Shown here: one piece after another, positions 1-64,000 of the stretch | Position numbering within the stretch: the first letter of the stretch is position 1 | How the letters are laid out: every line of letters begins with the position of its first letter | Virus record (IMG/VR): IMGVR_UViG_3300045988_162372 | Reading direction: 5' to 3' (one strand) | Source: a virus | DNA length: 64,000 nucleotides | Translations under genes and position numbers: made by a program | The notes under the pieces: model-generated | What the model saw: the letters and a program-made list of their open reading frames with translations, nothing else | What the model was told of the DNA's origin: nothing | The model's database searches: none

Positions 1-104
1 TTATAAGTGGGGAATGATACCGCTTTACTTGTGTTTTTTGAAAACACTCCATGTTCACAAAGGTAGGAATTTTCTTCGATGTTTTTTACAACAAAACGTG
101 ACAT
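1..104 (-). CDS. hypothetical protein, partial (continues past window start)
   Basis: Minus-strand ATG at 104-102, frame open to position 1; promoter box at 137-144 upstream. Confidence 0.35.
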   Translation of the reverse strand, partial: MSRFVVKNIEENSYLCEHGVFSKNTSKAVSFPTY

Positions 105-136
105 AACTTTATTGTTTTTATTTGTTTTCTCTTTTG

Positions 137-144
137 CAAAGGTA
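137..144 (-). promoter_or_regulatory. -7 promoter box TAnnTTTG
   Basis: rc = TAccTTTG upstream of minus-strand ATG at 104. Confidence 0.55.
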
Positions 145-197
145 ATACATTTTCCTTTATTACCAAAATTTTTAGAGTATTTTTTCCTTAAAAATAG

Positions 198-419
198 TTA
201 ACGTGTTTTTGTCCACTGATAAAATTTAGTATGAGAATTATAATGGTAATAACCATATTTTTTCAGTTCTGAAGCTTTTGGGAAATAGCTATCTGCAAGC
301 TGATAGTCTTCTTTTGTGTTCTCTGTACGATTATTTACGATTTTAGATTTTTCAAGGAACTCTTTACGTTGTTGTTCCATGAAATTAATAAAAGCTTTAG
401 CCGTATAAGTAGTAACCAT
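198..419 (-). CDS. hypothetical protein (73 aa)
   Basis: ORF track; rc AGGAGG about 8 nt upstream of ATG; promoter box 471-478. Confidence 0.7.
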   Translation of the reverse strand: MVTTYTAKAFINFMEQQRKEFLEKSKIVNNRTENTKEDYQLADSYFPKASELKKYGYYHYNSHTKFYQWTKTR

Positions 420-470
420 AATTTAAACCTCCTATTTTAAAATAATAACTTTATTTCCTTATCTCTGATG

Positions 471-478
471 CAAAGGTA
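471..478 (-). promoter_or_regulatory. -7 promoter box TAnnTTTG
   Basis: rc = TAccTTTG(CA) upstream of ATG 419. Confidence 0.65.
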
Positions 479-511
479 ATACTTTTATATGGATTATCCA
501 AATTTTTATTG

Positions 512-763
512 TTAAAGAACGTTAACTGAATAGCCTATCATTTCAAGTTCTTTTTTCAACGGTGTATACTCTTCCTTACTTGCCTTTTCAAGTTCATTTA
601 CAAGACATTCCATGCACATACCATGTTGACCCATGTGCATATAAGACATTACTTCAGCTTTGCTATCTTTTGCAACGGGATAAATGTTCAGGAAAATAGC
701 AATTACTTCACCATCCTCAAACTTTCTGAATGCTACGTTGATTTTATTCATTTCCTTTTCCAT
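512..763 (-). CDS. hypothetical protein (83 aa)
   Basis: ORF track; promoter box 788-795. Confidence 0.7.
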   Translation of the reverse strand: MEKEMNKINVAFRKFEDGEVIAIFLNIYPVAKDSKAEVMSYMHMGQHGMCMECLVNELEKASKEEYTPLKKELEMIGYSVNVL

Positions 764-787
764 ATTGTTTATCTCTTAATCGTGATG

Positions 788-795
788 CAAAGATA
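788..795 (-). promoter_or_regulatory. -7 promoter box TAnnTTTG
   Basis: rc = TAtcTTTG(CA) upstream of ATG 763. Confidence 0.65.
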
Positions 796-917
796 AGGAG
801 TTTATTTCATATATCCAAAGAAAATCTGGATTTTAACGTTGATTTAACCAATCAATATCTTTTTGTTAATAAATTATAAAAAACTATCTGAAATTTGGTC
901 ATGTCGAAAATAATGCT

Positions 918-925
918 TATCTTTG
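918..925 (+). promoter_or_regulatory. -7 promoter box TAnnTTTG (drives sRNA copy A)
   Basis: TAtcTTTG on + strand with no ORF downstream. Confidence 0.55.
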
Positions 926-930
926 TAATG

Positions 931-1059
931 TGAAAAGGAAAACAGGTAGGCAAAGGTAAAACTTTGAAGTATTGTCTCCTTTAGAGCTAATCTATAATTG
1001 TTATCATATATTAAAAATACCTTACCAACATTAAAGTCAGTAAGGTATTACTTTTTTTT
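931..1059 (+). ncRNA. candidate sRNA, family copy A
   Basis: Promoter 918-925; hairpin CAAAG-GTAAAA-CTTTG 951-966; tail AAGTATTGTCTCCTTT 967-982; terminator 1018-1059; no ORF. Confidence 0.5.
1018..1059. terminator. rho-independent terminator (bidirectional position)
   Basis: Stem ATACCTTAC/GTAAGGTAT then T8; sits between sRNA A (+) and gene 1071-1316 (-). Confidence 0.7.
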
Positions 1060-1070
1060 CTTTTAGAGCT

Positions 1071-1316
1071 TTACAGATACAAATTTATCCATCTTGAAAT
1101 AGCTTCACTTTGCGTCAAATCATGTCTGTTATATATGGCATTTATTTCGTCTATGACGTTATCTGCCTCATCACCTTGAAAATAATATGATTCATTCTCA
1201 TCATTGATATTCTCAAAATAAGCATAAGACAAAGATGTATTTATTTCAACGTTGAAACCGTTTACATCTTTATATTTGCCGTTAAGCCACGTAGGGGAAA
1301 GCATTTCTTTATTCAT
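1071..1316 (-). CDS. hypothetical protein (81 aa)
   Basis: ORF track; promoter box 1344-1351. Confidence 0.7.
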   Translation of the reverse strand: MNKEMLSPTWLNGKYKDVNGFNVEINTSLSYAYFENINDENESYYFQGDEADNVIDEINAIYNRHDLTQSEAISRWINLYL

Positions 1317-1343
1317 ATCTATATTGTTTTAATTATTACACCA

Positions 1344-1351
1344 CAAAGGTA
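1344..1351 (-). promoter_or_regulatory. -7 promoter box TAnnTTTG
   Basis: rc = TAccTTTG upstream of ATG 1316. Confidence 0.6.
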
Positions 1352-1400
1352 CAAAAAATAAATGAAACCTCCAAGTTAATGGAGGTTAATCATTTGTTAA

Positions 1401-1673
1401 TTATGCCTTAATAAAGAAGATAGGATATTTGCCCCGTTCATTATCACAATTATAATAACGGTAGTCATTGATTACATTCTCAAATGTACTATCGTAAACA
1501 TCTTTGTTTTTATTTATAGGACACGGCGACTGCCACATATTATTAGGGCGCATATTGCAAGAAAGTAAATAAACCGTTTCTCCACGTTCATAAGCGTTTT
1601 TAGCGGCTATTTTATTCACTTGCTTTACTTTTTCACCATACATTTCCAAAACTTCACCTTTGTAACGTAACAT
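1401..1673 (-). CDS. hypothetical protein (90 aa)
   Basis: ORF track; promoter box 1721-1728. Confidence 0.7.
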   Translation of the reverse strand: MLRYKGEVLEMYGEKVKQVNKIAAKNAYERGETVYLLSCNMRPNNMWQSPCPINKNKDVYDSTFENVINDYRYYNCDNERGKYPIFFIKA

Positions 1674-1720
1674 ATCTTTTGAATTTTATTTGTTAGACAT
1701 CTTTGTTTTTTATCACAGTG

Positions 1721-1728
1721 CAAAGATA
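1721..1728 (-). promoter_or_regulatory. -7 promoter box TAnnTTTG
   Basis: rc = TAtcTTTG(CA) upstream of ATG 1673. Confidence 0.65.
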
Positions 1729-1860
1729 ACACATTTATTTGAATTCACCAAGCGTTTTCCAGTTTTAACATTAAATTAACCATCTAATATATTTCTGTTA
1801 AACAATGTTATAGCAAAGGAAATTCTATCTGAAAAATTTTGTAGTATGGAAAATTATCAC

Positions 1861-1868
1861 TACCTTTG
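1861..1868 (+). promoter_or_regulatory. -7 promoter box TAnnTTTG (drives sRNA copy B)
   Basis: TAccTTTG; upstream about 30 nt near-identical to promoters at 21291 and 46726. Confidence 0.55.
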
Positions 1869-1873
1869 TAGTG

Positions 1874-1990
1874 TAAAAAGAAAGATAGGGCAAGAGTGAA
1901 ATCTTGAAGTATAATCTCCTTTACGGCTTATTTTTTATAGTTATTGAATATTAAAAAATCCTCAACAATGTTACTTGCCGAGGATTTCTT
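1874..1990 (+). ncRNA. candidate sRNA, family copy B
   Basis: Hairpin CAAGA-GTGAAA-TCTTG 1891-1906; tail AAGTATAATCTCCTTT 1907-1922; hairpin AATCCTC/GAGGATT 1957-1986 + T-rich; no ORF. Confidence 0.5.
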
Positions 1991-2003
1991 GCGTTAAGGC
2001 TTA

Positions 2004-2294
2004 TTAAGCCTTTTTCACATATCTATGCAAACTATCTGCACACATTGGCACGTTATTTGCAGGTATTACGTTTTCATTACGCAAAGCATAACGAAGGTAG
2101 TATTGATGGCGACTTGTTGAAACGCTGTATTTTGTTTCATTCATAATAAAGTTGTAATACCCACGTTCATTTACAAAACGCTCACAAATACAAGTATTGT
2201 AAGAATATAGACGGTTATTGAATATCCGCATATTGCTTCCGTTACCTTCGTTTGCACCATTCACGAATCTTTCACACAAAACTGAATTTTTCAT
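2004..2294 (-). CDS. hypothetical protein (96 aa)
   Basis: ORF track; rc AGGAGG upstream; promoter box 2352-2359. Confidence 0.7.
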   Translation of the reverse strand: MKNSVLCERFVNGANEGNGSNMRIFNNRLYSYNTCICERFVNERGYYNFIMNETKYSVSTSRHQYYLRYALRNENVIPANNVPMCADSLHRYVKKA

Positions 2295-2351
2295 AATTGA
2301 AACCTCCTATTTTATTCGTTAGACTATTTGTTTTATTTCCTAATTGCACTG

Positions 2352-2359
2352 CAAAGGTA
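2352..2359 (-). promoter_or_regulatory. -7 promoter box TAnnTTTG
   Basis: rc = TAccTTTG(CA) upstream of ATG 2294. Confidence 0.65.
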
Positions 2360-2513
2360 GTGAATCCATTTGATATATGCAAATTTTCAGATAGAAATTT
2401 TCTCTAAATAAACATCTTTTAAGATTTATGGTTTGTTTCGTTAAATGGATTTGGCTTATCTGCAATAAATGTGAAATGATGTAAAATTATTTGGCGAATT
2501 CAATTTTTCTTCT

Positions 2514-2521
2514 TACCTTTG
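2514..2521 (+). promoter_or_regulatory. -7 promoter box TAnnTTTG
   Basis: TAccTTTG with TTTG at 2490-2493 (-33 position); upstream of ATG 2553. Confidence 0.65.
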
Positions 2522-2552
2522 CAGCGTTGAAACAATAAAACAAATATAAGAT

Positions 2553-2762
2553 ATGAAACAGATAAACAGATATTATTTAGTGTTTGGTGTATGGTGTGTA
2601 ATACTTGCTTATGCAGTATTTTTCAGCAATAACGTGTATTTTAACGCTATTTTACTTTTCTTTGGTTTTCTTGGATGTGTAACGGCTTATGCCTACATTG
2701 ACGAACATGAAAATGAAAAGGAACGCAAATTTAGTGAAAAAATTGTTAATTTGCTTGGATAA
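2553..2762 (+). CDS. small membrane protein (69 aa, 2 hydrophobic helices)
   Basis: ORF track; hydrophobic segments LVFGVWCVILAYAVFF and AILLFFGFLGCVTAYAYI. Confidence 0.65.
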   Translation: MKQINRYYLVFGVWCVILAYAVFFSNNVYFNAILLFFGFLGCVTAYAYIDEHENEKERKFSEKIVNLLG

Positions 2763-2777
2763 TTCAAATAAAATGAT

Positions 2778-2785
2778 TATCTTTG
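2778..2785 (+). promoter_or_regulatory. -7 promoter box TAnnTTTG
   Basis: TAtcTTTG(CA); AGGAGG at 2803-2808; ATG 2817. Confidence 0.65.
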
Positions 2786-2816
2786 CAACGTAATTAAAAC
2801 ATAGGAGGTAACAAAC

Positions 2817-3029
2817 ATGAAAACAAATTTTTATGTAACCGCAAGTGATAAGGTTTGGGGCGACAAGTTGATCGCCGCTTGTAATAGCCATCAAAAAGCT
2901 CAAGAAATCTTTGATAAGTGGCAAAACCGTAGTGACTTGAAATATGTCAACATACGTTCCACAAAACCGTATTACAAAAAATACGTTATGTATGATGAAA
3001 ACCTTATAGAAATAGAATCTTGTCATTAA
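2817..3029 (+). CDS. hypothetical protein (70 aa)
   Basis: ORF track; strong SD; own promoter. Confidence 0.7.
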   Translation: MKTNFYVTASDKVWGDKLIAACNSHQKAQEIFDKWQNRSDLKYVNIRSTKPYYKKYVMYDENLIEIESCH

Positions 3030-3077
3030 AAGATGTTAAAACATTGGTAAGGATTTGGTTATTTCAAACTTTTTCCT

Positions 3078-3085
3078 TACCTTTG
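3078..3085 (+). promoter_or_regulatory. -7 promoter box TAnnTTTG
   Basis: TAccTTTG upstream of ATG 3132. Confidence 0.6.
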
Positions 3086-3131
3086 TAGAGTAAAAATCAA
3101 AAATCTAACAATCTAAAAATAGATAAGAATT

Positions 3132-3653
3132 ATGGCAACTGGAAATTTTTGTTACGAAAACCGTTGTGTGGTAGTTACAGATGGTGACTACGAAATGGAT
3201 AATCTTCCCGAAATAGGAGAGTGTGTGGATAACTCACGTAATTACCCGTCATATTTGATAGAAGAATTTGAGTTTTGGGATGTTGTCCTAACCGCAGGAT
3301 ATTACGAAGGTGCTTGCATTGACTATATTGAGCATCACAAACATAGCCCTTATGATGTAGTGCAGGGATATATCGGTTATCCTTCTACAAAAAAAGAACT
3401 CTTTAAGGAATGTAAAGAAGCATTCGGTCTGTCAAGACTGAAAATGCAAGCTATTTGCGGAAACGTCGGAGATATGGATATTGATGACTATGTTGAGAAA
3501 GCAACTGAAAAGGTAGGGGAATATCTTGCCGAAAAAGAAGAAAAGGAGGTAAATGAATATATTGACAAGCTGAAAGAAGAATATGGATATGAAGAAGTTT
3601 GCAGAGTTGCAACTTTCAGCAACGGCGAAACAATCTACCGAAAAGTAGGGTAA
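3132..3653 (+). CDS. hypothetical protein (173 aa)
   Basis: ORF track; own promoter. Confidence 0.7.
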   Translation: MATGNFCYENRCVVVTDGDYEMDNLPEIGECVDNSRNYPSYLIEEFEFWDVVLTAGYYEGACIDYIEHHKHSPYDVVQGYIGYPSTKKELFKECKEAFGLSRLKMQAICGNVGDMDIDDYVEKATEKVGEYLAEKEEKEVNEYIDKLKEEYGYEEVCRVATFSNGETIYRKVG

Positions 3654-3692
3654 GAGAAGTAAACATGGGGTAGGGTGAAAATCCCTATCCTA

Positions 3693-3708
3693 TGTACTCA
3701 AATGAGTT
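3693..3708 (+). repeat. dyad motif TGTACTC-N4-GAGTA, copy 1
   Basis: TGTACTCAAATGAGTT, 40 nt after stop of 3132-3653. Confidence 0.8.
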
Positions 3709-3759
3709 CTATTAACATTGTTTAACTAAAAATAATTTGGTAAACACATAGTTTGTTTT

Positions 3760-3767
3760 TATATTTG
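3760..3767 (+). promoter_or_regulatory. -7 promoter box TAnnTTTG
   Basis: TAtaTTTG(CA) upstream of ATG 3785. Confidence 0.6.
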
Positions 3768-3784
3768 CAATGTAATTAAAAGAT

Positions 3785-4090
3785 ATGATTATGAAAGAAA
3801 AGAAATTACCTATTATATTTTATGTTGTTTCATTAGGGTTTGCCTACAAAGATAATTATACTATATGTTTTAATGCTAAAGAAATCAAAAATGCGTTGGA
3901 TAAGTATATTAAGGTTGGGGAAAACACTAATAATGATATCATAATAAAGGTATATCGAATCGAAAATAGACATATACTTGAGGATTTTTCTAGAAGAAAA
4001 TTTGTAGAATTGTATCTTTCAGATGTAAATTATTTTAGTAATGGTTTAAAACATATTGAAGAGATAAGTATAAATTTGAATGAAGAATAA
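3785..4090 (+). CDS. hypothetical protein (101 aa)
   Basis: ORF track. Confidence 0.65.
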   Translation: MIMKEKKLPIIFYVVSLGFAYKDNYTICFNAKEIKNALDKYIKVGENTNNDIIIKVYRIENRHILEDFSRRKFVELYLSDVNYFSNGLKHIEEISINLNEE

Positions 4091-4096
4091 AGGTGT

Positions 4097-4112
4097 TGTA
4101 CTCAAATGAGTA
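4097..4112 (+). repeat. dyad motif TGTACTC-N4-GAGTA, copy 2
   Basis: TGTACTCAAATGAGTA, 7 nt after stop 4090. Confidence 0.8.
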
Positions 4113-4163
4113 TCAAATAACATTTATTAACGATAAAAATTTGGTTATATCAAGATAAAGTAT

Positions 4164-4171
4164 TAACTTTG
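4164..4171 (+). promoter_or_regulatory. -7 promoter box TAnnTTTG
   Basis: TAacTTTG(CA) upstream of ATG 4202. Confidence 0.6.
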
Positions 4172-4201
4172 CAGTGTCGAACGAAAAAAGATAATAAAGC
4201 A

Positions 4202-4372
4202 ATGGAAGAAAGAGATTATATTATCATTAGAGAGAACGGCAAACCTTTGACTTTCAAGGACGGACAGACGGTTGTCTATGGGAGTTATGAAGAGGCTAAG
4301 GACGATTTATGCAAGACTGACCTTTGCATTATGCCCTTGGAAGACTATAACAAGATTATCAATAAACATTAA
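4202..4372 (+). CDS. hypothetical protein (56 aa)
   Basis: ORF 4169-4372 trimmed to first ATG downstream of the promoter box, which lies inside the longer call. Confidence 0.6.
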   Translation: MEERDYIIIRENGKPLTFKDGQTVVYGSYEEAKDDLCKTDLCIMPLEDYNKIINKH

Positions 4373-4391
4373 TAAAATAGGAGGTAATAAT

Positions 4392-4664
4392 ATGAAAGTG
4401 TATGTCATTGTAAGTAACGAGAATAATTTGGGTGAGTTGACTACAAATTGCGAAGGTGTGTTCCTGTCAAAAGACAAGGCGTTGGAACAACTCAAAAAGA
4501 ACGGGGAAGACCTTATGAATGATGAGGATTTTACAGATGAGGAATATGACAAGTATGTGGACGAAGATTGTAATGACTTCAACTTCACGGCAATGAACAA
4601 GGATAACGGTGAAATTGAATATACAATGTATCAATGCGTCCTTGAAAAGGAAATAACCGAATGA
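4392..4664 (+). CDS. hypothetical protein (90 aa)
   Basis: ORF 4272-4664 trimmed to the ATG preceded by TAGGAGGT; N-terminus MKVY... resembles 16187-16393. Confidence 0.65.
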   Translation: MKVYVIVSNENNLGELTTNCEGVFLSKDKALEQLKKNGEDLMNDEDFTDEEYDKYVDEDCNDFNFTAMNKDNGEIEYTMYQCVLEKEITE

Positions 4665-4666
4665 TA

Positions 4667-4682
4667 TGTACTCAAATGAGTA
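4667..4682 (+). repeat. dyad motif TGTACTC-N4-GAGTA, copy 3
   Basis: TGTACTCAAATGAGTA, 3 nt after stop 4664. Confidence 0.8.
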
Positions 4683-4767
4683 TGGTATTCTATTTTTTAA
4701 CGAACTTGAAGAAAAATATTTAGCAAAATTTCAATTTTATTGGCTTGCAATTAACAATTAAATTCAC

Positions 4768-4775
4768 TAATTTTG
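4768..4775 (+). promoter_or_regulatory. -7 promoter box TAnnTTTG
   Basis: TAatTTTG(CA) upstream of ATG 4804. Confidence 0.6.
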
Positions 4776-4803
4776 CAACGTCAAACAAAAAGATAATAAG
4801 ACT

Positions 4804-4974
4804 ATGGACAAGAGATTTGTATATGTAACGGTTAAGATGGAAATCACTAATCCAAACAAGGAGGTTATCACGGACGAGGATATCGAAAATGTTATCAATG
4901 ATGTTGACTACAACTTCAATGATGTGGATGATTTTCATATCAATACTGAAATTGTAGATTATGAATGCAACTAA
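4804..4974 (+). CDS. hypothetical acidic protein (56 aa), not in ORF track
   Basis: Hand translation MDKRFVYVTVKMEITNPNKEVITDEDIENV...VDYECN*; own promoter; the minus ORF 4720-5010 covering it looks spurious. Confidence 0.5.
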   Translation: MDKRFVYVTVKMEITNPNKEVITDEDIENVINDVDYNFNDVDDFHINTEIVDYECN

Positions 4975-4988
4975 ACACAAAGAATAAT

Positions 4989-5258
4989 ATGATGATATTT
5001 GTAATAACACTTTCAGATAAGAAATTTGATGAGAAATACAGAAATTTCTGTTATAAGAATCTCACATCACTCACAAAGCAATTTAGGGGCGATCTGGAAG
5101 ACTATCTTGATGATATGGATGATTACCTTACCGATAAGGATGAAAAGGAACTAGACGAACTTATTTCACGTCTAACAAAAACTTCAAGTGTAGGCAAAAC
5201 TATGAAATTAAAAGGTCTTGGCATTGAATTCACCTTAAGGAAAGAGGATTTGAAATAA
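4989..5258 (+). CDS. hypothetical protein (89 aa)
   Basis: ORF 4965-5258 trimmed to ATG after the stop of the preceding ORF. Confidence 0.55.
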   Translation: MMIFVITLSDKKFDEKYRNFCYKNLTSLTKQFRGDLEDYLDDMDDYLTDKDEKELDELISRLTKTSSVGKTMKLKGLGIEFTLRKEDLK

Positions 5259-5304
5259 AAACAATTTTTAACGAAAAAGATTTGGTTATATCAAGAATAA
5301 TACG

Positions 5305-5312
5305 TATCTTTG
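5305..5312 (+). promoter_or_regulatory. -7 promoter box TAnnTTTG (drives leader RNA + tRNA)
   Basis: TAtcTTTG(CA); no ORF between it and the tRNA. Confidence 0.6.
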
Positions 5313-5317
5313 CAGTG

Positions 5318-5586
5318 TAAATAAGAAAGAGAGAGAGTGATAAACTTTATGCTTGGCTAGCCCTTCGGATGTATTTGGTCGGATATGTTCGTCGTTTAAT
5401 TAAGGAAGCTACAATTCCCTTACGACCTTAAATATCAGTTCGCTAACAAACTGATTATGGATAAGGTAGCGTGTTAGCTAACATATAAAGGGCCTGCCAA
5501 AATTAGCCCTAATGATAAAAAACTAGTAAAGACGAAGTTTCTTCTGTTAATATGGTTGGGAAGTTTTAGATAGTCTTAAATTTAGA
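5318..5586 (+). ncRNA. ORF-free structured leader upstream of tRNA (candidate ncRNA)
   Basis: Several hairpins, e.g. ATCAGTT/AACTGAT 5434-5456, palindrome GTTAGCTAAC, AGGGC/GCCCT; no coding potential. Confidence 0.4.
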
Positions 5587-5660
5587 GGGCCTGTAACTCA
5601 GTCGGTAAGAGTAACTGACTCATAATCAGGAGGTCGCAGGTTCAAGCCCTGCCAGGCCCA
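5587..5660 (+). tRNA. tRNA with CAU anticodon (elongator Met or Ile2/lysidine type)
   Basis: Hand-folded cloverleaf: acceptor GGGCCTG/CAGGCCC, D stem ACTC/GAGT, anticodon loop CTCATAA, T stem GCAGG/CCTGC, T loop TTCAAGC, A73; no encoded CCA. Confidence 0.9.
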
Positions 5661-5665
5661 CACAA

Positions 5666-5681
5666 TGTACTCAATCGAGTA
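5666..5681 (+). repeat. dyad motif TGTACTC-N4-GAGTA, copy 4
   Basis: TGTACTCAATCGAGTA, 6 nt after tRNA 3' end. Confidence 0.8.
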
Positions 5682-5737
5682 TGGTATATTTAACAAATAA
5701 TTAACACGAAAAACTTGCAGGGTTGAAGAAAACTTCG

Positions 5738-5745
5738 TATCTTTG
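5738..5745 (+). promoter_or_regulatory. -7 promoter box TAnnTTTG
   Basis: TAtcTTTG(CA) upstream of ATG 5803. Confidence 0.65.
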
Positions 5746-5802
5746 CAATGTTGAAAGAGAAAATAAAAGGTCAAACATTAAAAAACATAGGAGATTAAGA
5801 CA

Positions 5803-6252
5803 ATGAACATTTCAGTTAAGTTTGGAACATTCAACGTGGTAGAGAACAAGGAAAACAACGGTATTTCTATCTATAACGGTAACAATAAAGTTCTAGACAT
5901 TGCCAACATTAATTGGTGGGATAAGGACGCTATTGAAAATGCAATGTATGCCAAAGAAAGCCTTATCAAAGAACGTAATAAAGACTACAGAGATGTAAAG
6001 ATCGAGAGCCTTAATCAAGCTATTGAGGCTATGAAAAAGATACATGAAAACGAAATCAACAAGTGGAAAGAAAGATATCGTGTACTGGCTGAAAGCAAGA
6101 ACAACATTTCAATCAATGATGGAAATGTGGTTGAGGTGCTTGAAACTGCTAATAATGTGTTGAAGAATATTTCAGATAAGAAGAATAGAGGATTTGTTTG
6201 TAGTCGTGTATCACAAGTTATCAACAAACTTCGTTCTATCACTGCTGAATAA
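5803..6252 (+). CDS. hypothetical protein (149 aa)
   Basis: ORF track; SD TAGGAGAT; own promoter. Confidence 0.7.
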   Translation: MNISVKFGTFNVVENKENNGISIYNGNNKVLDIANINWWDKDAIENAMYAKESLIKERNKDYRDVKIESLNQAIEAMKKIHENEINKWKERYRVLAESKNNISINDGNVVEVLETANNVLKNISDKKNRGFVCSRVSQVINKLRSITAE

Positions 6253-6436
6253 AACAAAATATTAACGGGATGCCTTTTCACAAGCCCGTATTCAGAAAAG
6301 TCAAAGAGGTTGTTTTAGTGTAACGTCCGCTTAAAACGTAAAACATTTCCTCCGCAGGGTTGATTGCTATCCTAATTGGTTCGTTAAGACCCTTGATTTA
6401 TATTGTTTATTAACATTAAAAGATATCATAATCATT

Positions 6437-6589
6437 ATGAAAGTACAAGAGAAAAAGAAAACAAATCAAGAGTTGAGAACTGCAAAGAAATTGAAAGGTG
6501 TGTATAAACACTGTATCAATATACTTTCATCCTCACCCAATGCAAAGCATATTGTTAAAAATATCGAGGCGAAGATGAAAAGTATTTAA
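6437..6589 (+). CDS. hypothetical basic protein (50 aa), not in ORF track
   Basis: Hand translation MKVQEKKKTNQELRTAKKLKGVYKHC...; no clear promoter or SD. Confidence 0.3.
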   Translation: MKVQEKKKTNQELRTAKKLKGVYKHCINILSSSPNAKHIVKNIEAKMKSI

Positions 6590-6711
6590 AACCTCCTATG
6601 TTGAAAAGGGGTAGGCAAAATTCTTATCAAGTATATATAAGCTATCATTGCGATTAAAGTCCTACCCCTTTGTTCTTATCACAAAAAAAAAATGATTGTT
6701 AGATTATGAAG

Positions 6712-6744
6712 TAGCACCGTCTGTGAAGATAGTGCTATTTTTTT
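6712..6744 (+). terminator. rho-independent terminator
   Basis: Stem TAGCAC/GTGCTA followed by T7. Confidence 0.65.
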
Positions 6745-6753
6745 ATACCTATA

Positions 6754-6769
6754 TGTACTCGATTGAGTA
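6754..6769 (+). repeat. dyad motif TGTACTC-N4-GAGTA, copy 5
   Basis: TGTACTCGATTGAGTA. Confidence 0.8.
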
Positions 6770-6843
6770 TTGTTATTCCAATTTATTAACTATTCGTTTA
6801 TTTTTATTTAACCTAAATAATTTGGTTGATATATCAAATATTA

Positions 6844-6851
6844 TTACCTTT
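6844..6851 (+). promoter_or_regulatory. -7 promoter box TAnnTTTG
   Basis: TAccTTTG(CA); about 150-nt leader with long-range pairing AGCCCCT 6871-6877 / AGGGGCT 6938-6944 before ATG 7003. Confidence 0.6.
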
Positions 6852-7002
6852 GCACATAAAAAGCTAAATTAGCCCCTATAATCAATTATCTATTATTAAA
6901 TGATAATTCTATCATAAGAAATAAGATAATGAAATTGAGGGGCTGAAAATAGCATTAAATCATATTATGATAATACATAAACTAATAAACGTATATTAAA
7001 GT

Positions 7003-8211
7003 ATGAAGAAAGATTTAATTGGCAAATGGTATAACCCAGACCTTACAGACGAGCAAAATGTTTCTTTATTAAAGGAACATGGTATTAGCATTTCAAAAAG
7101 AACATTGATTACTTGGAGAAAAAATCAAGGTATCGCAAAACAGCGTGGAGGTGATAGAAAAAGTATAGATTTTAAAAATCAAAGTGCAATTTTCAAAGTG
7201 CAAAATATTGCAGATAAATCAAAGTGCAATTTTCAAAGTGCAAATTCTTCTGAAAATCAAAGTGAAGAAATCAAAGTGCAATTATTAACTAATCAAAGTG
7301 CAAAAATTACAAAATCAAAGTGCAAAAATCAAGATGCAATTTTAGAAAATCAAAGTATCATTTCTGACCAAAGTATCAAAATCAAAGTATCAAACCCTCT
7401 AAATCAAAGTGCAATTTCAGAAGAAGAAAGTGATGTTCTGGATTGGGATAATGAAGATGAAAAGTTCGTGGAAATAATGCCGAAAGGTAGAATAACAAGT
7501 GAAATGTATGATAAGATGTTCGGCGATGATAGCGTTCCACATTACACTGGAAAAACACCTCCCAAACAAATAACTCTTGAAACTTTCAGAAATGAAACAG
7601 AGGATTTGCCAGTTAAGGATGTTAAGTATTATCTTTCAAAAAATCTTCCCGAAGTGATTGATGATGCAGAGGAATTCAAGAAGTGGATTAACGCCACATT
7701 CTACCTATTGAAAGGTACAAAAAACTGGACTGACTATCTGTTACATAGAGAAACATACAGCAAGATTTTGGCAGCGGCAAATAGAGGGTATAGTGCTGAT
7801 TATGAGAAGGGTACAACCGTTGAACAATGGCAAATTCAAAGGGCAAAGGATAGCTATTATAAAATGTGGGAAAACTATAAATACCCATACTTTGAAAAGA
7901 AATATTCTAACGAACCTTATAATGTCGCTTGCGAGGATTTATATAAGACTTACGGGATTGTTCCAATGAGGTTGGAAGATTACAGAAGAATAATGGATGA
8001 AAAGATGGGAAAGAAACAAGAGAAAATCAATTCAGACCCAAATTGGCAACCGTTCTCAATGAAAGGAAATACATACGCTGATGAGGATTATGACGAAGAT
8101 GAGGAAGAGGAAATTGAAAGAAAGAATTGCGATAAGGATATTTCAAACAAAGCTGTAAACGGAATGACAAATGAAGAAATGATGAGATTTGTTTGTGATG
8201 GAAATTTCTAA
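7003..8211 (+). CDS. putative DNA-binding, replication-initiator-like protein carrying iterons in its own coding sequence
   Basis: N-terminal HTH-like segment (EQNVSLLKEHGISISKRTLITWRKNQG); NQSA/KSKC repeats encoded by 12-nt DNA repeats; acidic C-terminus. Confidence 0.55.
   Translation: MKKDLIGKWYNPDLTDEQNVSLLKEHGISISKRTLITWRKNQGIAKQRGGDRKSIDFKNQSAIFKVQNIADKSKCNFQSANSSENQSEEIKVQLLTNQSAKITKSKCKNQDAILENQSIISDQSIKIKVSNPLNQSAISEEESDVLDWDNEDEKFVEIMPKGRITSEMYDKMFGDDSVPHYTGKTPPKQITLETFRNETEDLPVKDVKYYLSKNLPEVIDDAEEFKKWINATFYLLKGTKNWTDYLLHRETYSKILAAANRGYSADYEKGTTVEQWQIQRAKDSYYKMWENYKYPYFEKKYSNEPYNVACEDLYKTYGIVPMRLEDYRRIMDEKMGKKQEKINSDPNWQPFSMKGNTYADEDYDEDEEEEIERKNCDKDISNKAVNGMTNEEMMRFVCDGNF
7178..7413 (+). 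repeat. iteron cluster 1: 13 copies of ATCAAAGTGCAA / ATCAAAGTATCA
   Basis: Copies counted by eye at 7178, 7193, 7218, 7233, 7256, 7270, 7292, 7314, 7328, 7349, 7367, 7381, 7402. Confidence 0.85.
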
Positions 8212-8321
8212 ATCAAAGTATCATTTCTGACCAAAGTGAAAAAATCAAAGTGCAATTTTCAAAGTGCAAATTCTTCTGAAAATCAAAGTATCAAAAGCAA
8301 AGTGAAGAAATCAAAGTATCA
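8212..8321 (+). repeat. iteron cluster 2: 7 copies of the same 12-mer family
   Basis: Starts right after stop 8209-8211. 45-bp exact repeat 7218-7262 = 8244-8288; 26-bp exact repeat 7349-7374 = 8212-8237. Confidence 0.85.
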
Positions 8322-8338
8322 TTTTTCCAGATATTATT

Positions 8339-8517
8339 GTATACTTCTCGTTGTTAACAATAATAATCGTTAACGTTAATATTGTATACTAGTATAGTAT
8401 AATAATGTTAACGTATAATACCATATACTCATATAGTACAATATTCTATACATTATTACCGTATACTCGTATAGTATATTATTCTCTTGCGATATTACTG
8501 TATACTGGTATACTAGG
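8339..8517 (+). repeat. 5 spaced copies of GTATACTnGTATAGTA-like element, period about 38-44 bp
   Basis: Copies at 8339, 8383, 8422, 8460, 8499; each contains a short palindrome (ATACT/AGTAT). Confidence 0.7.
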
Positions 8518-8525
8518 ATCGATCT

Positions 8526-8569
8526 GGAAAGAAAAAGAAGAAAAAAATAAAAAAAAAAGAAAAAGAAAG
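8526..8569 (+). repeat. polypurine (A/G) tract
   Basis: 44 nt of A/G interrupted by a single T. Confidence 0.8.
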
Positions 8570-8837
8570 TGTCAAACATTATCCTTGCAAGGAAATAATA
8601 TCTACATTCAAACGGGCGTAAGCGAAATAAAGCGTTCTGGGTAATTTTCTCGTAGTGAGGTAATAACTTATACCACTTTAACGTAAAAATGCCTTAGAAA
8701 CGAAAAGAAAGGTATTCTGACGCAAATTTCAATCGTAAGAATGTGAACGAATGTTACAATATCAGCGTTAAAGGTGAAAATTAGCTAACGTAATGAAGAT
8801 TTTTCTTATTTCATTTGGAAGATTAAATAAAATGTTG

Positions 8838-8845
8838 TATCTTTG
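8838..8845 (+). promoter_or_regulatory. -7 promoter box TAnnTTTG
   Basis: TAtcTTTG(CA); SD TAGGAGGA; ATG 8907. Confidence 0.65.
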
Positions 8846-8906
8846 CATCGTTCTTAGAAGTAGAACAATAATATTAACTTTTTAATTTCATAGGAGGATT
8901 TGAATT

Positions 8907-9812
8907 ATGAGTCATTTCGCAGTTATGGTCATCGGAGATAATGTTGAAGAACAACTATCAAAGTATGATGAAAACATTAAAGTAGAGGAATATTGTAAGG
9001 GAGAAGTTACAGAAGACGAGAAGAAGTGCATGATCGAATATTACGAGCGTGAAAAGGGTGAAACATTCAATAGCTTCGATGAATGCTATACAAGGTACGG
9101 GAAAGATTGGAATGATAACCGTTACAGAAAAGATACAGACGGTAAGTGGAAAGTATATAGCACATACAACCCTCTTTCAAAATGGGATTGGTGGCAAGTC
9201 GGAGGTCGTTTCTCTGGTGCATTTATCACTCATATCAAAAAGGATGTAAAGGTTTCAGATGAAAATTACGGAGAGCCTTCGTGGTGTACAAAAGAGATTG
9301 GAGTTGACCGCATTGAAAAGAAACATATTGATTTTGAAGCAATACGCAAGGATGCTGAAACTGATGCAAGAGAACGCTATCGTAATATTGCGAGATTGTT
9401 TAAGAATGGAGAAATACCAAAGGTAGGCATGACTTGGGCAAAGGTATGTGAATTGTTCAAAGATAAAACTTTGGATGAAAAACGGAATATCTACAATGCA
9501 CAAACGGCTGTCATTGAATGGAACAAAGCAAGAGAAGAGGATAAAAATAGTACTTCACCCGTACTTGGTTTCTTTACAAGTATTGAGGATTACCAAATGA
9601 GTGAAGAAGAATATGTCAAGAAAGCTGGTGATGAATCTTTTGTTCCCTTTGCAGTTGTCAAGGATGGTAAATGGTATGAGCGTGGAGAAATGGGATGGTG
9701 GGCAATGGTAGCCAACGAAAAAGAGCCAACAGAATGGAATGAAATTGTAAGGAAATTGTTAGATGAAACTGACGATGATGAAATGATAACATTTGTTGAT
9801 TGTCATATTTGA
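8907..9812 (+). CDS. hypothetical protein (301 aa)
   Basis: ORF track; SD; motif WDWWQVGGRF; family not recognised. Confidence 0.75.
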   Translation: MSHFAVMVIGDNVEEQLSKYDENIKVEEYCKGEVTEDEKKCMIEYYEREKGETFNSFDECYTRYGKDWNDNRYRKDTDGKWKVYSTYNPLSKWDWWQVGGRFSGAFITHIKKDVKVSDENYGEPSWCTKEIGVDRIEKKHIDFEAIRKDAETDARERYRNIARLFKNGEIPKVGMTWAKVCELFKDKTLDEKRNIYNAQTAVIEWNKAREEDKNSTSPVLGFFTSIEDYQMSEEEYVKKAGDESFVPFAVVKDGKWYERGEMGWWAMVANEKEPTEWNEIVRKLLDETDDDEMITFVDCHI

Positions 9813-9837
9813 CAATAATGTAGTGTGGACAAATTTT

Positions 9838-9876
9838 ATGCTATTGCTATTGTGAAAATAGTAATAGCATTTTTAT
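9838..9876 (+). terminator. rho-independent terminator
   Basis: 14-bp stem ATGCTATTGCTATT/AATAGTAATAGCAT then T5. Confidence 0.75.
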
Positions 9877-9936
9877 TTATATCTTGATTTATACGGTGAT
9901 TTTTATTATCTTATTAAAAGATAATAAATTTAAATT

Positions 9937-11037
9937 ATGAAAGATATAAAGCAACACTTAAATGTATTAATGTATGATCTTACATTGAAAAAGATAGAAG
10001 ATGTTAAAATCGGTGACTTATTAATGGGTGACGATGGTACATATAGAAGAGTAATAAGTAAAACAAATAAATATGGTAAGATATATAATATACATCAAAC
10101 TAGTGGGGAAGATTATTTTACAAATGGTGAACATACGCTTGTATTAAAAAAATCGGAAACTGCCAAGAGGCCATACGGTAATATAACGAAAAAAGGTACA
10201 CTTCGACATCCTAATGGACGATTGGCATCTTATGAGGATTATGAAAATATGAATATAATAGATTTTTTGCAAAAATCACTTACATTTAGAGAAAATTTTT
10301 TCACTTTTAAACCTACAACAATTCATTGTGAAGAAAAAGAAGTGTATATTGATCCTTATCTCCTGGGTATTTGGTTAGGAGATGGTTCTGCTCGTAATAC
10401 TTCAATAATCTCAATGGATGATGAAATTATTAAGTACATATATGAGTATGCAGACAAAAATAATTTATCTGTGAATAAACTTGAACGGGATTGGGAAAAA
10501 GCTGATGTATATAAATTAAATAGACCACTTGTTAATAGGACAAGGAAGAATGAGCTTCTAGAAAATTTACGAAAATATAATTTAATAAATAATAAACACA
10601 TTCCACAAGAATATATAAATAATAGTGAAAGAGTTAGAATTGAATTAATGGCAGGATTAATAGATACAGATGGCAGTTTGTCTAAAAATAACGTTTATGA
10701 ATTTTATCAAAAATCGTATGATTTTATACGAGATGTTAAAATAATTGCGGATTCTTTAGGATTTAGAACAAGTTTACGTGAAAAGAAAAATTGTATTTGT
10801 AATGGAAAAAATTATGGAACACATTATAGATTAAGTATAAGCGGAGATTTATGGAGAATACCGTGTAAAGTGAAAAGAAAAAAGGTAACAAAAGATATGT
10901 TAAGCAAAAATAAGGATTGGAGAGTTTCAATGATTAAACCTATTGAAATAGGGGATGGCGAATATACTGAAATAAAAGTTGATGGAAATGGAAACTATTT
11001 ATTAGGTGACTTTACAATAGCACATAATTCGATATAG
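9937..11037 (+). CDS. free-standing intein-like (Hint + LAGLIDADG) homing endonuclease
   Basis: Intein blocks: VLMYDLTLKKIEDVKIGD (A, Cys1 replaced by Asn), TNGEHTLVL (B), LLGIWLGDGS and LMAGLIDTDGS (two LAGLIDADG), EIKVDGNGNYLLGDFTIAHNS (F/G); no promoter box; more AT-rich than neighbours. Confidence 0.8.
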   Translation: MKDIKQHLNVLMYDLTLKKIEDVKIGDLLMGDDGTYRRVISKTNKYGKIYNIHQTSGEDYFTNGEHTLVLKKSETAKRPYGNITKKGTLRHPNGRLASYEDYENMNIIDFLQKSLTFRENFFTFKPTTIHCEEKEVYIDPYLLGIWLGDGSARNTSIISMDDEIIKYIYEYADKNNLSVNKLERDWEKADVYKLNRPLVNRTRKNELLENLRKYNLINNKHIPQEYINNSERVRIELMAGLIDTDGSLSKNNVYEFYQKSYDFIRDVKIIADSLGFRTSLREKKNCICNGKNYGTHYRLSISGDLWRIPCKVKRKKVTKDMLSKNKDWRVSMIKPIEIGDGEYTEIKVDGNGNYLLGDFTIAHNSI

Positions 11038-11041
11038 TAAG

Positions 11042-11746
11042 ATGAATCAAATAGACATTAGAAAAATAGTTAATGAATGTATCTCTGCTTTAAAAGAGAG
11101 ACATTGTATAATTCAAGAAAATAGACTCGTAACATTTGGTAAAAGAGTATATCCTAATAGTGGGTGGTGTATTTTTTTAACAGGTGGTTCTGGATGTGGA
11201 AAAGGCTATACACTTAATAATCAACTTCCAATCAACGGAAAAGTTATCAATGTTGACCATTGGAAGAAAACCTTTGCCAAAATGAATAATATTGACTATG
11301 ATAGCCATGACCCAGAACAAGTAAGTCAATTACATAAAGCAATTGCAGATAAGGGTTATAAGGAGAAATATATAAACAATCTTTTTAACCCACAAGCACA
11401 CAATAGCAAAGACAGATTACCAAACATTATCTTTGACATTACAGGAAAAAATCCCTACCATGATGTCTTGGATATTGCGCAGGACGCACAAGACTTAGGA
11501 TATAAGACAATGCTTGTATGGGTAGTTGCGACAAGAAGTGAAGCAATACTAAGAAACTTGAAAAGGGATAGAAAGGTTCCAGATTCAGTCTTTCACTCAA
11601 TACACAATATGATATTGGACAATATGCCACGTTTCCTGCAAGGAAGTTATGCCACAGAGTGTTTGGATGATGCTTGGCTTATATTTTCTTCCGCCCCGAT
11701 ATTTCCAGAGGTGATTTGGAGGGTGATGAAAAGAAAACAGCCGTAG
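11042..11746 (+). CDS. P-loop kinase, zeta-toxin-like fold (N-terminal part of an apparently frameshifted gene)
   Basis: Walker A GGSGCGKG; GYKTMLVWVVATRSEAILRNLKRDRKVP resembles the zeta-toxin family C-terminal motif. Confidence 0.6.
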   Translation: MNQIDIRKIVNECISALKERHCIIQENRLVTFGKRVYPNSGWCIFLTGGSGCGKGYTLNNQLPINGKVINVDHWKKTFAKMNNIDYDSHDPEQVSQLHKAIADKGYKEKYINNLFNPQAHNSKDRLPNIIFDITGKNPYHDVLDIAQDAQDLGYKTMLVWVVATRSEAILRNLKRDRKVPDSVFHSIHNMILDNMPRFLQGSYATECLDDAWLIFSSAPIFPEVIWRVMKRKQP

Positions 11747-11961
11747 TACAACTTCAAAGAGGAAGTAAAGGTTTTATAATTGATAAAAATACAATGCAAC
11801 GTCTTGTACAATATCTTGGTGAGAGAGAAGCAAATGTGGATAATCCACAGACATTCCTATCAAGCAAGGAAGTAATAGACAGATACGGTATTCCAAACGA
11901 TAAGGGTGGTTATGATGTTGATAGAACAAAGATAGACCCAAAGAAAGGATTATATCGTTAA
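11674..11961 (+). pseudogene. -1 frame continuation of 11042-11746
   Basis: Frame opens at 11671, overlaps the end of the upstream ORF; listed start is TTG, no SD; T4 run at 11684-11687. Confidence 0.4.
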
Positions 11962-11985
11962 AAGATGTTATTCTAATGATATTTT

Positions 11986-12018
11986 ATGCCACAGAATTTT
12001 GTTTTGTGGCATTTTCTT
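11986..12018 (+). terminator. rho-independent terminator
   Basis: Stem ATGCCACA/TGTGGCAT then T-run. Confidence 0.7.
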
Positions 12019-12020
12019 TA

Positions 12021-12028
12021 TATCTTTG
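12021..12028 (+). promoter_or_regulatory. -7 promoter box TAnnTTTG
   Basis: TAtcTTTG(CA) upstream of ATG 12051. Confidence 0.65.
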
Positions 12029-12050
12029 CATTGTAATAATAAGATAAGAT

Positions 12051-12497
12051 ATGAAATATAAGAAGATATACAAGTTAATCAATAACGAAAGGGATTGTTA
12101 TGATTGTGATTACACGGGCAATGCTGAAGATTTAATCAGTCCTTTGAATAAGCTATTTACAAAAATATTCCTTACGGAAGAATTGCTTTCAAGAGTTAAT
12201 GAGGAATTGAAAGGAAAACCTCATCAGAAATTTCATTTGGTATTGAATTTTATCCCCTTTGGTAAGGATAAGCCTATTACAGAAGTAAGTGTAGGCATTG
12301 AGTATGACAGCAATCTGACTGCGACAAGTACGAATTACGAAGAAGAAACAACTTATATTATCACAAGGGTTGTAAATGAGTTTCTACGTGATTTAGGTTA
12401 TCCAATTGATAGCTGTAATCCTAACAATTTTTTAGATAGGTTGATTCTGGAATATTCAGAATTTGGAAAATATTTCAATGTGGAAATAAATAAATGA
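12051..12497 (+). CDS. hypothetical protein (148 aa)
   Basis: ORF track. Confidence 0.7.
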   Translation: MKYKKIYKLINNERDCYDCDYTGNAEDLISPLNKLFTKIFLTEELLSRVNEELKGKPHQKFHLVLNFIPFGKDKPITEVSVGIEYDSNLTATSTNYEEETTYIITRVVNEFLRDLGYPIDSCNPNNFLDRLILEYSEFGKYFNVEINK

Positions 12498-12509
12498 AAC
12501 AATTTGATT

Positions 12510-12971
12510 ATGAACGATAGAGAATTCTTAAAATTAAAGACAATCATACGAGAGTGTATTGAAGAAGTAATCAATGAGCGTGAGAAAATGAGATTAGATG
12601 AAATGGCAAGAGTTGGGATTATGTTAAATAATCTTGATGTTGTCGTTTATACGGATGATAAAGGATATATTCCACACGTTCATATATTGGATAGAGGGAC
12701 TAATGGAAGAGAATTTGATTGCTGTGTTCAGTTAGAAACCAATCGTTATTTTTCTCACGGAAAACATCTTGATACATTTAATAATAAGCAGTGTAGAGAA
12801 TTTAATGATTTTATGAAACAGCCTTGTCGTTCTCCGAAATATAGAAACAATTATGAATTTGCTGTTGAAATGTGGAATGCAAATAATTCAGATAGCTATG
12901 TTCAGATACGAGAAAATGAATTAGGAGAAATCATGATGCCAGATTACTCAATAATTTTACCATATAAATAA
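12510..12971 (+). CDS. hypothetical protein (153 aa)
   Basis: ORF 12504 (TTG) trimmed to ATG 12510. Confidence 0.65.
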   Translation: MNDREFLKLKTIIRECIEEVINEREKMRLDEMARVGIMLNNLDVVVYTDDKGYIPHVHILDRGTNGREFDCCVQLETNRYFSHGKHLDTFNNKQCREFNDFMKQPCRSPKYRNNYEFAVEMWNANNSDSYVQIRENELGEIMMPDYSIILPYK

Positions 12972-12980
12972 AAATGATAT

Positions 12981-13313
12981 ATGAAAAAGAAAATTCTATC
13001 TGTTATTTTATTCTTGTCTCTATTCTCTTGTTCAATTTATTCACAAGAAAGGTATGTGTCTTGTCAGATTGTGGAAACAAAAGATAGTATTTATATTGTT
13101 CCAAACAAGAATTATCTGAAAGGTACGGATTATTGGAAGTGGGTAATCTATGGCCAAAATAAGATACCTTACAAGTTTGAAACAATAGATGAAGCCATAT
13201 CCCACTTGGGAAAATTCGGTTGGAAGAACACAAGGGAATATAGAAAGGAAGATAAACATATTATCATTATGAGCAGGGAATATTCTAACTATTTGGAATA
13301 CAAGGACGAATAA
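12981..13313 (+). CDS. putative lipoprotein (110 aa)
   Basis: Signal peptide MKKKILSVILFLSLFSC with lipobox-like LFSC. Confidence 0.65.
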   Translation: MKKKILSVILFLSLFSCSIYSQERYVSCQIVETKDSIYIVPNKNYLKGTDYWKWVIYGQNKIPYKFETIDEAISHLGKFGWKNTREYRKEDKHIIIMSREYSNYLEYKDE

Positions 13314-13394
13314 GCTATATTTTGTTTTGTTGTTTCTTAACATCCCGTTAATACCATTTAACATAAAAGTTTTGGTTAAACGGGATTTTTTGTG

Positions 13395-13402
13395 TACCTT
13401 TG
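13395..13402 (+). promoter_or_regulatory. -7 promoter box TAnnTTTG (drives sRNA copy C)
   Basis: TAccTTTG, no ORF downstream. Confidence 0.55.
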
Positions 13403-13406
13403 TATC

Positions 13407-13610
13407 GTTGAAAGGAAGGAGATATTCAACGAAGCAGAAGTAAAATTCTGAAGTATAGTTTCCTTTATAATTAAAAATAATTTCTTAATAATATTGAAAA
13501 TAAAATAAGAAATGTATATATTTATTTTTGAATTAATTTCTCAGAGATTATACATAAATATATTAATGCAAGGAAGGAACGGTTCGTGATGAATAGTTCC
13601 TTTCATTTTT
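13407..13610 (+). ncRNA. candidate sRNA, family copy C
   Basis: H1 CGTTGAA/TTCAACG 13406-13431 with purine loop AGGAAGGAGATA; H2 CAGAA-GTAAAA-TTCTG 13435-13450; tail AAGTATAGTTTCCTTT; terminator AAGGAAC/GTTCCTT 13574-13602 + T-run. Confidence 0.55.
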
Positions 13611-13669
13611 GTTAACATTCAATTAACTTCTTTTCACATAAAATATTTGGTTATTCCAGTCTAATCTAT

Positions 13670-13677
13670 TATCTTTG
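13670..13677 (+). promoter_or_regulatory. -7 promoter box TAnnTTTG
   Basis: TAtcTTTG(CA) upstream of ATG 13706. Confidence 0.65.
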
Positions 13678-13705
13678 CAACGTGAAACAATAAAAGATAA
13701 ATGAT

Positions 13706-14038
13706 ATGTACGATCAACAACTCTTAAAAGAAAAATATGGTTTCAGTGCTGACACTTACGGTGGTGGATGGGCAAACTATCTGAAAGCCAAAGTGAAACT
13801 TATCCGTAAGAATGGGTTGGAAGCCGTTAAAATGGATTATAACGGTTATGGAATATACGACATATATTCGTATAAGGGAGACTGCAAATTTGATGTTGTA
13901 ATACTTAGTGGATTGGATGATGGTTTTCCACAAGTGGGAGTAAATCACTCTAATAAAACCGTATCACCCTTGCATGGATATATGGGGCGTGGTAAAGAAC
14001 TTGCAAAAAGACTTGGTTACAAATATCATGATATTTAA
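13706..14038 (+). CDS. hypothetical protein (110 aa)
   Basis: ORF track. Confidence 0.7.
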   Translation: MYDQQLLKEKYGFSADTYGGGWANYLKAKVKLIRKNGLEAVKMDYNGYGIYDIYSYKGDCKFDVVILSGLDDGFPQVGVNHSNKTVSPLHGYMGRGKELAKRLGYKYHDI

Positions 14039-14081
14039 CTTCTATTAACTTGAAAAATTTGCTGGTTCAAAAAAGAATCAT

Positions 14082-14089
14082 TATCTTTG
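14082..14089 (+). promoter_or_regulatory. -7 promoter box TAnnTTTG
   Basis: TAtcTTTG(CA); lies inside the longer ORF call 14087. Confidence 0.65.
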
Positions 14090-14143
14090 CATCGTCAAAA
14101 AGAAAGAAGATGTCTAACAATTAAAATTATAGGAGATAAGATT

Positions 14144-14692
14144 ATGGCACGTGAGAACAAAATTCAGAAGATGATTGCAGAAGTGGCTAACAATAAGTTG
14201 GCAGGTAAGTACAATCTTGTTCAGTACAAGGAGGGCGGAAAACGCTATGGCGAGAAGGTAAAGGCTATGGCTCATAAAAAGGCTTGTGAGGATATTGTTA
14301 AGTTTATGAACGAGCATAAGGATATTCCGTTCTATTTCGTCCTTTCAGTAGGTGTTTCCAAAGGTGCTTACAAGGAAAGTGAGTTTAACAAAGGATATAA
14401 AGCATTTGACGCTTACAAGGTATTGCAGGTGCATATCATGGGTATGGAATATCTCAAATACAATGGCTTGGAGGGTAAGAAGATGTCAGATGTTGCAATT
14501 CGTTTGATTATGCGTTACTACGAAAAGAAATCATCTGATATTGCAATGTTTATGCTTGATTTGCAGAACTCTAAGAAATTGGGTAAGATGTGTGGTAGCC
14601 GTGAAGTGCCTTATTCTGACTTGTGTAAGAATTTGAACATCCCGTTTGCCGATGAGACCTTAATGGATAAGGAGTATTCTATGGTCGGATAA
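14144..14692 (+). CDS. hypothetical protein (182 aa)
   Basis: ORF 14087-14692 trimmed to ATG after SD TAGGAGAT. Confidence 0.7.
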   Translation: MARENKIQKMIAEVANNKLAGKYNLVQYKEGGKRYGEKVKAMAHKKACEDIVKFMNEHKDIPFYFVLSVGVSKGAYKESEFNKGYKAFDAYKVLQVHIMGMEYLKYNGLEGKKMSDVAIRLIMRYYEKKSSDIAMFMLDLQNSKKLGKMCGSREVPYSDLCKNLNIPFADETLMDKEYSMVG

Positions 14693-14734
14693 CATCATTT
14701 AACTAGAAATGTTTGCAGGGGTAAGATTTATTTC

Positions 14735-14742
14735 TTACCTTT
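14735..14742 (+). promoter_or_regulatory. -7 promoter box TAnnTTTG
   Basis: TAccTTTG(CA). Confidence 0.65.
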
Positions 14743-14790
14743 GCATTGTTGAAAGAACAAACAAGTCTAACAATTAAATTTCAAAGTGAT

Positions 14791-15330
14791 ATGATTAGTA
14801 AAGAAGTAATGGAGGTTAAGTATGCGTGTGAAATCAAGATGGACAAGTTGTTCATTGACGCTATCAAACGTATTAAGGAAATTTTGGTAGAACGTAAATG
14901 TGATGGCAAAGTGTTCAATAAACGCATTACAGATATGATAGAAAAGGAACTTGGTATTTCTCAATTCTGTGCAGTCAGTAAAGATGCGTCTGGTAGAAAC
15001 AGATATATCAAGGTTTATTTAAACAATGACGAGAGATGGTATTCTGACGGAAATAAAATTAAAGGCTATGTCGAACAGAATTCTGTTTTGGGTTTGGATG
15101 TCATTGTGGATTTGCAAAATGAGCGCATAAAACTCGCAGAAACGCTTAAAAGTTTGGATGATAGTATTTCCCACTATGAGAAAAATATCACCAATATGGA
15201 AGAATATATGGCTAATTACGATACATATAAGGCTTATGAAGATAAACTGAAAGATATGATTGAGGAATATACTAAGAAAGTCCCTTCCCGTCTTAGAAGC
15301 GTTGTGAATATTAATGATTGTAGTTATTAA
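14791..15330 (+). CDS. hypothetical protein (179 aa)
   Basis: ORF 14746-15330 trimmed to first ATG after the predicted TSS. Confidence 0.6.
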   Translation: MISKEVMEVKYACEIKMDKLFIDAIKRIKEILVERKCDGKVFNKRITDMIEKELGISQFCAVSKDASGRNRYIKVYLNNDERWYSDGNKIKGYVEQNSVLGLDVIVDLQNERIKLAETLKSLDDSISHYEKNITNMEEYMANYDTYKAYEDKLKDMIEEYTKKVPSRLRSVVNINDCSY

Positions 15331-15396
15331 GTATATATTATCTTTTATTTTCACCTACTTTAACTGAATAAATTTGGTTAGAGTAGGTTTTTTGTG

Positions 15397-15404
15397 TATC
15401 TTTG
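15397..15404 (+). promoter_or_regulatory. -7 promoter box TAnnTTTG (drives sRNA copy D)
   Basis: TAtcTTTG(CA), no ORF downstream. Confidence 0.55.
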
Positions 15405-15408
15405 CATT

Positions 15409-15457
15409 GTCAATAAGAGATAGGAGCAATGGTAACACATTGGAGTATATTCTCCGT
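15409..15457 (+). ncRNA. candidate sRNA, family copy D (divergent; 3' end undefined)
   Basis: CATTG...CAATG-GTAACA-CATTG 15427-15442 (alternative pairings possible); tail GAGTATATTCTCCGT. Confidence 0.4.
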
Positions 15458-15553
15458 CATAATTAATTGAAAATTGTTAATAAGTGTAAAATTTCAGATG
15501 GAAATTACAACATCTTTTAACTGGGAAAATTTGTCTGTTCCAAATAAAAGTAT

Positions 15554-15561
15554 TATCTTTG
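15554..15561 (+). promoter_or_regulatory. -7 promoter box TAnnTTTG
   Basis: TAtcTTTG(CA); SD TAGGAGGT; ATG 15609. Confidence 0.65.
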
Positions 15562-15608
15562 CATCGTTGAAAGTTGAACAAATAATATAGAATAGGAGGT
15601 TTAAGATT

Positions 15609-16115
15609 ATGGTATACGATTTGAAGTATGGAACGTTGAGAGACTTGATTGAAAATAATAAATTCAACCCTCACGAAACAAATTGCGGTAGGGCTATTAT
15701 AGAACTCTGTGGAACGTTTAATGAGGTTGTAAATAAAAGTTGTCAGCCGAGACATATTGTAAGTGTTCTTTTGGATTATAAGGAAAGAAAACCTAATAAG
15801 CTATCAGAGACAACCGTAGATAATCTTGAAAGGGTTTGTTTGGTTATGTATGATAAGTTTGGCGGTAGTTTTTATTATATAAACAAAGAAAATTTATTAG
15901 AGGGCAACAAAATACCTTACCGTGCAGATTGGGTGAAAAATGTAAAATTGGAAGATTTAAGCAGATGGCAGCATTTCGGACTTGGCGGTACTGAATTTGT
16001 TTTGAGGGATTATCCCGATACAGCAGGTATGCTTTTAACTTGCCGTAATCTTAGAACACATAATGATGTGAAATTTGAAAAGGATATAATTGTTGAACAA
16101 TTATATTTTGATTAA
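15609..16115 (+). CDS. hypothetical protein (168 aa)
   Basis: ORF track; SD. Confidence 0.7.
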   Translation: MVYDLKYGTLRDLIENNKFNPHETNCGRAIIELCGTFNEVVNKSCQPRHIVSVLLDYKERKPNKLSETTVDNLERVCLVMYDKFGGSFYYINKENLLEGNKIPYRADWVKNVKLEDLSRWQHFGLGGTEFVLRDYPDTAGMLLTCRNLRTHNDVKFEKDIIVEQLYFD

Positions 16116-16158
16116 CATCTTTTAATTTGAAAATTTTGGATAATTCAAATAAATGTAT

Positions 16159-16166
16159 TATCTTTG
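16159..16166 (+). promoter_or_regulatory. -7 promoter box TAnnTTTG
   Basis: TAtcTTTG(CA) inside the longer ORF call 16127. Confidence 0.65.
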
Positions 16167-16186
16167 CACTATCAAAAGAAAAAGAT

Positions 16187-16393
16187 ATGAAAGTATATAA
16201 GTTTACACCAAAAGAATCTTATTGTGGTGGCTGTATATTGGTTGCAGCCGAGACAGAGGAACAAGCAAAAGATCTTATAGATATTTATACTTTTCATGGT
16301 ATAGATGGATTTTATTCTGACGGTACAATAGAAAACCTTGAATATAAAGGTGATATGGCTGAGATAATTATTAACCACACTTATTTTGAATAG
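16187..16393 (+). CDS. hypothetical protein (68 aa)
   Basis: ORF 16127-16393 trimmed to ATG after the promoter. Confidence 0.6.
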   Translation: MKVYKFTPKESYCGGCILVAAETEEQAKDLIDIYTFHGIDGFYSDGTIENLEYKGDMAEIIINHTYFE

Positions 16394-16397
16394 GATT

Positions 16398-16661
16398 ATG
16401 GCAAAGAAAAAATCACAGAAAATTGTTAGAATTGACAGAGTAGAGAAATATGCAAACATCCTTATTCCCGAATTGTTACAGATTGATGCTGTATATAGGA
16501 CTTCGTTCACAATCAGCAATGGAAGCTGTTATATTCTTTCCACCCCGTTCAACAACGAGGAAATACAGAAATTTCTTGCAACACGCATTGAAATGGATGA
16601 CGTAACTTTCTTGAAGGGTAAAATGAAGTTGGAATTGTATTACACAGAAAAAGTGATTTAA
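16398..16661 (+). CDS. hypothetical protein (87 aa)
   Basis: ORF 16386-16661 trimmed to ATG 16398. Confidence 0.6.
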   Translation: MAKKKSQKIVRIDRVEKYANILIPELLQIDAVYRTSFTISNGSCYILSTPFNNEEIQKFLATRIEMDDVTFLKGKMKLELYYTEKVI

Positions 16662-16663
16662 TT

Positions 16664-16795
16664 ATGGGATGGTTTGATAATGTTTCAGTAAATAAAATTG
16701 AATTACTCAACGTAGATAAGGTTGAGGATAGAGAAGTTAAGGTAACGCTTTCTAACGGTACGGAAATATATATTGTACCCTGCTATGAAAGTTGA
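16664..16795 (+). CDS. hypothetical protein (43 aa to TGA; frame stays open to 16903)
   Basis: Hand translation MGWFDNVSVNKIELLNVDKVEDREVKVTLSNGTEIYIVPCYES*; 35 further open codons with no start codon follow. Confidence 0.4.
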   Translation: MGWFDNVSVNKIELLNVDKVEDREVKVTLSNGTEIYIVPCYES

Positions 16796-16886
16796 CAACA
16801 ATATGGCGGAACTACAGAAGAACTTGGTTTAACCGTTGATATTGCTGAAAGATATAATGCTTGGCTTCACGGAGAGGAGGGATATA

Positions 16887-17057
16887 ATGAGGAACTATTT
16901 TAAGGCTTTGCTTGGCATTATTTTAGCGTTGGTAATAGGAACTATTCCCTTATGGGTAAAAGTCGAATATAACGGCACAGAGGTCGTATTTATAATGGTT
17001 GCAATGTTTATTGGCATTCCGTCTTTGGTGGTGTACTTTAATGAAATGTTCAAATAA
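16887..17057 (+). CDS. small membrane protein (56 aa)
   Basis: ORF 16836-17057 trimmed to ATG after GGAGAGGAGGG; two hydrophobic helices. Confidence 0.6.
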   Translation: MRNYFKALLGIILALVIGTIPLWVKVEYNGTEVVFIMVAMFIGIPSLVVYFNEMFK

Positions 17058-17063
17058 TAAGTT

Positions 17064-17357
17064 ATGGAAAAAATTTGTAACAAATTGATATTTTTAACAG
17101 TTTTTATTGTATTTAAAATACCAATCAGAATTATAGGTTATATTTTATTTGGATTGTTGTATGTTTCGCCAATTTTAATCTATATTGCAATGAATTTCTT
17201 TCTGATTGCACATGTATTCTTAGGTGGTGTTCTTCATAAACCTAGTTCATACGAAACAGGGTCATTAGTGTTTTATTATATATTCTGTTTTTTGTATGTA
17301 ATAGCAGATATTCTTTTTACACTTTATGGTTTAAAATATCTATTTAGAAAGAAATGA
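17064..17357 (+). CDS. membrane protein (97 aa)
   Basis: ORF track; three hydrophobic segments. Confidence 0.65.
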   Translation: MEKICNKLIFLTVFIVFKIPIRIIGYILFGLLYVSPILIYIAMNFFLIAHVFLGGVLHKPSSYETGSLVFYYIFCFLYVIADILFTLYGLKYLFRKK

Positions 17358-17668
17358 GAAAGTTTACAAAAGAACACAATGAAATTGGGTGGCTGTTTCC
17401 TTCAGTACTTCCCGAAGATAACCCCGAAGAGGATTTCAATACCTTTGAGGAAAGGGGAAAATTTTTGTTTGAAGAAGCCTATCAAGACAAAGAAGCATTC
17501 ACTAAGGATGATATGATGGACGCTTTTATGAAAGGCTGTTCAGTGGCGCAGCAACATCTGTCTGAAAAATATGGATATATGATACATACCGTATTGGATG
17601 AAACAAAGCGAAATAGAGAGATAATGAAAGACGTGAAGGAAATTCTTTCTTCTATTAATTCTATTTAA
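17354..17668 (+). CDS. hypothetical protein (104 aa)
   Basis: ORF track; ATGA overlap with upstream gene. Confidence 0.65.
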   Translation: MRKFTKEHNEIGWLFPSVLPEDNPEEDFNTFEERGKFLFEEAYQDKEAFTKDDMMDAFMKGCSVAQQHLSEKYGYMIHTVLDETKRNREIMKDVKEILSSINSI

Positions 17669-17724
17669 CAATAAAAACTTGTATTTCTTTAACAAGAAAA
17701 ACTTGTATAATCCAAATAAAAGCA

Positions 17725-17732
17725 TTACCTTT
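17725..17732 (+). promoter_or_regulatory. -7 promoter box TAnnTTTG
   Basis: TAccTTTG(CA); SD TAGGAGAT; ATG 17777. Confidence 0.65.
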
Positions 17733-17776
17733 GCAGTGTAATAAGAAATAAATAAAACAATAGGAGATTATAAGTT

Positions 17777-18040
17777 ATGAACAAGCAAGAAATTCTGAAT
17801 GAACTTATCATTAAGTTGAATGATTATCCTTTCATCTTGTTTGATGATGCTGTTGAGATGCCGAGTTTGAACAACTCAATCAAGGAATTTAGCGGTGGAG
17901 ACCCAATATGGGAGGATATGTCCGACGATGATATTGAATTGGAAGATGCGTCAGAAGATGATTTGGCAAATCTTCTGTATTGGATAGACGCACAGATTGA
18001 GCGTGATGACAAACTGATGGATAGATGTCAAGGTTGGTAA
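17777..18040 (+). CDS. hypothetical acidic protein (87 aa), paralog of 40144-40410
   Basis: Shared C-terminal pattern DDL..LLY.I..QIE.D..LM..C..W. Confidence 0.7.
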   Translation: MNKQEILNELIIKLNDYPFILFDDAVEMPSLNNSIKEFSGGDPIWEDMSDDDIELEDASEDDLANLLYWIDAQIERDDKLMDRCQGW

Positions 18041-18069
18041 AAACAAATACAAATTAGAATAATAAAATC

Positions 18070-18639
18070 ATGGGACAATATTATAGACCCGTCGTATTGA
18101 AAGAGGATTACGAGAACGAGAATTTTCCTTGTATCTTGTCACTTACTTCTTGGGATATGGGTAATGGTGCAAAACTGATGGAGCATTCCTATGTTGGAAA
18201 CAACTTTGTGGAGGCATTTGCGCAGATTATCCACAAGAATAACACAAAAGGTTATGCAGATAACCGTGTAGTATGGTGTGGCGATTATGGTGAACCTATA
18301 AACGATAATAGTATTTACCATCTTGCGAAACATTGTGATGCGTCGGAATTTTATCTTGAGAAATATACAGATGGAGTACAGCGTCCTTATCAATACATTG
18401 TGAATACTGATAAGGAACAATATGTCAAGGTCAAGCCTTATAATGAAAATGAGTGGACTATTCACCCGTTACCCTTGCTCACAGCCTACGGAAACGGACA
18501 AGGTGGTGGTGATTATTATGGCAGTGATATGGATAAGGTAGGAATTTGGGCATTTGACCATGTTTATACATCTGACGAAGTGCCAGAGGGATATGAAGAA
18601 CTTGTAGTTGATTTCAAGGAAGATACAGAAGAGCCTTAA
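18070..18639 (+). CDS. hypothetical protein (189 aa)
   Basis: ORF track. Confidence 0.7.
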   Translation: MGQYYRPVVLKEDYENENFPCILSLTSWDMGNGAKLMEHSYVGNNFVEAFAQIIHKNNTKGYADNRVVWCGDYGEPINDNSIYHLAKHCDASEFYLEKYTDGVQRPYQYIVNTDKEQYVKVKPYNENEWTIHPLPLLTAYGNGQGGGDYYGSDMDKVGIWAFDHVYTSDEVPEGYEELVVDFKEDTEEP

Positions 18640-18697
18640 AAATTGTTTCGTCTGAAAAATAGTTGGGTTATTATTTGGATAATCCAATTATTTTTCT

Positions 18698-18705
18698 TAC
18701 CTTTG
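18698..18705 (+). promoter_or_regulatory. -7 promoter box TAnnTTTG
   Basis: TAccTTTG(CA); SD AAAGGAGAT; ATG 18758. Confidence 0.65.
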
Positions 18706-18757
18706 CAGAGTGATAAAGAAAAAGATATATAACTAACAATCAAAGGAGATTAAAGCT

Positions 18758-19258
18758 ATGAGTTACGAAAAAGTAAAGTCAGTAAGATTTTTTTCAGATG
18801 ATAACATCATTCTTGAAAGTGTGTCAAACAACGTTTCCCCTAAAAAGTACCACAAATGGAAATTTACTGGAACTCTTATTGATTTCCTTAGATATGTGCA
18901 AGGAAGTGAATTGCAAATAACCACAAGCGCAAATGGCTACTTTTGGTCTGCATTATTTGCTATGTATTACAAGACGCTTAAAGCGCAAAACATTGAATAT
19001 TCAGACCTTTATTCCTTAGATAAGGACGACCCTAGATGGGATGATATTATCAAGACATTTCATATTGCAATGAACTATCTGAAAGCAAACAGAAACAAGA
19101 AATGCTATGTCAAAAATGGTAGTTTTTATATCGCAGGTAGAGCATACGGCGGTAAATATTACCTTGTTGAGAATAAAGAGGACGCAAAGAAATATCCTTA
19201 TTGTCAAGCAAGGTATATGTCAGAAAATAATGATTGGATTTTTGAAGAAGCGAGATAG
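18758..19258 (+). CDS. hypothetical protein (166 aa)
   Basis: ORF track; SD. Confidence 0.7.
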   Translation: MSYEKVKSVRFFSDDNIILESVSNNVSPKKYHKWKFTGTLIDFLRYVQGSELQITTSANGYFWSALFAMYYKTLKAQNIEYSDLYSLDKDDPRWDDIIKTFHIAMNYLKANRNKKCYVKNGSFYIAGRAYGGKYYLVENKEDAKKYPYCQARYMSENNDWIFEEAR

Positions 19259-19297
19259 AATATAATAACTTGATTTTTTGTACGTGTACTCATTTTA

Positions 19298-19339
19298 GCT
19301 TCCCATCCGTTGTGATAATGTGTGGGAAGCACTTTTTTA
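19298..19339 (+). terminator. rho-independent terminator
   Basis: Stem GCTTCCCA/TGGGAAGC then T6. Confidence 0.75.
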
Positions 19340-19407
19340 TTAACATTATTTAGAAATTAATTAAGACTTATTATTTGAAATAATTTTCCTATATCAAATT
19401 TTATTGC

Positions 19408-19415
19408 TATCTTTG
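19408..19415 (+). promoter_or_regulatory. -7 promoter box TAnnTTTG (drives sRNA copy E)
   Basis: TAtcTTTG(CA), no ORF downstream. Confidence 0.55.
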
Positions 19416-19419
19416 CATT

Positions 19420-19479
19420 GTGATTGAGAAAGAGATAATCACAGAAGCAGATATAATAATCTGAAGTATAATCTCCTTT
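19420..19479 (+). ncRNA. candidate sRNA, family copy E (3' end undefined)
   Basis: H1 TGTGATT/AATCACA 19419-19443, loop GAGAAAGAGAT; H2 CAGAT-ATAATA-ATCTG 19448-19463; tail AAGTATAATCTCCTTT 19464-19479. Confidence 0.55.
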
Positions 19480-19574
19480 GGATATGAACTGAAATTGTTA
19501 ATGTTTCTAAAATCAATTAACATCATTTTACAGAAAATAATCAGCCAAACTATTGCATATATCAAAAACTTTAT

Positions 19575-19582
19575 GTACCTTT
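19575..19582 (+). promoter_or_regulatory. -7 promoter box TAnnTTTG
   Basis: TAccTTTG(CA); SD TAGGAGGT; ATG 19637. Confidence 0.65.
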
Positions 19583-19636
19583 GCAACGTCAAAAGGAACA
19601 AAGAACAAATTAAAACAATTAGGAGGTAAAAACAAT

Positions 19637-19930
19637 ATGGCAACAAAACAAGGCAAGGAACTTCTACAAGCTATCAGAAACACAAAAAAATGTGCAATGA
19701 GAGATGCGTATGACTATATGCTTTACCTTGCGGATGATGGTACTTACGCAATAACCAGATTATTCGGTGAGCCTACAAATTGGTATTTATGGGACTTAAA
19801 GGAAATTATAGGTTTTGCAACCTATGATTATTCAACGAAGTCTGCAAGGTATTTCAGTATGACAAACCGAAGCAAGGAGGCTAAGGCATTTTGTGAGAGA
19901 CTAATCAATAAAAATCATATCAAATATTAA
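19637..19930 (+). CDS. hypothetical protein (97 aa)
   Basis: ORF 19553-19930 trimmed to ATG after promoter and SD. Confidence 0.7.
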   Translation: MATKQGKELLQAIRNTKKCAMRDAYDYMLYLADDGTYAITRLFGEPTNWYLWDLKEIIGFATYDYSTKSARYFSMTNRSKEAKAFCERLINKNHIKY

Positions 19931-19944
19931 AAAATACATACATT

Positions 19945-20388
19945 ATGACTTCATACGAAAAATCAAACAGCATACTTGAGGTTGCATTGAAACGCTTTTC
20001 AAGCTCTTATAGCCACGATTTTCTTTCAAGTGATACAAGTATCAAGGATAGGGAGAAAAACGCACAGAAACTCGTGGATTATCTTTGCGACAAGTTTAAG
20101 ATACCACATTGCTATGTTATTATCTCAAACAAGCGTCAAAATCACGTTACAAGGAACGGTAAACTTATCAAGAAAGTATACGGCAGATATATGATAAATC
20201 TTAACACTATCGAGATTTTCAACCTTACTGCAATGACGAGGAAACCAGTTGCAATTAAGACAATGTACGATACATTATTGCATGAGTTTATGCACCACTA
20301 TGATTACACCAAACTGAAACTATCCGAAAGTTTGCATACCAAAGGTTTTGCAATGAGAATTTCAGATTTGAAAAAGAAGTTGAATTAA
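19945..20388 (+). CDS. SprT-like zinc metalloprotease-domain protein
   Basis: HExxH in TLLHEFMHHYD near the C-terminus, SprT/WLM-like context. Confidence 0.5.
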   Translation: MTSYEKSNSILEVALKRFSSSYSHDFLSSDTSIKDREKNAQKLVDYLCDKFKIPHCYVIISNKRQNHVTRNGKLIKKVYGRYMINLNTIEIFNLTAMTRKPVAIKTMYDTLLHEFMHHYDYTKLKLSESLHTKGFAMRISDLKKKLN

Positions 20389-20416
20389 TGAACAACTTTA
20401 AAAACTTAATAAGGAT

Positions 20417-20689
20417 ATGGAAAGCAAGAATTTTTCAGCAATGAATTTTGAGGAACAAGTAACTTTGCTTTATGATTTGGCAGACGGATGGAATATACTT
20501 CACGCTAAACTTGTTTTTAAGGTAATTCTAAACGCTATCAAAGCCGTTGGGTATAGTTATACCTATCAAAAAAATTTAGCCATTAAAACACTTAAATCAA
20601 TGCTTAATGACGTTGAAGAAAAATATGGGATAGAGTCCGCTCAATACAGGGAAATAGCAATTTTGTATCATATTATATTAAAAGGATAA
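20417..20689 (+). CDS. hypothetical protein (90 aa)
   Basis: ORF track. Confidence 0.65.
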   Translation: MESKNFSAMNFEEQVTLLYDLADGWNILHAKLVFKVILNAIKAVGYSYTYQKNLAIKTLKSMLNDVEEKYGIESAQYREIAILYHIILKG

Positions 20690-20695
20690 TGCCGT

Positions 20696-21055
20696 ATGGA
20701 AAAGAAATATATCAAAGCAAATATAGACGAGAAAAACGTAACAAGTGATTGGATATTTGATTATGTATTGGATGATAGAAATGATATATCCGTTTCAACA
20801 AGAATTCCATCAGACAAAGGAAACTCTTTTATTGGTGTGTATAGAAATAGTGTAGTAAACGCATATTGGAAAGCAACCGACAATAAGGTAACATTCAAAT
20901 TCCTACATACGCTTACTACAACTGCAAATGATAGTGACATGGATAAGTTATATCATTTCTTGTTGGAGGATTTCAATGATGATAACCTTGTAACGAGAGT
21001 ATCTCAAGTAGATGATACCACCATCGTAGTAAAGTTTTATTGGAAAGAAGAATAA
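20696..21055 (+). CDS. hypothetical protein (119 aa)
   Basis: ORF track. Confidence 0.65.
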   Translation: MEKKYIKANIDEKNVTSDWIFDYVLDDRNDISVSTRIPSDKGNSFIGVYRNSVVNAYWKATDNKVTFKFLHTLTTTANDSDMDKLYHFLLEDFNDDNLVTRVSQVDDTTIVVKFYWKEE

Positions 21056-21087
21056 ATATCATTTAACATATTTATTTAGCTTTATTA

Positions 21088-21120
21088 ACGCCCGAAATTC
21101 TTTATTGGGCGTTTTATTTT
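21088..21120 (+). terminator. rho-independent terminator
   Basis: Stem ACGCCC/GGGCGT then T-rich run. Confidence 0.7.
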
Positions 21121-21121
21121 G

Positions 21122-21129
21122 TATCTTTG
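21122..21129 (+). promoter_or_regulatory. -7 promoter box TAnnTTTG (drives sRNA copy F)
   Basis: TAtcTTTG(CA), no ORF downstream. Confidence 0.55.
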
Positions 21130-21133
21130 CAAT

Positions 21134-21195
21134 GTGAAAAAGGAAAGATACCTATCACAGAAGCAAAAGTAACATTTTGAAGTATAGTCTCCTTT
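21134..21195 (+). ncRNA. candidate sRNA, family copy F (3' end undefined)
   Basis: H1 TGTGA/TCACA 21133-21159, loop AAAAGGAAAGATACCTA; H2 CAAAA-GTAACA-TTTTG 21164-21179; tail AAGTATAGTCTCCTTT 21180-21195. Confidence 0.55.
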
Positions 21196-21290
21196 ATAAT
21201 CAATTTTTAATTGTTAATGAACCTTTAATCAATTAACGTCTTTTAATAGAAAAACATTGGATAAAATTTTGCTATATGGAAAATAATCAC

Positions 21291-21298
21291 TATCTTTG
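21291..21298 (+). promoter_or_regulatory. -7 promoter box TAnnTTTG
   Basis: TAtcTTTG(CA) upstream of ATG 21328. Confidence 0.65.
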
Positions 21299-21327
21299 CA
21301 TTGTGAAACTTAAAGAGATAAAACAAT

Positions 21328-21633
21328 ATGAGTAAGAAAATGACAAAATTAGGCAGTGTCAATCCTTGTGCTTTGTTATATCTTTATAATAAGGATAACG
21401 AAGAAATTGGCACTTGTTTAGATACTCCGAACAATTTTGCAGTAGCTTGTATGTTAAATGATAACGTACAATATGGTAAAGCATATTATCAGTTCTTCGG
21501 AGAAACTATCAAACAAAGAAAAGATAAGGATATTTTAGATAGAATATCCGTATACCAAAAACTTGTCAGTCTTGAAAATAAAGATACGTTAGAGGAAATT
21601 AACAGGCATAAACTGACTATTAACTTTCTTTAA
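21328..21633 (+). CDS. hypothetical protein (101 aa)
   Basis: ORF track. Confidence 0.7.
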   Translation: MSKKMTKLGSVNPCALLYLYNKDNEEIGTCLDTPNNFAVACMLNDNVQYGKAYYQFFGETIKQRKDKDILDRISVYQKLVSLENKDTLEEINRHKLTINFL

Positions 21634-21657
21634 CTTGTATATTTTGATAAAAAGTTG

Positions 21658-21665
21658 TACCTTTG
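21658..21665 (+). promoter_or_regulatory. -7 promoter box TAnnTTTG
   Basis: TAccTTTG upstream of ATG 21712. Confidence 0.6.
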
Positions 21666-21711
21666 TAAAAGCAATCAGAAAGAAAAACAAATAACAAAAT
21701 AAGCTACAATT

Positions 21712-22044
21712 ATGGGAAGAAAAAAGAACTATATCAAAATTCCAGTAAAACCTCTCTTATCAGCAATAACAGCAGAAAATAAGACCGTTGAGTCTGTTTT
21801 GCGTAATATCAATGTAAACGAGGATTATGTTACAGATTTTCCTACTGATGATTTGGGAAAAGAAATAAACAAAGATTTAAATTTTCTTCAACTTTTCAAT
21901 GGCTTGTTATGTGGAAAAGACATCTACGAAATGTTGGATGTTTCAGATTCTTTGATACGTGAGAGAGTGTTGGAACGTCTCGCATATCTTATGGGTATAG
22001 ACTATCAGATAATTTACTACCTTTGGTTGAACGAGAACAAATAA
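21712..22044 (+). CDS. hypothetical protein (110 aa)
   Basis: ORF track. Confidence 0.7.
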   Translation: MGRKKNYIKIPVKPLLSAITAENKTVESVLRNINVNEDYVTDFPTDDLGKEINKDLNFLQLFNGLLCGKDIYEMLDVSDSLIRERVLERLAYLMGIDYQIIYYLWLNENK

Positions 22045-22061
22045 AAACTAATATAGTTATT

Positions 22062-22325
22062 ATGGCAACTACAAAAGGAAATAAAAAACGCCCCAAATAT
22101 ATACAAGATATTGTGAATGATATAAATGCACAACTTAGGGCTAACTATATCAAAGACGAAAATAATGACTTGTTCGTATGGCTGTGTGACTATCTTCTCA
22201 AACGGAAAATGTATGAAGGCTACAATTTCCACAAGTATGGAGATAAGATAGTGAACGGCAAACCTATCGTATGCCTTGCAGGAACAGCAGACAAGAACAA
22301 GTTTGACTTTCTTCAAGTATGGTAA
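22062..22325 (+). CDS. hypothetical protein (87 aa)
   Basis: ORF 22023 (non-ATG start) trimmed to ATG after the upstream stop. Confidence 0.6.
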   Translation: MATTKGNKKRPKYIQDIVNDINAQLRANYIKDENNDLFVWLCDYLLKRKMYEGYNFHKYGDKIVNGKPIVCLAGTADKNKFDFLQVW

Positions 22326-22340
22326 TAACAATGTACGCGA

Positions 22341-22736
22341 ATGAGTACGATACATCTAAATAACAAGAGGTTAAGAATAAGGTTTGGAGAAACAAAATTC
22401 CTCAAGCCCAACAAAGGGCTGCAAGACATCTTCGTGAATAATCTTTGTATAGGCTACGTTATTACAGAGGATAAGAACTTGCTTTCACCTATCTATGAAC
22501 GCTTTTGGTCAAACGGCTTGTCTGAAAAACAGATTGAGGATAACAAACAATCACTATCAAAGTATGACAAGTGTGATACTGAAGATGAAGGCTATTATCA
22601 AGTCGGCTATATGGTTGACAGTGATACTTGTGACTCTAAGGAATGGGATATACGTCTTAGAGAATTTTGTGAAACAATTTATAACATCTTAATCAACGAC
22701 AAGGAATATGTACAAGGTAATTATAACAGACAATAA
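22341..22736 (+). CDS. hypothetical protein (131 aa)
   Basis: ORF track. Confidence 0.65.
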   Translation: MSTIHLNNKRLRIRFGETKFLKPNKGLQDIFVNNLCIGYVITEDKNLLSPIYERFWSNGLSEKQIEDNKQSLSKYDKCDTEDEGYYQVGYMVDSDTCDSKEWDIRLREFCETIYNILINDKEYVQGNYNRQ

Positions 22737-23019
22737 TACGAATAAGTCTTATTTTTTCAAGACACAGCATTCCACAGACTACACATCAATGTGGTCTATC
22801 ACTTCAAAGATTGTGGAACAGGAAAAGAAATACCACGACATTGACATACCTTTGGGTGAAGTAAATCTGAAAGAATATCTTAATGCAGTATATAATATAT
22901 CTGTAGAGTGTTTTCCTATGGACGGAAGAAAAAGATATGCAAGAAACCTTAATTGGTTTAACTGGTGGCAACCTTTTGAACTTGCTTGGCAGGACATTAA
23001 GGATAATGTACTCAAATGA
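22708..23019 (+). CDS. hypothetical protein (103 aa)
   Basis: ORF track; its last codons and stop (GTA CTC AAA TGA) lie inside dyad motif copy 6. Confidence 0.55.
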   Translation: MYKVIITDNNTNKSYFFKTQHSTDYTSMWSITSKIVEQEKKYHDIDIPLGEVNLKEYLNAVYNISVECFPMDGRKRYARNLNWFNWWQPFELAWQDIKDNVLK

Positions 23020-23022
23020 GTA
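23007..23022 (+). repeat. dyad motif TGTACTC-N4-GAGTA, copy 6
   Basis: TGTACTCAAATGAGTA; 33 nt before ATG 23056, no TAnnTTTG box in between. Confidence 0.8.
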
Positions 23023-23055
23023 TGGGGACAGAAAACTTAAAAACATTATTTCACT

Positions 23056-23295
23056 ATGAATGATATATTTGTTGTTAATGCTATCATCAATATAGGTGAA
23101 TGCCAAAGTTGTATAGAACTATATGCCAATCCTAATGATGCAGATAAGGCATACAGAAAATATGTAAAAAAAGTAGATAAACTCTTTAAAGTTTTCGATT
23201 GCATTAAGACAACGGAAACAAAAGGCTATTATGAAATGACCACACAAGGCTCTTCGTTTGCCATCGTTAAAATTACAAAACAAAATATATTATGA
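23056..23295 (+). CDS. hypothetical protein (79 aa)
   Basis: ORF track. Confidence 0.65.
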   Translation: MNDIFVVNAIINIGECQSCIELYANPNDADKAYRKYVKKVDKLFKVFDCIKTTETKGYYEMTTQGSSFAIVKITKQNIL

Positions 23296-23576
23296 AAACA
23301 TTTCAAATCAAGAAACTTATCAATAGGGTGACAAAAATATCACAACCCAACAATGATAACTTCACCTACTACGGAAATGAAGTAACCCTACAAAGCGGTA
23401 CACCAGACTATGTAGTAGTGTCAGTCAAGACAGAAGATAACAACGTTATGGAATTTGATTTCGATTTCTTAACAAAAGAACTTAACATCACCTTTGCCGA
23501 TACTGACGAAACTCTGGATACAATCATTAACTCTTTCAAAGAACTATACAGAAATGTCAAAATATCTATAGAATAA
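23292..23576 (+). CDS. hypothetical protein (94 aa)
   Basis: ORF track; ATGA overlap. Confidence 0.65.
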   Translation: MKTFQIKKLINRVTKISQPNNDNFTYYGNEVTLQSGTPDYVVVSVKTEDNNVMEFDFDFLTKELNITFADTDETLDTIINSFKELYRNVKISIE

Positions 23577-23622
23577 ACTTTATTCATATTTATAAATTGT
23601 AACTTAATTATTTTTTGCATTG

Positions 23623-23661
23623 AACCAGATAGTCCGTGACGGATAGTCTGGTTTTATTTTT
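23623..23661 (+). terminator. rho-independent terminator
   Basis: Stem AACCAGA...TCTGGTT (imperfect inner stem) then T-run. Confidence 0.6.
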
Positions 23662-24187
23662 TATATATGTCTTTTAACTTTATATAAAATTTCTTCTATA
23701 AAAAATATTTTATATAATTACAAGAAATTTTAACTATCATTATCTTAATATTTAAATACCAAAATAAGTCTTAAATATTAATAAAATAATAGTTAAACAT
23801 ATTTTAATATATTTTATGATATATTAGCATTTAACATCTTTTTCAAAATTTTAAAATTTTTTAATAAAACACACAGCACACAGAATTTTTGCCCATTTTC
23901 TTCTCTTGGGCAATTTAAATATTTTTACCTAATTTTTAAAACTACTATTTCTATATTGTGTGTTTCTTAATAAAACCCTTAAGAAAATATCCTTTTGAGG
24001 AAATATTTATATTTTTGAACACCTAATTTGCGATTTTTCAGCAACTTTCCACATTTTATTTGTAAGTCATTGATACTCAACCACTTAGATAATTCAAAGG
24101 GTAAATCACCTTTATAACTAATTGACTATCAGACACTTTCAAAAAACCTCAAAATTCTATCTGATTTTTCTATGTTCCAGACTGTTT

Positions 24188-24203
24188 ATGTACTCAAATG
24201 AGT
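24188..24203 (+). repeat. dyad motif TGTACTC-N4-GAGTA, copy 7
   Basis: TGTACTCAAATGAGTA inside the ORF-free spacer. Confidence 0.8.
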
Positions 24204-24393
24204 ATGGTATATATATCTCTTTATAGGCACATATTTCTTTCTTATGTGCCGAATTATTATATATCTAAAAATGTATTTAAAGATTTATATACCTAACCTA
24301 ATTTGATTATTTTATTCGGGAACGGGAACTTTTCTTTTTGTTCCCATTTTTATTCTTTAACATATAATATTTTCCCATATCAGATGTTTTTCG

Positions 24394-24401
24394 TATATTT
24401 G
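24394..24401 (+). promoter_or_regulatory. -7 promoter box TAnnTTTG
   Basis: TAtaTTTG upstream of ATG 24465. Confidence 0.55.
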
Positions 24402-24464
24402 CGATGTCTTAAAAGAAACAAAATACGCTATTGTATAACAAAATCTTATAAGGAGGAAAAAAAT

Positions 24465-24545
24465 ATGAATACTGTTATTGCATTAACTTTATGGATTATT
24501 GCCGTATATTGTGTTTACAATACTTTTTATCGAAATTTGAAATAA
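24465..24545 (+). CDS. 26-aa hydrophobic peptide
   Basis: MNTVIALTLWIIAVYCVYNTFYRNLK preceded by AAGGAGGA; the longer ORF call 24303 spans the promoter. Confidence 0.45.
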   Translation: MNTVIALTLWIIAVYCVYNTFYRNLK

Positions 24546-24561
24546 AAAATTATATGAAGAT

Positions 24562-24735
24562 ATGATTGCAATTATCTGTATATGGCTTATATGTCTGGTA
24601 TATGTATTACATTACATAATGAGGATATGTAGACCATATTCTTTATCATCGTATGTAACCATTTCTTTCATTACATCTGTCTTATTTTACCTAAGTTTCA
24701 TTTTCTTTTGTTTATTGACTTTGTTTAACATATAA
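24562..24735 (+). CDS. 57-aa hydrophobic protein, not in ORF track
   Basis: Hand translation MIAIICIWLICLVYVLHYIM...; no SD. Confidence 0.3.
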   Translation: MIAIICIWLICLVYVLHYIMRICRPYSLSSYVTISFITSVLFYLSFIFFCLLTLFNI

Positions 24736-24771
24736 TATTTGTATATTCCACTTATTTTGATTACCTTTGCA

Positions 24772-24779
24772 TCAGAAAA
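24772..24779 (+). promoter_or_regulatory. -7 promoter box TAnnTTTG
   Basis: TAccTTTG(CA); SD AAAGGAGAT; ATG 24799. Confidence 0.65.
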
Positions 24780-24798
24780 CAAAAAAGGAGATTACATT

Positions 24799-25296
24799 AT
24801 GAAAACAGTTGACACTTTAAAAGTATATCTTCGCCATCCGAAATGTATTGTGCAAGATATGAGATTTTATACCAAGAAATACAAGGAGAAATATGAATTC
24901 TGGCTTAGAAAGAAATTGTTGAAACGAATTTTAGAAAGTGATATTTGTTCTTATACCTACGAAATGAGGCATCAGTACAGACCTTTCAATAGGGCAATGC
25001 TCTTTCCTTGTTCTGTTGTGTCAATGGTATTAGCGGAATATTTCCAAAGGGTTGATTTGTTAGGCATACATGGTATAAGTGTTGATACGCAATCAGATGA
25101 AGCCGTAACTGCGATAATAGCACTTGCTCGTCCAGGGCTTCTTATAGGAAAGGGTGGTAAGGATATAGATGCAGTTAGGGAAAGATTGTCTGTACTATTC
25201 GGTAAGGAGACTAATATTGATATTAAAGAAATAAATGATGTGAATGAAGAAAAGATACTTAAATATCCTTCTGATTTCTATCTTATTGAATATTGA
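24799..25296 (+). CDS. KH-domain RNA-binding protein resembling the N-terminal KH domain of ribosomal protein uS3
   Basis: VTAIIALARPGLLIGKGGKDIDAVRERLSVLFGKETNIDIKEINDV vs remembered E. coli S3 [47 protein letters not shown]; GxxG = GKGG. Confidence 0.6.
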   Translation: MKTVDTLKVYLRHPKCIVQDMRFYTKKYKEKYEFWLRKKLLKRILESDICSYTYEMRHQYRPFNRAMLFPCSVVSMVLAEYFQRVDLLGIHGISVDTQSDEAVTAIIALARPGLLIGKGGKDIDAVRERLSVLFGKETNIDIKEINDVNEEKILKYPSDFYLIEY

Positions 25297-25319
25297 AAAT
25301 AACATAAAAATATAAAGAC

Positions 25320-25727
25320 ATGAAACTGGGAAGAAATTTAAAACAGCCAAAGGTAGGGGAGCATTATTTCATTGCTTCCAATGATTACCAGAAAACAAAG
25401 ATTAAAAAGGAAGTGATTGTTACTTCCGTAGGGAGGAAGTATTTTACCGTAAAGTTGGTTGATGGTATTGATGAATTGAAGTTTAGCAAAGCTGATTTCA
25501 GTCATAACAACGGTGAATATTCCTCTGCCTATGTCCTTTATAATGATGTTGATGATTATGAGAAGAAAACCGTTGTTAAATCATTCACAAGAGAGATACA
25601 GCAGAATATAAGACTTTTAGACTACCTTTCAGACGATGAATTGATTTCTTTGTACAAGACACTTATGGAAAGAAAGGATTTATATAGCAAGAATAAGGAC
25701 ACTGAATTTGTCGAACTTAAATTTTAA
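25320..25727 (+). CDS. hypothetical protein (135 aa)
   Basis: ORF track. Confidence 0.65.
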   Translation: MKLGRNLKQPKVGEHYFIASNDYQKTKIKKEVIVTSVGRKYFTVKLVDGIDELKFSKADFSHNNGEYSSAYVLYNDVDDYEKKTVVKSFTREIQQNIRLLDYLSDDELISLYKTLMERKDLYSKNKDTEFVELKF

Positions 25728-25732
25728 CTAAT

Positions 25733-25888
25733 ATGAGTATTATAGTATTATGTGTTTGTGCTGCGTGTGCGGATTTGTGTGCGATGGTATGGAAGATTAG
25801 GAAAAGGGATTATGATATGGCTATCTTAATGTTTTGCTTGTTTATTATAATGATTTATTGTACCATTCTAAATATAAGTCGATTATGA
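25733..25888 (+). CDS. 51-aa Cys-rich hydrophobic protein, not in ORF track
   Basis: Hand translation MSIIVLCVCAACADLCAMVWKIRKRDYDMAILMFCLFIIMIYC...; ATGA overlap with next ORF. Confidence 0.35.
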   Translation: MSIIVLCVCAACADLCAMVWKIRKRDYDMAILMFCLFIIMIYCTILNISRL

Positions 25889-26067
25889 TTAAGGATAGGA
25901 TTGGTATATTATACGACTGGCTGCGAGAAGAGTTCTACAAAAGCAATTTGAACAAATACCGTCATTACTTTGAAGTATGGGTTGAAAATCTGACACAGCC
26001 GCAAATTGACGGATTTGCTAAACAGATGTACAACAAGAAGAATAATGTGTTAGGAGAAATAGATTAA
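25885..26067 (+). CDS. hypothetical protein (60 aa)
   Basis: ORF 25834 (non-ATG) trimmed to ATG 25885. Confidence 0.5.
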   Translation: MIKDRIGILYDWLREEFYKSNLNKYRHYFEVWVENLTQPQIDGFAKQMYNKKNNVLGEID

Positions 26068-26080
26068 ATATATCATACAA

Positions 26081-26088
26081 TATTTTTG
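26081..26088 (+). promoter_or_regulatory. -7 promoter box TAnnTTTG only 5 nt before ATG 26093
   Basis: TAttTTTG(CA)TT-ATG; the spacing implies a leaderless or near-leaderless mRNA if the box is used. Confidence 0.4.
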
Positions 26089-26092
26089 CATT

Positions 26093-26941
26093 ATGTTAAA
26101 AGAGTTTTTAGAACATAACAATCCATGTGATATCTGTTTGAATGAAAAATGTAGGGGAAAACATACTTGTAATTGTTCTACTTGTAAGATACTTGCTGAT
26201 TGTCCCAAATTTTTACGTGCTGTGATAAGAATAACGAATAAATGTACCCAGACTTGTTCGCATTGTTGTTTTAAGAGTTCACCAAAAAGCAATATCATGA
26301 TGAATATCGAAATGGCAAAAAATGTGGCGGCATTTATTAAATCTAATAAGGTATGTGATTTGAATGTGATGGGTGGTGAATTTTTCTGTAACCCAGATTG
26401 GTATGAAATACTTTCCATTCTTATAGACAGCACTCATTCCATGCGCCTTGTAACAAACGGTGATTGGGCGGCCAATAAAGTTATTGCAGACAAAGTTATA
26501 GAATTTATAAATTTAAACAAAAATAAAGTTAGAATAGCCATATCAAAAGACAAGTGGCATACAAACAAGAATATTGAAAATGCAGAAGAATATATTAAAC
26601 AGACTGGCGCATTATATCATGTCGCCTTACCGTCAGAGACAACTGATAGTTCCATTGTTCCTATTGGAAGAAGTGAACTTGAATATACACCTTTTTATTC
26701 TTTTGCTGGTTGTTATTGCCATAATCCCTATGAACAATATACGATTCTTATTGATGAGAATGGGGATATCTATAAATGTGGGTTTGGCGCATGGAAATAT
26801 GCAAATATCAAGGGCTACATAAATGGGGGTTTCAACAAAAAGTTTAAAGAATTTAACAAAAAATTTTATGACATCTTTATTCCATCTTGCAAGTCTTGTC
26901 TGTATGCTTGTAATAAAGAACGTCGAGTTAAAACGGATTAA
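26093..26941 (+). CDS. radical SAM protein with Cys-rich N-terminal extension
   Basis: CX3CX2C in ITNKCTQTCSHCCF; upstream CDIC..C..C.C..C...C cluster; GGE-like MGGEFF. Confidence 0.7.
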   Translation: MLKEFLEHNNPCDICLNEKCRGKHTCNCSTCKILADCPKFLRAVIRITNKCTQTCSHCCFKSSPKSNIMMNIEMAKNVAAFIKSNKVCDLNVMGGEFFCNPDWYEILSILIDSTHSMRLVTNGDWAANKVIADKVIEFINLNKNKVRIAISKDKWHTNKNIENAEEYIKQTGALYHVALPSETTDSSIVPIGRSELEYTPFYSFAGCYCHNPYEQYTILIDENGDIYKCGFGAWKYANIKGYINGGFNKKFKEFNKKFYDIFIPSCKSCLYACNKERRVKTD

Positions 26942-27008
26942 CAGCATTACTTTTTTAATATAATGAAATACTTATATAAAAGTATAATTAATTAAATATT
27001 AATATAAT

Positions 27009-27272
27009 ATGAAAGATAAAATTGTGAAATTTTTTACAAATAAATGGGTACATGGTGCTATTTCATTTATTTTAACTCTTTTAATCATATTACAAGAAGT
27101 ATTGCTATCAAATCCTATTTGTGTGTGGTATGGGCTTATATTCTCTGCTGTATTTGGAGTTTTTGCAGAAGCAATACGCATGATTGCACAAGGACAGAAA
27201 TATAATATTTTAAATGTACTTCCCTGGTTAATCGGTGGTGCGTTAGCTTGTTTAATCATGATGTTTGTATAA
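27009..27272 (+). CDS. membrane protein (87 aa)
   Basis: ORF track; 3 hydrophobic helices. Confidence 0.65.
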   Translation: MKDKIVKFFTNKWVHGAISFILTLLIILQEVLLSNPICVWYGLIFSAVFGVFAEAIRMIAQGQKYNILNVLPWLIGGALACLIMMFV

Positions 27273-27355
27273 ACATACGAGATGTTTTTGTTTTCAATAT
27301 TGTTATCTATGAATAAAATGATAACAATATTTTTATTTATTTCAAATATTCTTGT

Positions 27356-27363
27356 TATCTTTG
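27356..27363 (+). promoter_or_regulatory. -7 promoter box TAnnTTTG
   Basis: TAtcTTTG upstream of ATG 27402. Confidence 0.6.
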
Positions 27364-27401
27364 TGTTTATAAAATTGTTAAATCAAAAATAAAAAAGAAC
27401 A

Positions 27402-28031
27402 ATGAAAGAAAAGAATAGAACGGAAATAGGTGAGATATTCAAGTTTGGTGGAATATGGTGGCAAAAAGTAAGACATGACGATTATCCTTCAGATGAGGAC
27501 GAATGTGTGGCATTAAGAAGTACAATGGCACGTAATTATGGTCTTGTAAAACTTAAAAAAGTAGGACAACCTATATGTAAGCATGGAATAATGCTCCAAT
27601 CTTATAAAATATATACTTATCCTTTTTATTTACCAGATAAACCATATATGTTTTATAATGGAGTAACAGGACTATTGGAAATTGAAATAGAGGACGAAAA
27701 TATGAAAAAAGAAAATATAGTGAATGATATAAAACTTTATTCAGCGGACATACCGAAACCATCTGACTTCTTGTTGTCTTATGAGAAGTTCAGAAGAATG
27801 TGTCTTGAAGAACTTTCTAAGAAACTGGATGACATTGAGAAGAAAGGCTATGTGGAAATAATCATCCCAATCAATAAAATGCTTATAAGAAATGAACATC
27901 TTACCAAGTTGAAGAATGAGTTTATGAGGGCAGGATGGGAACAAAAGAATATCAATGTACATTACAGCAAAGTAGTTAATAAGGAAGGTGTTTATATTTC
28001 ACTGTCTCTATCCAAAACGGATATAGAATAA
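27402..28031 (+). CDS. hypothetical protein (209 aa)
   Basis: ORF track. Confidence 0.7.
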   Translation: MKEKNRTEIGEIFKFGGIWWQKVRHDDYPSDEDECVALRSTMARNYGLVKLKKVGQPICKHGIMLQSYKIYTYPFYLPDKPYMFYNGVTGLLEIEIEDENMKKENIVNDIKLYSADIPKPSDFLLSYEKFRRMCLEELSKKLDDIEKKGYVEIIIPINKMLIRNEHLTKLKNEFMRAGWEQKNINVHYSKVVNKEGVYISLSLSKTDIE

Positions 28032-28083
28032 TCTATTTAGCTTTCTTTAACACATAATATTTGGATTTTTTCTACTTTCTATA

Positions 28084-28091
28084 TATTTTTG
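28084..28091 (+). promoter_or_regulatory. -7 promoter box TAnnTTTG
   Basis: TAttTTTG(CA). Confidence 0.55.
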
Positions 28092-28125
28092 CACTATCAA
28101 AATAACAATAAAAGAGACTGAAAAT

Positions 28126-28224
28126 ATGAAAGTAAGAAAAATGATAGAAGCATTGAACAAGGTTGTTGATAAGGAACGTGAGGTTGAAATAGCTGAACTG
28201 CGTGACAGGAATAACATTGTATAA
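28126..28224 (+). CDS. 32-aa charged peptide, not in ORF track
   Basis: MKVRKMIEALNKVVDKEREVEIAELRDRNNIV after promoter 28084. Confidence 0.3.
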   Translation: MKVRKMIEALNKVVDKEREVEIAELRDRNNIV

Positions 28225-28311
28225 ATTGTATTTGATAATGGAAATGTTCAATACTAAAAGACATATTATCAGAACTAACGAACAACTTAACGAATTAAAA
28301 AATTAACGATT

Positions 28312-28632
28312 ATGATGAAAGTATACACCCCAGAAGATGTGATGAACAAGTGCAATGAGATGATTCCCGATTTTGTTATTGCTGCTTTCAACGATTTATT
28401 GTCAGAAAATTATGTGGACGGAGAGACTGTTATCAAGCAGAATGATGCTATTAGTAGGATTTTGCAGTACAGCGATAATGATGAATTGACAAGAGAAACC
28501 ATATTCAAGAAACGGTGGTTGGATATTGAAAGCCTATATAGGAAAAACGGATGGGAAGTCAGTTACGAGAAACCTGCATTTGATGAACGGTTTGACCCAT
28601 ATTTTGTATTCAAGCCCAAGAAAAAGAATTAA
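28312..28632 (+). CDS. hypothetical protein (106 aa)
   Basis: ORF track. Confidence 0.65.
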   Translation: MMKVYTPEDVMNKCNEMIPDFVIAAFNDLLSENYVDGETVIKQNDAISRILQYSDNDELTRETIFKKRWLDIESLYRKNGWEVSYEKPAFDERFDPYFVFKPKKKN

Positions 28633-28675
28633 CATTAATTATCACTGAAAATTTGTATAATCCAAGGAAAATCAT

Positions 28676-28683
28676 TATCTTTG
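28676..28683 (+). promoter_or_regulatory. -7 promoter box TAnnTTTG
   Basis: TAtcTTTG(CA) upstream of ATG 28708. Confidence 0.65.
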
Positions 28684-28707
28684 CAACAATAAACATTGAA
28701 AGAAAAT

Positions 28708-29553
28708 ATGATTACAAAAGTACAAATTACAGATAACTCCAAACTGCCTTTGAAGTATGCAAAGGAACTGGACGCTTTCAAGAATGGTAAAGAGTATAAT
28801 TTCAAAGGTGGTGTCAATGTTATCATCGGCAAAAACGGTAGTGGTAAGACTACACTTATGAAAATGATTGCCATGTATATGTTATGCAATGATAGCCTTT
28901 GTTCAAGACTTCCTAATTTTGCCAATTATGGAGCATTGAAATTAAATGATATATTTAACGAAGAGGAATTGTTGGATGGCATTAAAATAATGGCAGATTA
29001 TGCAGGAGTTGTATATAATTGCCTTGCGCATAATGAAATGAAAGATGAGGATATTTTGGATAATGTTACCAATATGAACTATTATCTAAGCAATAAGGGT
29101 GCGTCTACTGGTGAAACAATCGTCAATAGTGTGGGGCAATTATTCAAGTTTGCATTTAGGAATACGAATATTGAGTTTCCTTTGAAAGAGATTATGGATA
29201 TAGTAAAAAACAAAACGTGCAACGATTTTTGGGAAGAGCGGCTGATAAACTTGTTGAAGTATTATAGGGATAATAGAGATAATTTCATTACACAGCAGGA
29301 TTTTGAATATACGTTCCTTTTGGATGAACCAGACAGGAATTTGGACATTACCAATATTGATAGTGTATATGAAATACTTTCCCATAGAAAAGAAATGACA
29401 CAACTAATTACAGTTATTCATAATCCAGTATTGATTTATAAATTATCAAAGGTCAAGGGAAAGAATAAGGTGAATTTCATCGAACTTACTGATGGGTATT
29501 TGAATGACATTAGAAATGTATTTGAAAATTTATATTCTAAGGTTAGGGGATGA
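28708..29553 (+). CDS. ABC/SMC-like P-loop ATPase (AAA_15/21-like)
   Basis: Walker A GKNGSGKTT; Walker B/D-loop FLLDEPDRNLD; ORF 28696 (TTG) trimmed to ATG. Confidence 0.7.
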   Translation: MITKVQITDNSKLPLKYAKELDAFKNGKEYNFKGGVNVIIGKNGSGKTTLMKMIAMYMLCNDSLCSRLPNFANYGALKLNDIFNEEELLDGIKIMADYAGVVYNCLAHNEMKDEDILDNVTNMNYYLSNKGASTGETIVNSVGQLFKFAFRNTNIEFPLKEIMDIVKNKTCNDFWEERLINLLKYYRDNRDNFITQQDFEYTFLLDEPDRNLDITNIDSVYEILSHRKEMTQLITVIHNPVLIYKLSKVKGKNKVNFIELTDGYLNDIRNVFENLYSKVRG

Positions 29554-30353
29554 AGATAGAGAACGATAAATACTATACACCTATTGCAGTTGCCAACAAA
29601 TGTTGGGATAAGGTAATAGAACTGATTGGAAAAGATAACATTGCAGATGTTATTGAACCCAGCTGTGGAAACGGCGCATTTTATCATTACCCATCAATGA
29701 AACCTAATATGGGTATTGATATTGCGCCAGAGATAGATAATAGAGAGGAAAGTATTATTACTGGCGATTATCTTGAGATGCCTATTGAATACAAGAAAGG
29801 TAGATTGGTAATTGGGAATCCTCCGTATGGCAGTAGGATGTTGCTTGCACAAAGGTTTTTCAAGAAGTCAGTAATGATTGCCGATTATATTGCCTTCATT
29901 CTGCCTATCAGCCAATATAATAATACATCTTCGCTTTTTGAATTTGATTTGATATATAGTGAGGATTTAGGGTTGCAGACATACACTGACAGGAAACTAC
30001 ATTGTTGTTTCAATGTTTACGCAAGACCAAAGGACGGAAAATTGAACAGCAGGAAAAAGGAAACATTGCCTTTTTTACATATATTTAGGCAAGACTGCAA
30101 GGGTTATGAAAACAAGCAGTTTGATATAAGGATATGTTACTGGGGAGACGGTACAACTGGAAAAATATTATCAGATGGTGAACATTATGCAGGAGAATAT
30201 AAACTATTGATAAATGATGATTATTCAAGAAAATCTGAATTGATTGATTTTATCCTGCATTTTGATTGGAAAGGTTATCTGAATTGCATTGCAATGAAGA
30301 GGTTGAAACAATATCATATTATTAACGTGATAAAAGAAAAGTTTATGTTATGA
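29550..30353 (+). CDS. N6-adenine DNA methyltransferase, gamma class
   Basis: Motif I VIEPSCGNGAF before motif IV VIGNPPYG; ATGA overlap with the ATPase gene. Confidence 0.8.
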   Translation: MKIENDKYYTPIAVANKCWDKVIELIGKDNIADVIEPSCGNGAFYHYPSMKPNMGIDIAPEIDNREESIITGDYLEMPIEYKKGRLVIGNPPYGSRMLLAQRFFKKSVMIADYIAFILPISQYNNTSSLFEFDLIYSEDLGLQTYTDRKLHCCFNVYARPKDGKLNSRKKETLPFLHIFRQDCKGYENKQFDIRICYWGDGTTGKILSDGEHYAGEYKLLINDDYSRKSELIDFILHFDWKGYLNCIAMKRLKQYHIINVIKEKFML

Positions 30354-30502
30354 GCAAGGTAGTGGAAGAAGAACGGGAGGTTAAATGCCCTTATTGCAAA
30401 TATAAAATACGTTATACAAGTGAGGATGTAAGGAGTATATGGTTATTGAAATATCCTTACATTATTTGTCCTGTGTGTGGGGAGAGAATTTTTATTGAAT
30501 AA
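30350..30502 (+). CDS. 50-aa zinc-ribbon protein, not in ORF track
   Basis: MSKVVEEEREVKCPYCKYKIRY...IICPVCGERIFIE: CxxC...CxxC; ATGA overlap with the MTase stop. Confidence 0.55.
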   Translation: MSKVVEEEREVKCPYCKYKIRYTSEDVRSIWLLKYPYIICPVCGERIFIE

Positions 30503-30531
30503 GATGATATACAAGTGATAGAAGTTATATT

Positions 30532-30972
30532 ATGTGCTTAAATGTTTATGGAAAAAATCTATTACGATTAAAAGCTCAAAATGATATAAGATGTTATAAG
30601 ATAATGGGCATAAGTAAAGATGGGACATTAATAACACCTTATATTAATTTTCCTATGAAGAAAGGTAAATTATATGAGGATAAAGAAGATGAGAATATTA
30701 AATATGGTTGTGTTATAAATAAGAACTCATATTTTAATAATTTTGCAATAAATTATGGATATATGATATACGAAGGCTTCTTTCATACATTCGTAAGAAA
30801 TGCAGATGCAAATATAAATTGTGATAAACTTAACAGAATTCGACTGAATAAAGATGTTATATATCATGTATATCCTTGTATCATACCTTCTGGTAGTGAA
30901 TATATCAACGGCAATTACTTTAATAATGAGTCTGTCTTTGCTTCAAAGAAACTGATGATATTGGATGATTAA
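30532..30972 (+). CDS. hypothetical protein (146 aa); N-terminus paralogous to 34322-35362
   Basis: Both start MCL... followed by (Y/F)KI(M/L) and TPY. Confidence 0.65.
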   Translation: MCLNVYGKNLLRLKAQNDIRCYKIMGISKDGTLITPYINFPMKKGKLYEDKEDENIKYGCVINKNSYFNNFAINYGYMIYEGFFHTFVRNADANINCDKLNRIRLNKDVIYHVYPCIIPSGSEYINGNYFNNESVFASKKLMILDD

Positions 30973-31015
30973 TATATTTTCACATAAAATATTTGGTTAT
31001 TCATATAGATTTCTG

Positions 31016-31023
31016 TATCTTTG
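31016..31023 (+). promoter_or_regulatory. -7 promoter box TAnnTTTG
   Basis: TAtcTTTG(CA) upstream of ATG 31053. Confidence 0.65.
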
Positions 31024-31052
31024 CAAAGCAAAATAATTAAAACAATTAAGTT

Positions 31053-31397
31053 ATGGAAACAATCTACAATAAAATATTACGAATTGTAGGAGATACTTCA
31101 TGGTCTGCAAGTGTAGAAGATAAAAGTTATGTCGAATTTTCAACCTATACAACCTTTGGCAATGATTTTAGTTTTGATATAAGAGTAGGTAGAGATGATG
31201 ATTTGTCTGATATTATAGATAGAATAAAAGAATATATCGACGGTTTTGATGTGGATTATGAAGCATATCTCTGGATTGGTGATGATGGTCACGGAAAGAA
31301 TGGTGCGCCGTATCATATCAAAGATATTGTATCAGACATGGAAGATGCACGAGATTCGATGAAAAAACTTGTGCAAGTCTTTGAAAAGAGTGTATAA
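31053..31397 (+). CDS. hypothetical protein (114 aa)
   Basis: ORF track. Confidence 0.7.
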   Translation: METIYNKILRIVGDTSWSASVEDKSYVEFSTYTTFGNDFSFDIRVGRDDDLSDIIDRIKEYIDGFDVDYEAYLWIGDDGHGKNGAPYHIKDIVSDMEDARDSMKKLVQVFEKSV

Positions 31398-31418
31398 TTG
31401 TTAAAATATAATGTAACT

Positions 31419-31994
31419 ATGGGATTGGATATTTCTGTTTGCAAATTAAAGAAAAAGGGAAATGAAATCAATGAAAATGATAACTTTTTCAGGATGGTGG
31501 ATGATAATTATGATTTTTCCAACCGAAATTTTCCTCAATGGGCTAAAAAGTTTTTCACTCCTTACAAACAAGAGATGTATGATTGGGAGAAGTATAAAGA
31601 ACAAACTGGCATTGATGTACCTGCAATGGCATGGTGCAGTACGGAATACGGCGAAAAGTGTATAATGACACTTGAGTCAAATGATGAAGAAAAGAAACAA
31701 ATAAAGATTGATTTGGACGAAGTTCCCACCTATTTCAAAGACATACAGATAGTTCCCTATGAAGAGGTTGGCTACCAGAGAAAAGGTTTGAATAGTAAAT
31801 TCTATGATGATTACAATAATGGTAAAATTGGTTACTTCGTATGGTCTAAAAAAGAACTGGAAAGGTATAAAGAAGAATATTGTGATGAGAAAAGTCCTTA
31901 TGGTGATGACTACGAGAGTCCTAAAACGGACTTTCAACGTAACATTATTGACAAGTTCACCGAAGGCGAAGATTGTGTAATTTTTGACTGGTAG
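31419..31994 (+). CDS. hypothetical protein (191 aa)
   Basis: ORF 31398 (TTG) trimmed to ATG 31419 (MGLDISV...). Confidence 0.65.
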   Translation: MGLDISVCKLKKKGNEINENDNFFRMVDDNYDFSNRNFPQWAKKFFTPYKQEMYDWEKYKEQTGIDVPAMAWCSTEYGEKCIMTLESNDEEKKQIKIDLDEVPTYFKDIQIVPYEEVGYQRKGLNSKFYDDYNNGKIGYFVWSKKELERYKEEYCDEKSPYGDDYESPKTDFQRNIIDKFTEGEDCVIFDW

Positions 31995-32016
31995 AAAAAT
32001 AAACCTTTAAAACCTT

Positions 32017-32244
32017 ATGATTATGTGGGAAATTTACGTTGCTGTATTGATAATCCTTATTTTATGTATGTTGTATGTCTACCATAACTATATGTGGTGC
32101 AAAACTTGCCATAGATTTGTAAGAATACAAACGCTTTGTTATACTGAAGGCGAGAAGGATATAATGAGAGTTTATGCAAAATGTCCTAAATGCGGCAAGA
32201 TGTTAAAAGACGAAATATATACCTCAATAGAAGGTGAGGAATAG
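32017..32244 (+). CDS. membrane-anchored zinc-ribbon protein (75 aa)
   Basis: N-terminal TM helix; CKTC...CPKC. Confidence 0.6.
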   Translation: MIMWEIYVAVLIILILCMLYVYHNYMWCKTCHRFVRIQTLCYTEGEKDIMRVYAKCPKCGKMLKDEIYTSIEGEE

Positions 32245-32294
32245 AATATTAACATCATTTAACAAAATTAACTTGCATATTTTATTGAAAGTTC

Positions 32295-32302
32295 ATACCT
32301 TT
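32295..32302 (+). promoter_or_regulatory. -7 promoter box TAnnTTTG
   Basis: TAccTTTG upstream of ATG 32332. Confidence 0.6.
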
Positions 32303-32331
32303 GTGGTGTAATAATTAAAGCATCTAAGATT

Positions 32332-32514
32332 ATGGATAAAAAGAATGTTATTATTTGTGATGGAATAGAACATGGAGATTATGTCGTATGTTCTAATTGT
32401 GGCACAGTGATGCTTGTTCCTTGTGGAGAAGATATTTGCCCAATGTGCCACAAGGACGGATGTCTTATGTGGGCTGATGACGAACAGGAACATAGTGCCA
32501 GTGATTTTGTATAA
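32332..32514 (+). CDS. zinc-ribbon protein (60 aa)
   Basis: CSNC...CPMC plus further Cys/His. Confidence 0.6.
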   Translation: MDKKNVIICDGIEHGDYVVCSNCGTVMLVPCGEDICPMCHKDGCLMWADDEQEHSASDFV

Positions 32515-32533
32515 TGAAAAAAGATATAAAGAT

Positions 32534-32920
32534 ATGAAAACAGCAAAAACTTTCAATGATTTATCTAGTGATGTTACCATTGCCTATTATAGGATTAGCA
32601 CTGCCGTAATAGGATATGCAAGGTTTGTAAGGAATTGTCAGAATGAAGCAAGGTTACTTAGTAAAAGTGGAGAGATATTGGTTAATTTTGGCAAGGATAA
32701 TTTATTATATACACCTTTTTTTAAATGCGAGACGTTTTTAGGGGAATGTATGTTCGCTGCTGATACTTCATTACTTATGAAAAATATTGCGCAATATCTA
32801 AATAAAAATAACGAAATACAAAAACAAGAATGTATCGTCAAAGATATGGAAGAAATATTCGTTAATGAAAAAGAAAAATTGAGGAGGATGAAGCATATAT
32901 TGAAAGAAACAAAAGGTTAA
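32534..32920 (+). CDS. hypothetical protein (128 aa)
   Basis: ORF 32414 trimmed to first ATG after the upstream stop. Confidence 0.55.
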   Translation: MKTAKTFNDLSSDVTIAYYRISTAVIGYARFVRNCQNEARLLSKSGEILVNFGKDNLLYTPFFKCETFLGECMFAADTSLLMKNIAQYLNKNNEIQKQECIVKDMEEIFVNEKEKLRRMKHILKETKG

Positions 32921-32971
32921 TTTGTTAACTTTATTTAACTCAATACATTTGGTAATTTAAAATATTCTTGT

Positions 32972-32979
32972 TATCTTTG
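32972..32979 (+). promoter_or_regulatory. -7 promoter box TAnnTTTG
   Basis: TAtcTTTG(CA); SD GGGAGGT; ATG 33034. Confidence 0.65.
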
Positions 32980-33033
32980 CAATGTCAAAAGAAAAAGGTA
33001 ACAAGAATATTAATTTAATGGGAGGTATTAATT

Positions 33034-33276
33034 ATGAGAAGTATTAATAGGATTGGTAGAAAAGATACTATTAAGGCTTATTCTTATGATAAGAATAGAA
33101 AACTTATTACAAGTTTGTACGATAGTGGTTTTCATTCTATTGAAGAAATTGTAAATAGACTTAATGAAAAAGGTTCTGGATGGCTTAAAGCAATCTATGA
33201 GGTTAATATCATTAATGAGGATAAAAATATTTCTTACTGGTATGTTATTAAAGGCAACAAGATTATCAAACAATAG
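33034..33276 (+). CDS. hypothetical protein (80 aa)
   Basis: ORF track; SD. Confidence 0.7.
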   Translation: MRSINRIGRKDTIKAYSYDKNRKLITSLYDSGFHSIEEIVNRLNEKGSGWLKAIYEVNIINEDKNISYWYVIKGNKIIKQ

Positions 33277-33291
33277 AGAGGAGGGTAAAAT

Positions 33292-33783
33292 ATGGACTAT
33301 AAAGAGGAAGTTTTCCCATTAAATAATTTCGCTTTGTTTAGCAAAGGATGGTATTCACCAGTAAATGACGATGAGGATTTATTAACAACGGTAAAACACG
33401 TATTGGCATTGGATGGATATGACTTTATTTCTAATTACAATGACGTTCTTTGTATATTATTGAGCGAGATTGATAGGTACAACAAATATCTGGATAGTGT
33501 TAATGCAAATACTCTTAACTTGTTTAAATTCTGTAAGGAAATTAGTGAAGAAAAGAACTTGTGGCATAAGGATATAAGTAATGAAGAAGCTATTGTGAGA
33601 GTGATTGCAAAATTCTTGCGATATATGGATAGTAAATATATAAAGTTACAATGTCCTTTTTATAGCCGAAAACTTACCAAGAAGTATGGATTAACATTAC
33701 AACCTTTCTTCTATAAAAAGAGTAAGCAGGGAACAACATATAAGGAAATGAACAGAGTTGCAAACAAATATTTTAATCAATAG
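33292..33783 (+). CDS. hypothetical protein (163 aa)
   Basis: ORF track; SD GAGGAGGG. Confidence 0.7.
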   Translation: MDYKEEVFPLNNFALFSKGWYSPVNDDEDLLTTVKHVLALDGYDFISNYNDVLCILLSEIDRYNKYLDSVNANTLNLFKFCKEISEEKNLWHKDISNEEAIVRVIAKFLRYMDSKYIKLQCPFYSRKLTKKYGLTLQPFFYKKSKQGTTYKEMNRVANKYFNQ

Positions 33784-33797
33784 AAACATATCATATT

Positions 33798-34052
33798 ATG
33801 ATAGATACTTACGATAAGTTCTGGGATGCAGTACAGAAGATTGAAAAAACAATTAAGAGTTGTAAAACTATTGCACAAATTGAAAACTGCAAACAATGGA
33901 TGGATAATGTGTGGGATGATAACCTTTTACAATATAAAGGTTTAGGTGTGAGCTTGCAAGACATGGTTGAGATTAAACAATTATTAAATACTGCATACTC
34001 AACCCAACGGCAGATTATCTTAAATAATCAAAACTTAAAAGATGATGAATGA
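33798..34052 (+). CDS. hypothetical protein (84 aa)
   Basis: ORF track. Confidence 0.65.
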   Translation: MIDTYDKFWDAVQKIEKTIKSCKTIAQIENCKQWMDNVWDDNLLQYKGLGVSLQDMVEIKQLLNTAYSTQRQIILNNQNLKDDE

Positions 34053-34218
34053 GAAAGAAGTACAAGATTATATAAATCGTTTGATTACTTTGCAAAAGAA
34101 TGGCGATCCTGAAATAGACCATCCCGAAGCAGATAATATATTGTGCGAGATTATAGAACAATTAGGGTATCCAGAGATTATAAAAGAATACGATAAGATA
34201 CATAAATGGTATAGTTGA
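34045..34218 (+). CDS. hypothetical protein (57 aa), not in ORF track
   Basis: Hand translation MNEKEVQDYINRLITLQKNGDPEIDHPEADNILCEIIEQLGYPEIIKEYDKIHKWYS; overlaps the upstream stop. Confidence 0.5.
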   Translation: MNEKEVQDYINRLITLQKNGDPEIDHPEADNILCEIIEQLGYPEIIKEYDKIHKWYS

Positions 34219-34266
34219 TTTATTATTTATTAACAATAAAAGTTTTGGATATAAAAAACATTTTTG

Positions 34267-34274
34267 TATCTTTG
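34267..34274 (+). promoter_or_regulatory. -7 promoter box TAnnTTTG
   Basis: TAtcTTTG(CA) upstream of ATG 34322. Confidence 0.65.
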
Positions 34275-34321
34275 CAAAGTAATAAGAAAAGAGATTATTA
34301 ACGTTTAAACTGAATTATATT

Positions 34322-35362
34322 ATGTGTTTGATTAGCCAAAGTTTAAAGCCATTCGTAGCTAAGAAAGATTTGAAAGTGTTTAAAATCCTAAACAAGGATG
34401 AAAAAGGTAATTATGAAACACCCTATCAGCATTGCAAAGTTGAACTTAATAGTTTGATGCAAGCTAATGAAAATAGTGGTGATTATAGTAAATATAACTG
34501 GGGAGATGGCGGTCATAAATGCCAATTACAAATTAATGGTGGATTTATTCATTCTTTGTTCCACGATATTAAGGAATATACAGACAATAATAATCCATGT
34601 ATCGTGGTAGCTTACATTCCAGAAGGAACTGAATATTTCATCAGTACAAGGTTTATGGATGTTTGTTCCAAACAACTTAAATTGACAGATGAGATTGTTA
34701 ACATTGATGATGCAGTTCTTTCAAAAGAGGAAATGATGGATATTCTTTCACCAATTTCTGAAACTATTGACAAAGAAAAGGTAGATGCTGGATGGTTGGT
34801 AAAAAGTGATAAGACTTTTCTTCATCCGTCAGAATATACCAACGAAGTGAAAGATGATATTATTGGTGTTGTGGGAAGCATTATTGACGGGAAGATTATC
34901 GTTATTGCTCTTGATAAAACAAGATGCGAATGGTGTCAGAATAATGAGAAAGTAGATGATATGCCTACTATTCCTTATAGTGAGGTATATGATAACTTTA
35001 AGGGAAAAGAATATACTGAAATTATTAAAAATAACAAAAAATATAAAAAGGATAATAGCTATTTTCCTGCGTTTGATTATTGCCTGAAATACAAAACGAA
35101 AGGCACTGAAAGCGGTGATTGGTATCTGCCTTCAAGTGGGGAATTACATAGAATGCTCAATATGAATAGGGATGTCCTTAATTATGCTTTTTTTATTATG
35201 GGTACGGAATTAATAAAGGACGATACGGGTTACTGGGCTTCTGCCGAGACTAGCTCCACGCATGCTTGGAGTTGCTATACGTACGGTGCGGGTCTGGGCT
35301 ATTGGTACGGTAAGTGGGGTAGCGGTTACGTGCGTCCTTCCTTTGCTATTGAGGCTGATTAA
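34322..35362 (+). CDS. protein with C-terminal DUF1566-like (Lcl C-terminal type) domain
   Basis: DWYLPSSGELHRML ... YWASAETSSTHAWS ... GYVRPSFAI pattern; the 3' end is visibly more GC-rich than its surroundings. Confidence 0.6.
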   Translation: MCLISQSLKPFVAKKDLKVFKILNKDEKGNYETPYQHCKVELNSLMQANENSGDYSKYNWGDGGHKCQLQINGGFIHSLFHDIKEYTDNNNPCIVVAYIPEGTEYFISTRFMDVCSKQLKLTDEIVNIDDAVLSKEEMMDILSPISETIDKEKVDAGWLVKSDKTFLHPSEYTNEVKDDIIGVVGSIIDGKIIVIALDKTRCEWCQNNEKVDDMPTIPYSEVYDNFKGKEYTEIIKNNKKYKKDNSYFPAFDYCLKYKTKGTESGDWYLPSSGELHRMLNMNRDVLNYAFFIMGTELIKDDTGYWASAETSSTHAWSCYTYGAGLGYWYGKWGSGYVRPSFAIEAD

Positions 35363-35440
35363 GCCTCTATTAGCAGTGTAACTGCCTTATTGTAAGCAAA
35401 GCGAACTTGTATTAAGCGTTAGCTTTATTATTTACTATAC

Positions 35441-35480
35441 AGATAGTTAGTGGAACATATCTCATTAACTATCTTTTTTA
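35441..35480 (+). terminator. rho-independent terminator
   Basis: Stem AGATAGTTA/TAACTATCT then T6. Confidence 0.7.
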
Positions 35481-35538
35481 TTATTCTATTATTAACGTCA
35501 TTTAACCATAATAATTTTGTCAGACGAAATATTTTTAC

Positions 35539-35546
35539 TACCTTTG
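35539..35546 (+). promoter_or_regulatory. -7 promoter box TAnnTTTG
   Basis: TAccTTTG(CA); SD CGGAGGT; ATG 35591. Confidence 0.65.
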
Positions 35547-35590
35547 CACCTGTAAGAGATAAGGAAATAAACAAATCGGAGGTTAAAGAT

Positions 35591-35767
35591 ATGGATAAGA
35601 CGATTTCTTATGTAATGAATACCGTTGTAGGTAAGATTACAAGTGTAAGCGAATTTATGAACATCGTTTCAGACTATGATTATTGTCAGTTTGGAATAGA
35701 TAGGGGTGAAGGAGATTTCTTTTTCTTTGAATTGAAGATTAAGGAATTGTATAATAAAGGAAGGTAA
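35591..35767 (+). CDS. hypothetical protein (58 aa), possibly the 5' fragment of a gene split by the tnpB element
   Basis: ORF 35450 trimmed to ATG after promoter and SD; ends just before the tnpB element. Confidence 0.5.
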   Translation: MDKTISYVMNTVVGKITSVSEFMNIVSDYDYCQFGIDRGEGDFFFFELKIKELYNKGR

Positions 35768-35874
35768 TAATATACCAGATGACCCAGAAACGAAAAAGTG
35801 ATAAAAAACGAAGTTTTCTATTAATTTTTTGGAAAGTAACCGATATTTATTAATATAATAGAAACGAGAAGAAT

Positions 35875-37095
35875 ATGAAACGTGCATACAAATACAAACT
35901 GAAACCAACAATGAGGCAGCAACAAATGTTGTTGCAGCATTTCGGTTGTTGCCGTTTCATATACAACTGGGGATTGGATAGGAAAAAGAATGCATGGACG
36001 AATGAAAAGAAATCCATAGGTTATCTTCAACTTGCAAGGGAATTAACGCTATTGAAGAATGACGGCGAACATGGTTGGCTGAAAAATGTGGCAAACGAAA
36101 GTTTGCAGCAATCATTAAGAAACTTGGATAATGCTTATACGCAGTTCTTCAAGGCAAAGAAGGGATTCCCCAAATTCAGATCGAAGAAACACAGCAAGAA
36201 CGTATGCAAGTTCATCAACAACGTGCGCTTTGACTTTGATAAATGGAAAGTCAGAATACCCAAGATGGGATGGACAAAGTTGTGTCACAACAAAGCATTT
36301 GACTTGTCCAAATGCAAGATTGGAACTCTTACAGTGTCACAGGACAAATGTGGAGACTACTGGTGCGTAATCATTGTCGAGGATGGTGAAAAACCGAAAC
36401 CGAAAGCCAAGATTTCGGAGAAAACTGCCGTTGGCGTAGATTTAGGCATCAAAGATTTTGCCATATTGTCCGATGGTACAAAATATGGAAATAACAAATT
36501 CCTTGAAAAAGGACAAATACGCTTGAAGAAATTGCAACGCAGGTTTTCAAAAGCACAGAAAGGGTCGAAAAGAAGGGAAAGGCTGAAAATTAAAATCGCA
36601 AGACAGCACAGAAGAATATCCAACCGCAGGTCGAATTTCTTGCACAAACTGACAACCGATTTAATGTGCAAATATGACACAATCTGCCTTGAGAACCTTA
36701 ATGTGCAAGGGATGATGCAAAATCATCATTTGGCAAATGCAATTTCAAGCGTTTCATGGAATGAATTTGTAAGACAACTTGCATACAAAGCCGAATGGAA
36801 TGGGAAAAACGTGATATTTATCGGCAGGTTTGAACCCAGTAGCAAGACTTGCTCTTGTTGTGGGTACATTAAGAAAGACCTATCATTGAAAGACAGAAGT
36901 TGGATTTGCTCCAAATGTGGCGCAAGCCATGACAGGGATGTGAATGCAGCAATAAACATACGCAACTTTGGATTGCATCCACAATCGCAGGTTGCGATAG
37001 AAAATAAAATCCCAGAGGTAACTGGGATAAATACGGACGGTGAGGGCAATGGCACAAGTCACCCTGTGAAACGTCAAGATAATAAACCGTGTTAG
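35875..37095 (+). CDS. tnpB: TnpB (OrfB) RNA-guided endonuclease, IS200/IS605 family
   Basis: N-terminal YKYKLKPT..Q...L...FG.CRFIYN; RuvC-I GVDLGIKDFA; RuvC-II ICLENLN; zinc finger CSCCG...CSKCG; RuvC-III HDRDVNAAINI. Confidence 0.9.
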   Translation: MKRAYKYKLKPTMRQQQMLLQHFGCCRFIYNWGLDRKKNAWTNEKKSIGYLQLARELTLLKNDGEHGWLKNVANESLQQSLRNLDNAYTQFFKAKKGFPKFRSKKHSKNVCKFINNVRFDFDKWKVRIPKMGWTKLCHNKAFDLSKCKIGTLTVSQDKCGDYWCVIIVEDGEKPKPKAKISEKTAVGVDLGIKDFAILSDGTKYGNNKFLEKGQIRLKKLQRRFSKAQKGSKRRERLKIKIARQHRRISNRRSNFLHKLTTDLMCKYDTICLENLNVQGMMQNHHLANAISSVSWNEFVRQLAYKAEWNGKNVIFIGRFEPSSKTCSCCGYIKKDLSLKDRSWICSKCGASHDRDVNAAINIRNFGLHPQSQVAIENKIPEVTGINTDGEGNGTSHPVKRQDNKPC

Positions 37096-37110
37096 CACAG
37101 CGATGCTGGG
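36950..37110 (+). ncRNA. expected omega (re)RNA scaffold at the tnpB 3' end (position inferred, not demonstrated)
   Basis: Family knowledge places the omega-RNA over the tnpB 3' end and right end; hairpins ATCGCA/TGCGAT, ATCCCA/TGGGAT and GGTGA/TCACC seen here. Confidence 0.3.
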
Positions 37111-37238
37111 TGAACATGTATATCATTACCTTGAAAATGATATTGATACTGCACGTTATTACGCTGCACAAGAATTATTCTACGAATGGGTAGAAAATCT
37201 TTAATTCGTAATTTGTTTCATATAAAAATAATACATAA

Positions 37239-37760
37239 ATGCGAAAGATTTTTACATATATTGGAATTTGTTTTGCAATAGCAGGGATGGTCAATGCTGC
37301 AATGGTACATAGTGAAGAAGCAAGGGAAAACGTAACAACTGAAATGTTATTGAATGATAATGTAGACGTTTCATCTGAAATTGTTAAAGAGGATAAAGAA
37401 CTTCTTGCAGAAGAAAACAATATGAAGAAAAACAAGAACACTATTACCCATGTAAAGGTTACTTGTTATCAGCCAGTAGAAGCACAATGTGATAGTGATC
37501 CACTTATAACGGCAGATGGGAGCAAGATTGATTTACATAAATTAAAGAAAGGAAATGTTAAGTGGTGCGCTATTTCACGTGATTTGTTATGGCTCTTTCC
37601 AAAGGATAAACCTAAACGTGTACATATTGAGGGATATGGCATATACGAAGTGAGAGACGTTATGAACAAGCGTTTTAATCACAGAGTGGATATTCTTATT
37701 CATCCGTCAGAAAAGGCTAATATCAGTGAAGAAAATGTAAAAATGACAATTTTAGGATAA
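37239..37760 (+). CDS. secreted 3D-domain (MltA/RlpA-like double-psi barrel) cell-wall protein
   Basis: Signal peptide MRKIFTYIGICFAIAGMVNA; VTCYQPVEAQCDSDPLITADGSKI matches the 3D-domain signature. Confidence 0.65.
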   Translation: MRKIFTYIGICFAIAGMVNAAMVHSEEARENVTTEMLLNDNVDVSSEIVKEDKELLAEENNMKKNKNTITHVKVTCYQPVEAQCDSDPLITADGSKIDLHKLKKGNVKWCAISRDLLWLFPKDKPKRVHIEGYGIYEVRDVMNKRFNHRVDILIHPSEKANISEENVKMTILG

Positions 37761-37772
37761 GGAGGCAATATT

Positions 37773-38099
37773 ATGGAAGTTTTTGGGAACATTGTTTATT
37801 TCATTATTGTTGCAGGTTTGTTATTTCCAGTCAATAGTATTTTGAATGCAGTTAGAAAGAAATATGATAAAGATGCAGATGTTAAAGCGTTTTATATCTT
37901 GGCGAATGTCGATAGGGCTATCTTTATCTTGGCGATGGTTGCATTGATGGGAACATTGAATTTCTTTACAAATGAGCCAGAAGCAATAGATGTATATAGA
38001 GGAAAAACTGAATTATACATTGAACAGACAATGAGAGGTAATAAAGTCATAAAAAGCGACACCACGGTAGTTTTCAAACAAGAAAAATCTATCAAATAA
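37773..38099 (+). CDS. membrane protein (108 aa)
   Basis: ORF track; SD AAGGAGG; 2 hydrophobic helices. Confidence 0.65.
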   Translation: MEVFGNIVYFIIVAGLLFPVNSILNAVRKKYDKDADVKAFYILANVDRAIFILAMVALMGTLNFFTNEPEAIDVYRGKTELYIEQTMRGNKVIKSDTTVVFKQEKSIK

Positions 38100-38143
38100 A
38101 CATCATTTAACATACAATGTTTGGATAATCAAAATAAAATGAT

Positions 38144-38151
38144 TATTTTTG
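38144..38151 (+). promoter_or_regulatory. -7 promoter box TAnnTTTG
   Basis: TAttTTTG(CA); SD AAAGGAGA; ATG 38178. Confidence 0.6.
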
Positions 38152-38177
38152 CATCATAATTAAACAAAGGAGACTTT

Positions 38178-38438
38178 ATGAAAAAGAAATATGAAAAATA
38201 TGTAGGAAAATATTTCAGACGTAAATGTGAACATTATATCATAGTGTTCCATATTATCGGATTTGAAGAAATAGATGTTATTCCTTTCTTTATTGGTGAA
38301 GAGTACATTATGTCAAAGAAAGGCGATAATTTTACAATAGAATGTCGTAAAGGATGTGAGTATTTTTTAGATGTGTTTACTGAAATAACAAAAGAAGAAT
38401 ATGCAGAACAGATTTCTTTGGGGTTTCCCCACGATTAA
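38178..38438 (+). CDS. hypothetical protein (86 aa)
   Basis: ORF track. Confidence 0.65.
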   Translation: MKKKYEKYVGKYFRRKCEHYIIVFHIIGFEEIDVIPFFIGEEYIMSKKGDNFTIECRKGCEYFLDVFTEITKEEYAEQISLGFPHD

Positions 38439-38685
38439 TCAAATAAGGCCTGCCGATAATCTTATTGTGAAGGCTTACGGATGGGATAAGAAAGTCATTG
38501 TAGAGAAAACAATGACAGGCATTCATAAAGTGCAAGACGCAATTAATTCAATTAAAAAATGTACTGACAAAGAAGTGGTGTGGGTTAATATCTACAATAG
38601 TAGACTGGATATTTCAAGAACCTATGCAGTATTTAAGAATACACATAAAAGAACATTAATTTATGGAATTGAAGAGAAATTTTAA
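38401..38685 (+). CDS. hypothetical protein (94 aa; start uncertain)
   Basis: ORF track; 38-nt out-of-frame overlap with the upstream ORF. Confidence 0.45.
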   Translation: MQNRFLWGFPTINQIRPADNLIVKAYGWDKKVIVEKTMTGIHKVQDAINSIKKCTDKEVVWVNIYNSRLDISRTYAVFKNTHKRTLIYGIEEKF

Positions 38686-38863
38686 ATTGGTTTGTTATTT
38701 GTTACTAGGAATAGGAGTGTTAGTGATTATATTAAAGATGTTTGGATTATTACCGTTTCTATCTTGGTGGGTGATATTGTTTCCTATATGGTTTCCGATT
38801 ATGGTTATTATTACTCTTATTCTCATCATTTTCTGTTTCTTGAAATATCATAATGTCATTTAA
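38663..38863 (+). CDS. small membrane protein (66 aa)
   Basis: ORF track; two hydrophobic helices. Confidence 0.6.
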   Translation: MELKRNFKLVCYLLLGIGVLVIILKMFGLLPFLSWWVILFPIWFPIMVIITLILIIFCFLKYHNVI

Positions 38864-38917
38864 CAATCTGATTTTATTATTTAACATATAAAATACTGAT
38901 AATTCAAATATAATTTG

Positions 38918-38925
38918 TATCTTTG
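38918..38925 (+). promoter_or_regulatory. -7 promoter box TAnnTTTG
   Basis: TAtcTTTG upstream of ATG 38974. Confidence 0.6.
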
Positions 38926-38973
38926 TATTGCGATAAGAAAGAAGAAGTTTAATAATTAAAACATGAAAGTGAT

Positions 38974-39279
38974 ATGAACAAGAGCAACAAGAATAAAAAT
39001 TACATGGGAGTACATCTTCGTACTTGGTATGGAGAAACTGCTATGTACTTGCTTAACAGCATTAAGGATAAAAAGATGACTCTTGAGGAAGTTATCCAAA
39101 ACTGGAACAATTGCCTCGGTGAGGGAGATAGTTTTGAATCTGAAAAAATTGATACAAATGATTGTAATAAGTTTTATATAGTTAAGGTAAACTATACTGA
39201 TTATATCATTATGTTCTCAAATTGCGAAAGCGAGGTAGATATGATGTGTGATATTTATGAAATTGAATACGAGTTATGA
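38974..39279 (+). CDS. hypothetical protein (101 aa)
   Basis: ORF track. Confidence 0.65.
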   Translation: MNKSNKNKNYMGVHLRTWYGETAMYLLNSIKDKKMTLEEVIQNWNNCLGEGDSFESEKIDTNDCNKFYIVKVNYTDYIIMFSNCESEVDMMCDIYEIEYEL

Positions 39280-39497
39280 AAACAAACGAAATTATTTCTG
39301 AATTGTGGATTGTTACCGTATATGACGCAAGACATGACGAAATGGTAAAAGAAGTTACGGTAATTGGTAAACAAAACTTAGATAAGGCGATTAAAAACAT
39401 TAAATCCAGTTATATGGGTTATAATGTAGGTGTAAACAAAGGTATTATCTGTTTTGATGGGTATGTTGCGAAGGGTGATTATATAGGAGATTTTTAA
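39276..39497 (+). CDS. hypothetical protein (73 aa)
   Basis: ORF track; ATGA overlap. Confidence 0.65.
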   Translation: MKTNEIISELWIVTVYDARHDEMVKEVTVIGKQNLDKAIKNIKSSYMGYNVGVNKGIICFDGYVAKGDYIGDF

Positions 39498-39500
39498 GGT

Positions 39501-39809
39501 ATGGAAATAATTTTCTATTTTTGGATATTACCAGTTCTGATCGGACTGGTAATATTTTACTTTTGGAAATTCAAAGGACAGACAATAAAAGATTTTGTGG
39601 ATGAAATAAGTTACTATGATAGCATAGTACCGCCATACTGGTTGTTTATTACTTTTCCAATAGTTAATATTTTATTCATTGTCGTATGGTGTGTTTTGAT
39701 GATATATAAGGGCATATTTTTTCTATATAGAAAATTTCTGCAACCTCATATCAATTACGAAAGACTGAATAATATATTAGATAAGTTTTTGAATTTAAAA
39801 ATAAAATGA
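39501..39809 (+). CDS. membrane protein (102 aa)
   Basis: ORF track; hydrophobic helices. Confidence 0.65.
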   Translation: MEIIFYFWILPVLIGLVIFYFWKFKGQTIKDFVDEISYYDSIVPPYWLFITFPIVNILFIVVWCVLMIYKGIFFLYRKFLQPHINYERLNNILDKFLNLKIK

Positions 39810-40039
39810 AAGATTTTGTATATTTGTGTTTAGGAATCTGGTTTATATTATGTATAGTTGCATTCTTTTATTCCAGTTATGAAAAGGATGAACAAGAGAA
39901 GTTAATCAAGATAGGTGATAAAGTTATACTTGGAAATGACACGTTGATAGTCACCAAAATAGAATTATTTGATAAAACCTATCTTCATAACGGAGCTATT
40001 ATAGACACCAATTTTGCAATAGAAAATTTGAGTAAATGA
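39806..40039 (+). CDS. membrane-anchored protein (77 aa)
   Basis: ORF track; N-terminal TM; ATGA overlap. Confidence 0.65.
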   Translation: MKDFVYLCLGIWFILCIVAFFYSSYEKDEQEKLIKIGDKVILGNDTLIVTKIELFDKTYLHNGAIIDTNFAIENLSK

Positions 40040-40086
40040 TTTATCTTATTTAACACATTATTCTTGCATATATTAAATATAATGTT

Positions 40087-40094
40087 TATCTTTG
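40087..40094 (+). promoter_or_regulatory. -7 promoter box TAnnTTTG
   Basis: TAtcTTTG(CA) upstream of ATG 40144. Confidence 0.65.
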
Positions 40095-40143
40095 CAAATA
40101 AGAATAATAACCAATATAAATTTATAAAGAAAAATACCAAAAT

Positions 40144-40410
40144 ATGAATAGAAATGAACTGATACAAAGGATTGATGCGAAATTGATTGATAATGGTACG
40201 ATAAGTTTTAATGTACCGTTTTTCGTTAAGAGTGCAAATGATAACATTAAGAACATTTGCTTTGGGGAAATACAATGGGGAAATAGATATACCAACGCTG
40301 ATTTGTCTGATTTATCCAATGACGAGTTATCTGACTTATTGTATGAAGTTGAAAGACAAATTGAAAGTGATAACAATTTTATGCAGCATTGTTCTGATAT
40401 TTGGTATTGA
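40144..40410 (+). CDS. hypothetical acidic protein (88 aa), paralog of 17777-18040
   Basis: Shared C-terminal motif (DELSDLLYEVERQIESDNNFMQHCSDIW). Confidence 0.7.
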   Translation: MNRNELIQRIDAKLIDNGTISFNVPFFVKSANDNIKNICFGEIQWGNRYTNADLSDLSNDELSDLLYEVERQIESDNNFMQHCSDIWY

Positions 40411-40431
40411 TTTTTAAAAGGAGGTACACAA

Positions 40432-41157
40432 ATGAGCAAACCGAAACATACGGTATTTTGTCCAGAATGCGGGCGTAGCAAGATATTGTTTGAAACAGAG
40501 AAGAAGGCAAATTTGTTTCTTCAATACAATTCAGACGATATAGCACACAGCAATAGATACGGAAAGAAACCAGTAAGGAGTTATTATTGCAAGGTGTGTG
40601 GCGGATGGCACGTTACAAGTGTCAAAGAGAATCTATATCAAGATTATAGCCTTACTGATAGAGTTGTTTCTTTATATCATCAAGACGAATTAAATAAAAA
40701 ATTAATTTTGAAACATATAACTTCCTCTCCAACAATCAAAGAAATTGTAGATAATTTTCAATATATTGGATTATTTCTGACAAATGAGTCAAAAGATGTA
40801 CTGAAACAATATATCGAAGATAATTTTGCTGATATGATAAAAGATGGAAAGATGTATCTTGACCATTGTACAATTCTACATCGCTCTCAAAAAGAGGATA
40901 AGAAAGCATTACGTTGTCTTGACAGATATATCAAGGATAGTGGCAAAGGTATAAAGGAAACTATTGTTATAAACAAAATAGGGTATAACAATGAAGCTAT
41001 GGCGTTTGGATGTAGGGTGAATACTCCTTGCGTGAATACCCAACCTCATATTACTATCTGTACATTCGGTAACGGAAAACCTATGGCAAGTAATTCTATT
41101 ACTAATTGGAAAGATATCAATCCTATTAAAGTGAAAGCTATCATACATAGAGTTTAA
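40432..41157 (+). CDS. zinc-finger / 2H-phosphoesterase (LigT/CPDase/Acb1-type) fusion protein
   Basis: N-terminal CPECG...YYCKVCGGWH; C-terminal two HxTx motifs (LDHCTILH and QPHITICT) about 60 aa apart; SD AAAGGAGGT. Confidence 0.6.
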   Translation: MSKPKHTVFCPECGRSKILFETEKKANLFLQYNSDDIAHSNRYGKKPVRSYYCKVCGGWHVTSVKENLYQDYSLTDRVVSLYHQDELNKKLILKHITSSPTIKEIVDNFQYIGLFLTNESKDVLKQYIEDNFADMIKDGKMYLDHCTILHRSQKEDKKALRCLDRYIKDSGKGIKETIVINKIGYNNEAMAFGCRVNTPCVNTQPHITICTFGNGKPMASNSITNWKDINPIKVKAIIHRV

Positions 41158-41201
41158 CTTCTTTTAATAGCTTAACTATTGTGTATCTCAAAGAAAAGTA
41201 T

Positions 41202-41209
41202 TACCTTTG
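41202..41209 (+). promoter_or_regulatory. -7 promoter box TAnnTTTG
   Basis: TAccTTTG(CA) upstream of ATG 41239. Confidence 0.65.
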
Positions 41210-41238
41210 CAAAGTAATAAGGAAAAAGAAACAATAAT

Positions 41239-41445
41239 ATGAAAGCAAAATTCAAACAAGGAGACAAAGTAAGAATCGTCAAGAATGGACAGGTTATTCT
41301 TGATAATGGTATTATCAGCAACATTGATATCAATGATTGCACTTTTGAAATGCAATATAGTGTTGAATATTTCAACAAGGAGAAGAATATGCAATATACA
41401 ATGATTTGTATACCAGAGAAGAATGTGGTTAAAATAATTGATTAA
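41239..41445 (+). CDS. hypothetical protein (68 aa)
   Basis: ORF track. Confidence 0.65.
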   Translation: MKAKFKQGDKVRIVKNGQVILDNGIISNIDINDCTFEMQYSVEYFNKEKNMQYTMICIPEKNVVKIID

Positions 41446-41488
41446 CAATTATTAACACAATAAATTTGTTTAATCTAAATAAAATAAT

Positions 41489-41496
41489 TAACTTTG
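41489..41496 (+). promoter_or_regulatory. -7 promoter box TAnnTTTG
   Basis: TAacTTTG(CA); SD TAGGAGGT; ATG 41531. Confidence 0.65.
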
Positions 41497-41530
41497 CACT
41501 ATCAGAACAAATAAAATAGGAGGTAATATT

Positions 41531-42088
41531 ATGAACACAACTTTTAATTTCAAGAAAGGCGATTATGTAATCTTTACTGATACATATAATAATGATTATG
41601 TAGATATCATCGGGGATTATAACCCAGAGAATAATAGTGTAGAGGAAATTGTTTCCGTTATGTATATGGATAGAAATGGAGGTGAGGAAGAAGGATTTAT
41701 CTACTATCGTACAACTTTATTTTTAGATGCAGTAAAGGAAATGCGTCTTGCAACAAAGGATGAGGTAAACTTTTTGAACGCTGTCTTAATGGATGATGAC
41801 AATAAGTTTGACAAGGATAAGATGGAAGTTGTTAGCAGGGAAACTGGTACGAAGAAGACATTTCATCTGACAAGAACCGTCATGCTCGGTGGCTATTATC
41901 AAGACACTATTGATGTGGAAGCAGAGAATTTGGAAATTGCTTTAAACAAGGCCACTGAATTCAATTCATCTTCTGAAAATGTATGGGCCACTATGGATAA
42001 GGATGAAATCATTATGGACGAATCTGATATTAAACGGATAGAAATTTCTGATGCTAACGGAGAAGAGTATCGTGAAATTGATTTTTAA
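41531..42088 (+). CDS. hypothetical protein (185 aa)
   Basis: ORF track; SD. Confidence 0.7.
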   Translation: MNTTFNFKKGDYVIFTDTYNNDYVDIIGDYNPENNSVEEIVSVMYMDRNGGEEEGFIYYRTTLFLDAVKEMRLATKDEVNFLNAVLMDDDNKFDKDKMEVVSRETGTKKTFHLTRTVMLGGYYQDTIDVEAENLEIALNKATEFNSSSENVWATMDKDEIIMDESDIKRIEISDANGEEYREIDF

Positions 42089-42096
42089 CAATGTAA

Positions 42097-42114
42097 TGTA
42101 CTTGAATGAGTACA
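42097..42114 (+). repeat. dyad motif, copy 8 (TGTACTTGAATGAGTACA)
   Basis: The C-to-T change at stem position 6 would keep a G.U pair in RNA; 9 nt after stop 42088. Confidence 0.75.
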
Positions 42115-42381
42115 AAGGGTTTCAAAAATAATTTATTTAATTTTTATTCTCAAATGATTTAAATTTATAAAAAGTATGAAAAGAAACAACACTATCGAAG
42201 AATTATCAACAAAGGCTATGTTTATCAAACATTTGTTGAGGCAAAGGAGGGTACAACTGTTTTCGACGGAATTGACGAAGCGATAGATAATGCAATTGAT
42301 GCAACTGATAAAGGGGGTAGTATCTATGTTATTGTTGATAACGAGAATAATAAAGTACAGGTACTTGATGATGGATGTGGA

Positions 42382-43791
42382 ATGACACATACATTACTAA
42401 AAGATGTGATGCAAAATGCAACTTTTCATAAAGCAGATGGAAAATCTATTGGTATTAATGGTATTGGCATAAAAAAGTTTGCAGCTATTGTTGGTAATCT
42501 TCGTGGTTGTCGTTTGAATGTATTGTCAAGTAAGGGTGATGGATATGTTTCTTCTGCCACATTGCATATTTCTCCGAATGATGAGGAGATTATTCACCCT
42601 ACTATAGAATGGTTTGAGAATGGAAACTTACCAGATAATGGTATGAATATTATTAATGGGAAGTTGAAAGGTACTATTGCAACTTTAACTTATACAGAAG
42701 AAGTTAATTTTACCGATGATATTATTGAGCAATATTCAATTAAATATGCAGAACAAATTTTATTGAACAAGAAACACATTTTTATTAATGATAAGGAATT
42801 AGTTGCAATTGACCCTACTCATACAATAGGTATCAATGATATCAATAAAGACCTTATTGTAGATGAAGAAAATAGATTGTATATTGCTAATTTTAAATTA
42901 GAAGCCTTTATTGAGGGACAAGAGAATATTAAAATACCGTTTATTGTAACATCTGTGCAGGCACTCGATCCGTCACTTCTTCGTAAAAAATATCCTTTTG
43001 AAAATAAGCCTTTTAATTATCTGGGTGGTATATACACTATTCGTGGTGGACGTTTCATTGATTATGGTAATAATACCAATATAATGTTTGCTATGGAAAG
43101 CAGTAAACTTGGCTCAACCAAAGGCAGTGGAATGTATGGAGATATTAGTGGTAGCCTAGCTGGATACAACCGTTTGATTATTAATCTGGATAATACGGAA
43201 AGCGCACGTTTATTTGGTGTCCAATCAATTAAAAGCAAGGGAATAATTCCATTGCATGAAAATGACAACCTTTTCAAATATAAGGTTAATGTAAATGGGG
43301 TGAAAATTACGGTATTTGAAGCTATTTCATACATTCGTTGTTTTAACCATAAATTCTACACAACAACCATTAAATCTTCTAAATATAATTGGAAGAATTT
43401 TAGAGAAGATGTTTACAAGAAATTTTATGAATACGATTTTTCTACGTCCAAACAGATTAAAAAGTCAGTAACTTCTGCCACGGCACACAAGAGTAAGAAT
43501 AACGAAGAGGCGATTTATACCATCGCTGATAGTGCTTGTTATCTTAAAGTTCAATGGAAACAGAACGCTCATAACGACAAGGCAAAAATTGTGTATTCAT
43601 TACCTAATGAAGATTGTTTGTTGTACAGACGCAATAAAGAAAATGTAAATCTAATTAGTAAACTTACAACACTTTTCATAGAAGATTTTAAGTGTTTCGC
43701 TGATTATGCTCATTATGATAGGGAGGGTATTAAGAATTTACTAATTGCAAGAACAAATCAATATCTTGATAAAATGAAAGAGGAGGAATAA
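42382..43791 (+). CDS. GHKL (HATPase_c_3/MORC-like) ATPase; the listed ATG truncates the ATP-binding domain
   Basis: ATG 42382 is the M of the G1 box DDGCGM; the N box EAIDNAIDA is encoded in the same frame at 42277-42303; frame open from 42163 with no ATG/GTG/TTG. Confidence 0.7.
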   Translation: MTHTLLKDVMQNATFHKADGKSIGINGIGIKKFAAIVGNLRGCRLNVLSSKGDGYVSSATLHISPNDEEIIHPTIEWFENGNLPDNGMNIINGKLKGTIATLTYTEEVNFTDDIIEQYSIKYAEQILLNKKHIFINDKELVAIDPTHTIGINDINKDLIVDEENRLYIANFKLEAFIEGQENIKIPFIVTSVQALDPSLLRKKYPFENKPFNYLGGIYTIRGGRFIDYGNNTNIMFAMESSKLGSTKGSGMYGDISGSLAGYNRLIINLDNTESARLFGVQSIKSKGIIPLHENDNLFKYKVNVNGVKITVFEAISYIRCFNHKFYTTTIKSSKYNWKNFREDVYKKFYEYDFSTSKQIKKSVTSATAHKSKNNEEAIYTIADSACYLKVQWKQNAHNDKAKIVYSLPNEDCLLYRRNKENVNLISKLTTLFIEDFKCFADYAHYDREGIKNLLIARTNQYLDKMKEEE

Positions 43792-43845
43792 TATGGAAAA
43801 GTATTTTGTAATTTTTTATTATAAACCAAAGTAAATTTTAATAAA

Positions 43846-44238
43846 ATGAAAAATTTAACATTAAACAATGTGCGAATTGCATGGAATGAAAGTAAGAATA
43901 GTGAATTCTTAAAAACTAAAATGGTTGTGTATAAGTTGGTATTTCCAGATAATACTTGCTATGTAGGATTGACATCACTCACTATGTATGAAATGCTTTC
44001 AAATCTATGTAAGTATTATCATCAGGGAATGAGTAGAATTAATCAAAAAATAAAAGATTATCGTTCTTTCCTTGCTGAAGTGCTTTATGAAGCGGAAGAT
44101 AAAAATGATGCCGAGGATTATAAAAAATATGCAATTTCTAAAATAGTTAAAGAAATTGCACAGAAAGGGCATCTAAGAAAATACCACCATTTACAAGATG
44201 ATAATATTCTAAAAGTCTTATTAAACGATAGGTGGTAA
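43846..44238 (+). CDS. GIY-YIG-like domain protein (degenerate)
   Basis: VVYKLVFPDNTCYVGLT fits GIY-x9-YIG spacing; downstream catalytic residues not clearly seen. Confidence 0.4.
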   Translation: MKNLTLNNVRIAWNESKNSEFLKTKMVVYKLVFPDNTCYVGLTSLTMYEMLSNLCKYYHQGMSRINQKIKDYRSFLAEVLYEAEDKNDAEDYKKYAISKIVKEIAQKGHLRKYHHLQDDNILKVLLNDRW

Positions 44239-44973
44239 ATTCTCTGTAAATTTATTTATTCTTTCGTTAGTCATATCAACATATATTTTGAATTTTTCAA
44301 AACCAATATATTCAAAGTTATGTTGTAATGCAGCAAGAGCAACCGTACCACTACCCATAAATGGGTCTAAGACTATTATATTGTTATTCTCTTTTGATGG
44401 GATACAATCCATAATATTGTTAGGCAAGTCTATTGGGAATGGTGCGGGATGCTTTGTATTTTTTTCAAATGGGAATGACCATATTTCGTTTTTGTATTTT
44501 GTCGTAAGGCTACGATAAAAATTAGGTTTAGTTGTTTTTGTTAGCCAAAATACTAATTCAGTCATTGGTAGGAAACGACAAGTATTGACGTTATTCGTAC
44601 TTCCCCTATCCCATATAATTTCTTGTCTGATTTTGAATTTTGTTTTGAACAGCCATTGATAAGGTGATACTATTTCACCTTTATGTATTCTGTTTTTATG
44701 ATTGTAAAACATTGATCCGTCAGACTTTAAGACTCTGAAACATTCATTTAAGAAATTTATTTGCCATTTTTGGTATTCATCTTCTGGAATATTATCGACA
44801 TTTACATCATCATTGTAATCTATCGTTCCTTTCCATTTCTTACCTTTTTGTATACCGTTAAGACCTGCTTTATTGTAAGGTGGCGAAGTAATGATTAAAT
44901 CTATTGAATTATCATCCAATAATTTCAGGCCATCCATCACATCTATATTATATATTCTGTTTGTTTCTAACAT
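44221..44973 (-). CDS. DNA methyltransferase, beta class (N4-C or N6-A)
   Basis: Motif IV DLIITSPPYN near the N-terminus, motif I VLDPFMGSGTVALAA near the C-terminus; only minus-strand gene in a 60-kb + block. Confidence 0.85.
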   Translation of the reverse strand: MLETNRIYNIDVMDGLKLLDDNSIDLIITSPPYNKAGLNGIQKGKKWKGTIDYNDDVNVDNIPEDEYQKWQINFLNECFRVLKSDGSMFYNHKNRIHKGEIVSPYQWLFKTKFKIRQEIIWDRGSTNNVNTCRFLPMTELVFWLTKTTKPNFYRSLTTKYKNEIWSFPFEKNTKHPAPFPIDLPNNIMDCIPSKENNNIIVLDPFMGSGTVALAALQHNFEYIGFEKFKIYVDMTNERINKFTENLPPIV

Positions 44974-45074
44974 ATCAAATCATTTTATATATATAAATAG
45001 AGTACTGAATATATTTAGGTATAACTTTTAGTAGTTTTTAACTATTAATATTTGGTTATTTGAGTTAGAATTTA

Positions 45075-45082
45075 TATTTTTG
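45075..45082 (+). promoter_or_regulatory. -7 promoter box TAnnTTTG
   Basis: TAttTTTG(CA) upstream of ATG 45099. Confidence 0.55.
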
Positions 45083-45098
45083 CATTATTAAAAATAAA

Positions 45099-45383
45099 AT
45101 GTATAAAGTTATGGCAGTAAGAAAAGAAAGAAGTATTTACTTCACCAGAAAAGAAGAATTGGATTTTGTGAGACTTTGTACTATTCATGGTTTCAAGAAA
45201 CGTGATATTATTAAAGACGAAGAAAATAGAGTGACTAAGTTTGAAATCTATCTGCCGTTTATAAGTGGCAGTATGGAGAAGAAATTGAGCAATGTGGCAA
45301 GATACACGAATAGTCGTAGGACTTCAGCACCTTGCATTGTAGGACGGCAACATCTTATCAAAGTAACATTTAACAAAAAATAA
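45099..45383 (+). CDS. hypothetical protein (94 aa)
   Basis: ORF track. Confidence 0.65.
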   Translation: MYKVMAVRKERSIYFTRKEELDFVRLCTIHGFKKRDIIKDEENRVTKFEIYLPFISGSMEKKLSNVARYTNSRRTSAPCIVGRQHLIKVTFNKK

Positions 45384-45395
45384 TTGATTATAGGT

Positions 45396-45872
45396 ATGGC
45401 GACAAGAGCAACAATTACATTAAAAATCAAGGATGAAGATTTGAATAAGACAAAGAAATTTGACATTGATAAACTTCCAGAAAATACGTCTTATAATGAT
45501 GATTGCATCGAGAACTTGAGGGAGGTTACTCTTAACAAACCTTACATAAGTATTTATCATCATTTTGACGGTTATCCAGATGGATTAGGGGTTACTTTGT
45601 TTACTAAATTTCATGATTATGATAAGACATTGAATATCCTTCTAGGCGGTGATGCTTCATCCATTAACGGTGATACCATTATACAGTATTGTCCAGCTTA
45701 TCAAGATGAGGATTGGGATAGTACCAAACCAGATTTAACTGATGAAATTCCTGTTGCTGATCAAGACTATCAGTATTATTTTGACGGTGAAAAATGGTGG
45801 TTTAGAGGTTACGAGAAAACTAAATGGAAAGATTTGGAAAAGTTCTTACAAGAAAATAATTTGGTTAATTAA
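45396..45872 (+). CDS. hypothetical protein (158 aa)
   Basis: ORF 45384 (TTG) trimmed to ATG 45396. Confidence 0.65.
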   Translation: MATRATITLKIKDEDLNKTKKFDIDKLPENTSYNDDCIENLREVTLNKPYISIYHHFDGYPDGLGVTLFTKFHDYDKTLNILLGGDASSINGDTIIQYCPAYQDEDWDSTKPDLTDEIPVADQDYQYYFDGEKWWFRGYEKTKWKDLEKFLQENNLVN

Positions 45873-45915
45873 CACTATTTAACTATTTCTTCTTGTTTTT
45901 TTCAAATACATCTCT

Positions 45916-45923
45916 TATCTTTG
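45916..45923 (+). promoter_or_regulatory. -7 promoter box TAnnTTTG
   Basis: TAtcTTTG(CA); SD TAGGAGAT; ATG 45959. Confidence 0.65.
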
Positions 45924-45958
45924 CAGTACGAAACTAAAAAAGATAGGAGATTTTTGTT

Positions 45959-46300
45959 ATGAGAGACTATGGAGTTATAGAAAAAGAAGATTTGTCTGCT
46001 GAAAATATTTATAAGACTCTTAATGAGGTCTTTAAAGATGTGGATAGAGAGTATGATTATGCTGTGATTTACTACGAACGCAAGGAAGATAAAATTACGA
46101 GATTAACAGAATTATTTGGTTGTCCTTGTTCTCAAAACATAGTGGATGTTAATGATTATGGCTGTATTGACTACTATAAAGACTTGTATGATGCCACATA
46201 CAGATGGCGTGAATTACAACAGATAACTAATAAGAGTTATCATAGGGTTGCTATTGTTTCTTATCTTGATTCAAAAATTATTATTTCAGAAGATGAATAA
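45959..46300 (+). CDS. hypothetical protein (113 aa)
   Basis: ORF track; SD. Confidence 0.7.
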   Translation: MRDYGVIEKEDLSAENIYKTLNEVFKDVDREYDYAVIYYERKEDKITRLTELFGCPCSQNIVDVNDYGCIDYYKDLYDATYRWRELQQITNKSYHRVAIVSYLDSKIIISEDE

Positions 46301-46682
46301 TCAAGATATATTATTTACAGATGAAATTTGGAGAAACATTGCAGGTTATAATGGCAAATACCAGATTTCAAATATGGGTAGGGTAAGACATAATGAAACA
46401 ATATTAAAACCTTACCCAAATTCTTGTGGATATTTGAGAGTTGGATTATATAAAGAAGGGAAGCATAGAAAAGAGCTGGTACACAGACTTGTTGCAGATG
46501 CTTTTATTGACAATCCTTATAATTTGCCAGTTGTTAATCACAAGAATGAGGACAAAGAAGATAATAGGGCTACTAATTTAGAATGGGCTACAATAAAAGA
46601 AAATATGAATTATGGCTCATTACAGGATAGGAAATCAAGGAGCTTAAAATTAGCATATAACAGAAGAAAAATAATCTATTAA
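46293..46682 (+). CDS. HNH homing endonuclease with NUMOD4-like N-terminus
   Basis: YNGKYQISNMGRV (NUMOD4); VHRLVADAF; VNHKNEDKEDNRATNLEW (HNH_3); ORF 46248 trimmed to ATG 46293. Confidence 0.85.
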   Translation: MNNQDILFTDEIWRNIAGYNGKYQISNMGRVRHNETILKPYPNSCGYLRVGLYKEGKHRKELVHRLVADAFIDNPYNLPVVNHKNEDKEDNRATNLEWATIKENMNYGSLQDRKSRSLKLAYNRRKIIY

Positions 46683-46725
46683 CTTCAATTAACATAATAT
46701 ATTTGGTAGTATGAGAAATAATCAC

Positions 46726-46733
46726 TACCTTTG
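46726..46733 (+). promoter_or_regulatory. -7 promoter box TAnnTTTG
   Basis: TAccTTTG(CA); SD TAGGAGAT; ATG 46797. Confidence 0.65.
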
Positions 46734-46796
46734 CATTGTGTTTAAGAAATGAGTTATTATTCAAAACAACAATTAAAAATCATAGGAGATAAAATT

Positions 46797-47369
46797 ATGG
46801 GACAAAGAACTCAAATGTTAATTCAAACGGTGAATAATAAAGGTGAAAAGAAAAACCGTTTATATCATTTTCAATGGGGATTTGGTAGGACAATGTTTTT
46901 GCAGTTAATGGATTTATACCTTAGTGATTATTTTAAAGATTGTTTTCAAAGGGATTACTCTGTTTTTGACGTAACAAAACTAACCAAACATGCTTATGAT
47001 ATTACCGATGAGGTTGATATTCCAGAGGATTTGGATATAAATAATATCGAACAGGTAAAATCTATTTTCGAGCATTGTGACAACAATAATGGTGGTATGG
47101 TAATACAAGTAACTGAAGATAAAGTTGATTATCATGGGTTTCATTATCTTGTAGGTCTTGTGCTTGGTTATGAAGGCTGTTGGGATTATGACAAAGAAAT
47201 TGAAATAGAAAAGCCTTTTTCAAGATTTGTTTCTTGGAAAGAATTTTTTGAAAAAGAAGGAGGGAAATTTTGTGAAAATAAAGGATTTCTACAAATGTGG
47301 AGAGGGTTTATTAAATTTGGTAATATCAAGTTTATCAAACCGACAAAGACAAATAAAAAGAATGTATAA
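46797..47369 (+). CDS. hypothetical protein (190 aa)
   Basis: ORF 46749 trimmed to ATG after SD. Confidence 0.7.
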   Translation: MGQRTQMLIQTVNNKGEKKNRLYHFQWGFGRTMFLQLMDLYLSDYFKDCFQRDYSVFDVTKLTKHAYDITDEVDIPEDLDINNIEQVKSIFEHCDNNNGGMVIQVTEDKVDYHGFHYLVGLVLGYEGCWDYDKEIEIEKPFSRFVSWKEFFEKEGGKFCENKGFLQMWRGFIKFGNIKFIKPTKTNKKNV

Positions 47370-47394
47370 TTACTAAAATATAGGAGATAAAATA

Positions 47395-47619
47395 ATGCGT
47401 AAATTGATTGGTACTATAGTTATTTTGTTGTTTTTGTATGTTGGTTTCTTTGGTTGTGAACGTTATCACATCAAACCGTTTATTGCAGAGTGGTTACAAA
47501 GTGATAAACCAGAAAAGTTAGGGAAGAATATTGAAAAAGTAAGTAACAAAGTAAAAGAAATTACAGATACTGTTGTAGAAAAGGGTGATAAGGTTATCAA
47601 TTCGGCAGTAAACGAGTAA
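47395..47619 (+). CDS. membrane-anchored/secreted protein (74 aa)
   Basis: SD TAGGAGAT; N-terminal hydrophobic helix. Confidence 0.65.
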   Translation: MRKLIGTIVILLFLYVGFFGCERYHIKPFIAEWLQSDKPEKLGKNIEKVSNKVKEITDTVVEKGDKVINSAVNE

Positions 47620-47633
47620 AATAATATAACGAT

Positions 47634-48197
47634 ATGAAGAATACATTTAAGACATACGCAGGGCTGATTTTAGCCCTGCTGTTGGCAAGCTGTTCAACAA
47701 CAAAGGATTTTCATCTTTACCAAAGTGACCATTCATTTAAGGTAAAGGCTGAATTTGACCAGGTGTGGGAAGAAGTAATTGATTATGTTGCAGAAAGCAA
47801 TTATGAAATTACTAATTTGGAAAAAGAAAGTGGTATCATAACGATTAGTCCATGTCGTTTTAAGGCTGCATTTCAAGTAAAAGGTATGCAGAATAACAAT
47901 TACTACTATGCAGTGCAGAACTATCCTAAATATAAGAAAAAGGACTTATATGTAATAAGTAATTGGAACATCCGTGTAAAGCCTATCAATCATTATGTAA
48001 CCAAAATATCGGTGAACCTTTTGGATAACGGCAGGGTAATAGCCATTGATGACGATAAGAAGCAGACTGAATTGGATTTGGCAAACCAAAGCACAGGCAC
48101 GTTTGAAAAGAAAATACTTTATCAGATTTTGGATAATTTACGAAAGAGAAATTTTGACGAATACGATTGGAGATATTATGAAGGCGAAAATCATTGA
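47634..48197 (+). CDS. putative lipoprotein (187 aa)
   Basis: Signal peptide with lipobox LLASC. Confidence 0.7.
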   Translation: MKNTFKTYAGLILALLLASCSTTKDFHLYQSDHSFKVKAEFDQVWEEVIDYVAESNYEITNLEKESGIITISPCRFKAAFQVKGMQNNNYYYAVQNYPKYKKKDLYVISNWNIRVKPINHYVTKISVNLLDNGRVIAIDDDKKQTELDLANQSTGTFEKKILYQILDNLRKRNFDEYDWRYYEGENH

Positions 48198-48202
48198 TAA
48201 GT

Positions 48203-48913
48203 ATGAAGTATATTCAACGATATATAAAGACGTTGGCAGATGGAGTCATTGAAAAGAAATCAGAAATATCAAACTCGGTATATTATAAATTAACTGGTAA
48301 AGACGGGAGTAGATTTACCATACGTTGTAGCGACCATTTTTCTGTAATGAAAGCATATATCACCAATGATATTGACATCATACAGGCGTTTGGTGAAAAG
48401 GATAAGTTTGTTGTAATGTATGATGAATACAACACCCCAATGATAAAAAATCGTAAAGAAACAAAAGACTTCATTAAATTCGCTTATGACTTGTATATGA
48501 TGAAAACCTTTAAAAAAGAAAGTGAAATGTTAAAGAAGAGTAAAGAAAGCATAAGTGAAGAAGAGTTGATGGAAATCAGAGATTTACCAGAAAGTGTTTC
48601 TTTGAAATGGAATAATCATCTAGCAGACGTAGTAAAACTAAAACATAAGCATACAAAAGTATTTGAAGGTGAATGGTCATCGTTCTATGGTATGCTTGTA
48701 TGTACATTTAAAGGCAGAATCGAATTTACCAAGAAGGAACGAGATATAATTGCCAAATATTTGGAAAAAGAATACCTGAACAGGGACGAAATTTGCGAAG
48801 TATTGTACAATATTGTATCATTAGAACCTAAAAGAGAGTTTAACGAAGGAAAATTAAAACAATATCTCTATCATAGATATTTGATGAAAAAAGAAGAGGA
48901 GGAAAAGAAATGA
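48203..48913 (+). CDS. hypothetical protein (236 aa)
   Basis: ORF 48194 (TTG) trimmed to ATG 48203. Confidence 0.65.
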   Translation: MKYIQRYIKTLADGVIEKKSEISNSVYYKLTGKDGSRFTIRCSDHFSVMKAYITNDIDIIQAFGEKDKFVVMYDEYNTPMIKNRKETKDFIKFAYDLYMMKTFKKESEMLKKSKESISEEELMEIRDLPESVSLKWNNHLADVVKLKHKHTKVFEGEWSSFYGMLVCTFKGRIEFTKKERDIIAKYLEKEYLNRDEICEVLYNIVSLEPKREFNEGKLKQYLYHRYLMKKEEEEKK

Positions 48914-49185
48914 CAAGAGAGGAATTAAATAAGATATTGGTTGAACATCATTTTCAACTGATTTCAGAACATAATAATAAACGTGTGACTACATATACCT
49001 ATACTTGTAGTATATCGTATCTCAATCGTTTTATCACATTCAATGTACTAAACGGTAGTGATGATATATATAATGATAGTGTTCTGTATGAGATACAATC
49101 ACCAATATATCATAGAACTATTGATAGTAGTGAATGGAAAGGAATACAAGAGGTGAAAGATTATTTAATAAGAAACCATTTCTGA
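48910..49185 (+). CDS. hypothetical protein (91 aa)
   Basis: ORF track; ATGA overlap. Confidence 0.65.
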   Translation: MTREELNKILVEHHFQLISEHNNKRVTTYTYTCSISYLNRFITFNVLNGSDDIYNDSVLYEIQSPIYHRTIDSSEWKGIQEVKDYLIRNHF

Positions 49186-49186
49186 A

Positions 49187-49206
49187 TTGTACTCAATTGA
49201 GTACAA
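49187..49206 (+). repeat. dyad motif, copy 9; perfect 20-bp palindrome TTGTACTCAATTGAGTACAA
   Basis: Starts 2 nt after stop 49185; 34 nt from the 16-nt core (49188-49203) to ATG 49238; no TAnnTTTG box. Confidence 0.85.
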
Positions 49207-49237
49207 GGACTCATCTAAATTTATAAAAAGGGAAGTT

Positions 49238-49465
49238 ATGGAAACATTTGAAATAGTATTGATAATATTAGGGTTGTTAATGTTGGTCTGTGCATTACTA
49301 TACAGTTATAATAGAGGTTGCTTGAATGGCTTAATGCAAGCAAAGAAAATTGTTGAACAATTATATAATGATATGGATGAACAAAAGAAAATATATCAAG
49401 ATATCTTAAAGGCATACCAGAAACTATTAGATGAAAAGAAAGAAAAAGGGCTTAATATTAATTAA
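49238..49465 (+). CDS. membrane-anchored protein (75 aa)
   Basis: ORF 49187 trimmed to ATG 49238 (the longer call starts inside the palindrome). Confidence 0.6.
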   Translation: METFEIVLIILGLLMLVCALLYSYNRGCLNGLMQAKKIVEQLYNDMDEQKKIYQDILKAYQKLLDEKKEKGLNIN

Positions 49466-49499
49466 CTATTATTCATTTGGCTAAACCAATAATAAGCGG

Positions 49500-49507
49500 T
49501 ATCTTTG
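49500..49507 (+). promoter_or_regulatory. -7 promoter box TAnnTTTG
   Basis: TAtcTTTG(CA) inside the longer ORF call 49477. Confidence 0.65.
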
Positions 49508-49533
49508 CAACAAATAAAATTAGAGAATATAGG

Positions 49534-49809
49534 ATGAAAGATGATAAATCAAAATATAAATTAATAGCAATAATAATGATGCTTGCAGGAATCTTATTCG
49601 ACGGTTCATTAATATTTTCCTGTATTATTGTAATGCTGTTTATGATGCCGCTTATTAACGTGAATCAAATTGAAGAAATGTCTATAAGTGAAATGACACA
49701 AGAAGATATTGAAACGATGGTTTTCAAAGCGTTGGCATATATGAGTATGTATGTTGCGAGTGTAGCGGTAGTTAATAATATGATAGAAACTGCTATGACC
49801 ACATTTTGA
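49534..49809 (+). CDS. membrane protein (91 aa)
   Basis: ORF 49477 (TTG) trimmed to ATG after the promoter. Confidence 0.6.
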   Translation: MKDDKSKYKLIAIIMMLAGILFDGSLIFSCIIVMLFMMPLINVNQIEEMSISEMTQEDIETMVFKALAYMSMYVASVAVVNNMIETAMTTF

Positions 49810-49820
49810 GTTATGGGCTA

Positions 49821-50423
49821 ATGAATGATAAAAATTTATTGAAAATGATAACAAGGTATATTGCAGGAAATTGTAAGATTGATATTGAAAAGAAAAAGGC
49901 AAATGATGAGGAAATCAAAAATTATATCAATAGTTTGCCTTTTAAAATTGTAGTGTATAACAAGGATAACCAATCATTGAAGAATTTATCCGCCTTTGAC
50001 AGCATTGATAATATTCGTGATTACAAACGAATGTATGGAAAGAAAAGCTATTTTACTTTTCCTATAAAAATCGAAGGAGAAGCAAGTATCAGGATTGACG
50101 ACGATGTTGTTGTAGAGGATAGCAAAGATGGCGTTATGGCTGTTTCTAAGCGTTATATGAGGACTTTCTTTCCTGAGTTGAAGACTGCCTTATCTAAGGA
50201 TGTAAAGCTCAAAGGACGGCAAATATGCGATAATTTTATAACTTCGTCATTATCTTCCATCATTAATCGGGAATATTACAATGTAACATTGTATGAGGGT
50301 GATAATGTACAGAATCTAAATATGATATTCGCAGATGATACGCTGGTACTTAGACGATATATTACCAATAACCTTGTATTGTCTAGTAATTCAATGAGGG
50401 CATTGGTGAATGAGATTAAATGA
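49821..50423 (+). CDS. hypothetical protein (200 aa)
   Basis: ORF 49806 (TTG) trimmed to ATG 49821. Confidence 0.6.
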   Translation: MNDKNLLKMITRYIAGNCKIDIEKKKANDEEIKNYINSLPFKIVVYNKDNQSLKNLSAFDSIDNIRDYKRMYGKKSYFTFPIKIEGEASIRIDDDVVVEDSKDGVMAVSKRYMRTFFPELKTALSKDVKLKGRQICDNFITSSLSSIINREYYNVTLYEGDNVQNLNMIFADDTLVLRRYITNNLVLSSNSMRALVNEIK

Positions 50424-50441
50424 AACTAAAATAGAATTTTT

Positions 50442-50993
50442 ATGGAAAGAACAGACAAATTTGTAGCAAAATTGGATAAGTTTGATACCACCGCTTTTCC
50501 TGACAGATATTATGACATCGAGGAAATGATATATGCTTATAAAAAACTAAACGAAACTGATGAAGTGGTTAATTCTCATCTTACTGCTCTTAAAAACATT
50601 ATAAACAATGCAAGAAAAGAAAAAGGAACGATGGTAATGGATAGGATACGTTTCTGGGAAAAATTGCTATATGATTTTTATCATATCAAAGTAATGGATA
50701 ACAATGAAACTGACAAAGTGCTTTACGAATTCTATTTCTATCCTTATAAAGTGGTAAGAAGTAATTCTACCGTCTTTGGATTATATTGTGAAAAGAAAAA
50801 TCAAGATAATTTTTATGTCTATGAATGTGGTATTGTAGATAAGGGTCTTAATATCTTCAAGGATCTGGGAACAAACCCTATGGAAATTGAATATTCTGAT
50901 GAAAAGGAGATGTTGAAGAATGCAACAGATACGTGTAAGAACTTGATTGATATGCGAATGTGGAAACTGAAATACAGGGATAAGGTAATTTAA
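50442..50993 (+). CDS. hypothetical protein (183 aa)
   Basis: ORF track. Confidence 0.7.
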   Translation: MERTDKFVAKLDKFDTTAFPDRYYDIEEMIYAYKKLNETDEVVNSHLTALKNIINNARKEKGTMVMDRIRFWEKLLYDFYHIKVMDNNETDKVLYEFYFYPYKVVRSNSTVFGLYCEKKNQDNFYVYECGIVDKGLNIFKDLGTNPMEIEYSDEKEMLKNATDTCKNLIDMRMWKLKYRDKVI

Positions 50994-51021
50994 TGTTTTG
51001 ACATAAGAAATAATTTCTGTA

Positions 51022-51037
51022 TGTACTCAATTGAGTA
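51022..51037 (+). repeat. dyad motif TGTACTC-N4-GAGTA, copy 10
   Basis: TGTACTCAATTGAGTA; 32 nt before ATG 51070; no TAnnTTTG box. Confidence 0.8.
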
Positions 51038-51069
51038 TTATTTATTCACTAATTTTAATATAAAAGAAC

Positions 51070-51474
51070 ATGGAAGTAAAAGAATGGTTTAACAGTCTTT
51101 TTAGGAAGATTGAACCGAAAGAAAAGGCTCTGACGGCAGAGGAGGCGTATTTCAAAACCAAGTATGGTGTTTATCGTACTGTGGAACAACGTATCAAGGA
51201 CAATCAGAAGAACATCAAAGAACTTATCAAGTCAAAGGTAACACCTGCTTATAAAGCAGAAACAAAGTTCAGTTCTTTCTATTGTGTCATTGATTTGGAT
51301 GATGAATTGAAGCCTTACGTGAATGACATATTTAAGCCGTTTGTGGAGAATGGTTTTAAAGTAATCAATCTTTCAGATAAAGTTGAAGAAATCAATGATG
51401 AACTTGTATTTCTTATTTCGTGGTACAAAAACGATTTTGGAGAAGTTGTTAAGTCAAACACTAAAAATAAATAA
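51070..51474 (+). CDS. hypothetical protein (134 aa)
   Basis: ORF track. Confidence 0.7.
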   Translation: MEVKEWFNSLFRKIEPKEKALTAEEAYFKTKYGVYRTVEQRIKDNQKNIKELIKSKVTPAYKAETKFSSFYCVIDLDDELKPYVNDIFKPFVENGFKVINLSDKVEEINDELVFLISWYKNDFGEVVKSNTKNK

Positions 51475-51479
51475 AAACT

Positions 51480-52097
51480 ATGTTTAAGAATGGAGTCGAT
51501 TTGAATAAGAATGGATGGTATTGCAAGTTCCTGGAATTTCTGTGGGGAGGCAATATTGCAAAGGAGTATAAAAACTTCTGTCCGTTGTTTTGGCTGATTA
51601 TTGGTTCAATAGTCATATCTCCAATAGTCTTGATAATAAAAGGTTTAATTCGTTTTGGTAATATCAAAATAGGATATATGCCAAATAAGGATACTGCCAT
51701 TACTATTGGAAAAAGTGTATTCTGGATTATGAGATTTGTATTTAGTTTGGTAGTAGCTATTAGTATTTCAATATTCTTATACTTAGTAGTTGTTGTCGTT
51801 AGTGATGCTATAGCACAAGGAGAAATATATATGATATTGGCAGTAATAGGGATTTCTGTAATTGTTGCTGCTATTATTGGTGGTTTCCTTTACTATCTTA
51901 TTCATTATGATGGAAAAATGGAAAAAGTCGGTTATCATTATAAAGACCTTGACACTACAAAAGATAAAATAATGGCAATACCATTTATGTTTTTGCGAAT
52001 TATTTTTGTAAAGATATTTGGTGGTTTTTTCAAACTGATAGGTGGTGCGATATATCATATTTATAAAAAATGTTGCCCTATAATTAATTGGAATTAA
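51480..52097 (+). CDS. multi-pass membrane protein (205 aa)
   Basis: ORF track; about 4 hydrophobic helices. Confidence 0.7.
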   Translation: MFKNGVDLNKNGWYCKFLEFLWGGNIAKEYKNFCPLFWLIIGSIVISPIVLIIKGLIRFGNIKIGYMPNKDTAITIGKSVFWIMRFVFSLVVAISISIFLYLVVVVVSDAIAQGEIYMILAVIGISVIVAAIIGGFLYYLIHYDGKMEKVGYHYKDLDTTKDKIMAIPFMFLRIIFVKIFGGFFKLIGGAIYHIYKKCCPIINWN

Positions 52098-52120
52098 GAA
52101 CAATATAAAATAAAAAGATT

Positions 52121-52573
52121 ATGTTATTGATTATAATATTATTTGTGGCATTTTATATACTTGCCTATACACTCTTGAAAAATTGGGACTCTTTTAAATG
52201 GGGTGGAACTTTTGAAGGAAATCAAATGGGATTTGCAATAATTGCAACGGTGGTAGTTGCAGTAATAGTTAATGTAACTTCATATTACATCAATGTTGAT
52301 GATATCAAATATTACCCGTCAGCACCAGAAAAATGTAAAGTTACTACATACGATAAAGAGAATAATAAGATAGTAATTGATAGCGAAGATAAATGGGATA
52401 GTAATGACAAAATATTACGATATTACAACAACAATGAAGTTGATAGCTGTTATGCGGTGAAATATGTTAGCAAGGCAGATACAACATTGAGTATGGCGTG
52501 GTTATTTAATATGTTTCCACCAAAAACTGATTCTGTTATTGTTTATAATATATACAAATACAAGGAAAAATAA
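52121..52573 (+). CDS. membrane protein (150 aa)
   Basis: ORF track; 2 N-terminal TM helices. Confidence 0.7.
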   Translation: MLLIIILFVAFYILAYTLLKNWDSFKWGGTFEGNQMGFAIIATVVVAVIVNVTSYYINVDDIKYYPSAPEKCKVTTYDKENNKIVIDSEDKWDSNDKILRYYNNNEVDSCYAVKYVSKADTTLSMAWLFNMFPPKTDSVIVYNIYKYKEK

Positions 52574-52607
52574 GACTATTTATATCTATAAGAATAGATA
52601 TAAAAAG

Positions 52608-53069
52608 ATGAGAAATAGAGAATACACTTTTATATACTCAAGCCCTTGCATAGAATCTTTACGGGAGCTAATAAATGAAATGTTGTTAATCTTCAATTCA
52701 CCGTTGAGGATTGACGACATTTTCTATTATGGTGTGTTTTGCAAGCCTGAAACATATGCGAATTATCAACATTGGGATGAAGCACCTCTTGACATGGAAG
52801 TACCTTTCTATTTAACTAACCCTTGTTCGACAGAGAAAGATAGAATGGAATATGTCAAAGATATTATCGTACAAGTAATGAAGGGGGAAATGGATAAGCC
52901 ATCTTGGATGATATATGTCGAAATGGAGGAAATATGTAATGAGTATGAACAAGCTCCATCAACATTCCTTTATATTGAAGTTAAGGATGAAACATATAGA
53001 ATACTTGCGGAGAAATTAATAAATTTCTTATATTCTCCAAACTTAATAATAACACTGGCAAATACTTAA
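52608..53069 (+). CDS. hypothetical protein (153 aa)
   Basis: ORF 52539 trimmed to ATG after the upstream stop. Confidence 0.6.
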   Translation: MRNREYTFIYSSPCIESLRELINEMLLIFNSPLRIDDIFYYGVFCKPETYANYQHWDEAPLDMEVPFYLTNPCSTEKDRMEYVKDIIVQVMKGEMDKPSWMIYVEMEEICNEYEQAPSTFLYIEVKDETYRILAEKLINFLYSPNLIITLANT

Positions 53070-53078
53070 AGGGAATAT

Positions 53079-53645
53079 ATGGGAAAACTAATAATATCAG
53101 AAAGCCGTTTGAAACAAATAATAAAGGAAGAAGTCTCTAAGTTAATCAAAGAAACATCTCAAAAATATAAGACTATTTCTATTGATGCGCCTTCGAACAA
53201 AAAGCCAATAGATAATTCAGTCAAAGTATTTTTGGCAGGAACTATTGATGCTGACACTGGAAGTGAGGATTGGCAGCACAAAATTTGTAAAAGAATAGAA
53301 GATACCACTAACAATAAATACAATATCACAATATACAATCCACGAAGAGAGGAATTCCCTGATAGCGGAAGCTCAGAAGTGAGAAGACAAATCAAGTGGG
53401 AACATAAGCACATGGATGATGCAGATTTGATAGTTATGAATATATTAGAGGATTCCAAAAGTCCTATAAGCCTTATGGAAATCGGTATGTATGCAGAGAG
53501 CGGAAAATTGGTGGTGTTCTGTAAGCCTGGTTTTTATCGTTATGATAATGTTCAAATGGTTTGTAAGAAATATAACGTGCCTTTACATAACACAAATGAT
53601 ATTGATGAGATTTGTAAATTAATTTTAAATTATAAAAAGAAATGA
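53079..53645 (+). CDS. nucleoside 2-deoxyribosyltransferase-like (NDT/DNPH1 fold) protein
   Basis: VFLAGTID...DW ... KWEHKHMDDADLIV ... SPISLMEIGMYA pattern typical of the family. Confidence 0.55.
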   Translation: MGKLIISESRLKQIIKEEVSKLIKETSQKYKTISIDAPSNKKPIDNSVKVFLAGTIDADTGSEDWQHKICKRIEDTTNNKYNITIYNPRREEFPDSGSSEVRRQIKWEHKHMDDADLIVMNILEDSKSPISLMEIGMYAESGKLVVFCKPGFYRYDNVQMVCKKYNVPLHNTNDIDEICKLILNYKKK

Positions 53646-54697
53646 TGGAATTAGAACAAATAAAAACAATCCTGATTGATAGAGTAAAAAAATATGATAA
53701 GGATGATATAATTAATCCTATTGATATTCAGCTTTGTGCAGATATACCCACATTATTGTCTGTTATATTAAAACATAAAAAAGATGTTTGTTATAATTTA
53801 GCAGAAGATAAGTATATTGATATGTTATTGAAGAACAATACTTTGACTGTAGATTTACTTGTAGAGTTGTTTACTGAGAAAACACTTAATGAAAATTACA
53901 TTTATACAACGGGTAGTCATAGATTAAGCGGAAGTCACACATATCATGTATTTGGAAATGCGGATGTAAGCGTTTATCACGACAGCATTGTATATGCTTA
54001 TAATCAGGCAATAGTCAAAACAAGACAGAAAGCTACGTTAATAGCGTATGATGAAGTTACATTCACAGCATCTGATGACAGTGTAGTTTATTGTGATAGC
54101 ACTATAAGTGTCAATGGTGATTTCTATGAAAGAACACAAGGTTTATTATCAAATATACATGGCAAAATAAGAGCGTATGCTAATTCCAAATTGACAGCTA
54201 TCAAATGTTCTCAGATTGAAATGTATGATAAATCTACTGCTGAGATAAGATGTGGCTCAAAGGCAAAGACTCTGGATAAATCCCAAATAACTTGTTGCTA
54301 CGATTCATCTGTGGATGCTTTTGATAATTCTTGTATATACGCTTATGGTAGTTCAACTGTAAGAATGTTTAATAATTCTTATGGCTACTTCTTTGATAAT
54401 AGTTATTGCATCGCTGATTCTGCAAATGAGATAACTGCAAAGGACAATAGTATTGTTGAAGCAGGTCAATATGTTAAATTTATAAATGCCTATAATTATA
54501 GCACTATCAAGATTAAGAAAATGGGAGCAAAACTAAGGGCATACGATAATTCAATCATAGAAGATTATGCTGACATCTACACCAACGCATTAAATAATGC
54601 CGTTATTATATGGATGAACAAACATCAAATATTTAAAAACCAACAAAAATATAGCGCAGAAGTTCCATTTGATTATACAGATGAACAGAAATGCTAA
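53642..54697 (+). CDS. repeat protein, probable beta-solenoid (351 aa)
   Basis: Many approximately 20-aa-spaced (Y/F)D(N/S/K)S repeats: YHDSIV, SDDSVV, YDKSTA, YDSSVD, FDNSCI, FNNSYG, FDNSYC, KDNSIV, YDNSII. Confidence 0.6.
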   Translation: MMELEQIKTILIDRVKKYDKDDIINPIDIQLCADIPTLLSVILKHKKDVCYNLAEDKYIDMLLKNNTLTVDLLVELFTEKTLNENYIYTTGSHRLSGSHTYHVFGNADVSVYHDSIVYAYNQAIVKTRQKATLIAYDEVTFTASDDSVVYCDSTISVNGDFYERTQGLLSNIHGKIRAYANSKLTAIKCSQIEMYDKSTAEIRCGSKAKTLDKSQITCCYDSSVDAFDNSCIYAYGSSTVRMFNNSYGYFFDNSYCIADSANEITAKDNSIVEAGQYVKFINAYNYSTIKIKKMGAKLRAYDNSIIEDYADIYTNALNNAVIIWMNKHQIFKNQQKYSAEVPFDYTDEQKC

Positions 54698-54728
54698 GAC
54701 AGAAAAATAATATGTTTTTGTATTTTTT

Positions 54729-54762
54729 AACGGGAATTATTGTGTTAGTTCCCGTTTATTTT
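54729..54762 (+). terminator. rho-independent terminator
   Basis: Stem AACGGGAA/TTCCCGTT then T-rich run. Confidence 0.75.
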
Positions 54763-54763
54763 G

Positions 54764-54771
54764 TATCTTTG
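54764..54771 (+). promoter_or_regulatory. -7 promoter box TAnnTTTG
   Basis: TAtcTTTG upstream of ATG 54806. Confidence 0.6.
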
Positions 54772-54805
54772 CGACAAATAATATAATCAAATAAGCTAAA
54801 CAGTT

Positions 54806-55477
54806 ATGGTAGTTATCAGTAAAGACTTAGAGAATACAATTAAAAATAAGTTTGTCGTTCCTTACTTGACTATTCTGAAAGACAATCAATATTTGGTAAT
54901 CACTGATGAAGACGATGTGATTCAAGGAAGATTTGTAAATAATGATGATAATTTAATTGAAATATTCAATATATACAATACAAAAGAAGTGGAGAAATAT
55001 GTTGAATGGATGTATCCCCTCTCATTCTTTGTTCGAGATATTGATAAATGGGAGTTGTTGAAATTCAATGTATTTGACAGAAAGGGTTATGTGCAATTTA
55101 TGAAGAACAATCTGAGAAAGAGCGTGGAACAAGTAATCAAATTTCGTAGTGATGATAATGACACCTATTCAATGATGAAAGAAAAGATTGAAAAATATGG
55201 TGGCAAAGTTGTGTCATTTGAGACTAATGATGATGGTTTACTGGTAGGAGCAACAATAACCGATGAGGATTTGTATTGGGTATACGTAGATAAAGATTTC
55301 AAAGTACATTTGTCTTCCGCTGTCGGTGCTTTCAAGGTTATAGAAAATCCTGACGATAGTTTCAAAACATTATTGCATGTAGCACAAAGTGAACCTGAGA
55401 ATATTGCACTTATTGTTAATGAAAGAGTGGAAGATGATATTGATTACATATTTACAGGATTAAAAATCAGAGAATAA
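54806..55477 (+). CDS. hypothetical protein (223 aa)
   Basis: ORF track. Confidence 0.7.
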   Translation: MVVISKDLENTIKNKFVVPYLTILKDNQYLVITDEDDVIQGRFVNNDDNLIEIFNIYNTKEVEKYVEWMYPLSFFVRDIDKWELLKFNVFDRKGYVQFMKNNLRKSVEQVIKFRSDDNDTYSMMKEKIEKYGGKVVSFETNDDGLLVGATITDEDLYWVYVDKDFKVHLSSAVGAFKVIENPDDSFKTLLHVAQSEPENIALIVNERVEDDIDYIFTGLKIRE

Positions 55478-55478
55478 G

Positions 55479-55694
55479 ATGAAAAATATAAAAGTTTCTT
55501 ATAGAATAACTACTAAAAGTGGTGGATGGTCTAAATTTAATAGCATTGAAGGAGCTATTACATATTATAAAAAGTTATATATTCAAGGTATTAAACGTCA
55601 AATCTTAAACATTATTAAGGTAACGGAAGAATATTTACCACAGGAAGAAATTGACAAAATTAATAAAGAAATTCAAAAGGAGATTAAAATATGA
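55479..55694 (+). CDS. hypothetical protein (71 aa)
   Basis: ORF track. Confidence 0.65.
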   Translation: MKNIKVSYRITTKSGGWSKFNSIEGAITYYKKLYIQGIKRQILNIIKVTEEYLPQEEIDKINKEIQKEIKI

Positions 55695-56098
55695 AAACAA
55701 AAAATTACAATCAGGCATTTGAAGAATTGATTAAATGTCTTTTGAAGAACACAAAAGAAGCAAAGTGTGTCACAGCATTAAAGTTCTTGGTGGAAGAATA
55801 TAAAGGTGACGTGAATCTAAAAGAAATCGTTGTCACAGAATATGCTAAATTCTTAGGATTTTGGTTTCCTTATTTGCGAGAAACATTAAAAACTTCAAAG
55901 AAAATGCAGAATTATCTTTTGACTAAAAGATTTCTTAATCCTAATGGATGGTTTGATAAAATTTGGGATTTAAAATATGAAAAAACAGATAAAAATAGAA
56001 TGTACCAAATTATAAGTCACACACAAGCAATAGTTAAGGCTCTCATTCAGACACAGAGAAGAAAACTTGGTTTTGACCAAAACAGTACAAAATATTAA
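55691..56098 (+). CDS. hypothetical protein (135 aa)
   Basis: ORF track; ATGA overlap. Confidence 0.65.
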   Translation: MKTKNYNQAFEELIKCLLKNTKEAKCVTALKFLVEEYKGDVNLKEIVVTEYAKFLGFWFPYLRETLKTSKKMQNYLLTKRFLNPNGWFDKIWDLKYEKTDKNRMYQIISHTQAIVKALIQTQRRKLGFDQNSTKY

Positions 56099-56110
56099 AG
56101 ACATAGAGAA

Positions 56111-56320
56111 ATGGGCGAAGCATTTAAAGAATTTCAAAAAGAAGTACGTGGGACACTTGAAACACTTTTAATCGTGTTCATTGTTCTGAAGCTAACAGAC
56201 CTAATAAATTGGTCTTGGGTGTGGGTTTTAGCTCCATTTTGGATACCTGCATGTGTGGCAATAGTCGGAGTAATAATATATTTAATTATTTTCATCTGTA
56301 ATAAAGACATTAATGAGTAA
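56111..56320 (+). CDS. small membrane protein (69 aa)
   Basis: ORF track; two TM helices. Confidence 0.65.
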   Translation: MGEAFKEFQKEVRGTLETLLIVFIVLKLTDLINWSWVWVLAPFWIPACVAIVGVIIYLIIFICNKDINE

Positions 56321-56975
56321 CACAAAATATCCAAGAACATACCATTTTCCATTTTCACCAGGTGCTACAAGCGACGATAAAATAGTTGATGAGGAATGGT
56401 TTGAATATTTCAAAGGTAAAGAATTAGTTATCACTGAAAAACTTGACGGTTCTAATACTGCCATAATGCAGAGTGGTGTATATTCTCGTTCACATGCCGC
56501 ACCATCAGTAAATGAATGGGATAAATATCTCTTTAGGCATGGTGGTATTTTCGACAAGATTAAGCCTTTAATAAGTGAGGATGAAATTATATACGGAGAA
56601 AATATGTATGCCGTTCATTCCATTGAATATGAGCATCTTCCTGATTATTTCTTTGTATTTAATATCCGTAATAGTGAAGAATATTATTCTTGGGATGAAC
56701 TTGAAGAAATGTGTGAAATCATCGGTTTGAAGCATGTTCCACTGCTTGATAGAGCAGTATTTAATAAGCCAGAGGACTTACAGAATACAATACTTGAACT
56801 TATGAAAAATGGTTCAACCTTTGGTAATACTATTGAAGGTGTTGTAGTCAGAGTAGCTGAAAGATTTTCGACACAAGATTTCAAACATAATGTAATAAAA
56901 TATGTGCGAGCAAACCATGTTCAAACTGATATTCATTGGACAAGGAATTGGAAACAGGCAAAATTGAATCCTTAA
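56313..56975 (+). CDS. ATP-dependent RNA ligase (RNA_ligase/Rnl2-Rnl5-like nucleotidyltransferase)
   Basis: N-terminal KYPRTYHFPFSPG..SDD and motif I lysine in TEKLDGSN. Confidence 0.75.
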   Translation: MSNTKYPRTYHFPFSPGATSDDKIVDEEWFEYFKGKELVITEKLDGSNTAIMQSGVYSRSHAAPSVNEWDKYLFRHGGIFDKIKPLISEDEIIYGENMYAVHSIEYEHLPDYFFVFNIRNSEEYYSWDELEEMCEIIGLKHVPLLDRAVFNKPEDLQNTILELMKNGSTFGNTIEGVVVRVAERFSTQDFKHNVIKYVRANHVQTDIHWTRNWKQAKLNP

Positions 56976-56990
56976 AAACAATAAAAAATT

Positions 56991-57380
56991 ATGACATATC
57001 AGATTTATTATAGACCCGACAACTCTGCCGAAAATAGTAGAGGATATGTGATGTTCGATATTGAATATTATCGTGAACAATCTCAAACGAAAGATAAATG
57101 GTTTTCTGAAATTAGATGTCTACCTTGTGTAGAAGGTAATACACGTTTTTTAAGAGATGTATTTGAGCATAAAATAGATATTGACTTTGATTTTGAAGAA
57201 TTTATCAAAGAAGGGACTGAAATACAAGAATTACGTGGTTTACTATATGAAAGGTTTAATAACAAGCCAAAAGAAGATGAAGAATCCCGTGAATTCCATT
57301 ACCATATCTTTGGAAAAGTATTAGAAAAATTATTAAATGATTTCGCTAATAAATATAAATTATATATTAATAAAGACTAA
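56991..57380 (+). CDS. hypothetical protein (129 aa)
   Basis: ORF track. Confidence 0.65.
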   Translation: MTYQIYYRPDNSAENSRGYVMFDIEYYREQSQTKDKWFSEIRCLPCVEGNTRFLRDVFEHKIDIDFDFEEFIKEGTEIQELRGLLYERFNNKPKEDEESREFHYHIFGKVLEKLLNDFANKYKLYINKD

Positions 57381-57398
57381 CTTAAAAAATCATAAATT

Positions 57399-57815
57399 AT
57401 GAATGTAGAAAATAAGAAAATTTGGGATGAAATTTTCCAAAAGCAGCCACCTGTAAACAATGATGATTGTTGTGTAATGTGTGAGGGTGAGAATGGCGAA
57501 TATATACCTGCAACTCCACTTGGTTTTGATGACGAGCAGAAAACATTTGATGCTTTGAAAGAAATCATCGAAACAGCTATTAAAGTCAAGAAATATAAAA
57601 CTTGGCATATAGGAAGTGGACTTGTAGAAACTTATACTGAAGATAAATCTCCCATTGAAGAGTTCGATGTTGTTTATCTTTTTTCAAAATCCTGGGAAGA
57701 GCCATTGTTCCCTGTTTTGGTTAAAGAGATTACTGACAAAGTGATTAAAGTTCAGTGGATAGGTGGAAAAGAGAATGAGGATATTATTAATAAGGAAATT
57801 CCTTACAAACAATAA
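57399..57815 (+). CDS. hypothetical protein (138 aa)
   Basis: ORF track. Confidence 0.65.
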   Translation: MNVENKKIWDEIFQKQPPVNNDDCCVMCEGENGEYIPATPLGFDDEQKTFDALKEIIETAIKVKKYKTWHIGSGLVETYTEDKSPIEEFDVVYLFSKSWEEPLFPVLVKEITDKVIKVQWIGGKENEDIINKEIPYKQ

Positions 57816-57840
57816 TTTAATTTGAATTATTAGATATAAA

Positions 57841-57882
57841 ATGCTGTGATATGCGACAAATATCATAGCATTTTTACTTTTT
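57841..57882 (+). terminator. rho-independent terminator
   Basis: 12-bp stem ATGCTGTGATAT/ATATCATAGCAT (one G.U) then T-runs. Confidence 0.75.
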
Positions 57883-57918
57883 TAACATTATAAATTTTGA
57901 TTTCTGTGTTGATTTCAC

Positions 57919-57926
57919 TATCTTTG
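57919..57926 (+). promoter_or_regulatory. -7 promoter box TAnnTTTG
   Basis: TAtcTTTG(CA) inside the longer ORF call 57897. Confidence 0.65.
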
Positions 57927-57956
57927 CACTTAGTTAATATAAAATATAAATATAAT

Positions 57957-59162
57957 ATGGAACAAATTATCAAACATTTTACAGACAATGACGCTTATAC
58001 GTTTACTTGTCAATACTACATATTGAAGACATATCCTCGTGCTGAAGTAGAATATAAATTCTTTGATAGGAATCATACAAAGTATCCGAAAGGCTTTGCC
58101 GAGCTATTACAAGAACAGGTGAATTACATGAAAGATGTGATTATCACAGACGAAGAGATTGCATTTATGTCTAAGAATATGTATTATCTTCCTTTATGGT
58201 ATTTTACTTTCTTGAAAGGTTATAGATTTAACCCTAACGAAGTAACTATTTCACAAGATAATGAGGGTCATCTTGATATTGCGGTAAAAGGAAAGTGGTT
58301 TTCAACGATTATGTGGGAAATGCCATTACTTTCTTGTATTTCTGAATTGATGCATAAACTTAATGGTGATGAGGATAAATATAATTTAGCAACAGAATAT
58401 TGGAAAAATTATGATAAAATGACCAAAGCACTTCAAAATGGCTTAATCATCTCCGATATGGGAACAAGACGCAGATTTTCTTATAATTATCATCACAATG
58501 TAATTAGATCTTTTGTTGAAGCATCTGAAAAATCAATGGAAGAACTTTATAGTTACGGAGAATTTGTAGGAACATCAAACGTATGGCTTGCCAAAAGATA
58601 TAATTTAAGACCAATCGGTACGATGTCTCATCAAATTATTTCGTTTGAAGAAACTGTTAGTGGTATCTTTGAATGTAATAATCAAACAATGTCTAAATGG
58701 AGTGAATGTTATGATGGTTTAAACGGAACATATCTCTATGATTGTTTTGGTGATAAAGTATTCTTTAACAATTTCCAAACAAAATATGCAAAATTATTTG
58801 ATGGATTAAGAGTAGATAGTGGTGACGAGTTTGAACAAATAGAAAAAATCATTGATAAATATAAGTCTTTGGGAGTTGATCCTAAGACAAAAACTGTCGT
58901 ATTCAGCAATGGGTTGAATTTGGATAAAGCATTGGAAATACATAAATACATTGGTGGAAGAGTTAGAGATACATATGGTATCGGCACATTCTTTACTTGT
59001 GATATTGAGAATGTTAAACCTTCAAATATTGTAATCAAATTGGTAAAAGGGAGAATTACTGAACAACGTGAATGGCATGATTGTGTGAAGCTCTCCTGTG
59101 ATAAAGGAAAGACACTGGGTAATCAAGAGAAATGTAACTATTTGTCTAACATTATTAATTGA
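57957..59162 (+). CDS. pncB: nicotinate phosphoribosyltransferase
   Basis: DNDAYTFTC and YRFNPNEVTISQDNEGHLDIAVKGKWFSTIMWEMPLLSCISE parallel remembered E. coli PncB DTDAYKLHM / [41 protein letters not shown]. Confidence 0.85.
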   Translation: MEQIIKHFTDNDAYTFTCQYYILKTYPRAEVEYKFFDRNHTKYPKGFAELLQEQVNYMKDVIITDEEIAFMSKNMYYLPLWYFTFLKGYRFNPNEVTISQDNEGHLDIAVKGKWFSTIMWEMPLLSCISELMHKLNGDEDKYNLATEYWKNYDKMTKALQNGLIISDMGTRRRFSYNYHHNVIRSFVEASEKSMEELYSYGEFVGTSNVWLAKRYNLRPIGTMSHQIISFEETVSGIFECNNQTMSKWSECYDGLNGTYLYDCFGDKVFFNNFQTKYAKLFDGLRVDSGDEFEQIEKIIDKYKSLGVDPKTKTVVFSNGLNLDKALEIHKYIGGRVRDTYGIGTFFTCDIENVKPSNIVIKLVKGRITEQREWHDCVKLSCDKGKTLGNQEKCNYLSNIIN

Positions 59163-59169
59163 TGAAATT

Positions 59170-59979
59170 ATGAAAAATAACAAACTTATACTTTGTGGAA
59201 TTTTTGGAGATATTATCGGAAAGCATTTCGAGTTTTTGAGAATAGCCAATAAGACAAAAGACTTTGAATTGTTTAGTAAAGATTCAACATACACAGATGA
59301 TACAATGTGTACGTTGGCTGTAATGAAGTGGCTCATTGATGATGTAAAGAAGCCCTTAGCACCTATTATGCGTGAAACATGTAATGTTGAACCATATAGA
59401 GGATATGGTGGAATGTTTCGTAAATGGTTACATGATGAAACTATGAGTGCCTACGGCAGTTTTGGGAATGGCAGTGGAATGCGAGTTGCACCTGTAGGTT
59501 GGTATGCCAAGACGGAAGAAGAGTGTCTTGAACTTGCAAAGCAATCTGCGATAATCACACATAATCATCCAGAGGGTATAAAGGGTGCGCAAGCTATTGC
59601 ATTGTCTGTATTTATGGCAAAGAATGGTAAGAGCAAACAAGATATTAAAGAAAGAATAACAGAGTTGTTCCACTATAATTTGGATAGAACACTCGATGAA
59701 ATTCGCCCTCACTATCATTTTGATGTAACTTGTCAAGGCTCTGTTCCAGAAGCAATTATTTCTTTCCTTGAAAGTACATCCGTCGAAGATGCTGTAAGAA
59801 ATGCTGTTTCACTTGGTGGTGATACTGACACACAAGGAATAATGGCAGGAGCTATTGCAGAAGCATATTACAAAGATTATGGAGATAGCATTATCTATGA
59901 CAAGACGTTGGAATATCTTCCACAAAAACATCTTGATGTAATAAAGAAATTTAACGAGAAAGTAAAAAATGCACAGTAA
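59170..59979 (+). CDS. ADP-ribosylglycohydrolase (ARH/DraG family)
   Basis: GDIIGKHFEF, YTDDTMCT, GNGSGMRVAPVG, THNHPEGIKGAQAIA, GGDTDTQGIMAGAIAEA; ORF 59098 trimmed to ATG 59170. Confidence 0.85.
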   Translation: MKNNKLILCGIFGDIIGKHFEFLRIANKTKDFELFSKDSTYTDDTMCTLAVMKWLIDDVKKPLAPIMRETCNVEPYRGYGGMFRKWLHDETMSAYGSFGNGSGMRVAPVGWYAKTEEECLELAKQSAIITHNHPEGIKGAQAIALSVFMAKNGKSKQDIKERITELFHYNLDRTLDEIRPHYHFDVTCQGSVPEAIISFLESTSVEDAVRNAVSLGGDTDTQGIMAGAIAEAYYKDYGDSIIYDKTLEYLPQKHLDVIKKFNEKVKNAQ

Positions 59980-60880
59980 TAGATTTATTGTTAAGGAAGA
60001 ACTTTCTGTATCTGATACAGTTGTAAAAATAACAAATGAAATATATACCCAATTGCTTAATAAATTAAGTATTGGAAAATCTTTTATTTCAAAAGAACGA
60101 AATGTTATAATTAAAAAAGGTATTTTTGATTATCAAACAGCAGGAAAACTCAAGAATACATCTTTTATTAAAGTAAAATATGTCGTTTATTATTTTAATG
60201 ATGAACAAGAACATCAAGCATATATGAAATACGGTTATTTCAGAATGAATTCTTCTGCTGATTATGAAAATAGGGTAATTAATTTATATTTATCAATGGT
60301 AGATAACAAACCTACGATTGATTTCAAGAGTGATATACAACACGAAGTTAATCATATATTCCAATATGATAATGGTCAGCAAAAGGATGAGGATTTCTAT
60401 AAAAAGATTATTGATTTGAACAAAAGTAAGGTTAAAATGGATAGAATCATCGCTCGTGCGTTGTATTACACTTTCCCAACGGAACAGGATTCTTTTGTTT
60501 CTCAATATTATGCTTATTTAAAACGAAATAATATCCCTATCAAACAAGCAATTAATTATCGTTATGATAAAAATTGTCCTTATTATGATTTTGATACTCT
60601 TTTTGATAATATTGATGATATAAGTGGAGAAATAACTGATGAATATACACAAGATAAATTAGGTATCAGTTCTAAAAAATTATTCAACATCTTGAATAAT
60701 GCAGATGATAGATTTACTAACAAATTAGGAAAAGTAATAATGCGTTATGTTCAAGAAAAAGAACTAAATGAAGATTTCGAACACAGCGAAATTCATCTTA
60801 AAATTGATCCTCGTTTATCATTTGTATTAGAATGTTATAAGAAAGGAATTAATGAAGAAGAAAGTGAGTATTTTGAATAA
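59969..60880 (+). CDS. hypothetical protein with HExxH motif (303 aa)
   Basis: DIQHEVNHIFQ; otherwise unrecognised. Confidence 0.6.
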   Translation: MHSNRFIVKEELSVSDTVVKITNEIYTQLLNKLSIGKSFISKERNVIIKKGIFDYQTAGKLKNTSFIKVKYVVYYFNDEQEHQAYMKYGYFRMNSSADYENRVINLYLSMVDNKPTIDFKSDIQHEVNHIFQYDNGQQKDEDFYKKIIDLNKSKVKMDRIIARALYYTFPTEQDSFVSQYYAYLKRNNIPIKQAINYRYDKNCPYYDFDTLFDNIDDISGEITDEYTQDKLGISSKKLFNILNNADDRFTNKLGKVIMRYVQEKELNEDFEHSEIHLKIDPRLSFVLECYKKGINEEESEYFE

Positions 60881-60887
60881 TATGTGT

Positions 60888-60921
60888 AATGACTTAGAAA
60901 ATTAGTCCTAAGTCATTTTTA
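60888..60921 (+). terminator. rho-independent terminator
   Basis: 10-bp stem AATGACTTAG/CTAAGTCATT then T-run. Confidence 0.75.
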
Positions 60922-60963
60922 TATTATTAACAGTTCTAATTTGTTTCTTTCATTGAAAAATGT

Positions 60964-60971
60964 TATCTTTG
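60964..60971 (+). promoter_or_regulatory. -7 promoter box TAnnTTTG
   Basis: TAtcTTTG(CA); about 95-nt leader to ATG 61069. Confidence 0.65.
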
Positions 60972-61017
60972 CAACGTGAGATGTAAAAAAAAATAATGTT
61001 TAACAATAAAAGGATAT

Positions 61018-61061
61018 GTTTCAATCCCTCTCCATCCTGAAGGACGGAGTTCCCTTGAAAC
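61018..61061 (+). promoter_or_regulatory. GC-rich leader hairpin 8 nt upstream of ATG 61069
   Basis: GTTTCAA/TTGAAAC outer stem, symmetric 5x5 pyrimidine internal loop (TCCCT/TTCCC), inner stem CTCCATCC/GGACGGAG, TGAA loop. Confidence 0.5.
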
Positions 61062-61068
61062 AAATTAT

Positions 61069-62079
61069 ATGGAAAATAATGAACTTTTGTATGACAAGGA
61101 TTTGGCTAATCGCTTTGTAAGTGATTATAAGTTGCCTATACAGCTAACTGATAAGAAGTATTTCTTTTATTTTCTTTCATTATATGAGAAAGAATACAAA
61201 TCATTAACAAAATATATACAGCTTTGTAATTTAATCAAAGAGAAGTATTACGATTCACCTAAGCTGTTCTTGGAGAAATATTACGAAGTGCGTGATGATA
61301 TTATAAAAACTGTCGAGGCAAGTAAGGCATATCAGAAGTTTAATAATATGGATATGTCTGTGTTTTCTATTAAAAATAAAAAGAATATCACAACAAACAA
61401 TATCTATAATGAGAATAATGCAGGGCGTATTTTCGTTTCATTTGACTTAAAGAAGGCTAATTTCCAAGCATTGAAGTATGTTAACCCTGACATCGTATTA
61501 AATGCTGATACTTATCAGGATTTTATTAAGAAATTCACAGATTTGGATTATGTTGCAGAAAGCAAGTATACAAGGCAAGTAGTGTTTGGCAAAATGAACC
61601 CAAAACGTCATATTACTGTTGAAAAGTATATGATTGATAAGGTATACGAATATATCACCGAAACCCATCATCTTACGAATTGTGTATCTATGTCAAATGA
61701 CGAACTTGTATTTGATATGGGTGAGGCTAAAAAACTTGACAGTCTTGCTATTCATAGTATTAATATTACTTGTGAGATGATTAGACAATTCATCCAAACA
61801 ATGTTGGGATTTGAAATGAATTTAGAAGTTTTCAAACTGCATAAATTACAACTTTGCTGTAACAAGTTCAAGAGAAGCCCTTATTATTATAAGGAATATT
61901 TGAATACAGAAGAACCAAAAGGAAAACTGATGTGCGTACCTATGAATTACTTTGCAATTGTATATAAGCTGTTTAATAATCTACCTTTGCAAGAAGAAGA
62001 CTATCATTTCGATTATGAAGGATTGGATAGCAAATATTGTGAGAATTTTTACCTTCTAACTGATTTTCAAAATAACTAA
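61069..62079 (+). CDS. hypothetical protein (336 aa)
   Basis: ORF track; weak palm-like motif string (see findings). Confidence 0.7.
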   Translation: MENNELLYDKDLANRFVSDYKLPIQLTDKKYFFYFLSLYEKEYKSLTKYIQLCNLIKEKYYDSPKLFLEKYYEVRDDIIKTVEASKAYQKFNNMDMSVFSIKNKKNITTNNIYNENNAGRIFVSFDLKKANFQALKYVNPDIVLNADTYQDFIKKFTDLDYVAESKYTRQVVFGKMNPKRHITVEKYMIDKVYEYITETHHLTNCVSMSNDELVFDMGEAKKLDSLAIHSINITCEMIRQFIQTMLGFEMNLEVFKLHKLQLCCNKFKRSPYYYKEYLNTEEPKGKLMCVPMNYFAIVYKLFNNLPLQEEDYHFDYEGLDSKYCENFYLLTDFQNN

Positions 62080-62083
62080 ATAT

Positions 62084-63130
62084 ATGGATAATAATAAAAC
62101 AAGTATTATATTTTTTGGTTCTGGGGATTTTCCTTACCCTACATTTAAGACCATTGTAGAGAATGAAGTTTATGATGTGAAAGGTTTGGTTACTTCTCCG
62201 TATAAGCCGTATTTTTATTCTGAGACATTGAAAGATGTAGCAGAAAGAAACAATATACCTGTGTTTTCAACACATAAGCCAAATTGTGCAGAGCTTGTCG
62301 AATGGTTGAAAGAAAAGGAAACCGACATTTTCTGTGTGATTTCTTATAAATTCCTTTCAAATGATATATTGAGAATTCCAAAGATAACAGCATTTAATGT
62401 ACACGCTTCATTACTGCCACTACTTCGAGGTGCTGCCCCTATTAACTGGGCAATCAGATATGGTTTTAAAAATACTGGTTTAACCTCATTTGTATTAAAT
62501 GAACATATTGATTGCGGAGAGATTATAAATAATATAAGTATCCCGATTGAAAGTAATGATGATTATGGTGTAGTTTTCAATAGATTATCTGTTCTTAATG
62601 TTGGCTTTACCATTGAAACAATATCACGTTTAAGAAAGTCTGATTGGAGACGTTATTTAATACTTCAACCAGATCATATTGAAGATGATATGTTCATGAA
62701 TGCTCCAAGATTGAATAATGATAATTGTACATTAAATACACATATATTTTCTGCATTTAATTATGCAATACCACAACTTTATGATGTGATTAGGTCGCTA
62801 TCACCAAATATAGGGTTAAATATTACATTAAGGGCAATGAATGAAGAAAGAAATGGTTTCTGTTGCCTTAAAAAATATGATGCCAAAATATATAAAGCTA
62901 AACTTTTTCCTGAGATACCAGAAGAACATAAAAGTTATTGCAAGAGTTATTCAAACGTGGTAACTGATGGTAAATCTTTCATGTACTTAGTTAATAATTT
63001 AAACACACAAATTATATCCATTGAAGAAATACAATTAGCAGGAAAGAAAAAACTTAATATAAAGGATTTTGTTGCAGGTTTTCAATGGGCAAGAGATAAA
63101 AATGTATATTTGCTAATAACTGGTAGATAA
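62084..63130 (+). CDS. fmt: methionyl-tRNA formyltransferase-like protein
   Basis: IIFFGSGDF; FNVHASLLPLLRGAAPINWAI vs remembered E. coli NVHGSLLPRWRGAAPIQ; C-terminal IQLAGKKKLNIKDFVAG vs LQPAGKKAMSAQDLLN. Confidence 0.8.
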   Translation: MDNNKTSIIFFGSGDFPYPTFKTIVENEVYDVKGLVTSPYKPYFYSETLKDVAERNNIPVFSTHKPNCAELVEWLKEKETDIFCVISYKFLSNDILRIPKITAFNVHASLLPLLRGAAPINWAIRYGFKNTGLTSFVLNEHIDCGEIINNISIPIESNDDYGVVFNRLSVLNVGFTIETISRLRKSDWRRYLILQPDHIEDDMFMNAPRLNNDNCTLNTHIFSAFNYAIPQLYDVIRSLSPNIGLNITLRAMNEERNGFCCLKKYDAKIYKAKLFPEIPEEHKSYCKSYSNVVTDGKSFMYLVNNLNTQIISIEEIQLAGKKKLNIKDFVAGFQWARDKNVYLLITGR

Positions 63131-63146
63131 CAAAAAACTTAAATAA

Positions 63147-64000
63147 ATGACATTAAATTTAACGTATAAAGGAAATAAATGGTTGAGTGGGGCAATTCCT
63201 GCTCTTTTGATACACTGCTGCATTGGCAGTGTATATTGTTGGTCTTTGATTAAGAACAACATCGCAATTGAAATGGGTGTGGCTTCTTCCCAAATTGAAT
63301 TTGCATTTTCATTGGCAATTTTCTTTTTGGGCATGAGTGCTGCGTTCTGTGGCAGATTCATCGAAAAGAACGTGAAGTATTCTTCACTTATTTCAGCGAT
63401 TTGCTTTACTTCTGGATTGTTCTTGACAACAGTTGCGATGCATTTGCATAGTATACCCTTGCTGTTCTTATCTTACGGATGTATCATGGGTATCGGATTG
63501 GGTATAGGCTATTTAAGTCCAGTCAAAACATTGATGTTATGGTTCAGCGAACATAAGGGCTTGGCAACTGGTATTGCTATTAGTGGCTTTGGATTATCAA
63601 AAGCAATTCTTTCACCATTCATTGAATGGTGTAATGCAAATTATTCCATTTATGTAACATTGTGGGCTATTTCATTGATAAGTATGTTCTGTATGTTATT
63701 GGCTTCAGCACTTATTAAAAAACCTGAAGGATGGGTGGAAACTACTGATAAATTTTCGATAAAGGATGTGTGGAAAATAATTACAAATTCAGAGTATATT
63801 AAGATATGGCTGATATTTTACATTAACATAACCTTGGGTTTATGTCTGATAAGTTTTGAGAAAGATTTATGTCTTACTAACGGCATAGTTGCTGTGGGCA
63901 TTATATCGTCATTAACGGCATTGTTCAATACTATTGGTAGATTTGGCTATTCTTCCTGTTCGGACTTTTTAAAACGTAAGGAAATAATCTATGTTATTAT
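63147..64000 (+). CDS. MFS transporter, oxalate/formate antiporter-like, partial (runs off window end); not in ORF track
   Basis: Hand translation MTLNLTYKGNKWLSGAIPALLIHCCIGSVYCWSLIKNNIAIEMG... with successive TM helices; G.VY.WS motif near the N-terminus. Confidence 0.7.
   Translation, partial: MTLNLTYKGNKWLSGAIPALLIHCCIGSVYCWSLIKNNIAIEMGVASSQIEFAFSLAIFFLGMSAAFCGRFIEKNVKYSSLISAICFTSGLFLTTVAMHLHSIPLLFLSYGCIMGIGLGIGYLSPVKTLMLWFSEHKGLATGIAISGFGLSKAILSPFIEWCNANYSIYVTLWAISLISMFCMLLASALIKKPEGWVETTDKFSIKDVWKIITNSEYIKIWLIFYINITLGLCLISFEKDLCLTNGIVAVGIISSLTALFNTIGRFGYSSCSDFLKRKEIIYVI

Follow-up and report, generated by a model that had tools for sequence, protein, structure and literature searches.

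Do the six similar, promoter-led loci on the + strand of the window analysed here (the whole 64-kb stretch of viral DNA) belong to one family of RNA genes, as an earlier note proposed, and what might such RNAs do? They do: all six are true members of a family of small non-coding RNA genes that had not been described before, whose structure is well supported and which large uncultured phages of gut and rumen Bacteroidales carry in many copies per genome.

Extent of the family

All six loci were found at the positions that the earlier note had given (Table 1). Scanning the window with the tail motif RAGTATANTYTCC at no more than 1 mismatch gave 9 matches against 1.6 expected, and the six on the + strand (967, 1907, 13451, 15443, 19464, and 21180) are the tails of the six copies. 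A covariance model built from 62 family members recovered all of them at 60.7-71.8 bits. Since the next-best match in the 64 kb scored only 15.6 bits, the list of exactly six copies, all on the + strand, is complete.

The search of related phage and metagenome contigs yielded 258 distinct copies in uncultured phage contigs from the human gut and the rumen. The contigs bearing the family reach 398 kb, with 10 or more copies per genome; 10 or more distinct copies were counted on one contig of 220 kb, and 6 on another of 12.6 kb. Rfam returned zero matches for the six loci, at gathering or at E<=10, in line with the earlier statement that no known RNA family could be recognised; the family was also absent from 50,697 GenBank phages and not found in the searchable literature. 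Among 185,579 species genomes, only 7 matches were obtained: six lie on small, phage-like MAG contigs, and the remaining one, on an archaeal contig of 104 kb, was rejected as a chance match. The family is restricted to phages, and host genomes are devoid of copies.

Table 1. Positions of the elements of the six family copies (A-F) and of associated features in the window.
Feature	Position	Strand	Details
A, -7 box	918..925	+	TATCTTTG
A, core	948..979	+	AGG; stem 951-955/962-966 CAAAG/CTTTG; loop 956-961 GTAAAA; tail 967-979 AAGTATTGTCTCC; 65.0 bits
A, terminator hairpin + T8	1016..1060	.	hairpin 1016-1049; bidirectional, common to convergent gene 1071-1316(-)
B, -7 box	1861..1868	+	TACCTTTG
B, core	1888..1919	+	GGG; stem 1891-1895/1902-1906 CAAGA/TCTTG; loop GTGAAA; tail 1907-1919 AAGTATAATCTCC; 64.6 bits
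Hairpin after B	1956..1987	.	AAATCCTC...GAGGATTT; minus-strand T-run
C, -7 box	13395..13402	+	TACCTTTG
C, optional 5' hairpin	13406..13431	+	CGTTGAA/TTCAACG; purine-rich loop
C, core	13432..13463	+	AAG; stem 13435-13439/13446-13450 CAGAA/TTCTG; loop GTAAAA; tail 13451-13463 AAGTATAGTTTCC; 65.5 bits
C, 3' extension	13543..13555	+	AGAGATTATACAT; 10-bp complement of own tail
C, terminator	13572..13611	+	GGAAGGAAC...GTTCCTTTC (hairpin 13572-13605) + ATTTTTG
D, -7 box	15397..15404	+	TATCTTTG
D, core	15424..15455	+	GAG; stem 15427-15431/15438-15442 CAATG/CATTG; loop GTAACA; tail 15443-15455 GAGTATATTCTCC; 66.6 bits
D, GTTAA	15476..15480	+	exactly 20 nt past tail
P2 after D	15554..15561	+	-7 box 98 nt past tail; drives gene 15609-16115
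E, -7 box	19408..19415	+	TATCTTTG
E, optional 5' hairpin	19419..19443	+	TGTGATT/AATCACA
E, core	19445..19476	+	AAG; stem 19448-19452/19459-19463 CAGAT/ATCTG; loop ATAATA; tail 19464-19476 AAGTATAATCTCC; 60.7 bits
E, GTTAA	19497..19501	+	20 nt past tail; pairs with TTAAC 19517-19521, then ATCATTTT
P2 after E	19576..19583	+	99 nt past tail; drives gene 19637-19930
F, -7 box	21122..21129	+	TATCTTTG
F, optional 5' hairpin	21133..21159	+	TGTGA/TCACA
F, core	21161..21192	+	AAG; stem 21164-21168/21175-21179 CAAAA/TTTTG; loop GTAACA; tail 21180-21192 AAGTATAGTCTCC; 71.8 bits
F, GTTAA	21213..21217	+	20 nt past tail; pairs with TTAAC 21233-21237, then GTCTTTT
P2 after F	21291..21298	+	98 nt past tail; drives gene 21328-21633

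A covarying hairpin and a conserved tail behind a Bacteroidota-type promoter

Every unit has the same order: a TAnnTTTG promoter of the Bacteroidota type is followed by a leader rich in purines, then by a hairpin with a 5-bp stem and a 6-nt loop, and finally by the tail RAGTATWNTYTCC. The family consensus reads RGG-[YANNN-GURANA-NNNUR]-RAGUAUAGUCUCCAACACR, with GUUAA exactly 20 nt 3' of the tail. The stem and loop sequences of the six copies are identical to those read previously, and four of the five stem pairs covary (UA/CG; AU/GC/UA; GC/AU/GU/UA; AU/GC/UA), as the earlier note had suggested. Double-change cells numbered 104 against 28 +/- 6 in shuffles, and slid stem registers paired at 27-54% only. 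Relatives keep the complementarity: 170 of the 172 metagenome copies of an independent set, for which the three inner pairs were unconstrained in the search, were fully paired. The stems contained 54 G·U pairs against 2 A·C, indicating that the promoter-sense strand folds and thus pointing to RNA.

Conservation outside the tail concerns loop positions U10, A12, and A14, G3, and an invariant lower stem (Y4-R19, A5-U18). Within the tail, where the pattern was left free, U9 was retained in 170/170 copies, U11 in 167, C12 in 168, and C13 in 170. GTTAA occurs at the exact 20-nt spacing in 214 of 258 copies. When IMG/VR was scanned for the tail followed by N18-22 and GTTAA, a pattern that includes neither hairpin nor promoter, 54 of the 58 matches at spacing 20 combined a TAnnTTTG box with a perfect 5-bp hairpin, against a hairpin in 1 of 93 at other spacings; promoter, hairpin, tail, and GTTAA thus form a single unit. 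The predicted accessibility of the tail (0.53) showed no excess over that with shuffled flanks (0.51, p 0.16). The tail previously described as common to the six copies, TCTCCTTT, is confined to A, B, E, and F; copy C has TTTCCTTT and copy D TCTCCGTC, and copy A reads TATTGT in place of TATANT.

The TAnnTTTG box, with 39 occurrences in the window where 8.4 would be expected, precedes each of the six copies by 16-34 nt, and no + strand ORF of more than 25 codons starts between promoter and conserved-block end at any of them; the description of the loci as promoter-driven and ORF-less thus stands. We infer that the family loci are transcribed, with start sites and 3' ends predicted from consensus motifs. 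The terminator-like hairpins noted after copies A, B, and C all exist, except that the T-run at copy B is on the minus strand, so that this hairpin is the terminator of gene 2004-2294(-), possibly bidirectional. The label "ORF-less RNA" is safe for these three copies; copies D, E, and F lack a GC-rich terminator ahead of the next gene, so that read-through may occur there as well. The intergenic regions of the window are composite terminator/promoter modules, and TTAAC/GTTAA is a recurrent DNA motif with a fixed position at -37 of phage promoters.

Genomic context and rival readings

Gene context could be classified for 205 copies, of which 38 are opposite to both neighbours and 11 face a convergent gene. 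The copies in these contexts, including A and B of the window, have a GC-rich terminator 40-80 nt past the tail and cannot serve as gene leaders. Around one copy in four is thus a stand-alone unit, facing an opposite-strand gene and ending at a shared terminator, and in the locus L074 elements follow each other in tandem without an intervening gene. For around 65% of copies, the next gene is co-directional and is not preceded by a GC-rich terminator, so that many transcripts may run into mRNAs. The next promoter then lies at a stereotyped 96-99 nt past the tail, a fixed spacing that is not explained by a purely trans model. As this second full promoter follows every co-directional copy, the downstream gene is independent of the element's transcript.

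These contexts bear on the reading of the element as a cis-acting co-transcriptional signal, which we regard as unlikely: the nascent hairpin and 13-nt stretch, directly behind the polymerase, would pause it or load a factor (nut/put/ops-like) and set termination or read-through at later sites, and a roadblock protein could bind the DNA at the GTTAA found 20 bp downstream. Such a signal would fit the constant placement of the element 16-34 nt past its promoter, the co-directional majority, the many copies that precede terminators, the recurrence of TTAAC/GTTAA at -37, and the exact distances to GTTAA and to the next promoter, which resemble polymerase-footprint or DNA-geometry constraints. Lambdoid nut sites and rrn boxB-boxA leaders also have, close to the promoter, a 5-bp hairpin with a stem free to vary in sequence and a purine-rich, GNRA-like loop, together with a conserved linear element, and in rrn leaders the order promoter, hairpin, linear element is the same. 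The phage family differs by its hexaloop, by a linear element that directly abuts the stem, and by its tail (AGUAUAGUCUCCAACAC), which is unlike boxA outside the lineage of the window. Moreover, read-through from the quarter of copies pointing at opposite-strand genes and common terminators would give antisense RNA only, with no co-directional genes to antiterminate. The second promoters and the tandem elements of L074 also argue against a cis signal, and no NusG-, N- or Q-like protein was seen for the 112 window ORFs (best 25 of 34 families).

A role at the DNA level, as a recombination or shuffling cassette, a hairpin-type promoter or origin, or an operator, seems improbable. The intergenic modules of the window resemble the PeSLs of T4-type phages, short repeated modules that combine an early host-type promoter with a stem-loop and are scattered among ORFan genes in plastic genome regions (PMC2839356, PMC4122927); the surroundings are here also ORFan (Pfam matches for 0 of 39 ORFs tested at 1-23 kb, 3 others left out), and the spacings to GTTAA and the next promoter are exact on the DNA. 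However, the PeSL stem-loop is a terminator joined to the promoter and conserved in sequence (PMC2839356, PMC4122927), whereas the family hairpin lies downstream of the promoter, lacks a U-tract, covaries, and is followed by an invariant 13-19-nt sequence. Homologous recombination requires no compensatory changes in stems of unconserved sequence, and the excess of G·U over A·C reveals selection on one strand, that transcribed from the obligatory promoter. As a separate observation, the PeSL-like modules of the window are ordinary gene junctions and not the family element. The possibility of non-functional remnants of duplicated gene cassettes, retaining the promoter and 5' end of a lost ORF, could draw on the likeness of the leaders to those of neighbouring coding genes, with a AAGAGATAA-type motif soon after the promoter. 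It is effectively refuted by the conservation pattern, since pairing, loop, and tail are kept in 258 distinct copies despite diverging flanks, no copy has an ORF, and the neighbouring genes are not paralogous.

The earlier note had compared the tail to the 3' end of 16S rRNA. In that reading, the UCUCCUUU tail would pair with GGAGA(U) ribosome-binding sites of phage mRNAs or replace the 16S tail on the ribosome, gated by a pseudoknot with the purine-rich 5' loop. In the window, GGAG lies 4-22 nt before ATG in 21 of 107 genes, mostly as GGAGAT or GGAGGT, tail U9 could pair with A or G, and the ribosome-binding site of gene 17777 matches the tail over 10 nt. Bacteroidetes ribosomes sequester their anti-SD and tolerate C-to-U at position 1535 (PMC7797042), which makes SD use a plausible lever for a phage. 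However, GGAG precedes 0/26, 0/20, 0/19, 0/20, and 0/19 genes in L189, L190, L237, L196, and L126, whose tail is identical, and further relatives with the identical tail likewise lack such sites (GGAG-led genes amount to 4/11 in L047 and 5/20 in L135). The UUU after UCUCC is specific to the lineage of the window, the family consensus being AACACR in a scan with the tail end free. (U)CUCC is the sole overlap with the anti-SD, and the ribosomal contacts of U1541-U1544 reported in Bacteroidetes (PMC7797042) have no conserved counterpart. The A1534-equivalent position is variable (N8), the stem-loop is unlike helix 45, and the host rpsR and rplI sites match through GGAGG only.

The 5' hairpins of copies C, E, and F exist as described, but the pseudoknot proposed with them is not borne out as a family property. 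Cognate leader:tail duplexes, at -4.3 kcal/mol, had no advantage over non-cognate ones (-4.4; permutation p 0.9), and shuffled leaders paired more strongly (-5.3); the 5' hairpin occurs in some copies only, and many copies have an A-rich leader with zero complementarity to the tail. The hairpin of copy C is kept in its orthologues in L047 and L135, where the loop no longer matches the tail; the best complement of the tail in the window is the 3' extension of copy C (-13.2 kcal/mol). An anti-ribosome-binding-site role does not hold across the family, and we consider this reading very improbable for the six loci.

Trans-acting RNAs as the preferred reading

We favour, at a probability of about 0.5, the view that the six loci are genes for trans-acting small RNAs of one phage-specific family; both the action in trans and the kind of partner are inferred. 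Among the closest known parallels is FopS/GibS of Bacteroides, a group of numerous paralogous sRNA genes at dispersed positions (14 of them in B. thetaiotaomicron). Each gene has a canonical sigma-ABfr promoter, and the RNAs contain a conserved single-stranded segment and a terminator hairpin and act jointly with an RNA-binding protein (PMC11697453). The two share multicopy dispersed genes, own promoters, and a conserved single strand. FopS differs in being encoded by the bacterium or mobile elements, in its 5'-end seed, and in lacking a conserved 5-bp hexaloop hairpin; its Rfam model does not match the window loci. Phage RNA decoys, namely RNA anti-CRISPRs from solitary repeat units and pseudo-ToxI antitoxin repeats, are likewise promoter-driven, ORF-less, short structured phage RNAs, which bind a protein via a hairpin and flanking bases in a dose-dependent manner. 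No CRISPR or antitoxin repeat with the family sequence was found in the 185,579 species genomes, and the stems vary from copy to copy, where mimics of a single repeat would all be alike.

As for the partner, we tentatively put forward a sequence- and shape-specific protein, the RNA serving as decoy, sponge or RNP scaffold. The conserved loop, lower stem, G3, and GUUAA at +20 point in this direction, as a bare antisense seed needs none of them. Two adjacent genes of the phage code for proteins with KH and ProQ-C-like domains; they are linked to the element by proximity only and have a close homologue in one related contig only. A conserved RNA recognised by seed pairing ranks second and is rather doubtful. 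The variation at W7 and Y10, most of which a fixed complement could accommodate by wobble pairing, points to it; complementary sites were no commoner than expected across phage loci totalling about 290 kb (about 5 vs 7), a Bacteroidales rpsF-rpsR-rplI operon had no complement beyond GGAGG, and E. coli rRNA showed no complementarity above shuffles.

In the trans-acting model, host RNA polymerase with the primary Bacteroidota sigma factor would initiate at the TAnnTTTG promoter and produce a short purine-rich leader, followed by RGG-[5-bp stem, G(URAN)A hexaloop]-RAGUAUAGUCUCCAACACR, about 12 A/U-rich nt, and GUUAA. The hairpin and the invariant 13-19-nt single strand would form the recognition site for one fixed partner, on which the RNA would work in trans, and the 6 to >10 dispersed genes would provide a high early dose of this RNA.

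The six loci and the anatomy of the element

All six + strand loci for which the earlier note had claimed a common RNA (copies A to F) were recovered in the window, and the list was complete, with six + strand matches to the tail, the conserved single strand directly 3' of the 5-bp hairpin (see the table). The tail motif RAGTATANTYTCC occurred 9 times in the window against 1.6 expected, and a covariance model built from 62 family members scored copies A to F at 60.7-71.8 bits, the next-best window match reaching 15.6 bits. As had been claimed, every copy starts just after a TAnnTTTG box, which has 39 occurrences in the window (8.4 expected), TAYCTTTGYA being the main form, and which is established as the -7 element of the Bacteroidota primary sigma factor (see also PMC11697453). 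The sequences of the stems, loops and tails agreed with the earlier reading, and the loci are indeed devoid of ORFs, with none of more than 25 codons starting on the + strand between promoter and tail. TCTCCTTT, listed as a common feature, is present in four of the six copies and missing from the other two. The suggested comparison with Rfam returned no known family, either at the gathering threshold, which only the tRNA-Met passed in an Rfam 15 scan of the whole window, or at E<=10, where copies E and F and a consensus-type copy from a related locus (L190) gave chance matches of at most 20 bits. Copy C carries a 3' extension of about 150 nt ahead of its terminator, with a complement of its own tail; this extension is conserved in one of the two related loci holding copy C orthologues (L047) and lost in the other (L135).

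Across the family, the consensus order is promoter; purine-rich leader; RGG-[YANNN]-[GURANA]-[NNNUR]-RAGUAUAGUCUCC-AACACR; about 12 A/U-rich nt; and (U)GUUAA, the leader varying from 16 to 34 nt between the TTTG of the box and the stem. The covariation proposed for the hairpin was confirmed on this larger set: four of the five stem pairs covary (UA/CG; AU/GC/UA; GC/AU/GU/UA; AU/GC/UA), the second pair, A-U, is invariant, and cells with double changes numbered 104 against 28 +/- 6 in shuffles. Stem registers slid by 1-3 columns gave only 27-54% pairing. Oppositions in the stems were G·U in 54 cases and A·C in 2, and this large excess of G·U indicates that selection on the hairpin acts on the strand that the promoter transcribes, in keeping with an RNA. 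Its stability is modest (mean -2.9 kcal/mol). No other column pairs covaried, downstream helices included; the loop positions G/A9-U10-R11 could pair with the invariant U23-A24-U25, invariant partners giving no covariation signal, and the accessibility of the tail did not differ significantly from that obtained with shuffled flanks. We rejected a second mini-hairpin in the tail (GAG-UAUANU-CUC), which is not conserved and can form only with a G at position 20, as in about 37% of copies, and a mini-ORF in the loop (GUG/AUG...UAA), most loops beginning with GUA or AUA.

Size and distribution of the family

An initial IMG/VR pattern consisting of the 15-mer tail alone mostly returned chance single matches, and structured patterns were used instead. 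Scanning IMG/VR for promoter, gap and tail gave about 20 homologous copies on contigs of 40-380 kb. Two further scans were built to avoid circularity. One combined the tail, N18-22 and GTTAA, with hairpin and promoter both unspecified: at a spacing of 20, a perfect 5-bp hairpin plus a TAnnTTTG box was found in 54 of 58 matches, as against a hairpin in 1 of the 93 chance matches at spacings 18, 19, 21 and 22. The other searched metagenomes with the loop frame and AGTAT held constant, while the three inner stem pairs and the final seven positions of the tail could vary; it yielded at least 119 human gut and rumen loci, on contigs of up to 398 kb. Among the matches listed, pairing was complete in 170 of 172 distinct copies, and the TAnnTTTG promoter was present in 158 of 169; the tail positions left free read, among the same matches, W7 A155/T10/G5, N8 G114/A28/T28 (never C), U9 170/170, Y10 C142/T20/A8, U11 167, C12 168 and C13 170. 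AACAC(A/G) was favoured after the UCUCC of the tail. GTTAA stood exactly 20 nt 3' of the tail in 30 of 40 copies collected without selecting for it, and in 214 of the 258 distinct copies collected overall. Single contigs can carry many of them (at least 10 in 220 kb, 6 in 12.6 kb).

In the genomes of 185,579 bacterial and archaeal species (one genome each), the element was found in 7 stretches only, six of them short MAG contigs of phage-like appearance and the seventh a chance match in an archaeon. Five copies lay on short contigs of one yak-rumen Paludibacteraceae MAG; two more true copies came from a 19-kb contig of a Muribaculaceae MAG (buffalo cecum) and a 2.5-kb contig of a Clostridium MAG. 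In a search for cultured relatives, neither megablast of 22 kb, tblastn of a 402-aa ORF nor blastn of the element against GenBank phages (50,697 records) recovered the element, promoter-like matches to Bacteroides phages being all that turned up, and 12-mers of the tail and its complement retrieved only unrelated primers from the searchable literature. The family is thus phage-borne and was not described before; the phages are probably those of Bacteroidales.

Some related loci show local variation around the element. One copy in L237 keeps promoter, hairpin, GGAGTATAGT, AACAC and GTTAA at +20, with AGAC replacing CTCC, and may be a decaying or variant copy. Two pairs of loci (L121 and L144; L253 and L259) each share a further block 3' of an element copy (see the table).

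Genomic context

Context classes were drawn from the 205 copies with both neighbour genes visible: 133 were co-directional with both flanks, 38 opposite to both, 23 at a divergent and 11 at a convergent junction, and 49 of the 205 face an opposite-strand gene. The co-directional cassette, exemplified by copies D, E and F, consists of the element's own promoter (P1), the element, GTTAA at +20, one to three TTAAC at +38 to +61, a second full promoter (P2) whose -7 box lies 96-99 nt after the tail, and a gene; no GC-rich terminator interrupts it. Copy C has the same orientation, but carries its 3' extension and own terminator, the next promoter following about 207 nt past the tail. Opposite-strand copies (A and B in the window, and many in L121, L122, L126, L144, L196, L244, L255 and L259) stand back-to-back with the promoter of the leftward gene, the -7 boxes being 123-140 bp apart, and lead into a GC-rich terminator 40-80 nt past the tail that is often bidirectional and common to a convergent gene; no gene could have them as its leader. 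L074 holds two successive elements without an intervening gene. The proteins flanking the copies are not paralogous, and we therefore discarded a duplicated gene cassette as origin of the copies. The opposite-strand copies, this tandem and the non-paralogous flanks together indicate that the element behaves as a gene in its own right. A minus-strand promoter or gene was likewise discarded: on the minus strand, TAnnTTTG arises only where the stem is CAAAN, and the GGAGA of that strand has no start codon after it.

About 26 of the roughly 50 window promoters have a TTAAC placed exactly 37 nt ahead of where the TAnnTTTG box starts, often with a repeat 10-11 bp farther upstream; the GTTAA found 20 nt past the RNA element is an inverted copy of it. 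TTAAC resembles an upstream promoter element specific to the phage, or a site bound by a putative DNA-binding factor. At two gene junctions of the window, the gene-end terminator hairpin overlaps the -33 region of the next promoter. The 26-63 kb part of the window also encodes an RNA ligase and a tRNA-ligase CPD-like domain, and other genes are listed in the table.

Positions of features in the window and in related phage loci
Feature	Sequence	Position	Remark
Tail matches, copies A to F	window, + strand	967; 1907; 13451; 15443; 19464; 21180	
Tail complement in copy C 3' extension	window	13543-13555	10-bp complement of own tail
Promoter following copy C	window	13670	
TTAAC (examples)	window	13358-13362; 14045-14049; 15360-15364; 46689-46693	
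Terminator hairpin overlapping next promoter	window	13350-13402; 15353-15404	T-run is promoter spacer
SD-led genes (examples; site upstream of)	window	5803; 14144; 15609; 17777; 18758; 19637; 24799; 41531; 55691	
tRNA-Met	window	5587-5661	
Hint + LAGLIDADG homing-endonuclease ORF	window	9937-11037	free-standing, between ORFs 8907-9812 and 11042-11746
ORF with weak Zeta-toxin/kinase-like match	window	11042-11746	
KH_2-domain protein gene	window	24799-25293	E 1e-6; 3.6 kb beyond copy F
Phage_ProQ_C_like gene (PF24203)	window	25320-25724	E 3e-7; adjoins KH gene
TnpB / IS605 OrfB-type gene	window	35875-37095	HTH_OrfB_IS605, OrfB_IS605, Cas12f1-like zinc-ribbon domain
Nicotinate phosphoribosyltransferase	window	57957-59159	
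ADP-ribosylglycohydrolase	window	59170-59976	
Met-tRNA formyltransferase-like gene	window	62084-63127	ORF assigned by inference
Decaying or variant copy (possible)	L237	909-967	
Shared hairpin 3' of element copy	L121; L144	~1995-2030; ~4775-4810	CTATCCTC(A/T)CGGACTGAA
Shared ~60-nt GC-rich block 3' of element copy	L253; L259	~2830-2900; ~3000-3070	ACGTATGCCCAAAGGGGGT...GCAGCCAACACCTTCTCCTCTGCGACCTCTGCGGGG

Possible functions of the element

Three proposals of the earlier note, a leader-tail pseudoknot, a likeness of the tail to the 16S rRNA 3' end and its pairing to phage ribosome-binding sites, did not extend to the family. Cognate leader-tail duplexes (-4.3 kcal/mol) were not distinguished from non-cognate ones (-4.4 kcal/mol; permutation p 0.9), shuffled leaders paired with the tail better (-5.3 kcal/mol), and one whole lineage has A-rich leaders with essentially zero tail complementarity. 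Loop and tail show uncompensated differences among close orthologues of copy C, and the 5' hairpin is an optional part of the family. The UUU that follows UCUCC is confined to the window's lineage. A mimic of the 16S tail would have a CCUCC core preceded by a helix-45-like hairpin and followed by UUUCU, whereas in the element a UCUCC core is followed by AACACR in most copies, the stem lies 9 nt from CUCC, and the hairpin has 5 bp with a hexaloop. In cryo-EM of the sequestered anti-SD, contacts to A1534, U1537, C1538 and U1541-U1544 were stressed (PMC7797042); the A1534-equivalent of the tail is the variable N8, and the tail has no conserved U-tract. About 20% of the window genes have a strong Shine-Dalgarno (SD), GGAGAT or GGAGGT, 6-10 nt before ATG. 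Such sites precede 21 of 107 genes in the window, and 4 of 11 and 5 of 20 in close relatives; GGAG sites were missing from more distant relatives with an identical tail (0/26, 0/20, 0/19, 0/20, 0/19, 0/14, 0/14 and 0/13 genes in L189, L190, L237, L196, L126, L124, L143 and L141). Bacteroidota ribosomes normally ignore SD sites. The anti-SD reading describes at best a secondary use in one lineage, and an anti-SD mimic is a very improbable account of the element.

The search for other partners of the tail gave no enrichment of its complements, either in the window (123 vs 106 expected, <=3 mismatches) or in related loci totalling about 290 kb (where about 5 sites were true, vs 7 expected). The best complement in the window is in the 3' extension of copy C and the second in the ribosome-binding site of gene 17777. 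Because rpsR keeps strong SD sites in Bacteroidia (PMC7797042), we examined a Bacteroidales rpsF-rpsR-rplI operon, which paired with the tail through GGAGG only. The E. coli rRNA operon gave nothing above shuffled tails, although this is a weak test, and tRNA-Met nothing specific. Most of the variation at W7 and Y10 would still allow wobble pairing to a fixed complement. The N8 bias towards G over A, together with conservation of the loop, lower stem and RGG flank and the fixed GUUAA, nevertheless looks more like protein recognition. The adjoining KH and ProQ-C-like genes of the window encode putative RNA-binding proteins that are partner candidates only; a close homologue of the ProQ-like protein was found only in IMGVR_UViG_3300013383_000073, in a single-protein scan uninformative on co-occurrence with the element.

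The element combines a strand-specific, covarying RNA hairpin, linked to a promoter, with a single-stranded extension that hardly varies; it is multicopy, phage-restricted and often a stand-alone transcription unit. We infer that these units are transcribed early by the host polymerase and accumulate. Our main reading, with a probability of about 0.5, is that they are small RNAs acting in trans through binding of the hairpin-tail module to a single fixed, putative partner; within it, a protein partner (decoy or RNP) is a tentative suggestion and seed pairing a somewhat weaker one. The nearest in design are FopS/GibS of Bacteroides, with many paralogues, sigma-ABfr promoters and a conserved single strand. 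The element shares their type of promoter (sigma-ABfr TTTG/TAnnTTTG), with a box 16-34 nt before every hairpin, but differs in sequence family and layout: their R1 seed lies in a single-stranded 5' stretch and their family model is in Rfam, whereas the conserved stretch of the element is 3' of the hairpin and has no Rfam match. FopS/GibS, which have a protein partner, RbpB, are host-encoded and are found in Bacteroidaceae genomes, unlike the element with its 7 stretches in the genome scan.

A cis-acting pause or antitermination signal stays a rival on the strength of the exact spacings (20 nt and 96-99 nt) and of the TTAAC/GTTAA DNA motif, which also has a fixed place at -37 of phage promoters, but fits poorly with opposite-strand copies and with the second promoter ever-present downstream, and we consider it unlikely. 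The layout recalls boxB-boxA, but the family lacks a boxA: the boxA core is (G/U)CUCUUUA, the boxA-like UCUCCUUUA occurs only in the window's lineage, and the family consensus is UCUCCAACACR. The 133 co-directional copies would suit the leader of an operon, as for a nut or rrn site upstream of the terminators to be overridden, though each is followed by another promoter, and 49 of the 205 copies face an opposite-strand gene. No N-, Q- or NusG-like Pfam families were among the best 25 of 34 families for 112 window ORFs. For an H-type pseudoknot aptamer like preQ1-I, covarying pairing of the tail with loop or leader and a place upstream of a regulated gene would be expected; the loop-tail pairing noted above is conceivable, and a quarter of the element copies have no downstream gene. 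Readings at the DNA level deserve hardly any credence: a PeSL is a terminator stem-loop (GC stem and T-run) fused to an early promoter (PMC2839356, PMC4122927), whereas the hairpin of the element follows the promoter, has a mean of -2.9 kcal/mol and leads into RAGUAUA instead of U's. The ordinary gene junctions of the window do fit the PeSLs of T4-type phages. For an RNA anti-CRISPR, the hairpin-plus-tail pattern retrieved no CRISPR arrays from the 185,579 species genomes. By eye, the positions defining ECF, sigma-54 and sigma-70 -10 sites, or mimicry of a tRNA anticodon arm or the sarcin-ricin loop, are not those conserved in hairpin and tail. A fuller version of the trans-acting small RNA reading, quite improbable as a whole, would see a high-copy phage sRNA family, the first in Bacteroidota phages, hijacking a conserved host function: their near-invariant 19-nt strand would pair to a conserved host RNA holding about 5'-GUGUUGGAGAYUAUACU-3' or titrate a conserved host RNA-binding protein or defence nuclease, a phage-specific TTAAC/GTTAA factor would set their 3' end, and the window's lineage would secondarily have co-opted the UCUCC tail, along with its unusual SD-led genes, for manipulating a Bacteroidetes ribosome that is normally SD-blind.

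The structural evidence is strong, and the element is a new family within a known kind, phage small RNAs, not a new principle yet. The phages concerned are large, uncultured and abundant in gut and rumen Bacteroidales, and almost all genes of their early regions are without known relatives; in the window, 39 ORFs tested from positions 1-23000 (42 called, 3 not submitted) had no Pfam match at E<=1e-4. With 6 to more than 10 copies per genome, each with a strong host-type promoter, the element is probably a major early phage product, and a sequence of 13-19 nt has remained almost unchanged across the more than 250 copies sampled from humans and ruminants. To our knowledge, Bacteroidota have no Hfq and mostly ignore SD sequences, very little is known of their RNA-based regulation, and we know of no small RNAs from their phages. 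The defined consensus, covariance model, clear boundaries and testable candidate partners thus make the family a practical entry point, given a host-phage pair or a metatranscriptome.

Follow-up and report, generated by a model that had tools for sequence, protein, structure and literature searches.

An invariant dyad at gene ends of a large Bacteroidota phage is a candidate strand-specific punctuation signal

The stretch of DNA studied here (64,000 nt; hereafter the 64-kb window) is part of the ~216-kb genome of a large phage of Bacteroidota. About 20% of the window is non-coding, and only two motif families were enriched in its intergenic DNA, a host-type promoter and a short dyad, TGTACTC-N4-GAGTA. 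Searching the window with TGTACTCNNNNGAGTA at up to one mismatch gave 13 matches, representing 11 distinct sites, two of which were also read on the minus strand. Over 100 dinucleotide shuffles the mean was 0.16 matches, and none of the 100 reached 13. Lone half-sites, of which there are four, were at about chance level by our estimate. A preliminary description of this DNA had reported the repeated intergenic dyad in ten copies; the dyad stood, but the count rose to 11 with a copy at 22332 that had been missed, and nine of the listed positions were confirmed while 24188 should read 24189. Each of the 11 sites is intergenic or overlaps the edge of a gene, as had been described, and the probability that random placement would put 11 of 11 in non-coding DNA is ~0.2^11 by our arithmetic. 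The arms are separated by 4 nt without exception and the spacer sequence does vary (AAAT in five copies, GAAT and AATT in two each, AATC and GATT in one each). A C-to-T change at 42097 had been taken as the only arm variant, which was incorrect, as the copy at 3693 is also altered in an arm (GAGTT). The earlier description of the dyad as a phage-specific signal was borne out, and it is a genuine, conserved non-coding element.

All 11 copies were assigned to the plus strand. Copies 1-5 lie 2-40 nt past a stop codon, a tRNA end or a terminator, and each is upstream of a Bacteroidota-type promoter (TTTG..TAnnTTTG), both in agreement with the preliminary description. Copy 1 (3693..3708; TGTACTCAAATGAGTT, last arm base changed) is 39 nt 3' of the stop codon of the ORF at 3132-3653, directly past a short hairpin, with a host-type promoter downstream at 3736-3767. 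Copy 2 (4097..4112; TGTACTCAAATGAGTA), 6 nt 3' of the stop codon of the ORF at 3785-4090, is followed by a host-type promoter at 4140-4171. Copy 3 (4667..4682; TGTACTCAAATGAGTA(TG)) is 2 nt 3' of the stop codon of the ORF at 4272-4664, and a -7-like box, TAATTTTG, lies ~85 nt downstream. Copy 4 (5666..5681; TGTACTCAATCGAGTA(TG)) is placed 4 nt 3' of tRNA-Met (5587-5661), with a -7 box, TATCTTTG, following after ~60 nt; in the relative L005, the orthologue of this dyad has the spacer AAAT. Copy 5 (6754..6769; TGTACTCGATTGAGTA) comes ~8 nt past the T-run that ends a canonical intrinsic terminator (stem, 6714-6735), and a host-type promoter follows at 6821-6852.

The remaining copies are dispersed over the rest of the window. 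Copy 6 (22332..22347; TGTACGCGAATGAGTA), the one absent from the earlier list, is 6 nt 3' of the stop codon of the ORF at 22023-22325 and contains the ATG of the ORF at 22341-22736; its T-to-G variant is also kept in the relatives L038, L052 and L218. Copy 7 (23007..23022; TGTACTCAAATGAGTA(TG)) includes the TGA stop codon of the ORF at 22708-23019. Copy 8 (24189..24204; TGTACTCAAATGAGTA(TG)) is within an AT-rich non-coding region of 890 nt (23577-24465), where it is followed by a conserved hairpin (24227-24251) and then a terminator (24318-24345); the matching position has a dyad in both L050 and L218, in the latter with spacer GATT and flank CA. This conserved copy and its L050 counterpart (8363) sit past a non-coding stretch of 540-660 nt, not past a gene. 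Copy 9 (42097..42114; TGTACTTGAATGAGTACA, C-to-T in the 5' arm) is 8 nt 3' of the stop codon of the ORF at 41531-42088, and a 2.1-kb stretch that is missing from the closest relative starts a few nt from its 3' edge. Copy 10 (49187..49206; TTGTACTCAATTGAGTACAA) is a perfect 20-bp palindrome, as previously noted, and starts 1 nt past the stop codon of the ORF at 48910-49185. Copy 11 (51022..51037; TGTACTCAATTGAGTA(TT)) is 28 nt 3' of the stop codon of the ORF at 50442-50993, in a region where the plus strand from 49476 to 57896 had no match to the canonical host-type promoter. Measured from the 16-nt core, the copies at 23007, 49187 and 51022 are 33, 34 and 32 nt upstream of the ATGs at 23056, 49238 and 51070, respectively, which agrees with the spacing reported before.

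Many IMG/VR contigs, 90-380 kb long and with 24-44% GC, have the same dyad, with invariant arms and a spacer of strictly 4 nt; its carriers include dozens of uncultured relatives besides this phage, and these dyad-bearing phages are probably lytic jumbo phages. Dyads occupy orthologous positions even where identity between the flanking proteins has fallen to 31-44%, as at copy 7, and drift is confined to the spacer and flanks. The dyad is also kept in a 367-kb relative whose promoters are of another type (TCGGA-N15-TATAWT). Bacterial genomes gave essentially scattered single matches, at about chance level by our arithmetic. The invariance of the arms together with this deep conservation counts in favour of selection by a trans-acting reader.

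The consensus, TA-TGTACTC-RAWY-GAGTA-YR, is asymmetric. Among 78 sites, each read with its AAAT or GAAT spacer on the sense strand, the 5' flank is TG in 66 (85%), whereas the symmetric 3' flank CA is present in 10 (13%), with TG in 31 and TA in 11. On the sense strand the spacer is AAAT, with ATTT found almost never. In all 11 window copies a pyrimidine (C or T) follows GAGTA, so that a G-C or G.U pair with the conserved G is possible solely on the sense strand. All 11 window dyads are co-oriented with the genes; across sites with non-palindromic flanks, 44 are co-oriented with both neighbouring genes and two are opposed, and re-orienting these two by their spacer puts AAAT back on the sense strand. 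A promoter-linked operator for a symmetric dimer is not favoured, as neither the flanks (TG versus CA) nor the spacer has the two-fold symmetry expected over the whole site.

Placement is likewise polar. About half of the sites are 2-19 nt past a stop codon, whereas the dyad closest to a following start codon is ~14 nt away, with none nearer among the sites examined. Three of ~10 distinct tRNA genes carry a dyad 4-7 nt past the 3' end. Some dyads abut the T-run of a terminator (window 6754, L019 twice, L009 and L043) and others are 4-45 nt ahead of a terminator (L026, L036 and L050 7581). Overall, ~12% of gene junctions carry a dyad. Convergent junctions called in the window and related loci had one in 8 of 40 cases. 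At least four of these eight are unambiguous and independent of one another; most are perfect palindromes, TGTACTCAATTGAGTACA, identical on both sense strands. Divergent junctions had one in 1 of 42, and that single case is an ambiguous ORF call (examples were checked against ORF maps). The orientation and placement, like the motif, its invariance and its deep conservation, were observed directly. The asymmetry, the proximity to the upstream stop codon, the convergent palindromes and the near-absence from divergent junctions together argue for a polar gene-end signal rather than a promoter or promoter operator.

The preliminary description had proposed a phage-specific middle or late promoter or operator, and the distribution over convergent and divergent junctions is the reverse of what that proposal predicts. 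We consider it improbable that the dyad is a promoter for phage-specific machinery, or an operator or activator site of a downstream promoter. Such a role would be consistent with a 20-nt conserved, oriented motif upstream of genes, 14-50 nt before many starts and often after terminators, and with the 27 of 90 family sites that have a host-type -7 box 41-85 nt downstream; the copy at 24189, which has no host-type promoter upstream, precedes a structured stretch and a terminator. It fits poorly with the dyads 4-45 nt ahead of terminators, with the adjoining upstream stop codons, and with a variable distance to promoters that has no convincing helical periodicity. Dyad symmetry is not known to characterise the promoters of sigma factors or of single-subunit polymerases. 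An operator at a fixed distance from its promoter also fits poorly: where a -7 box is near it is 41-85 nt away, without clear periodicity, most sites lack a promoter within 100 nt, and in L009 and L043 the gap between dyad and promoter ranges from 3 to >60 nt. The Bacteroidota LexA/SOS box was discarded as well, since the dyad differs from GGA-N5-TCC and CTAA-N5-TTAG (PMC8565304).

Folded as RNA, the dyad gives a weak hairpin, with a predicted energy of -2.6 to -9.4 kcal/mol and an AU-rich stem of 5-7 bp with two G-C pairs in the core. Canonical terminators in the same window, by comparison, have GC-rich hairpins with 8-12-bp stems and a T-run. None of the 11 copies is followed by a T-run, and in the position table of 90 sites T is slightly enriched 3-4 nt past the stem; the earlier statement that the motif is not a classical intrinsic terminator therefore held. 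An intrinsic terminator was rejected, as both the stable G+C-rich stem-loop and the adjoining T-run are missing. A plain factor-independent terminator, or an RNA-stabilising hairpin without a specific reader, is very unlikely indeed. The position at gene ends and the hairpin potential suit it, whereas the weak AU-rich stem without a U-run does not, and the same phage uses canonical terminators elsewhere. Moreover, structure alone would not preserve an identical stem sequence in phages so divergent, and the internal copies must be passed by transcription. RNA-family searches (Rfam type) of the whole window gave only tRNA at the gathering score; between 3000 and 9000, at E ≤1, the sole extra was a sub-threshold match overlapping the tRNA on the opposite strand.

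Pairing itself was assessed by covariation over 84 sites. The score of 0.116 equalled the shuffled mean of 0.116, and all measures matched the shuffled control. The five core pairs hardly vary. The result speaks neither for nor against pairing, and both an RNA hairpin and a DNA-bound polar roadblock were retained as readings. The G.U pair that had been cited as a sign of RNA structure is compatible with a hairpin, but on its own it is weak evidence. Covariation does not exceed what column composition gives, and of the three window copies with a single arm change two lose a pair. Arms that stay constant around a spacer that varies are seen more typically in protein-DNA sites than in protein-RNA hairpins.

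We propose, at a probability of roughly 40%, that the dyad is strand-specific punctuation that marks where cistrons and transcription units end in these jumbo phages. On sequence grounds it most likely marks where a transcript ends or is cut, rather than where one starts. We infer that it acts at transcript ends, in RNA form, through a phage-encoded reader. The dyad would be transcribed within the sense RNA and fold as a short hairpin, 5'-UGUACUC-RAWY-GAGUAYR-3', which a phage-encoded factor would recognise by its sequence. The transcript would then be ended there by factor-dependent termination, or cut there in processing that would leave defined, hairpin-capped ends. The signal would have to be conditional or leaky, since genes past internal copies can be reached only by transcription through the dyad and genes whose promoter sits just upstream of a copy also need read-through. 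More specifically, and tentatively, a hitherto unrecognised phage protein may read one invariant 18-20-nt hairpin or dyad to end or cleave transcripts, as a punctuation of the phage's own. If so, this punctuation would be polar and time-dependent and would need neither host terminators nor a particular promoter type; factor-dependent, sequence-specific termination or processing of this kind would be without a described counterpart in phages that depend on the host polymerase. No candidate reader was identified among the proteins of the window, where the KH and ProQ-C-like proteins are only circumstantial. The weak hairpin, the lack of covariation, the arm changes that break a pair and the conserved copy at 24189, which does not follow a gene, count against the proposal. 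Against RNA as the form that is read, several copies, including that at 6754, occupy the narrow gap from a terminator T-run to the following promoter, where only read-through transcription could yield an RNA element.

Such copies suit the roadblock better. Here a phage-encoded DNA-binding protein on the dyad duplex would stop or stall polymerase arriving from the upstream gene, in the manner of mycobacteriophage stoperators, reinforcing adjacent terminators and shielding the next promoter from read-through. We regard this as somewhat unlikely. Transcription would not be needed at copies 0-12 nt past T-runs and 3-6 nt before a promoter upstream element, and the invariant arms, the strict 4-nt A/T-rich spacer and the arm centres about one helical turn apart all agree with this reading, as do the absence of covariation (84 sites) and the perfect palindromes between convergent genes. 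Orientation follows transcription, as it does for stoperators (PMC6550527, PMC9283540). However, a symmetric dimer leaves the systematic asymmetry unexplained (5' TG 85% versus 3' CA 13%; AAAT not ATTT), the C-or-T rule after GAGTA fits wobble pairing, any copy within a long operon would shut off the genes beyond it whenever the protein is present, and no DNA-binding protein or family was recognised in the 64-kb window. Stoperators are 13-14-bp non-palindromic sites of Cluster A mycobacteriophages, bound by a monomeric immunity repressor, and act on elongating polymerase in the lysogeny of temperate phages (PMC6550527, PMC9283540). The dyad resembles them as one short asymmetric site in many copies dispersed genome-wide, mostly outside promoters and oriented with transcription. 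It differs in that its core is a dyad, and neither a repressor nor an integrase was seen in the window.

We also weighed a recombination signal, comparable to the shuffling of modules by T4 PeSLs, or a REP-like selfish palindrome spread by a dedicated enzyme, and find either quite improbable. Homology among L012, L016 and L057 breaks at dyads, the 2.1-kb stretch missing from the closest relative starts a few nt from the 3' edge of the copy at 42097, and five window copies form composites of stem-loop and early promoter around small ORFan genes. However, only 13 of 338 homology breakpoints come within 25 nt of a dyad, which is no excess for breakpoints falling at gene junctions, and no second dyad flanks the 2.1-kb insertion. 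The ends of the TnpB element (gene 35875-37095) are unlike the dyad, no Y1/HUH transposase appeared among the Pfam matches of the window, and orthologous positions kept over deep divergence suggest function, not spread. PeSLs (promoter-early stem-loops) are cassettes in T4-type phages; a link to indels and recombination defines them, and their stem-loops share a consensus shape but not a sequence (PMC4122927, PMC2839356). Copies 1-5 share the PeSL layout, a stem-loop joined to a host-type early promoter and repeated amid small ORFan genes in the plastic parts of a large lytic phage. A host-type promoter is joined to 27 of 90 family sites; unlike PeSLs, over half of the dyads have no attached promoter and the link to breakpoints is not enriched. 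Bacterial REP (repetitive extragenic palindromic) elements are short palindromes at gene ends and between convergent genes, with a conserved 5' extension beside the stem; they are chromosomal, species-specific, spread by RAYT transposases and usually longer. The dyad shares their gene-end and convergent placement and the 5' extension, but no RAYT-like gene was found in the window, and the dyad holds its orthologous positions over deep divergence.

The nearest precedents are the sequence-conserved terminators of phiKZ-like phages, the T4 PeSL cassettes and the mycobacteriophage stoperators. In phiKZ and 201phi2-1, experimentally mapped terminators have a conserved sequence motif with a short non-U-run tail (TTAT) after the stem, and some copies in 5'UTRs just past promoters are partly read through (PMC10914365, PMC11512511). 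In phiKZ, which relies on its own polymerases for transcription, the motif forms a strong GC-rich stem (CCYCCCC..GGGRRGG) and is predicted to be intrinsic (PMC10914365, PMC11512511). The dyad is similar as a sequence-conserved stem-loop in many copies, shared between related genera, but is AU-rich, weak and of another sequence, and is accompanied by visible host-type promoters. The RNase III processing sites of phage T7 and the hairpin rule for 3' ends of Mimivirus transcripts provide other examples in which intergenic hairpins punctuate polycistronic or viral transcripts and define their ends. Those hairpins are longer and recognised by shape, and their sequences differ between sites, whereas the sequence of the dyad is itself invariant.

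Searching the window for TGTACTC-N4-GAGTA with at most one mismatch, we found 11 distinct dyad sites, all readable on the + strand, compared to a mean of 0.16 in dinucleotide-preserving shuffles of the window. The ten copies of the preliminary description were all recovered; its total, however, has to be raised by an extra copy at 22332 (TGTACGCGAATGAGTA), copy 7 starts at 24189 rather than where it had been placed, and the arm change of copy 8 is not the only one, copy 1 also carrying one (GAGTT). Copy 9 is, as described, a perfect 20-bp palindrome (49187-49206), and the reported placement outside genes holds for every window copy, each lying in the ~20% of the DNA that is non-coding or straddling an ORF end. 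Only two motif families were enriched among intergenic 8-10-mers of the window, the dyad and the host-type promoter, a Bacteroidota pattern (TTTG..TAnnTTTG) whose TAnnTTTG part is the -7 box. The dyad is the sole strongly enriched non-coding signal of the window besides this promoter. In 450 kb of related DNA, the 4-nt spacer accounted for 172 strand readings and spacers of 0, 5 and 6 nt for 2 each; by our estimate, spacers other than 4 nt are at about chance level, as are lone half-sites in the window. GTAC was not avoided in the window, as a restriction target might be. Several other 4-bp palindromes were much rarer than their Markov expectation (CCGG 0 vs 32, CGCG 1 vs 18, GATC 22 vs 175, GGCC 10 vs 45, CTAG 19 vs 68 and CATG 83 vs 199), a depletion that fits restriction-site avoidance.

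The window has a G+C content of 30-33% and nearly all of its genes are on the + strand. The pattern TTTG-N17-21-TAnnTTTG of Bacteroidota promoters matches it 43 times (34 on the + strand), so that the host is very probably a member of the Bacteroidota, and probably one of the gut or rumen Bacteroidales. To our searches of deposited phage genomes there was no close relative. Exact-pattern scans of IMG/VR revealed many dyad loci (L-numbers below) on contigs 90-380 kb long; several had 2-4 copies per few kb, and the G+C content of loci with intergenic dyads ranged from 24% to ~44%. The closest relatives of the window are IMGVR_UViG_3300045988_157961 (216 kb) and 3300013383_000073, with mosaic blocks that are 84-99% identical. 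Across 185,579 genomes of bacteria and archaea, the dyad occurred almost only as scattered single matches, roughly in the number expected by chance for the 596 Gb scanned (~280 by our own arithmetic). The dyad is therefore a property of the phage family rather than of the host, and a host signal was rejected. A few low-G+C or rumen MAG contigs with several copies are probably mis-binned phage DNA. Bacteroidota LexA boxes were rejected, their motifs differing from the dyad, and a literature search for the exact motif sequence found no paper.

The dyad between the homologues of ORFs 22708-23019 and 23292-23576 was kept in lineages where those proteins are 31-44% identical, as was a further dyad beyond the long non-coding region that comes next. 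Among closer relatives, the spacer at 5666 changed (AATC vs AAAT), as did spacer and flank at 24189 (AAAT/TG vs GATT/CA), with the arms unchanged in both. In a 367-kb relative, IMGVR_UViG_3300010049_000009 (L009 and L043), there were no Bacteroidota-type promoters. Both loci are instead very densely packed with a bipartite motif on a single strand, TCGGA-N15-TATAWT with ATAACAATAA after it (16 copies in 11 kb and 24 in 14 kb), which suggests another host or a sigma factor specific to the phage. The dyad was retained there (AATACTCAAATGAGTAT), typically squeezed between a terminator and a TCGGA-N15-TATAWT promoter. Arm identity, letter for letter, across this protein divergence and change of promoter type therefore argues for selection by a conserved reader, rather than for recent spread or a host-specific signal, and implies a core regulatory step. 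The dyad is a real, strongly selected regulatory signal across the phage family.

The consensus is TA-TGTACTC-RAWY-GAGTA-YR. Orienting 78 sites by the spacer, so as to read AAAT or GAAT, gave a 5' flank of TG in 66 and a 3' flank of the symmetric CA in only 10, TG in 31 and TA in 11; in the window, the base right after GAGTA was C or T in 11/11 copies. Given this flank bias and the C or T after GAGTA, the dyad is a symmetric core within an asymmetric frame. Predicted RNA folds have a 5-8-bp stem and a tetraloop (-2.6 to -9.4 kcal/mol), and no U-run follows. When pairs were formally counted over 84 distinct sites, no covariation beyond column composition emerged; the five core pairs almost never vary and so are uninformative on pairing in either direction. 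Few arm variants occur: two keep a wobble pair (window 42097; L034) and three break a pair (window 3693; the 22332 group; L016). Rfam returned nothing at gathering scores and nothing relevant with E up to 1. A second box 3' of the dyad was rejected as a general motif, the exact 15-mer TAAATTTATAAAAAG occurring only twice (42160-42174 and 49216-49230). Each TAAATTTATAAAAAG copy lies downstream of one of two palindromic dyad copies, shortly before an ATG, and includes a -7-like box with A replacing G.

With respect to genes, non-palindromic sites were co-oriented with both neighbours 44 times and opposed 2 times, but even in the two opposed sites the sense strand reads AAAT. Roughly half of the sites are found 2-19 nt past the upstream stop codon, and none was seen less than ~14 nt from the next start. 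Dyads also follow tRNA genes by 4-7 nt (window 5666, L034 and L115); since this concerns just 3 of ~10 distinct tRNA genes, the link is suggestive only. Some dyads come 0-12 nt after a canonical terminator's T-run (window 6754, L019 twice, L009, L043 and L036), others 4-45 nt before a terminator (L026, L036 and L050 7581). At 27 of 90 sites, window copies 1-5 among them, the dyad is 41-85 nt upstream of a host-type -7 box, with no convincing periodicity that would indicate helical phasing between dyad and promoter. In L018, L033, L037 and L051 a -7 box precedes it by ~28 nt, and it falls within the 5' leader of a gene for a 48-aa basic protein.

Junction type is the most discriminating statistic for the role of the dyad. 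Dyads were found at 72 of 621 co-directional, 8 of 40 convergent and 1 of 42 divergent junctions, counts that depend on crude ORF calls and whose convergent set includes one spurious, one doubtful and at least four independent clear cases. The sole divergent case is ambiguous because a terminator on the same strand precedes the dyad. These statistics are opposite to what is expected of a phage-specific promoter or a promoter-bound operator, the reading preferred in the preliminary description. Certain copies lie directly before terminators and the distance from dyad to promoter varies, so that this disfavoured reading appears unlikely. What remains, on sequence evidence, is a polar, conditional signal at the ends of genes or units that would be read by a putative phage-encoded factor, its gene-end role resting on placement statistics.

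We place the probability that this signal acts at the RNA level, through factor-dependent termination or processing of transcripts at the dyad hairpin, at about 40%. This form would be consistent with the strict strand specificity, the spacer bias on the sense strand, the C-or-T rule opposite a conserved G, and the fully symmetric versions at most convergent junctions (TGTACTCAATTGAGTACA), which fit the asymmetric consensus on both sense strands. A polar roadblock, formed by a protein bound to the duplex, is the next most probable form; it would suit the combination of unchanging arms with an A/T spacer that varies in sequence but not in length, the lack of covariation and the copies wedged between terminators and promoters. 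A plain intrinsic terminator is highly improbable. As previously described, the dyad is not a classical one, a U-run being absent; its stem is weak, other places in this genome have canonical terminators, and transcription must traverse internal copies. Copy 51022 is an example: the + strand from 49476 to 57896 yielded no match to the canonical promoter.

A recombination site, or a selfish or mobile element, is distinctly unlikely. Homology breakpoints fell near dyads in 13 of 338 cases, which is not above the junction baseline, and the sole insertion starting at a dyad edge, 2.1 kb by copy 42097, has no second dyad, so an integron-like cassette site was rejected. TnpB ends are unrelated to the dyad, and end hairpins of IS605/TnpB elements have no similarity to it. 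The insertion (42115-44244) is absent from the closest relative (L022) and starts a few nt from the 3' edge of dyad 42097. It holds an apparently frameshifted gene with GHKL-ATPase-like motifs (ATG at 42176, main frame open from ~42160 to 43791) and a 130-aa ORF (43846-44238) whose N-terminus is GIY-YIG-like by eye; neither had a Pfam match. The IS605-family TnpB of the window (35875-37095) has HTH_OrfB, OrfB_IS605 and Cas12f1-like TNB domains and is without an adjacent TnpA. TnpB occurs elsewhere in relatives (L217 497-1639; tblastn matches in L004, L014 and L053).

The nearest precedent is the experimentally mapped terminators of phiKZ and 201phi2-1, which have a common conserved sequence motif and lie in some cases in 5'UTRs (PMC10914365, PMC11512511). 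That motif, however, is GC-rich and unrelated in sequence. Window copies 1-5 resemble the terminator/promoter composites of T4-type PeSL cassettes (PMC4122927), but the recombination link that defines PeSLs was not seen for the dyad. The dispersed, transcription-oriented and mostly non-promoter distribution of Cluster A mycobacteriophage stoperators matches that of the dyad (PMC6550527, PMC9283540). A stoperator itself is non-palindromic and is the site of a temperate phage's repressor. Judged by their defining features, the dyad falls outside all three families, the likeness being chiefly in probable function. Gene regulation in uncultured gut and rumen Bacteroidota jumbo phages is essentially unknown. 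If the dyad ends or cuts transcripts, it would offer a convenient marker of transcription-unit boundaries for annotation in this phage family and a bait sequence for finding the reader protein, and may yield a compact orthogonal insulator part for Bacteroides engineering. If it is a DNA roadblock, the stoperator principle of temperate mycobacteriophages would hold for large lytic phages as well.

A 48-50-aa lysine/arginine-rich early protein (..KGV..C..IL..S..), whose 5' leader carries a dyad in four relatives, is conserved (window 6437-6589, between dyad copies 4 and 5; L033 807-953; L037; L051) and is, speculatively, a candidate autoregulated nucleic-acid-binding factor. Among candidate readers, a dyad-adjacent 94-aa protein (23292-23576) had homologues in relatives only, no Pfam or PHROG match, and an unusable AlphaFold model (mean pLDDT 49.6); PHROGs gave no match for 20 early or dyad-flanking ORFs. 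Two adjacent ORFs with RNA-binding-type domains, KH_2 (24739-25296; GKGG motif, E 1.4e-06) and Phage_ProQ_C_like (25320-25727; E 4.8e-07), were rejected as reader, being traceable to close relatives only. They lie just downstream of an 890-nt AT-rich non-coding region (23577-24465) with many inverted repeats, which is ~90-92% conserved in close relatives, has a comparable region in a distant lineage (L050 7700-8360) and could act as a replication origin or encode a small RNA. Past dyad 24189 it contains a conserved hairpin (24227-24251) within a 20-nt inverted repeat (24206-24225 / 24274-24293), and a terminator (24318-24345). Another ~270 nt of non-coding DNA (5313-5586), between a host-type promoter (5281-5312) and tRNA-Met (5587-5661), perhaps serves as a leader or encodes a small RNA transcribed along with the tRNA; it had no Rfam match with E up to 1.

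Other recognisable genes of the window encode a NAPRTase, a formyltransferase, two DNA methyltransferases and a radical-SAM protein. A 366-aa Hint and LAGLIDADG homing-endonuclease ORF (9937-11037, ending ..AHNSI) sits between ORFs 8907-9812 and 11042-11746. Since it lacks the usual initial Cys and an obvious in-frame extein, it is perhaps an intein-type endonuclease that is free-standing or degenerate. The window also encodes, at 40432-41157 and 56313-56975, a cyclic phosphodiesterase domain of the tRNA-ligase type and an RNA ligase, which together suggest a capacity for RNA or tRNA repair.
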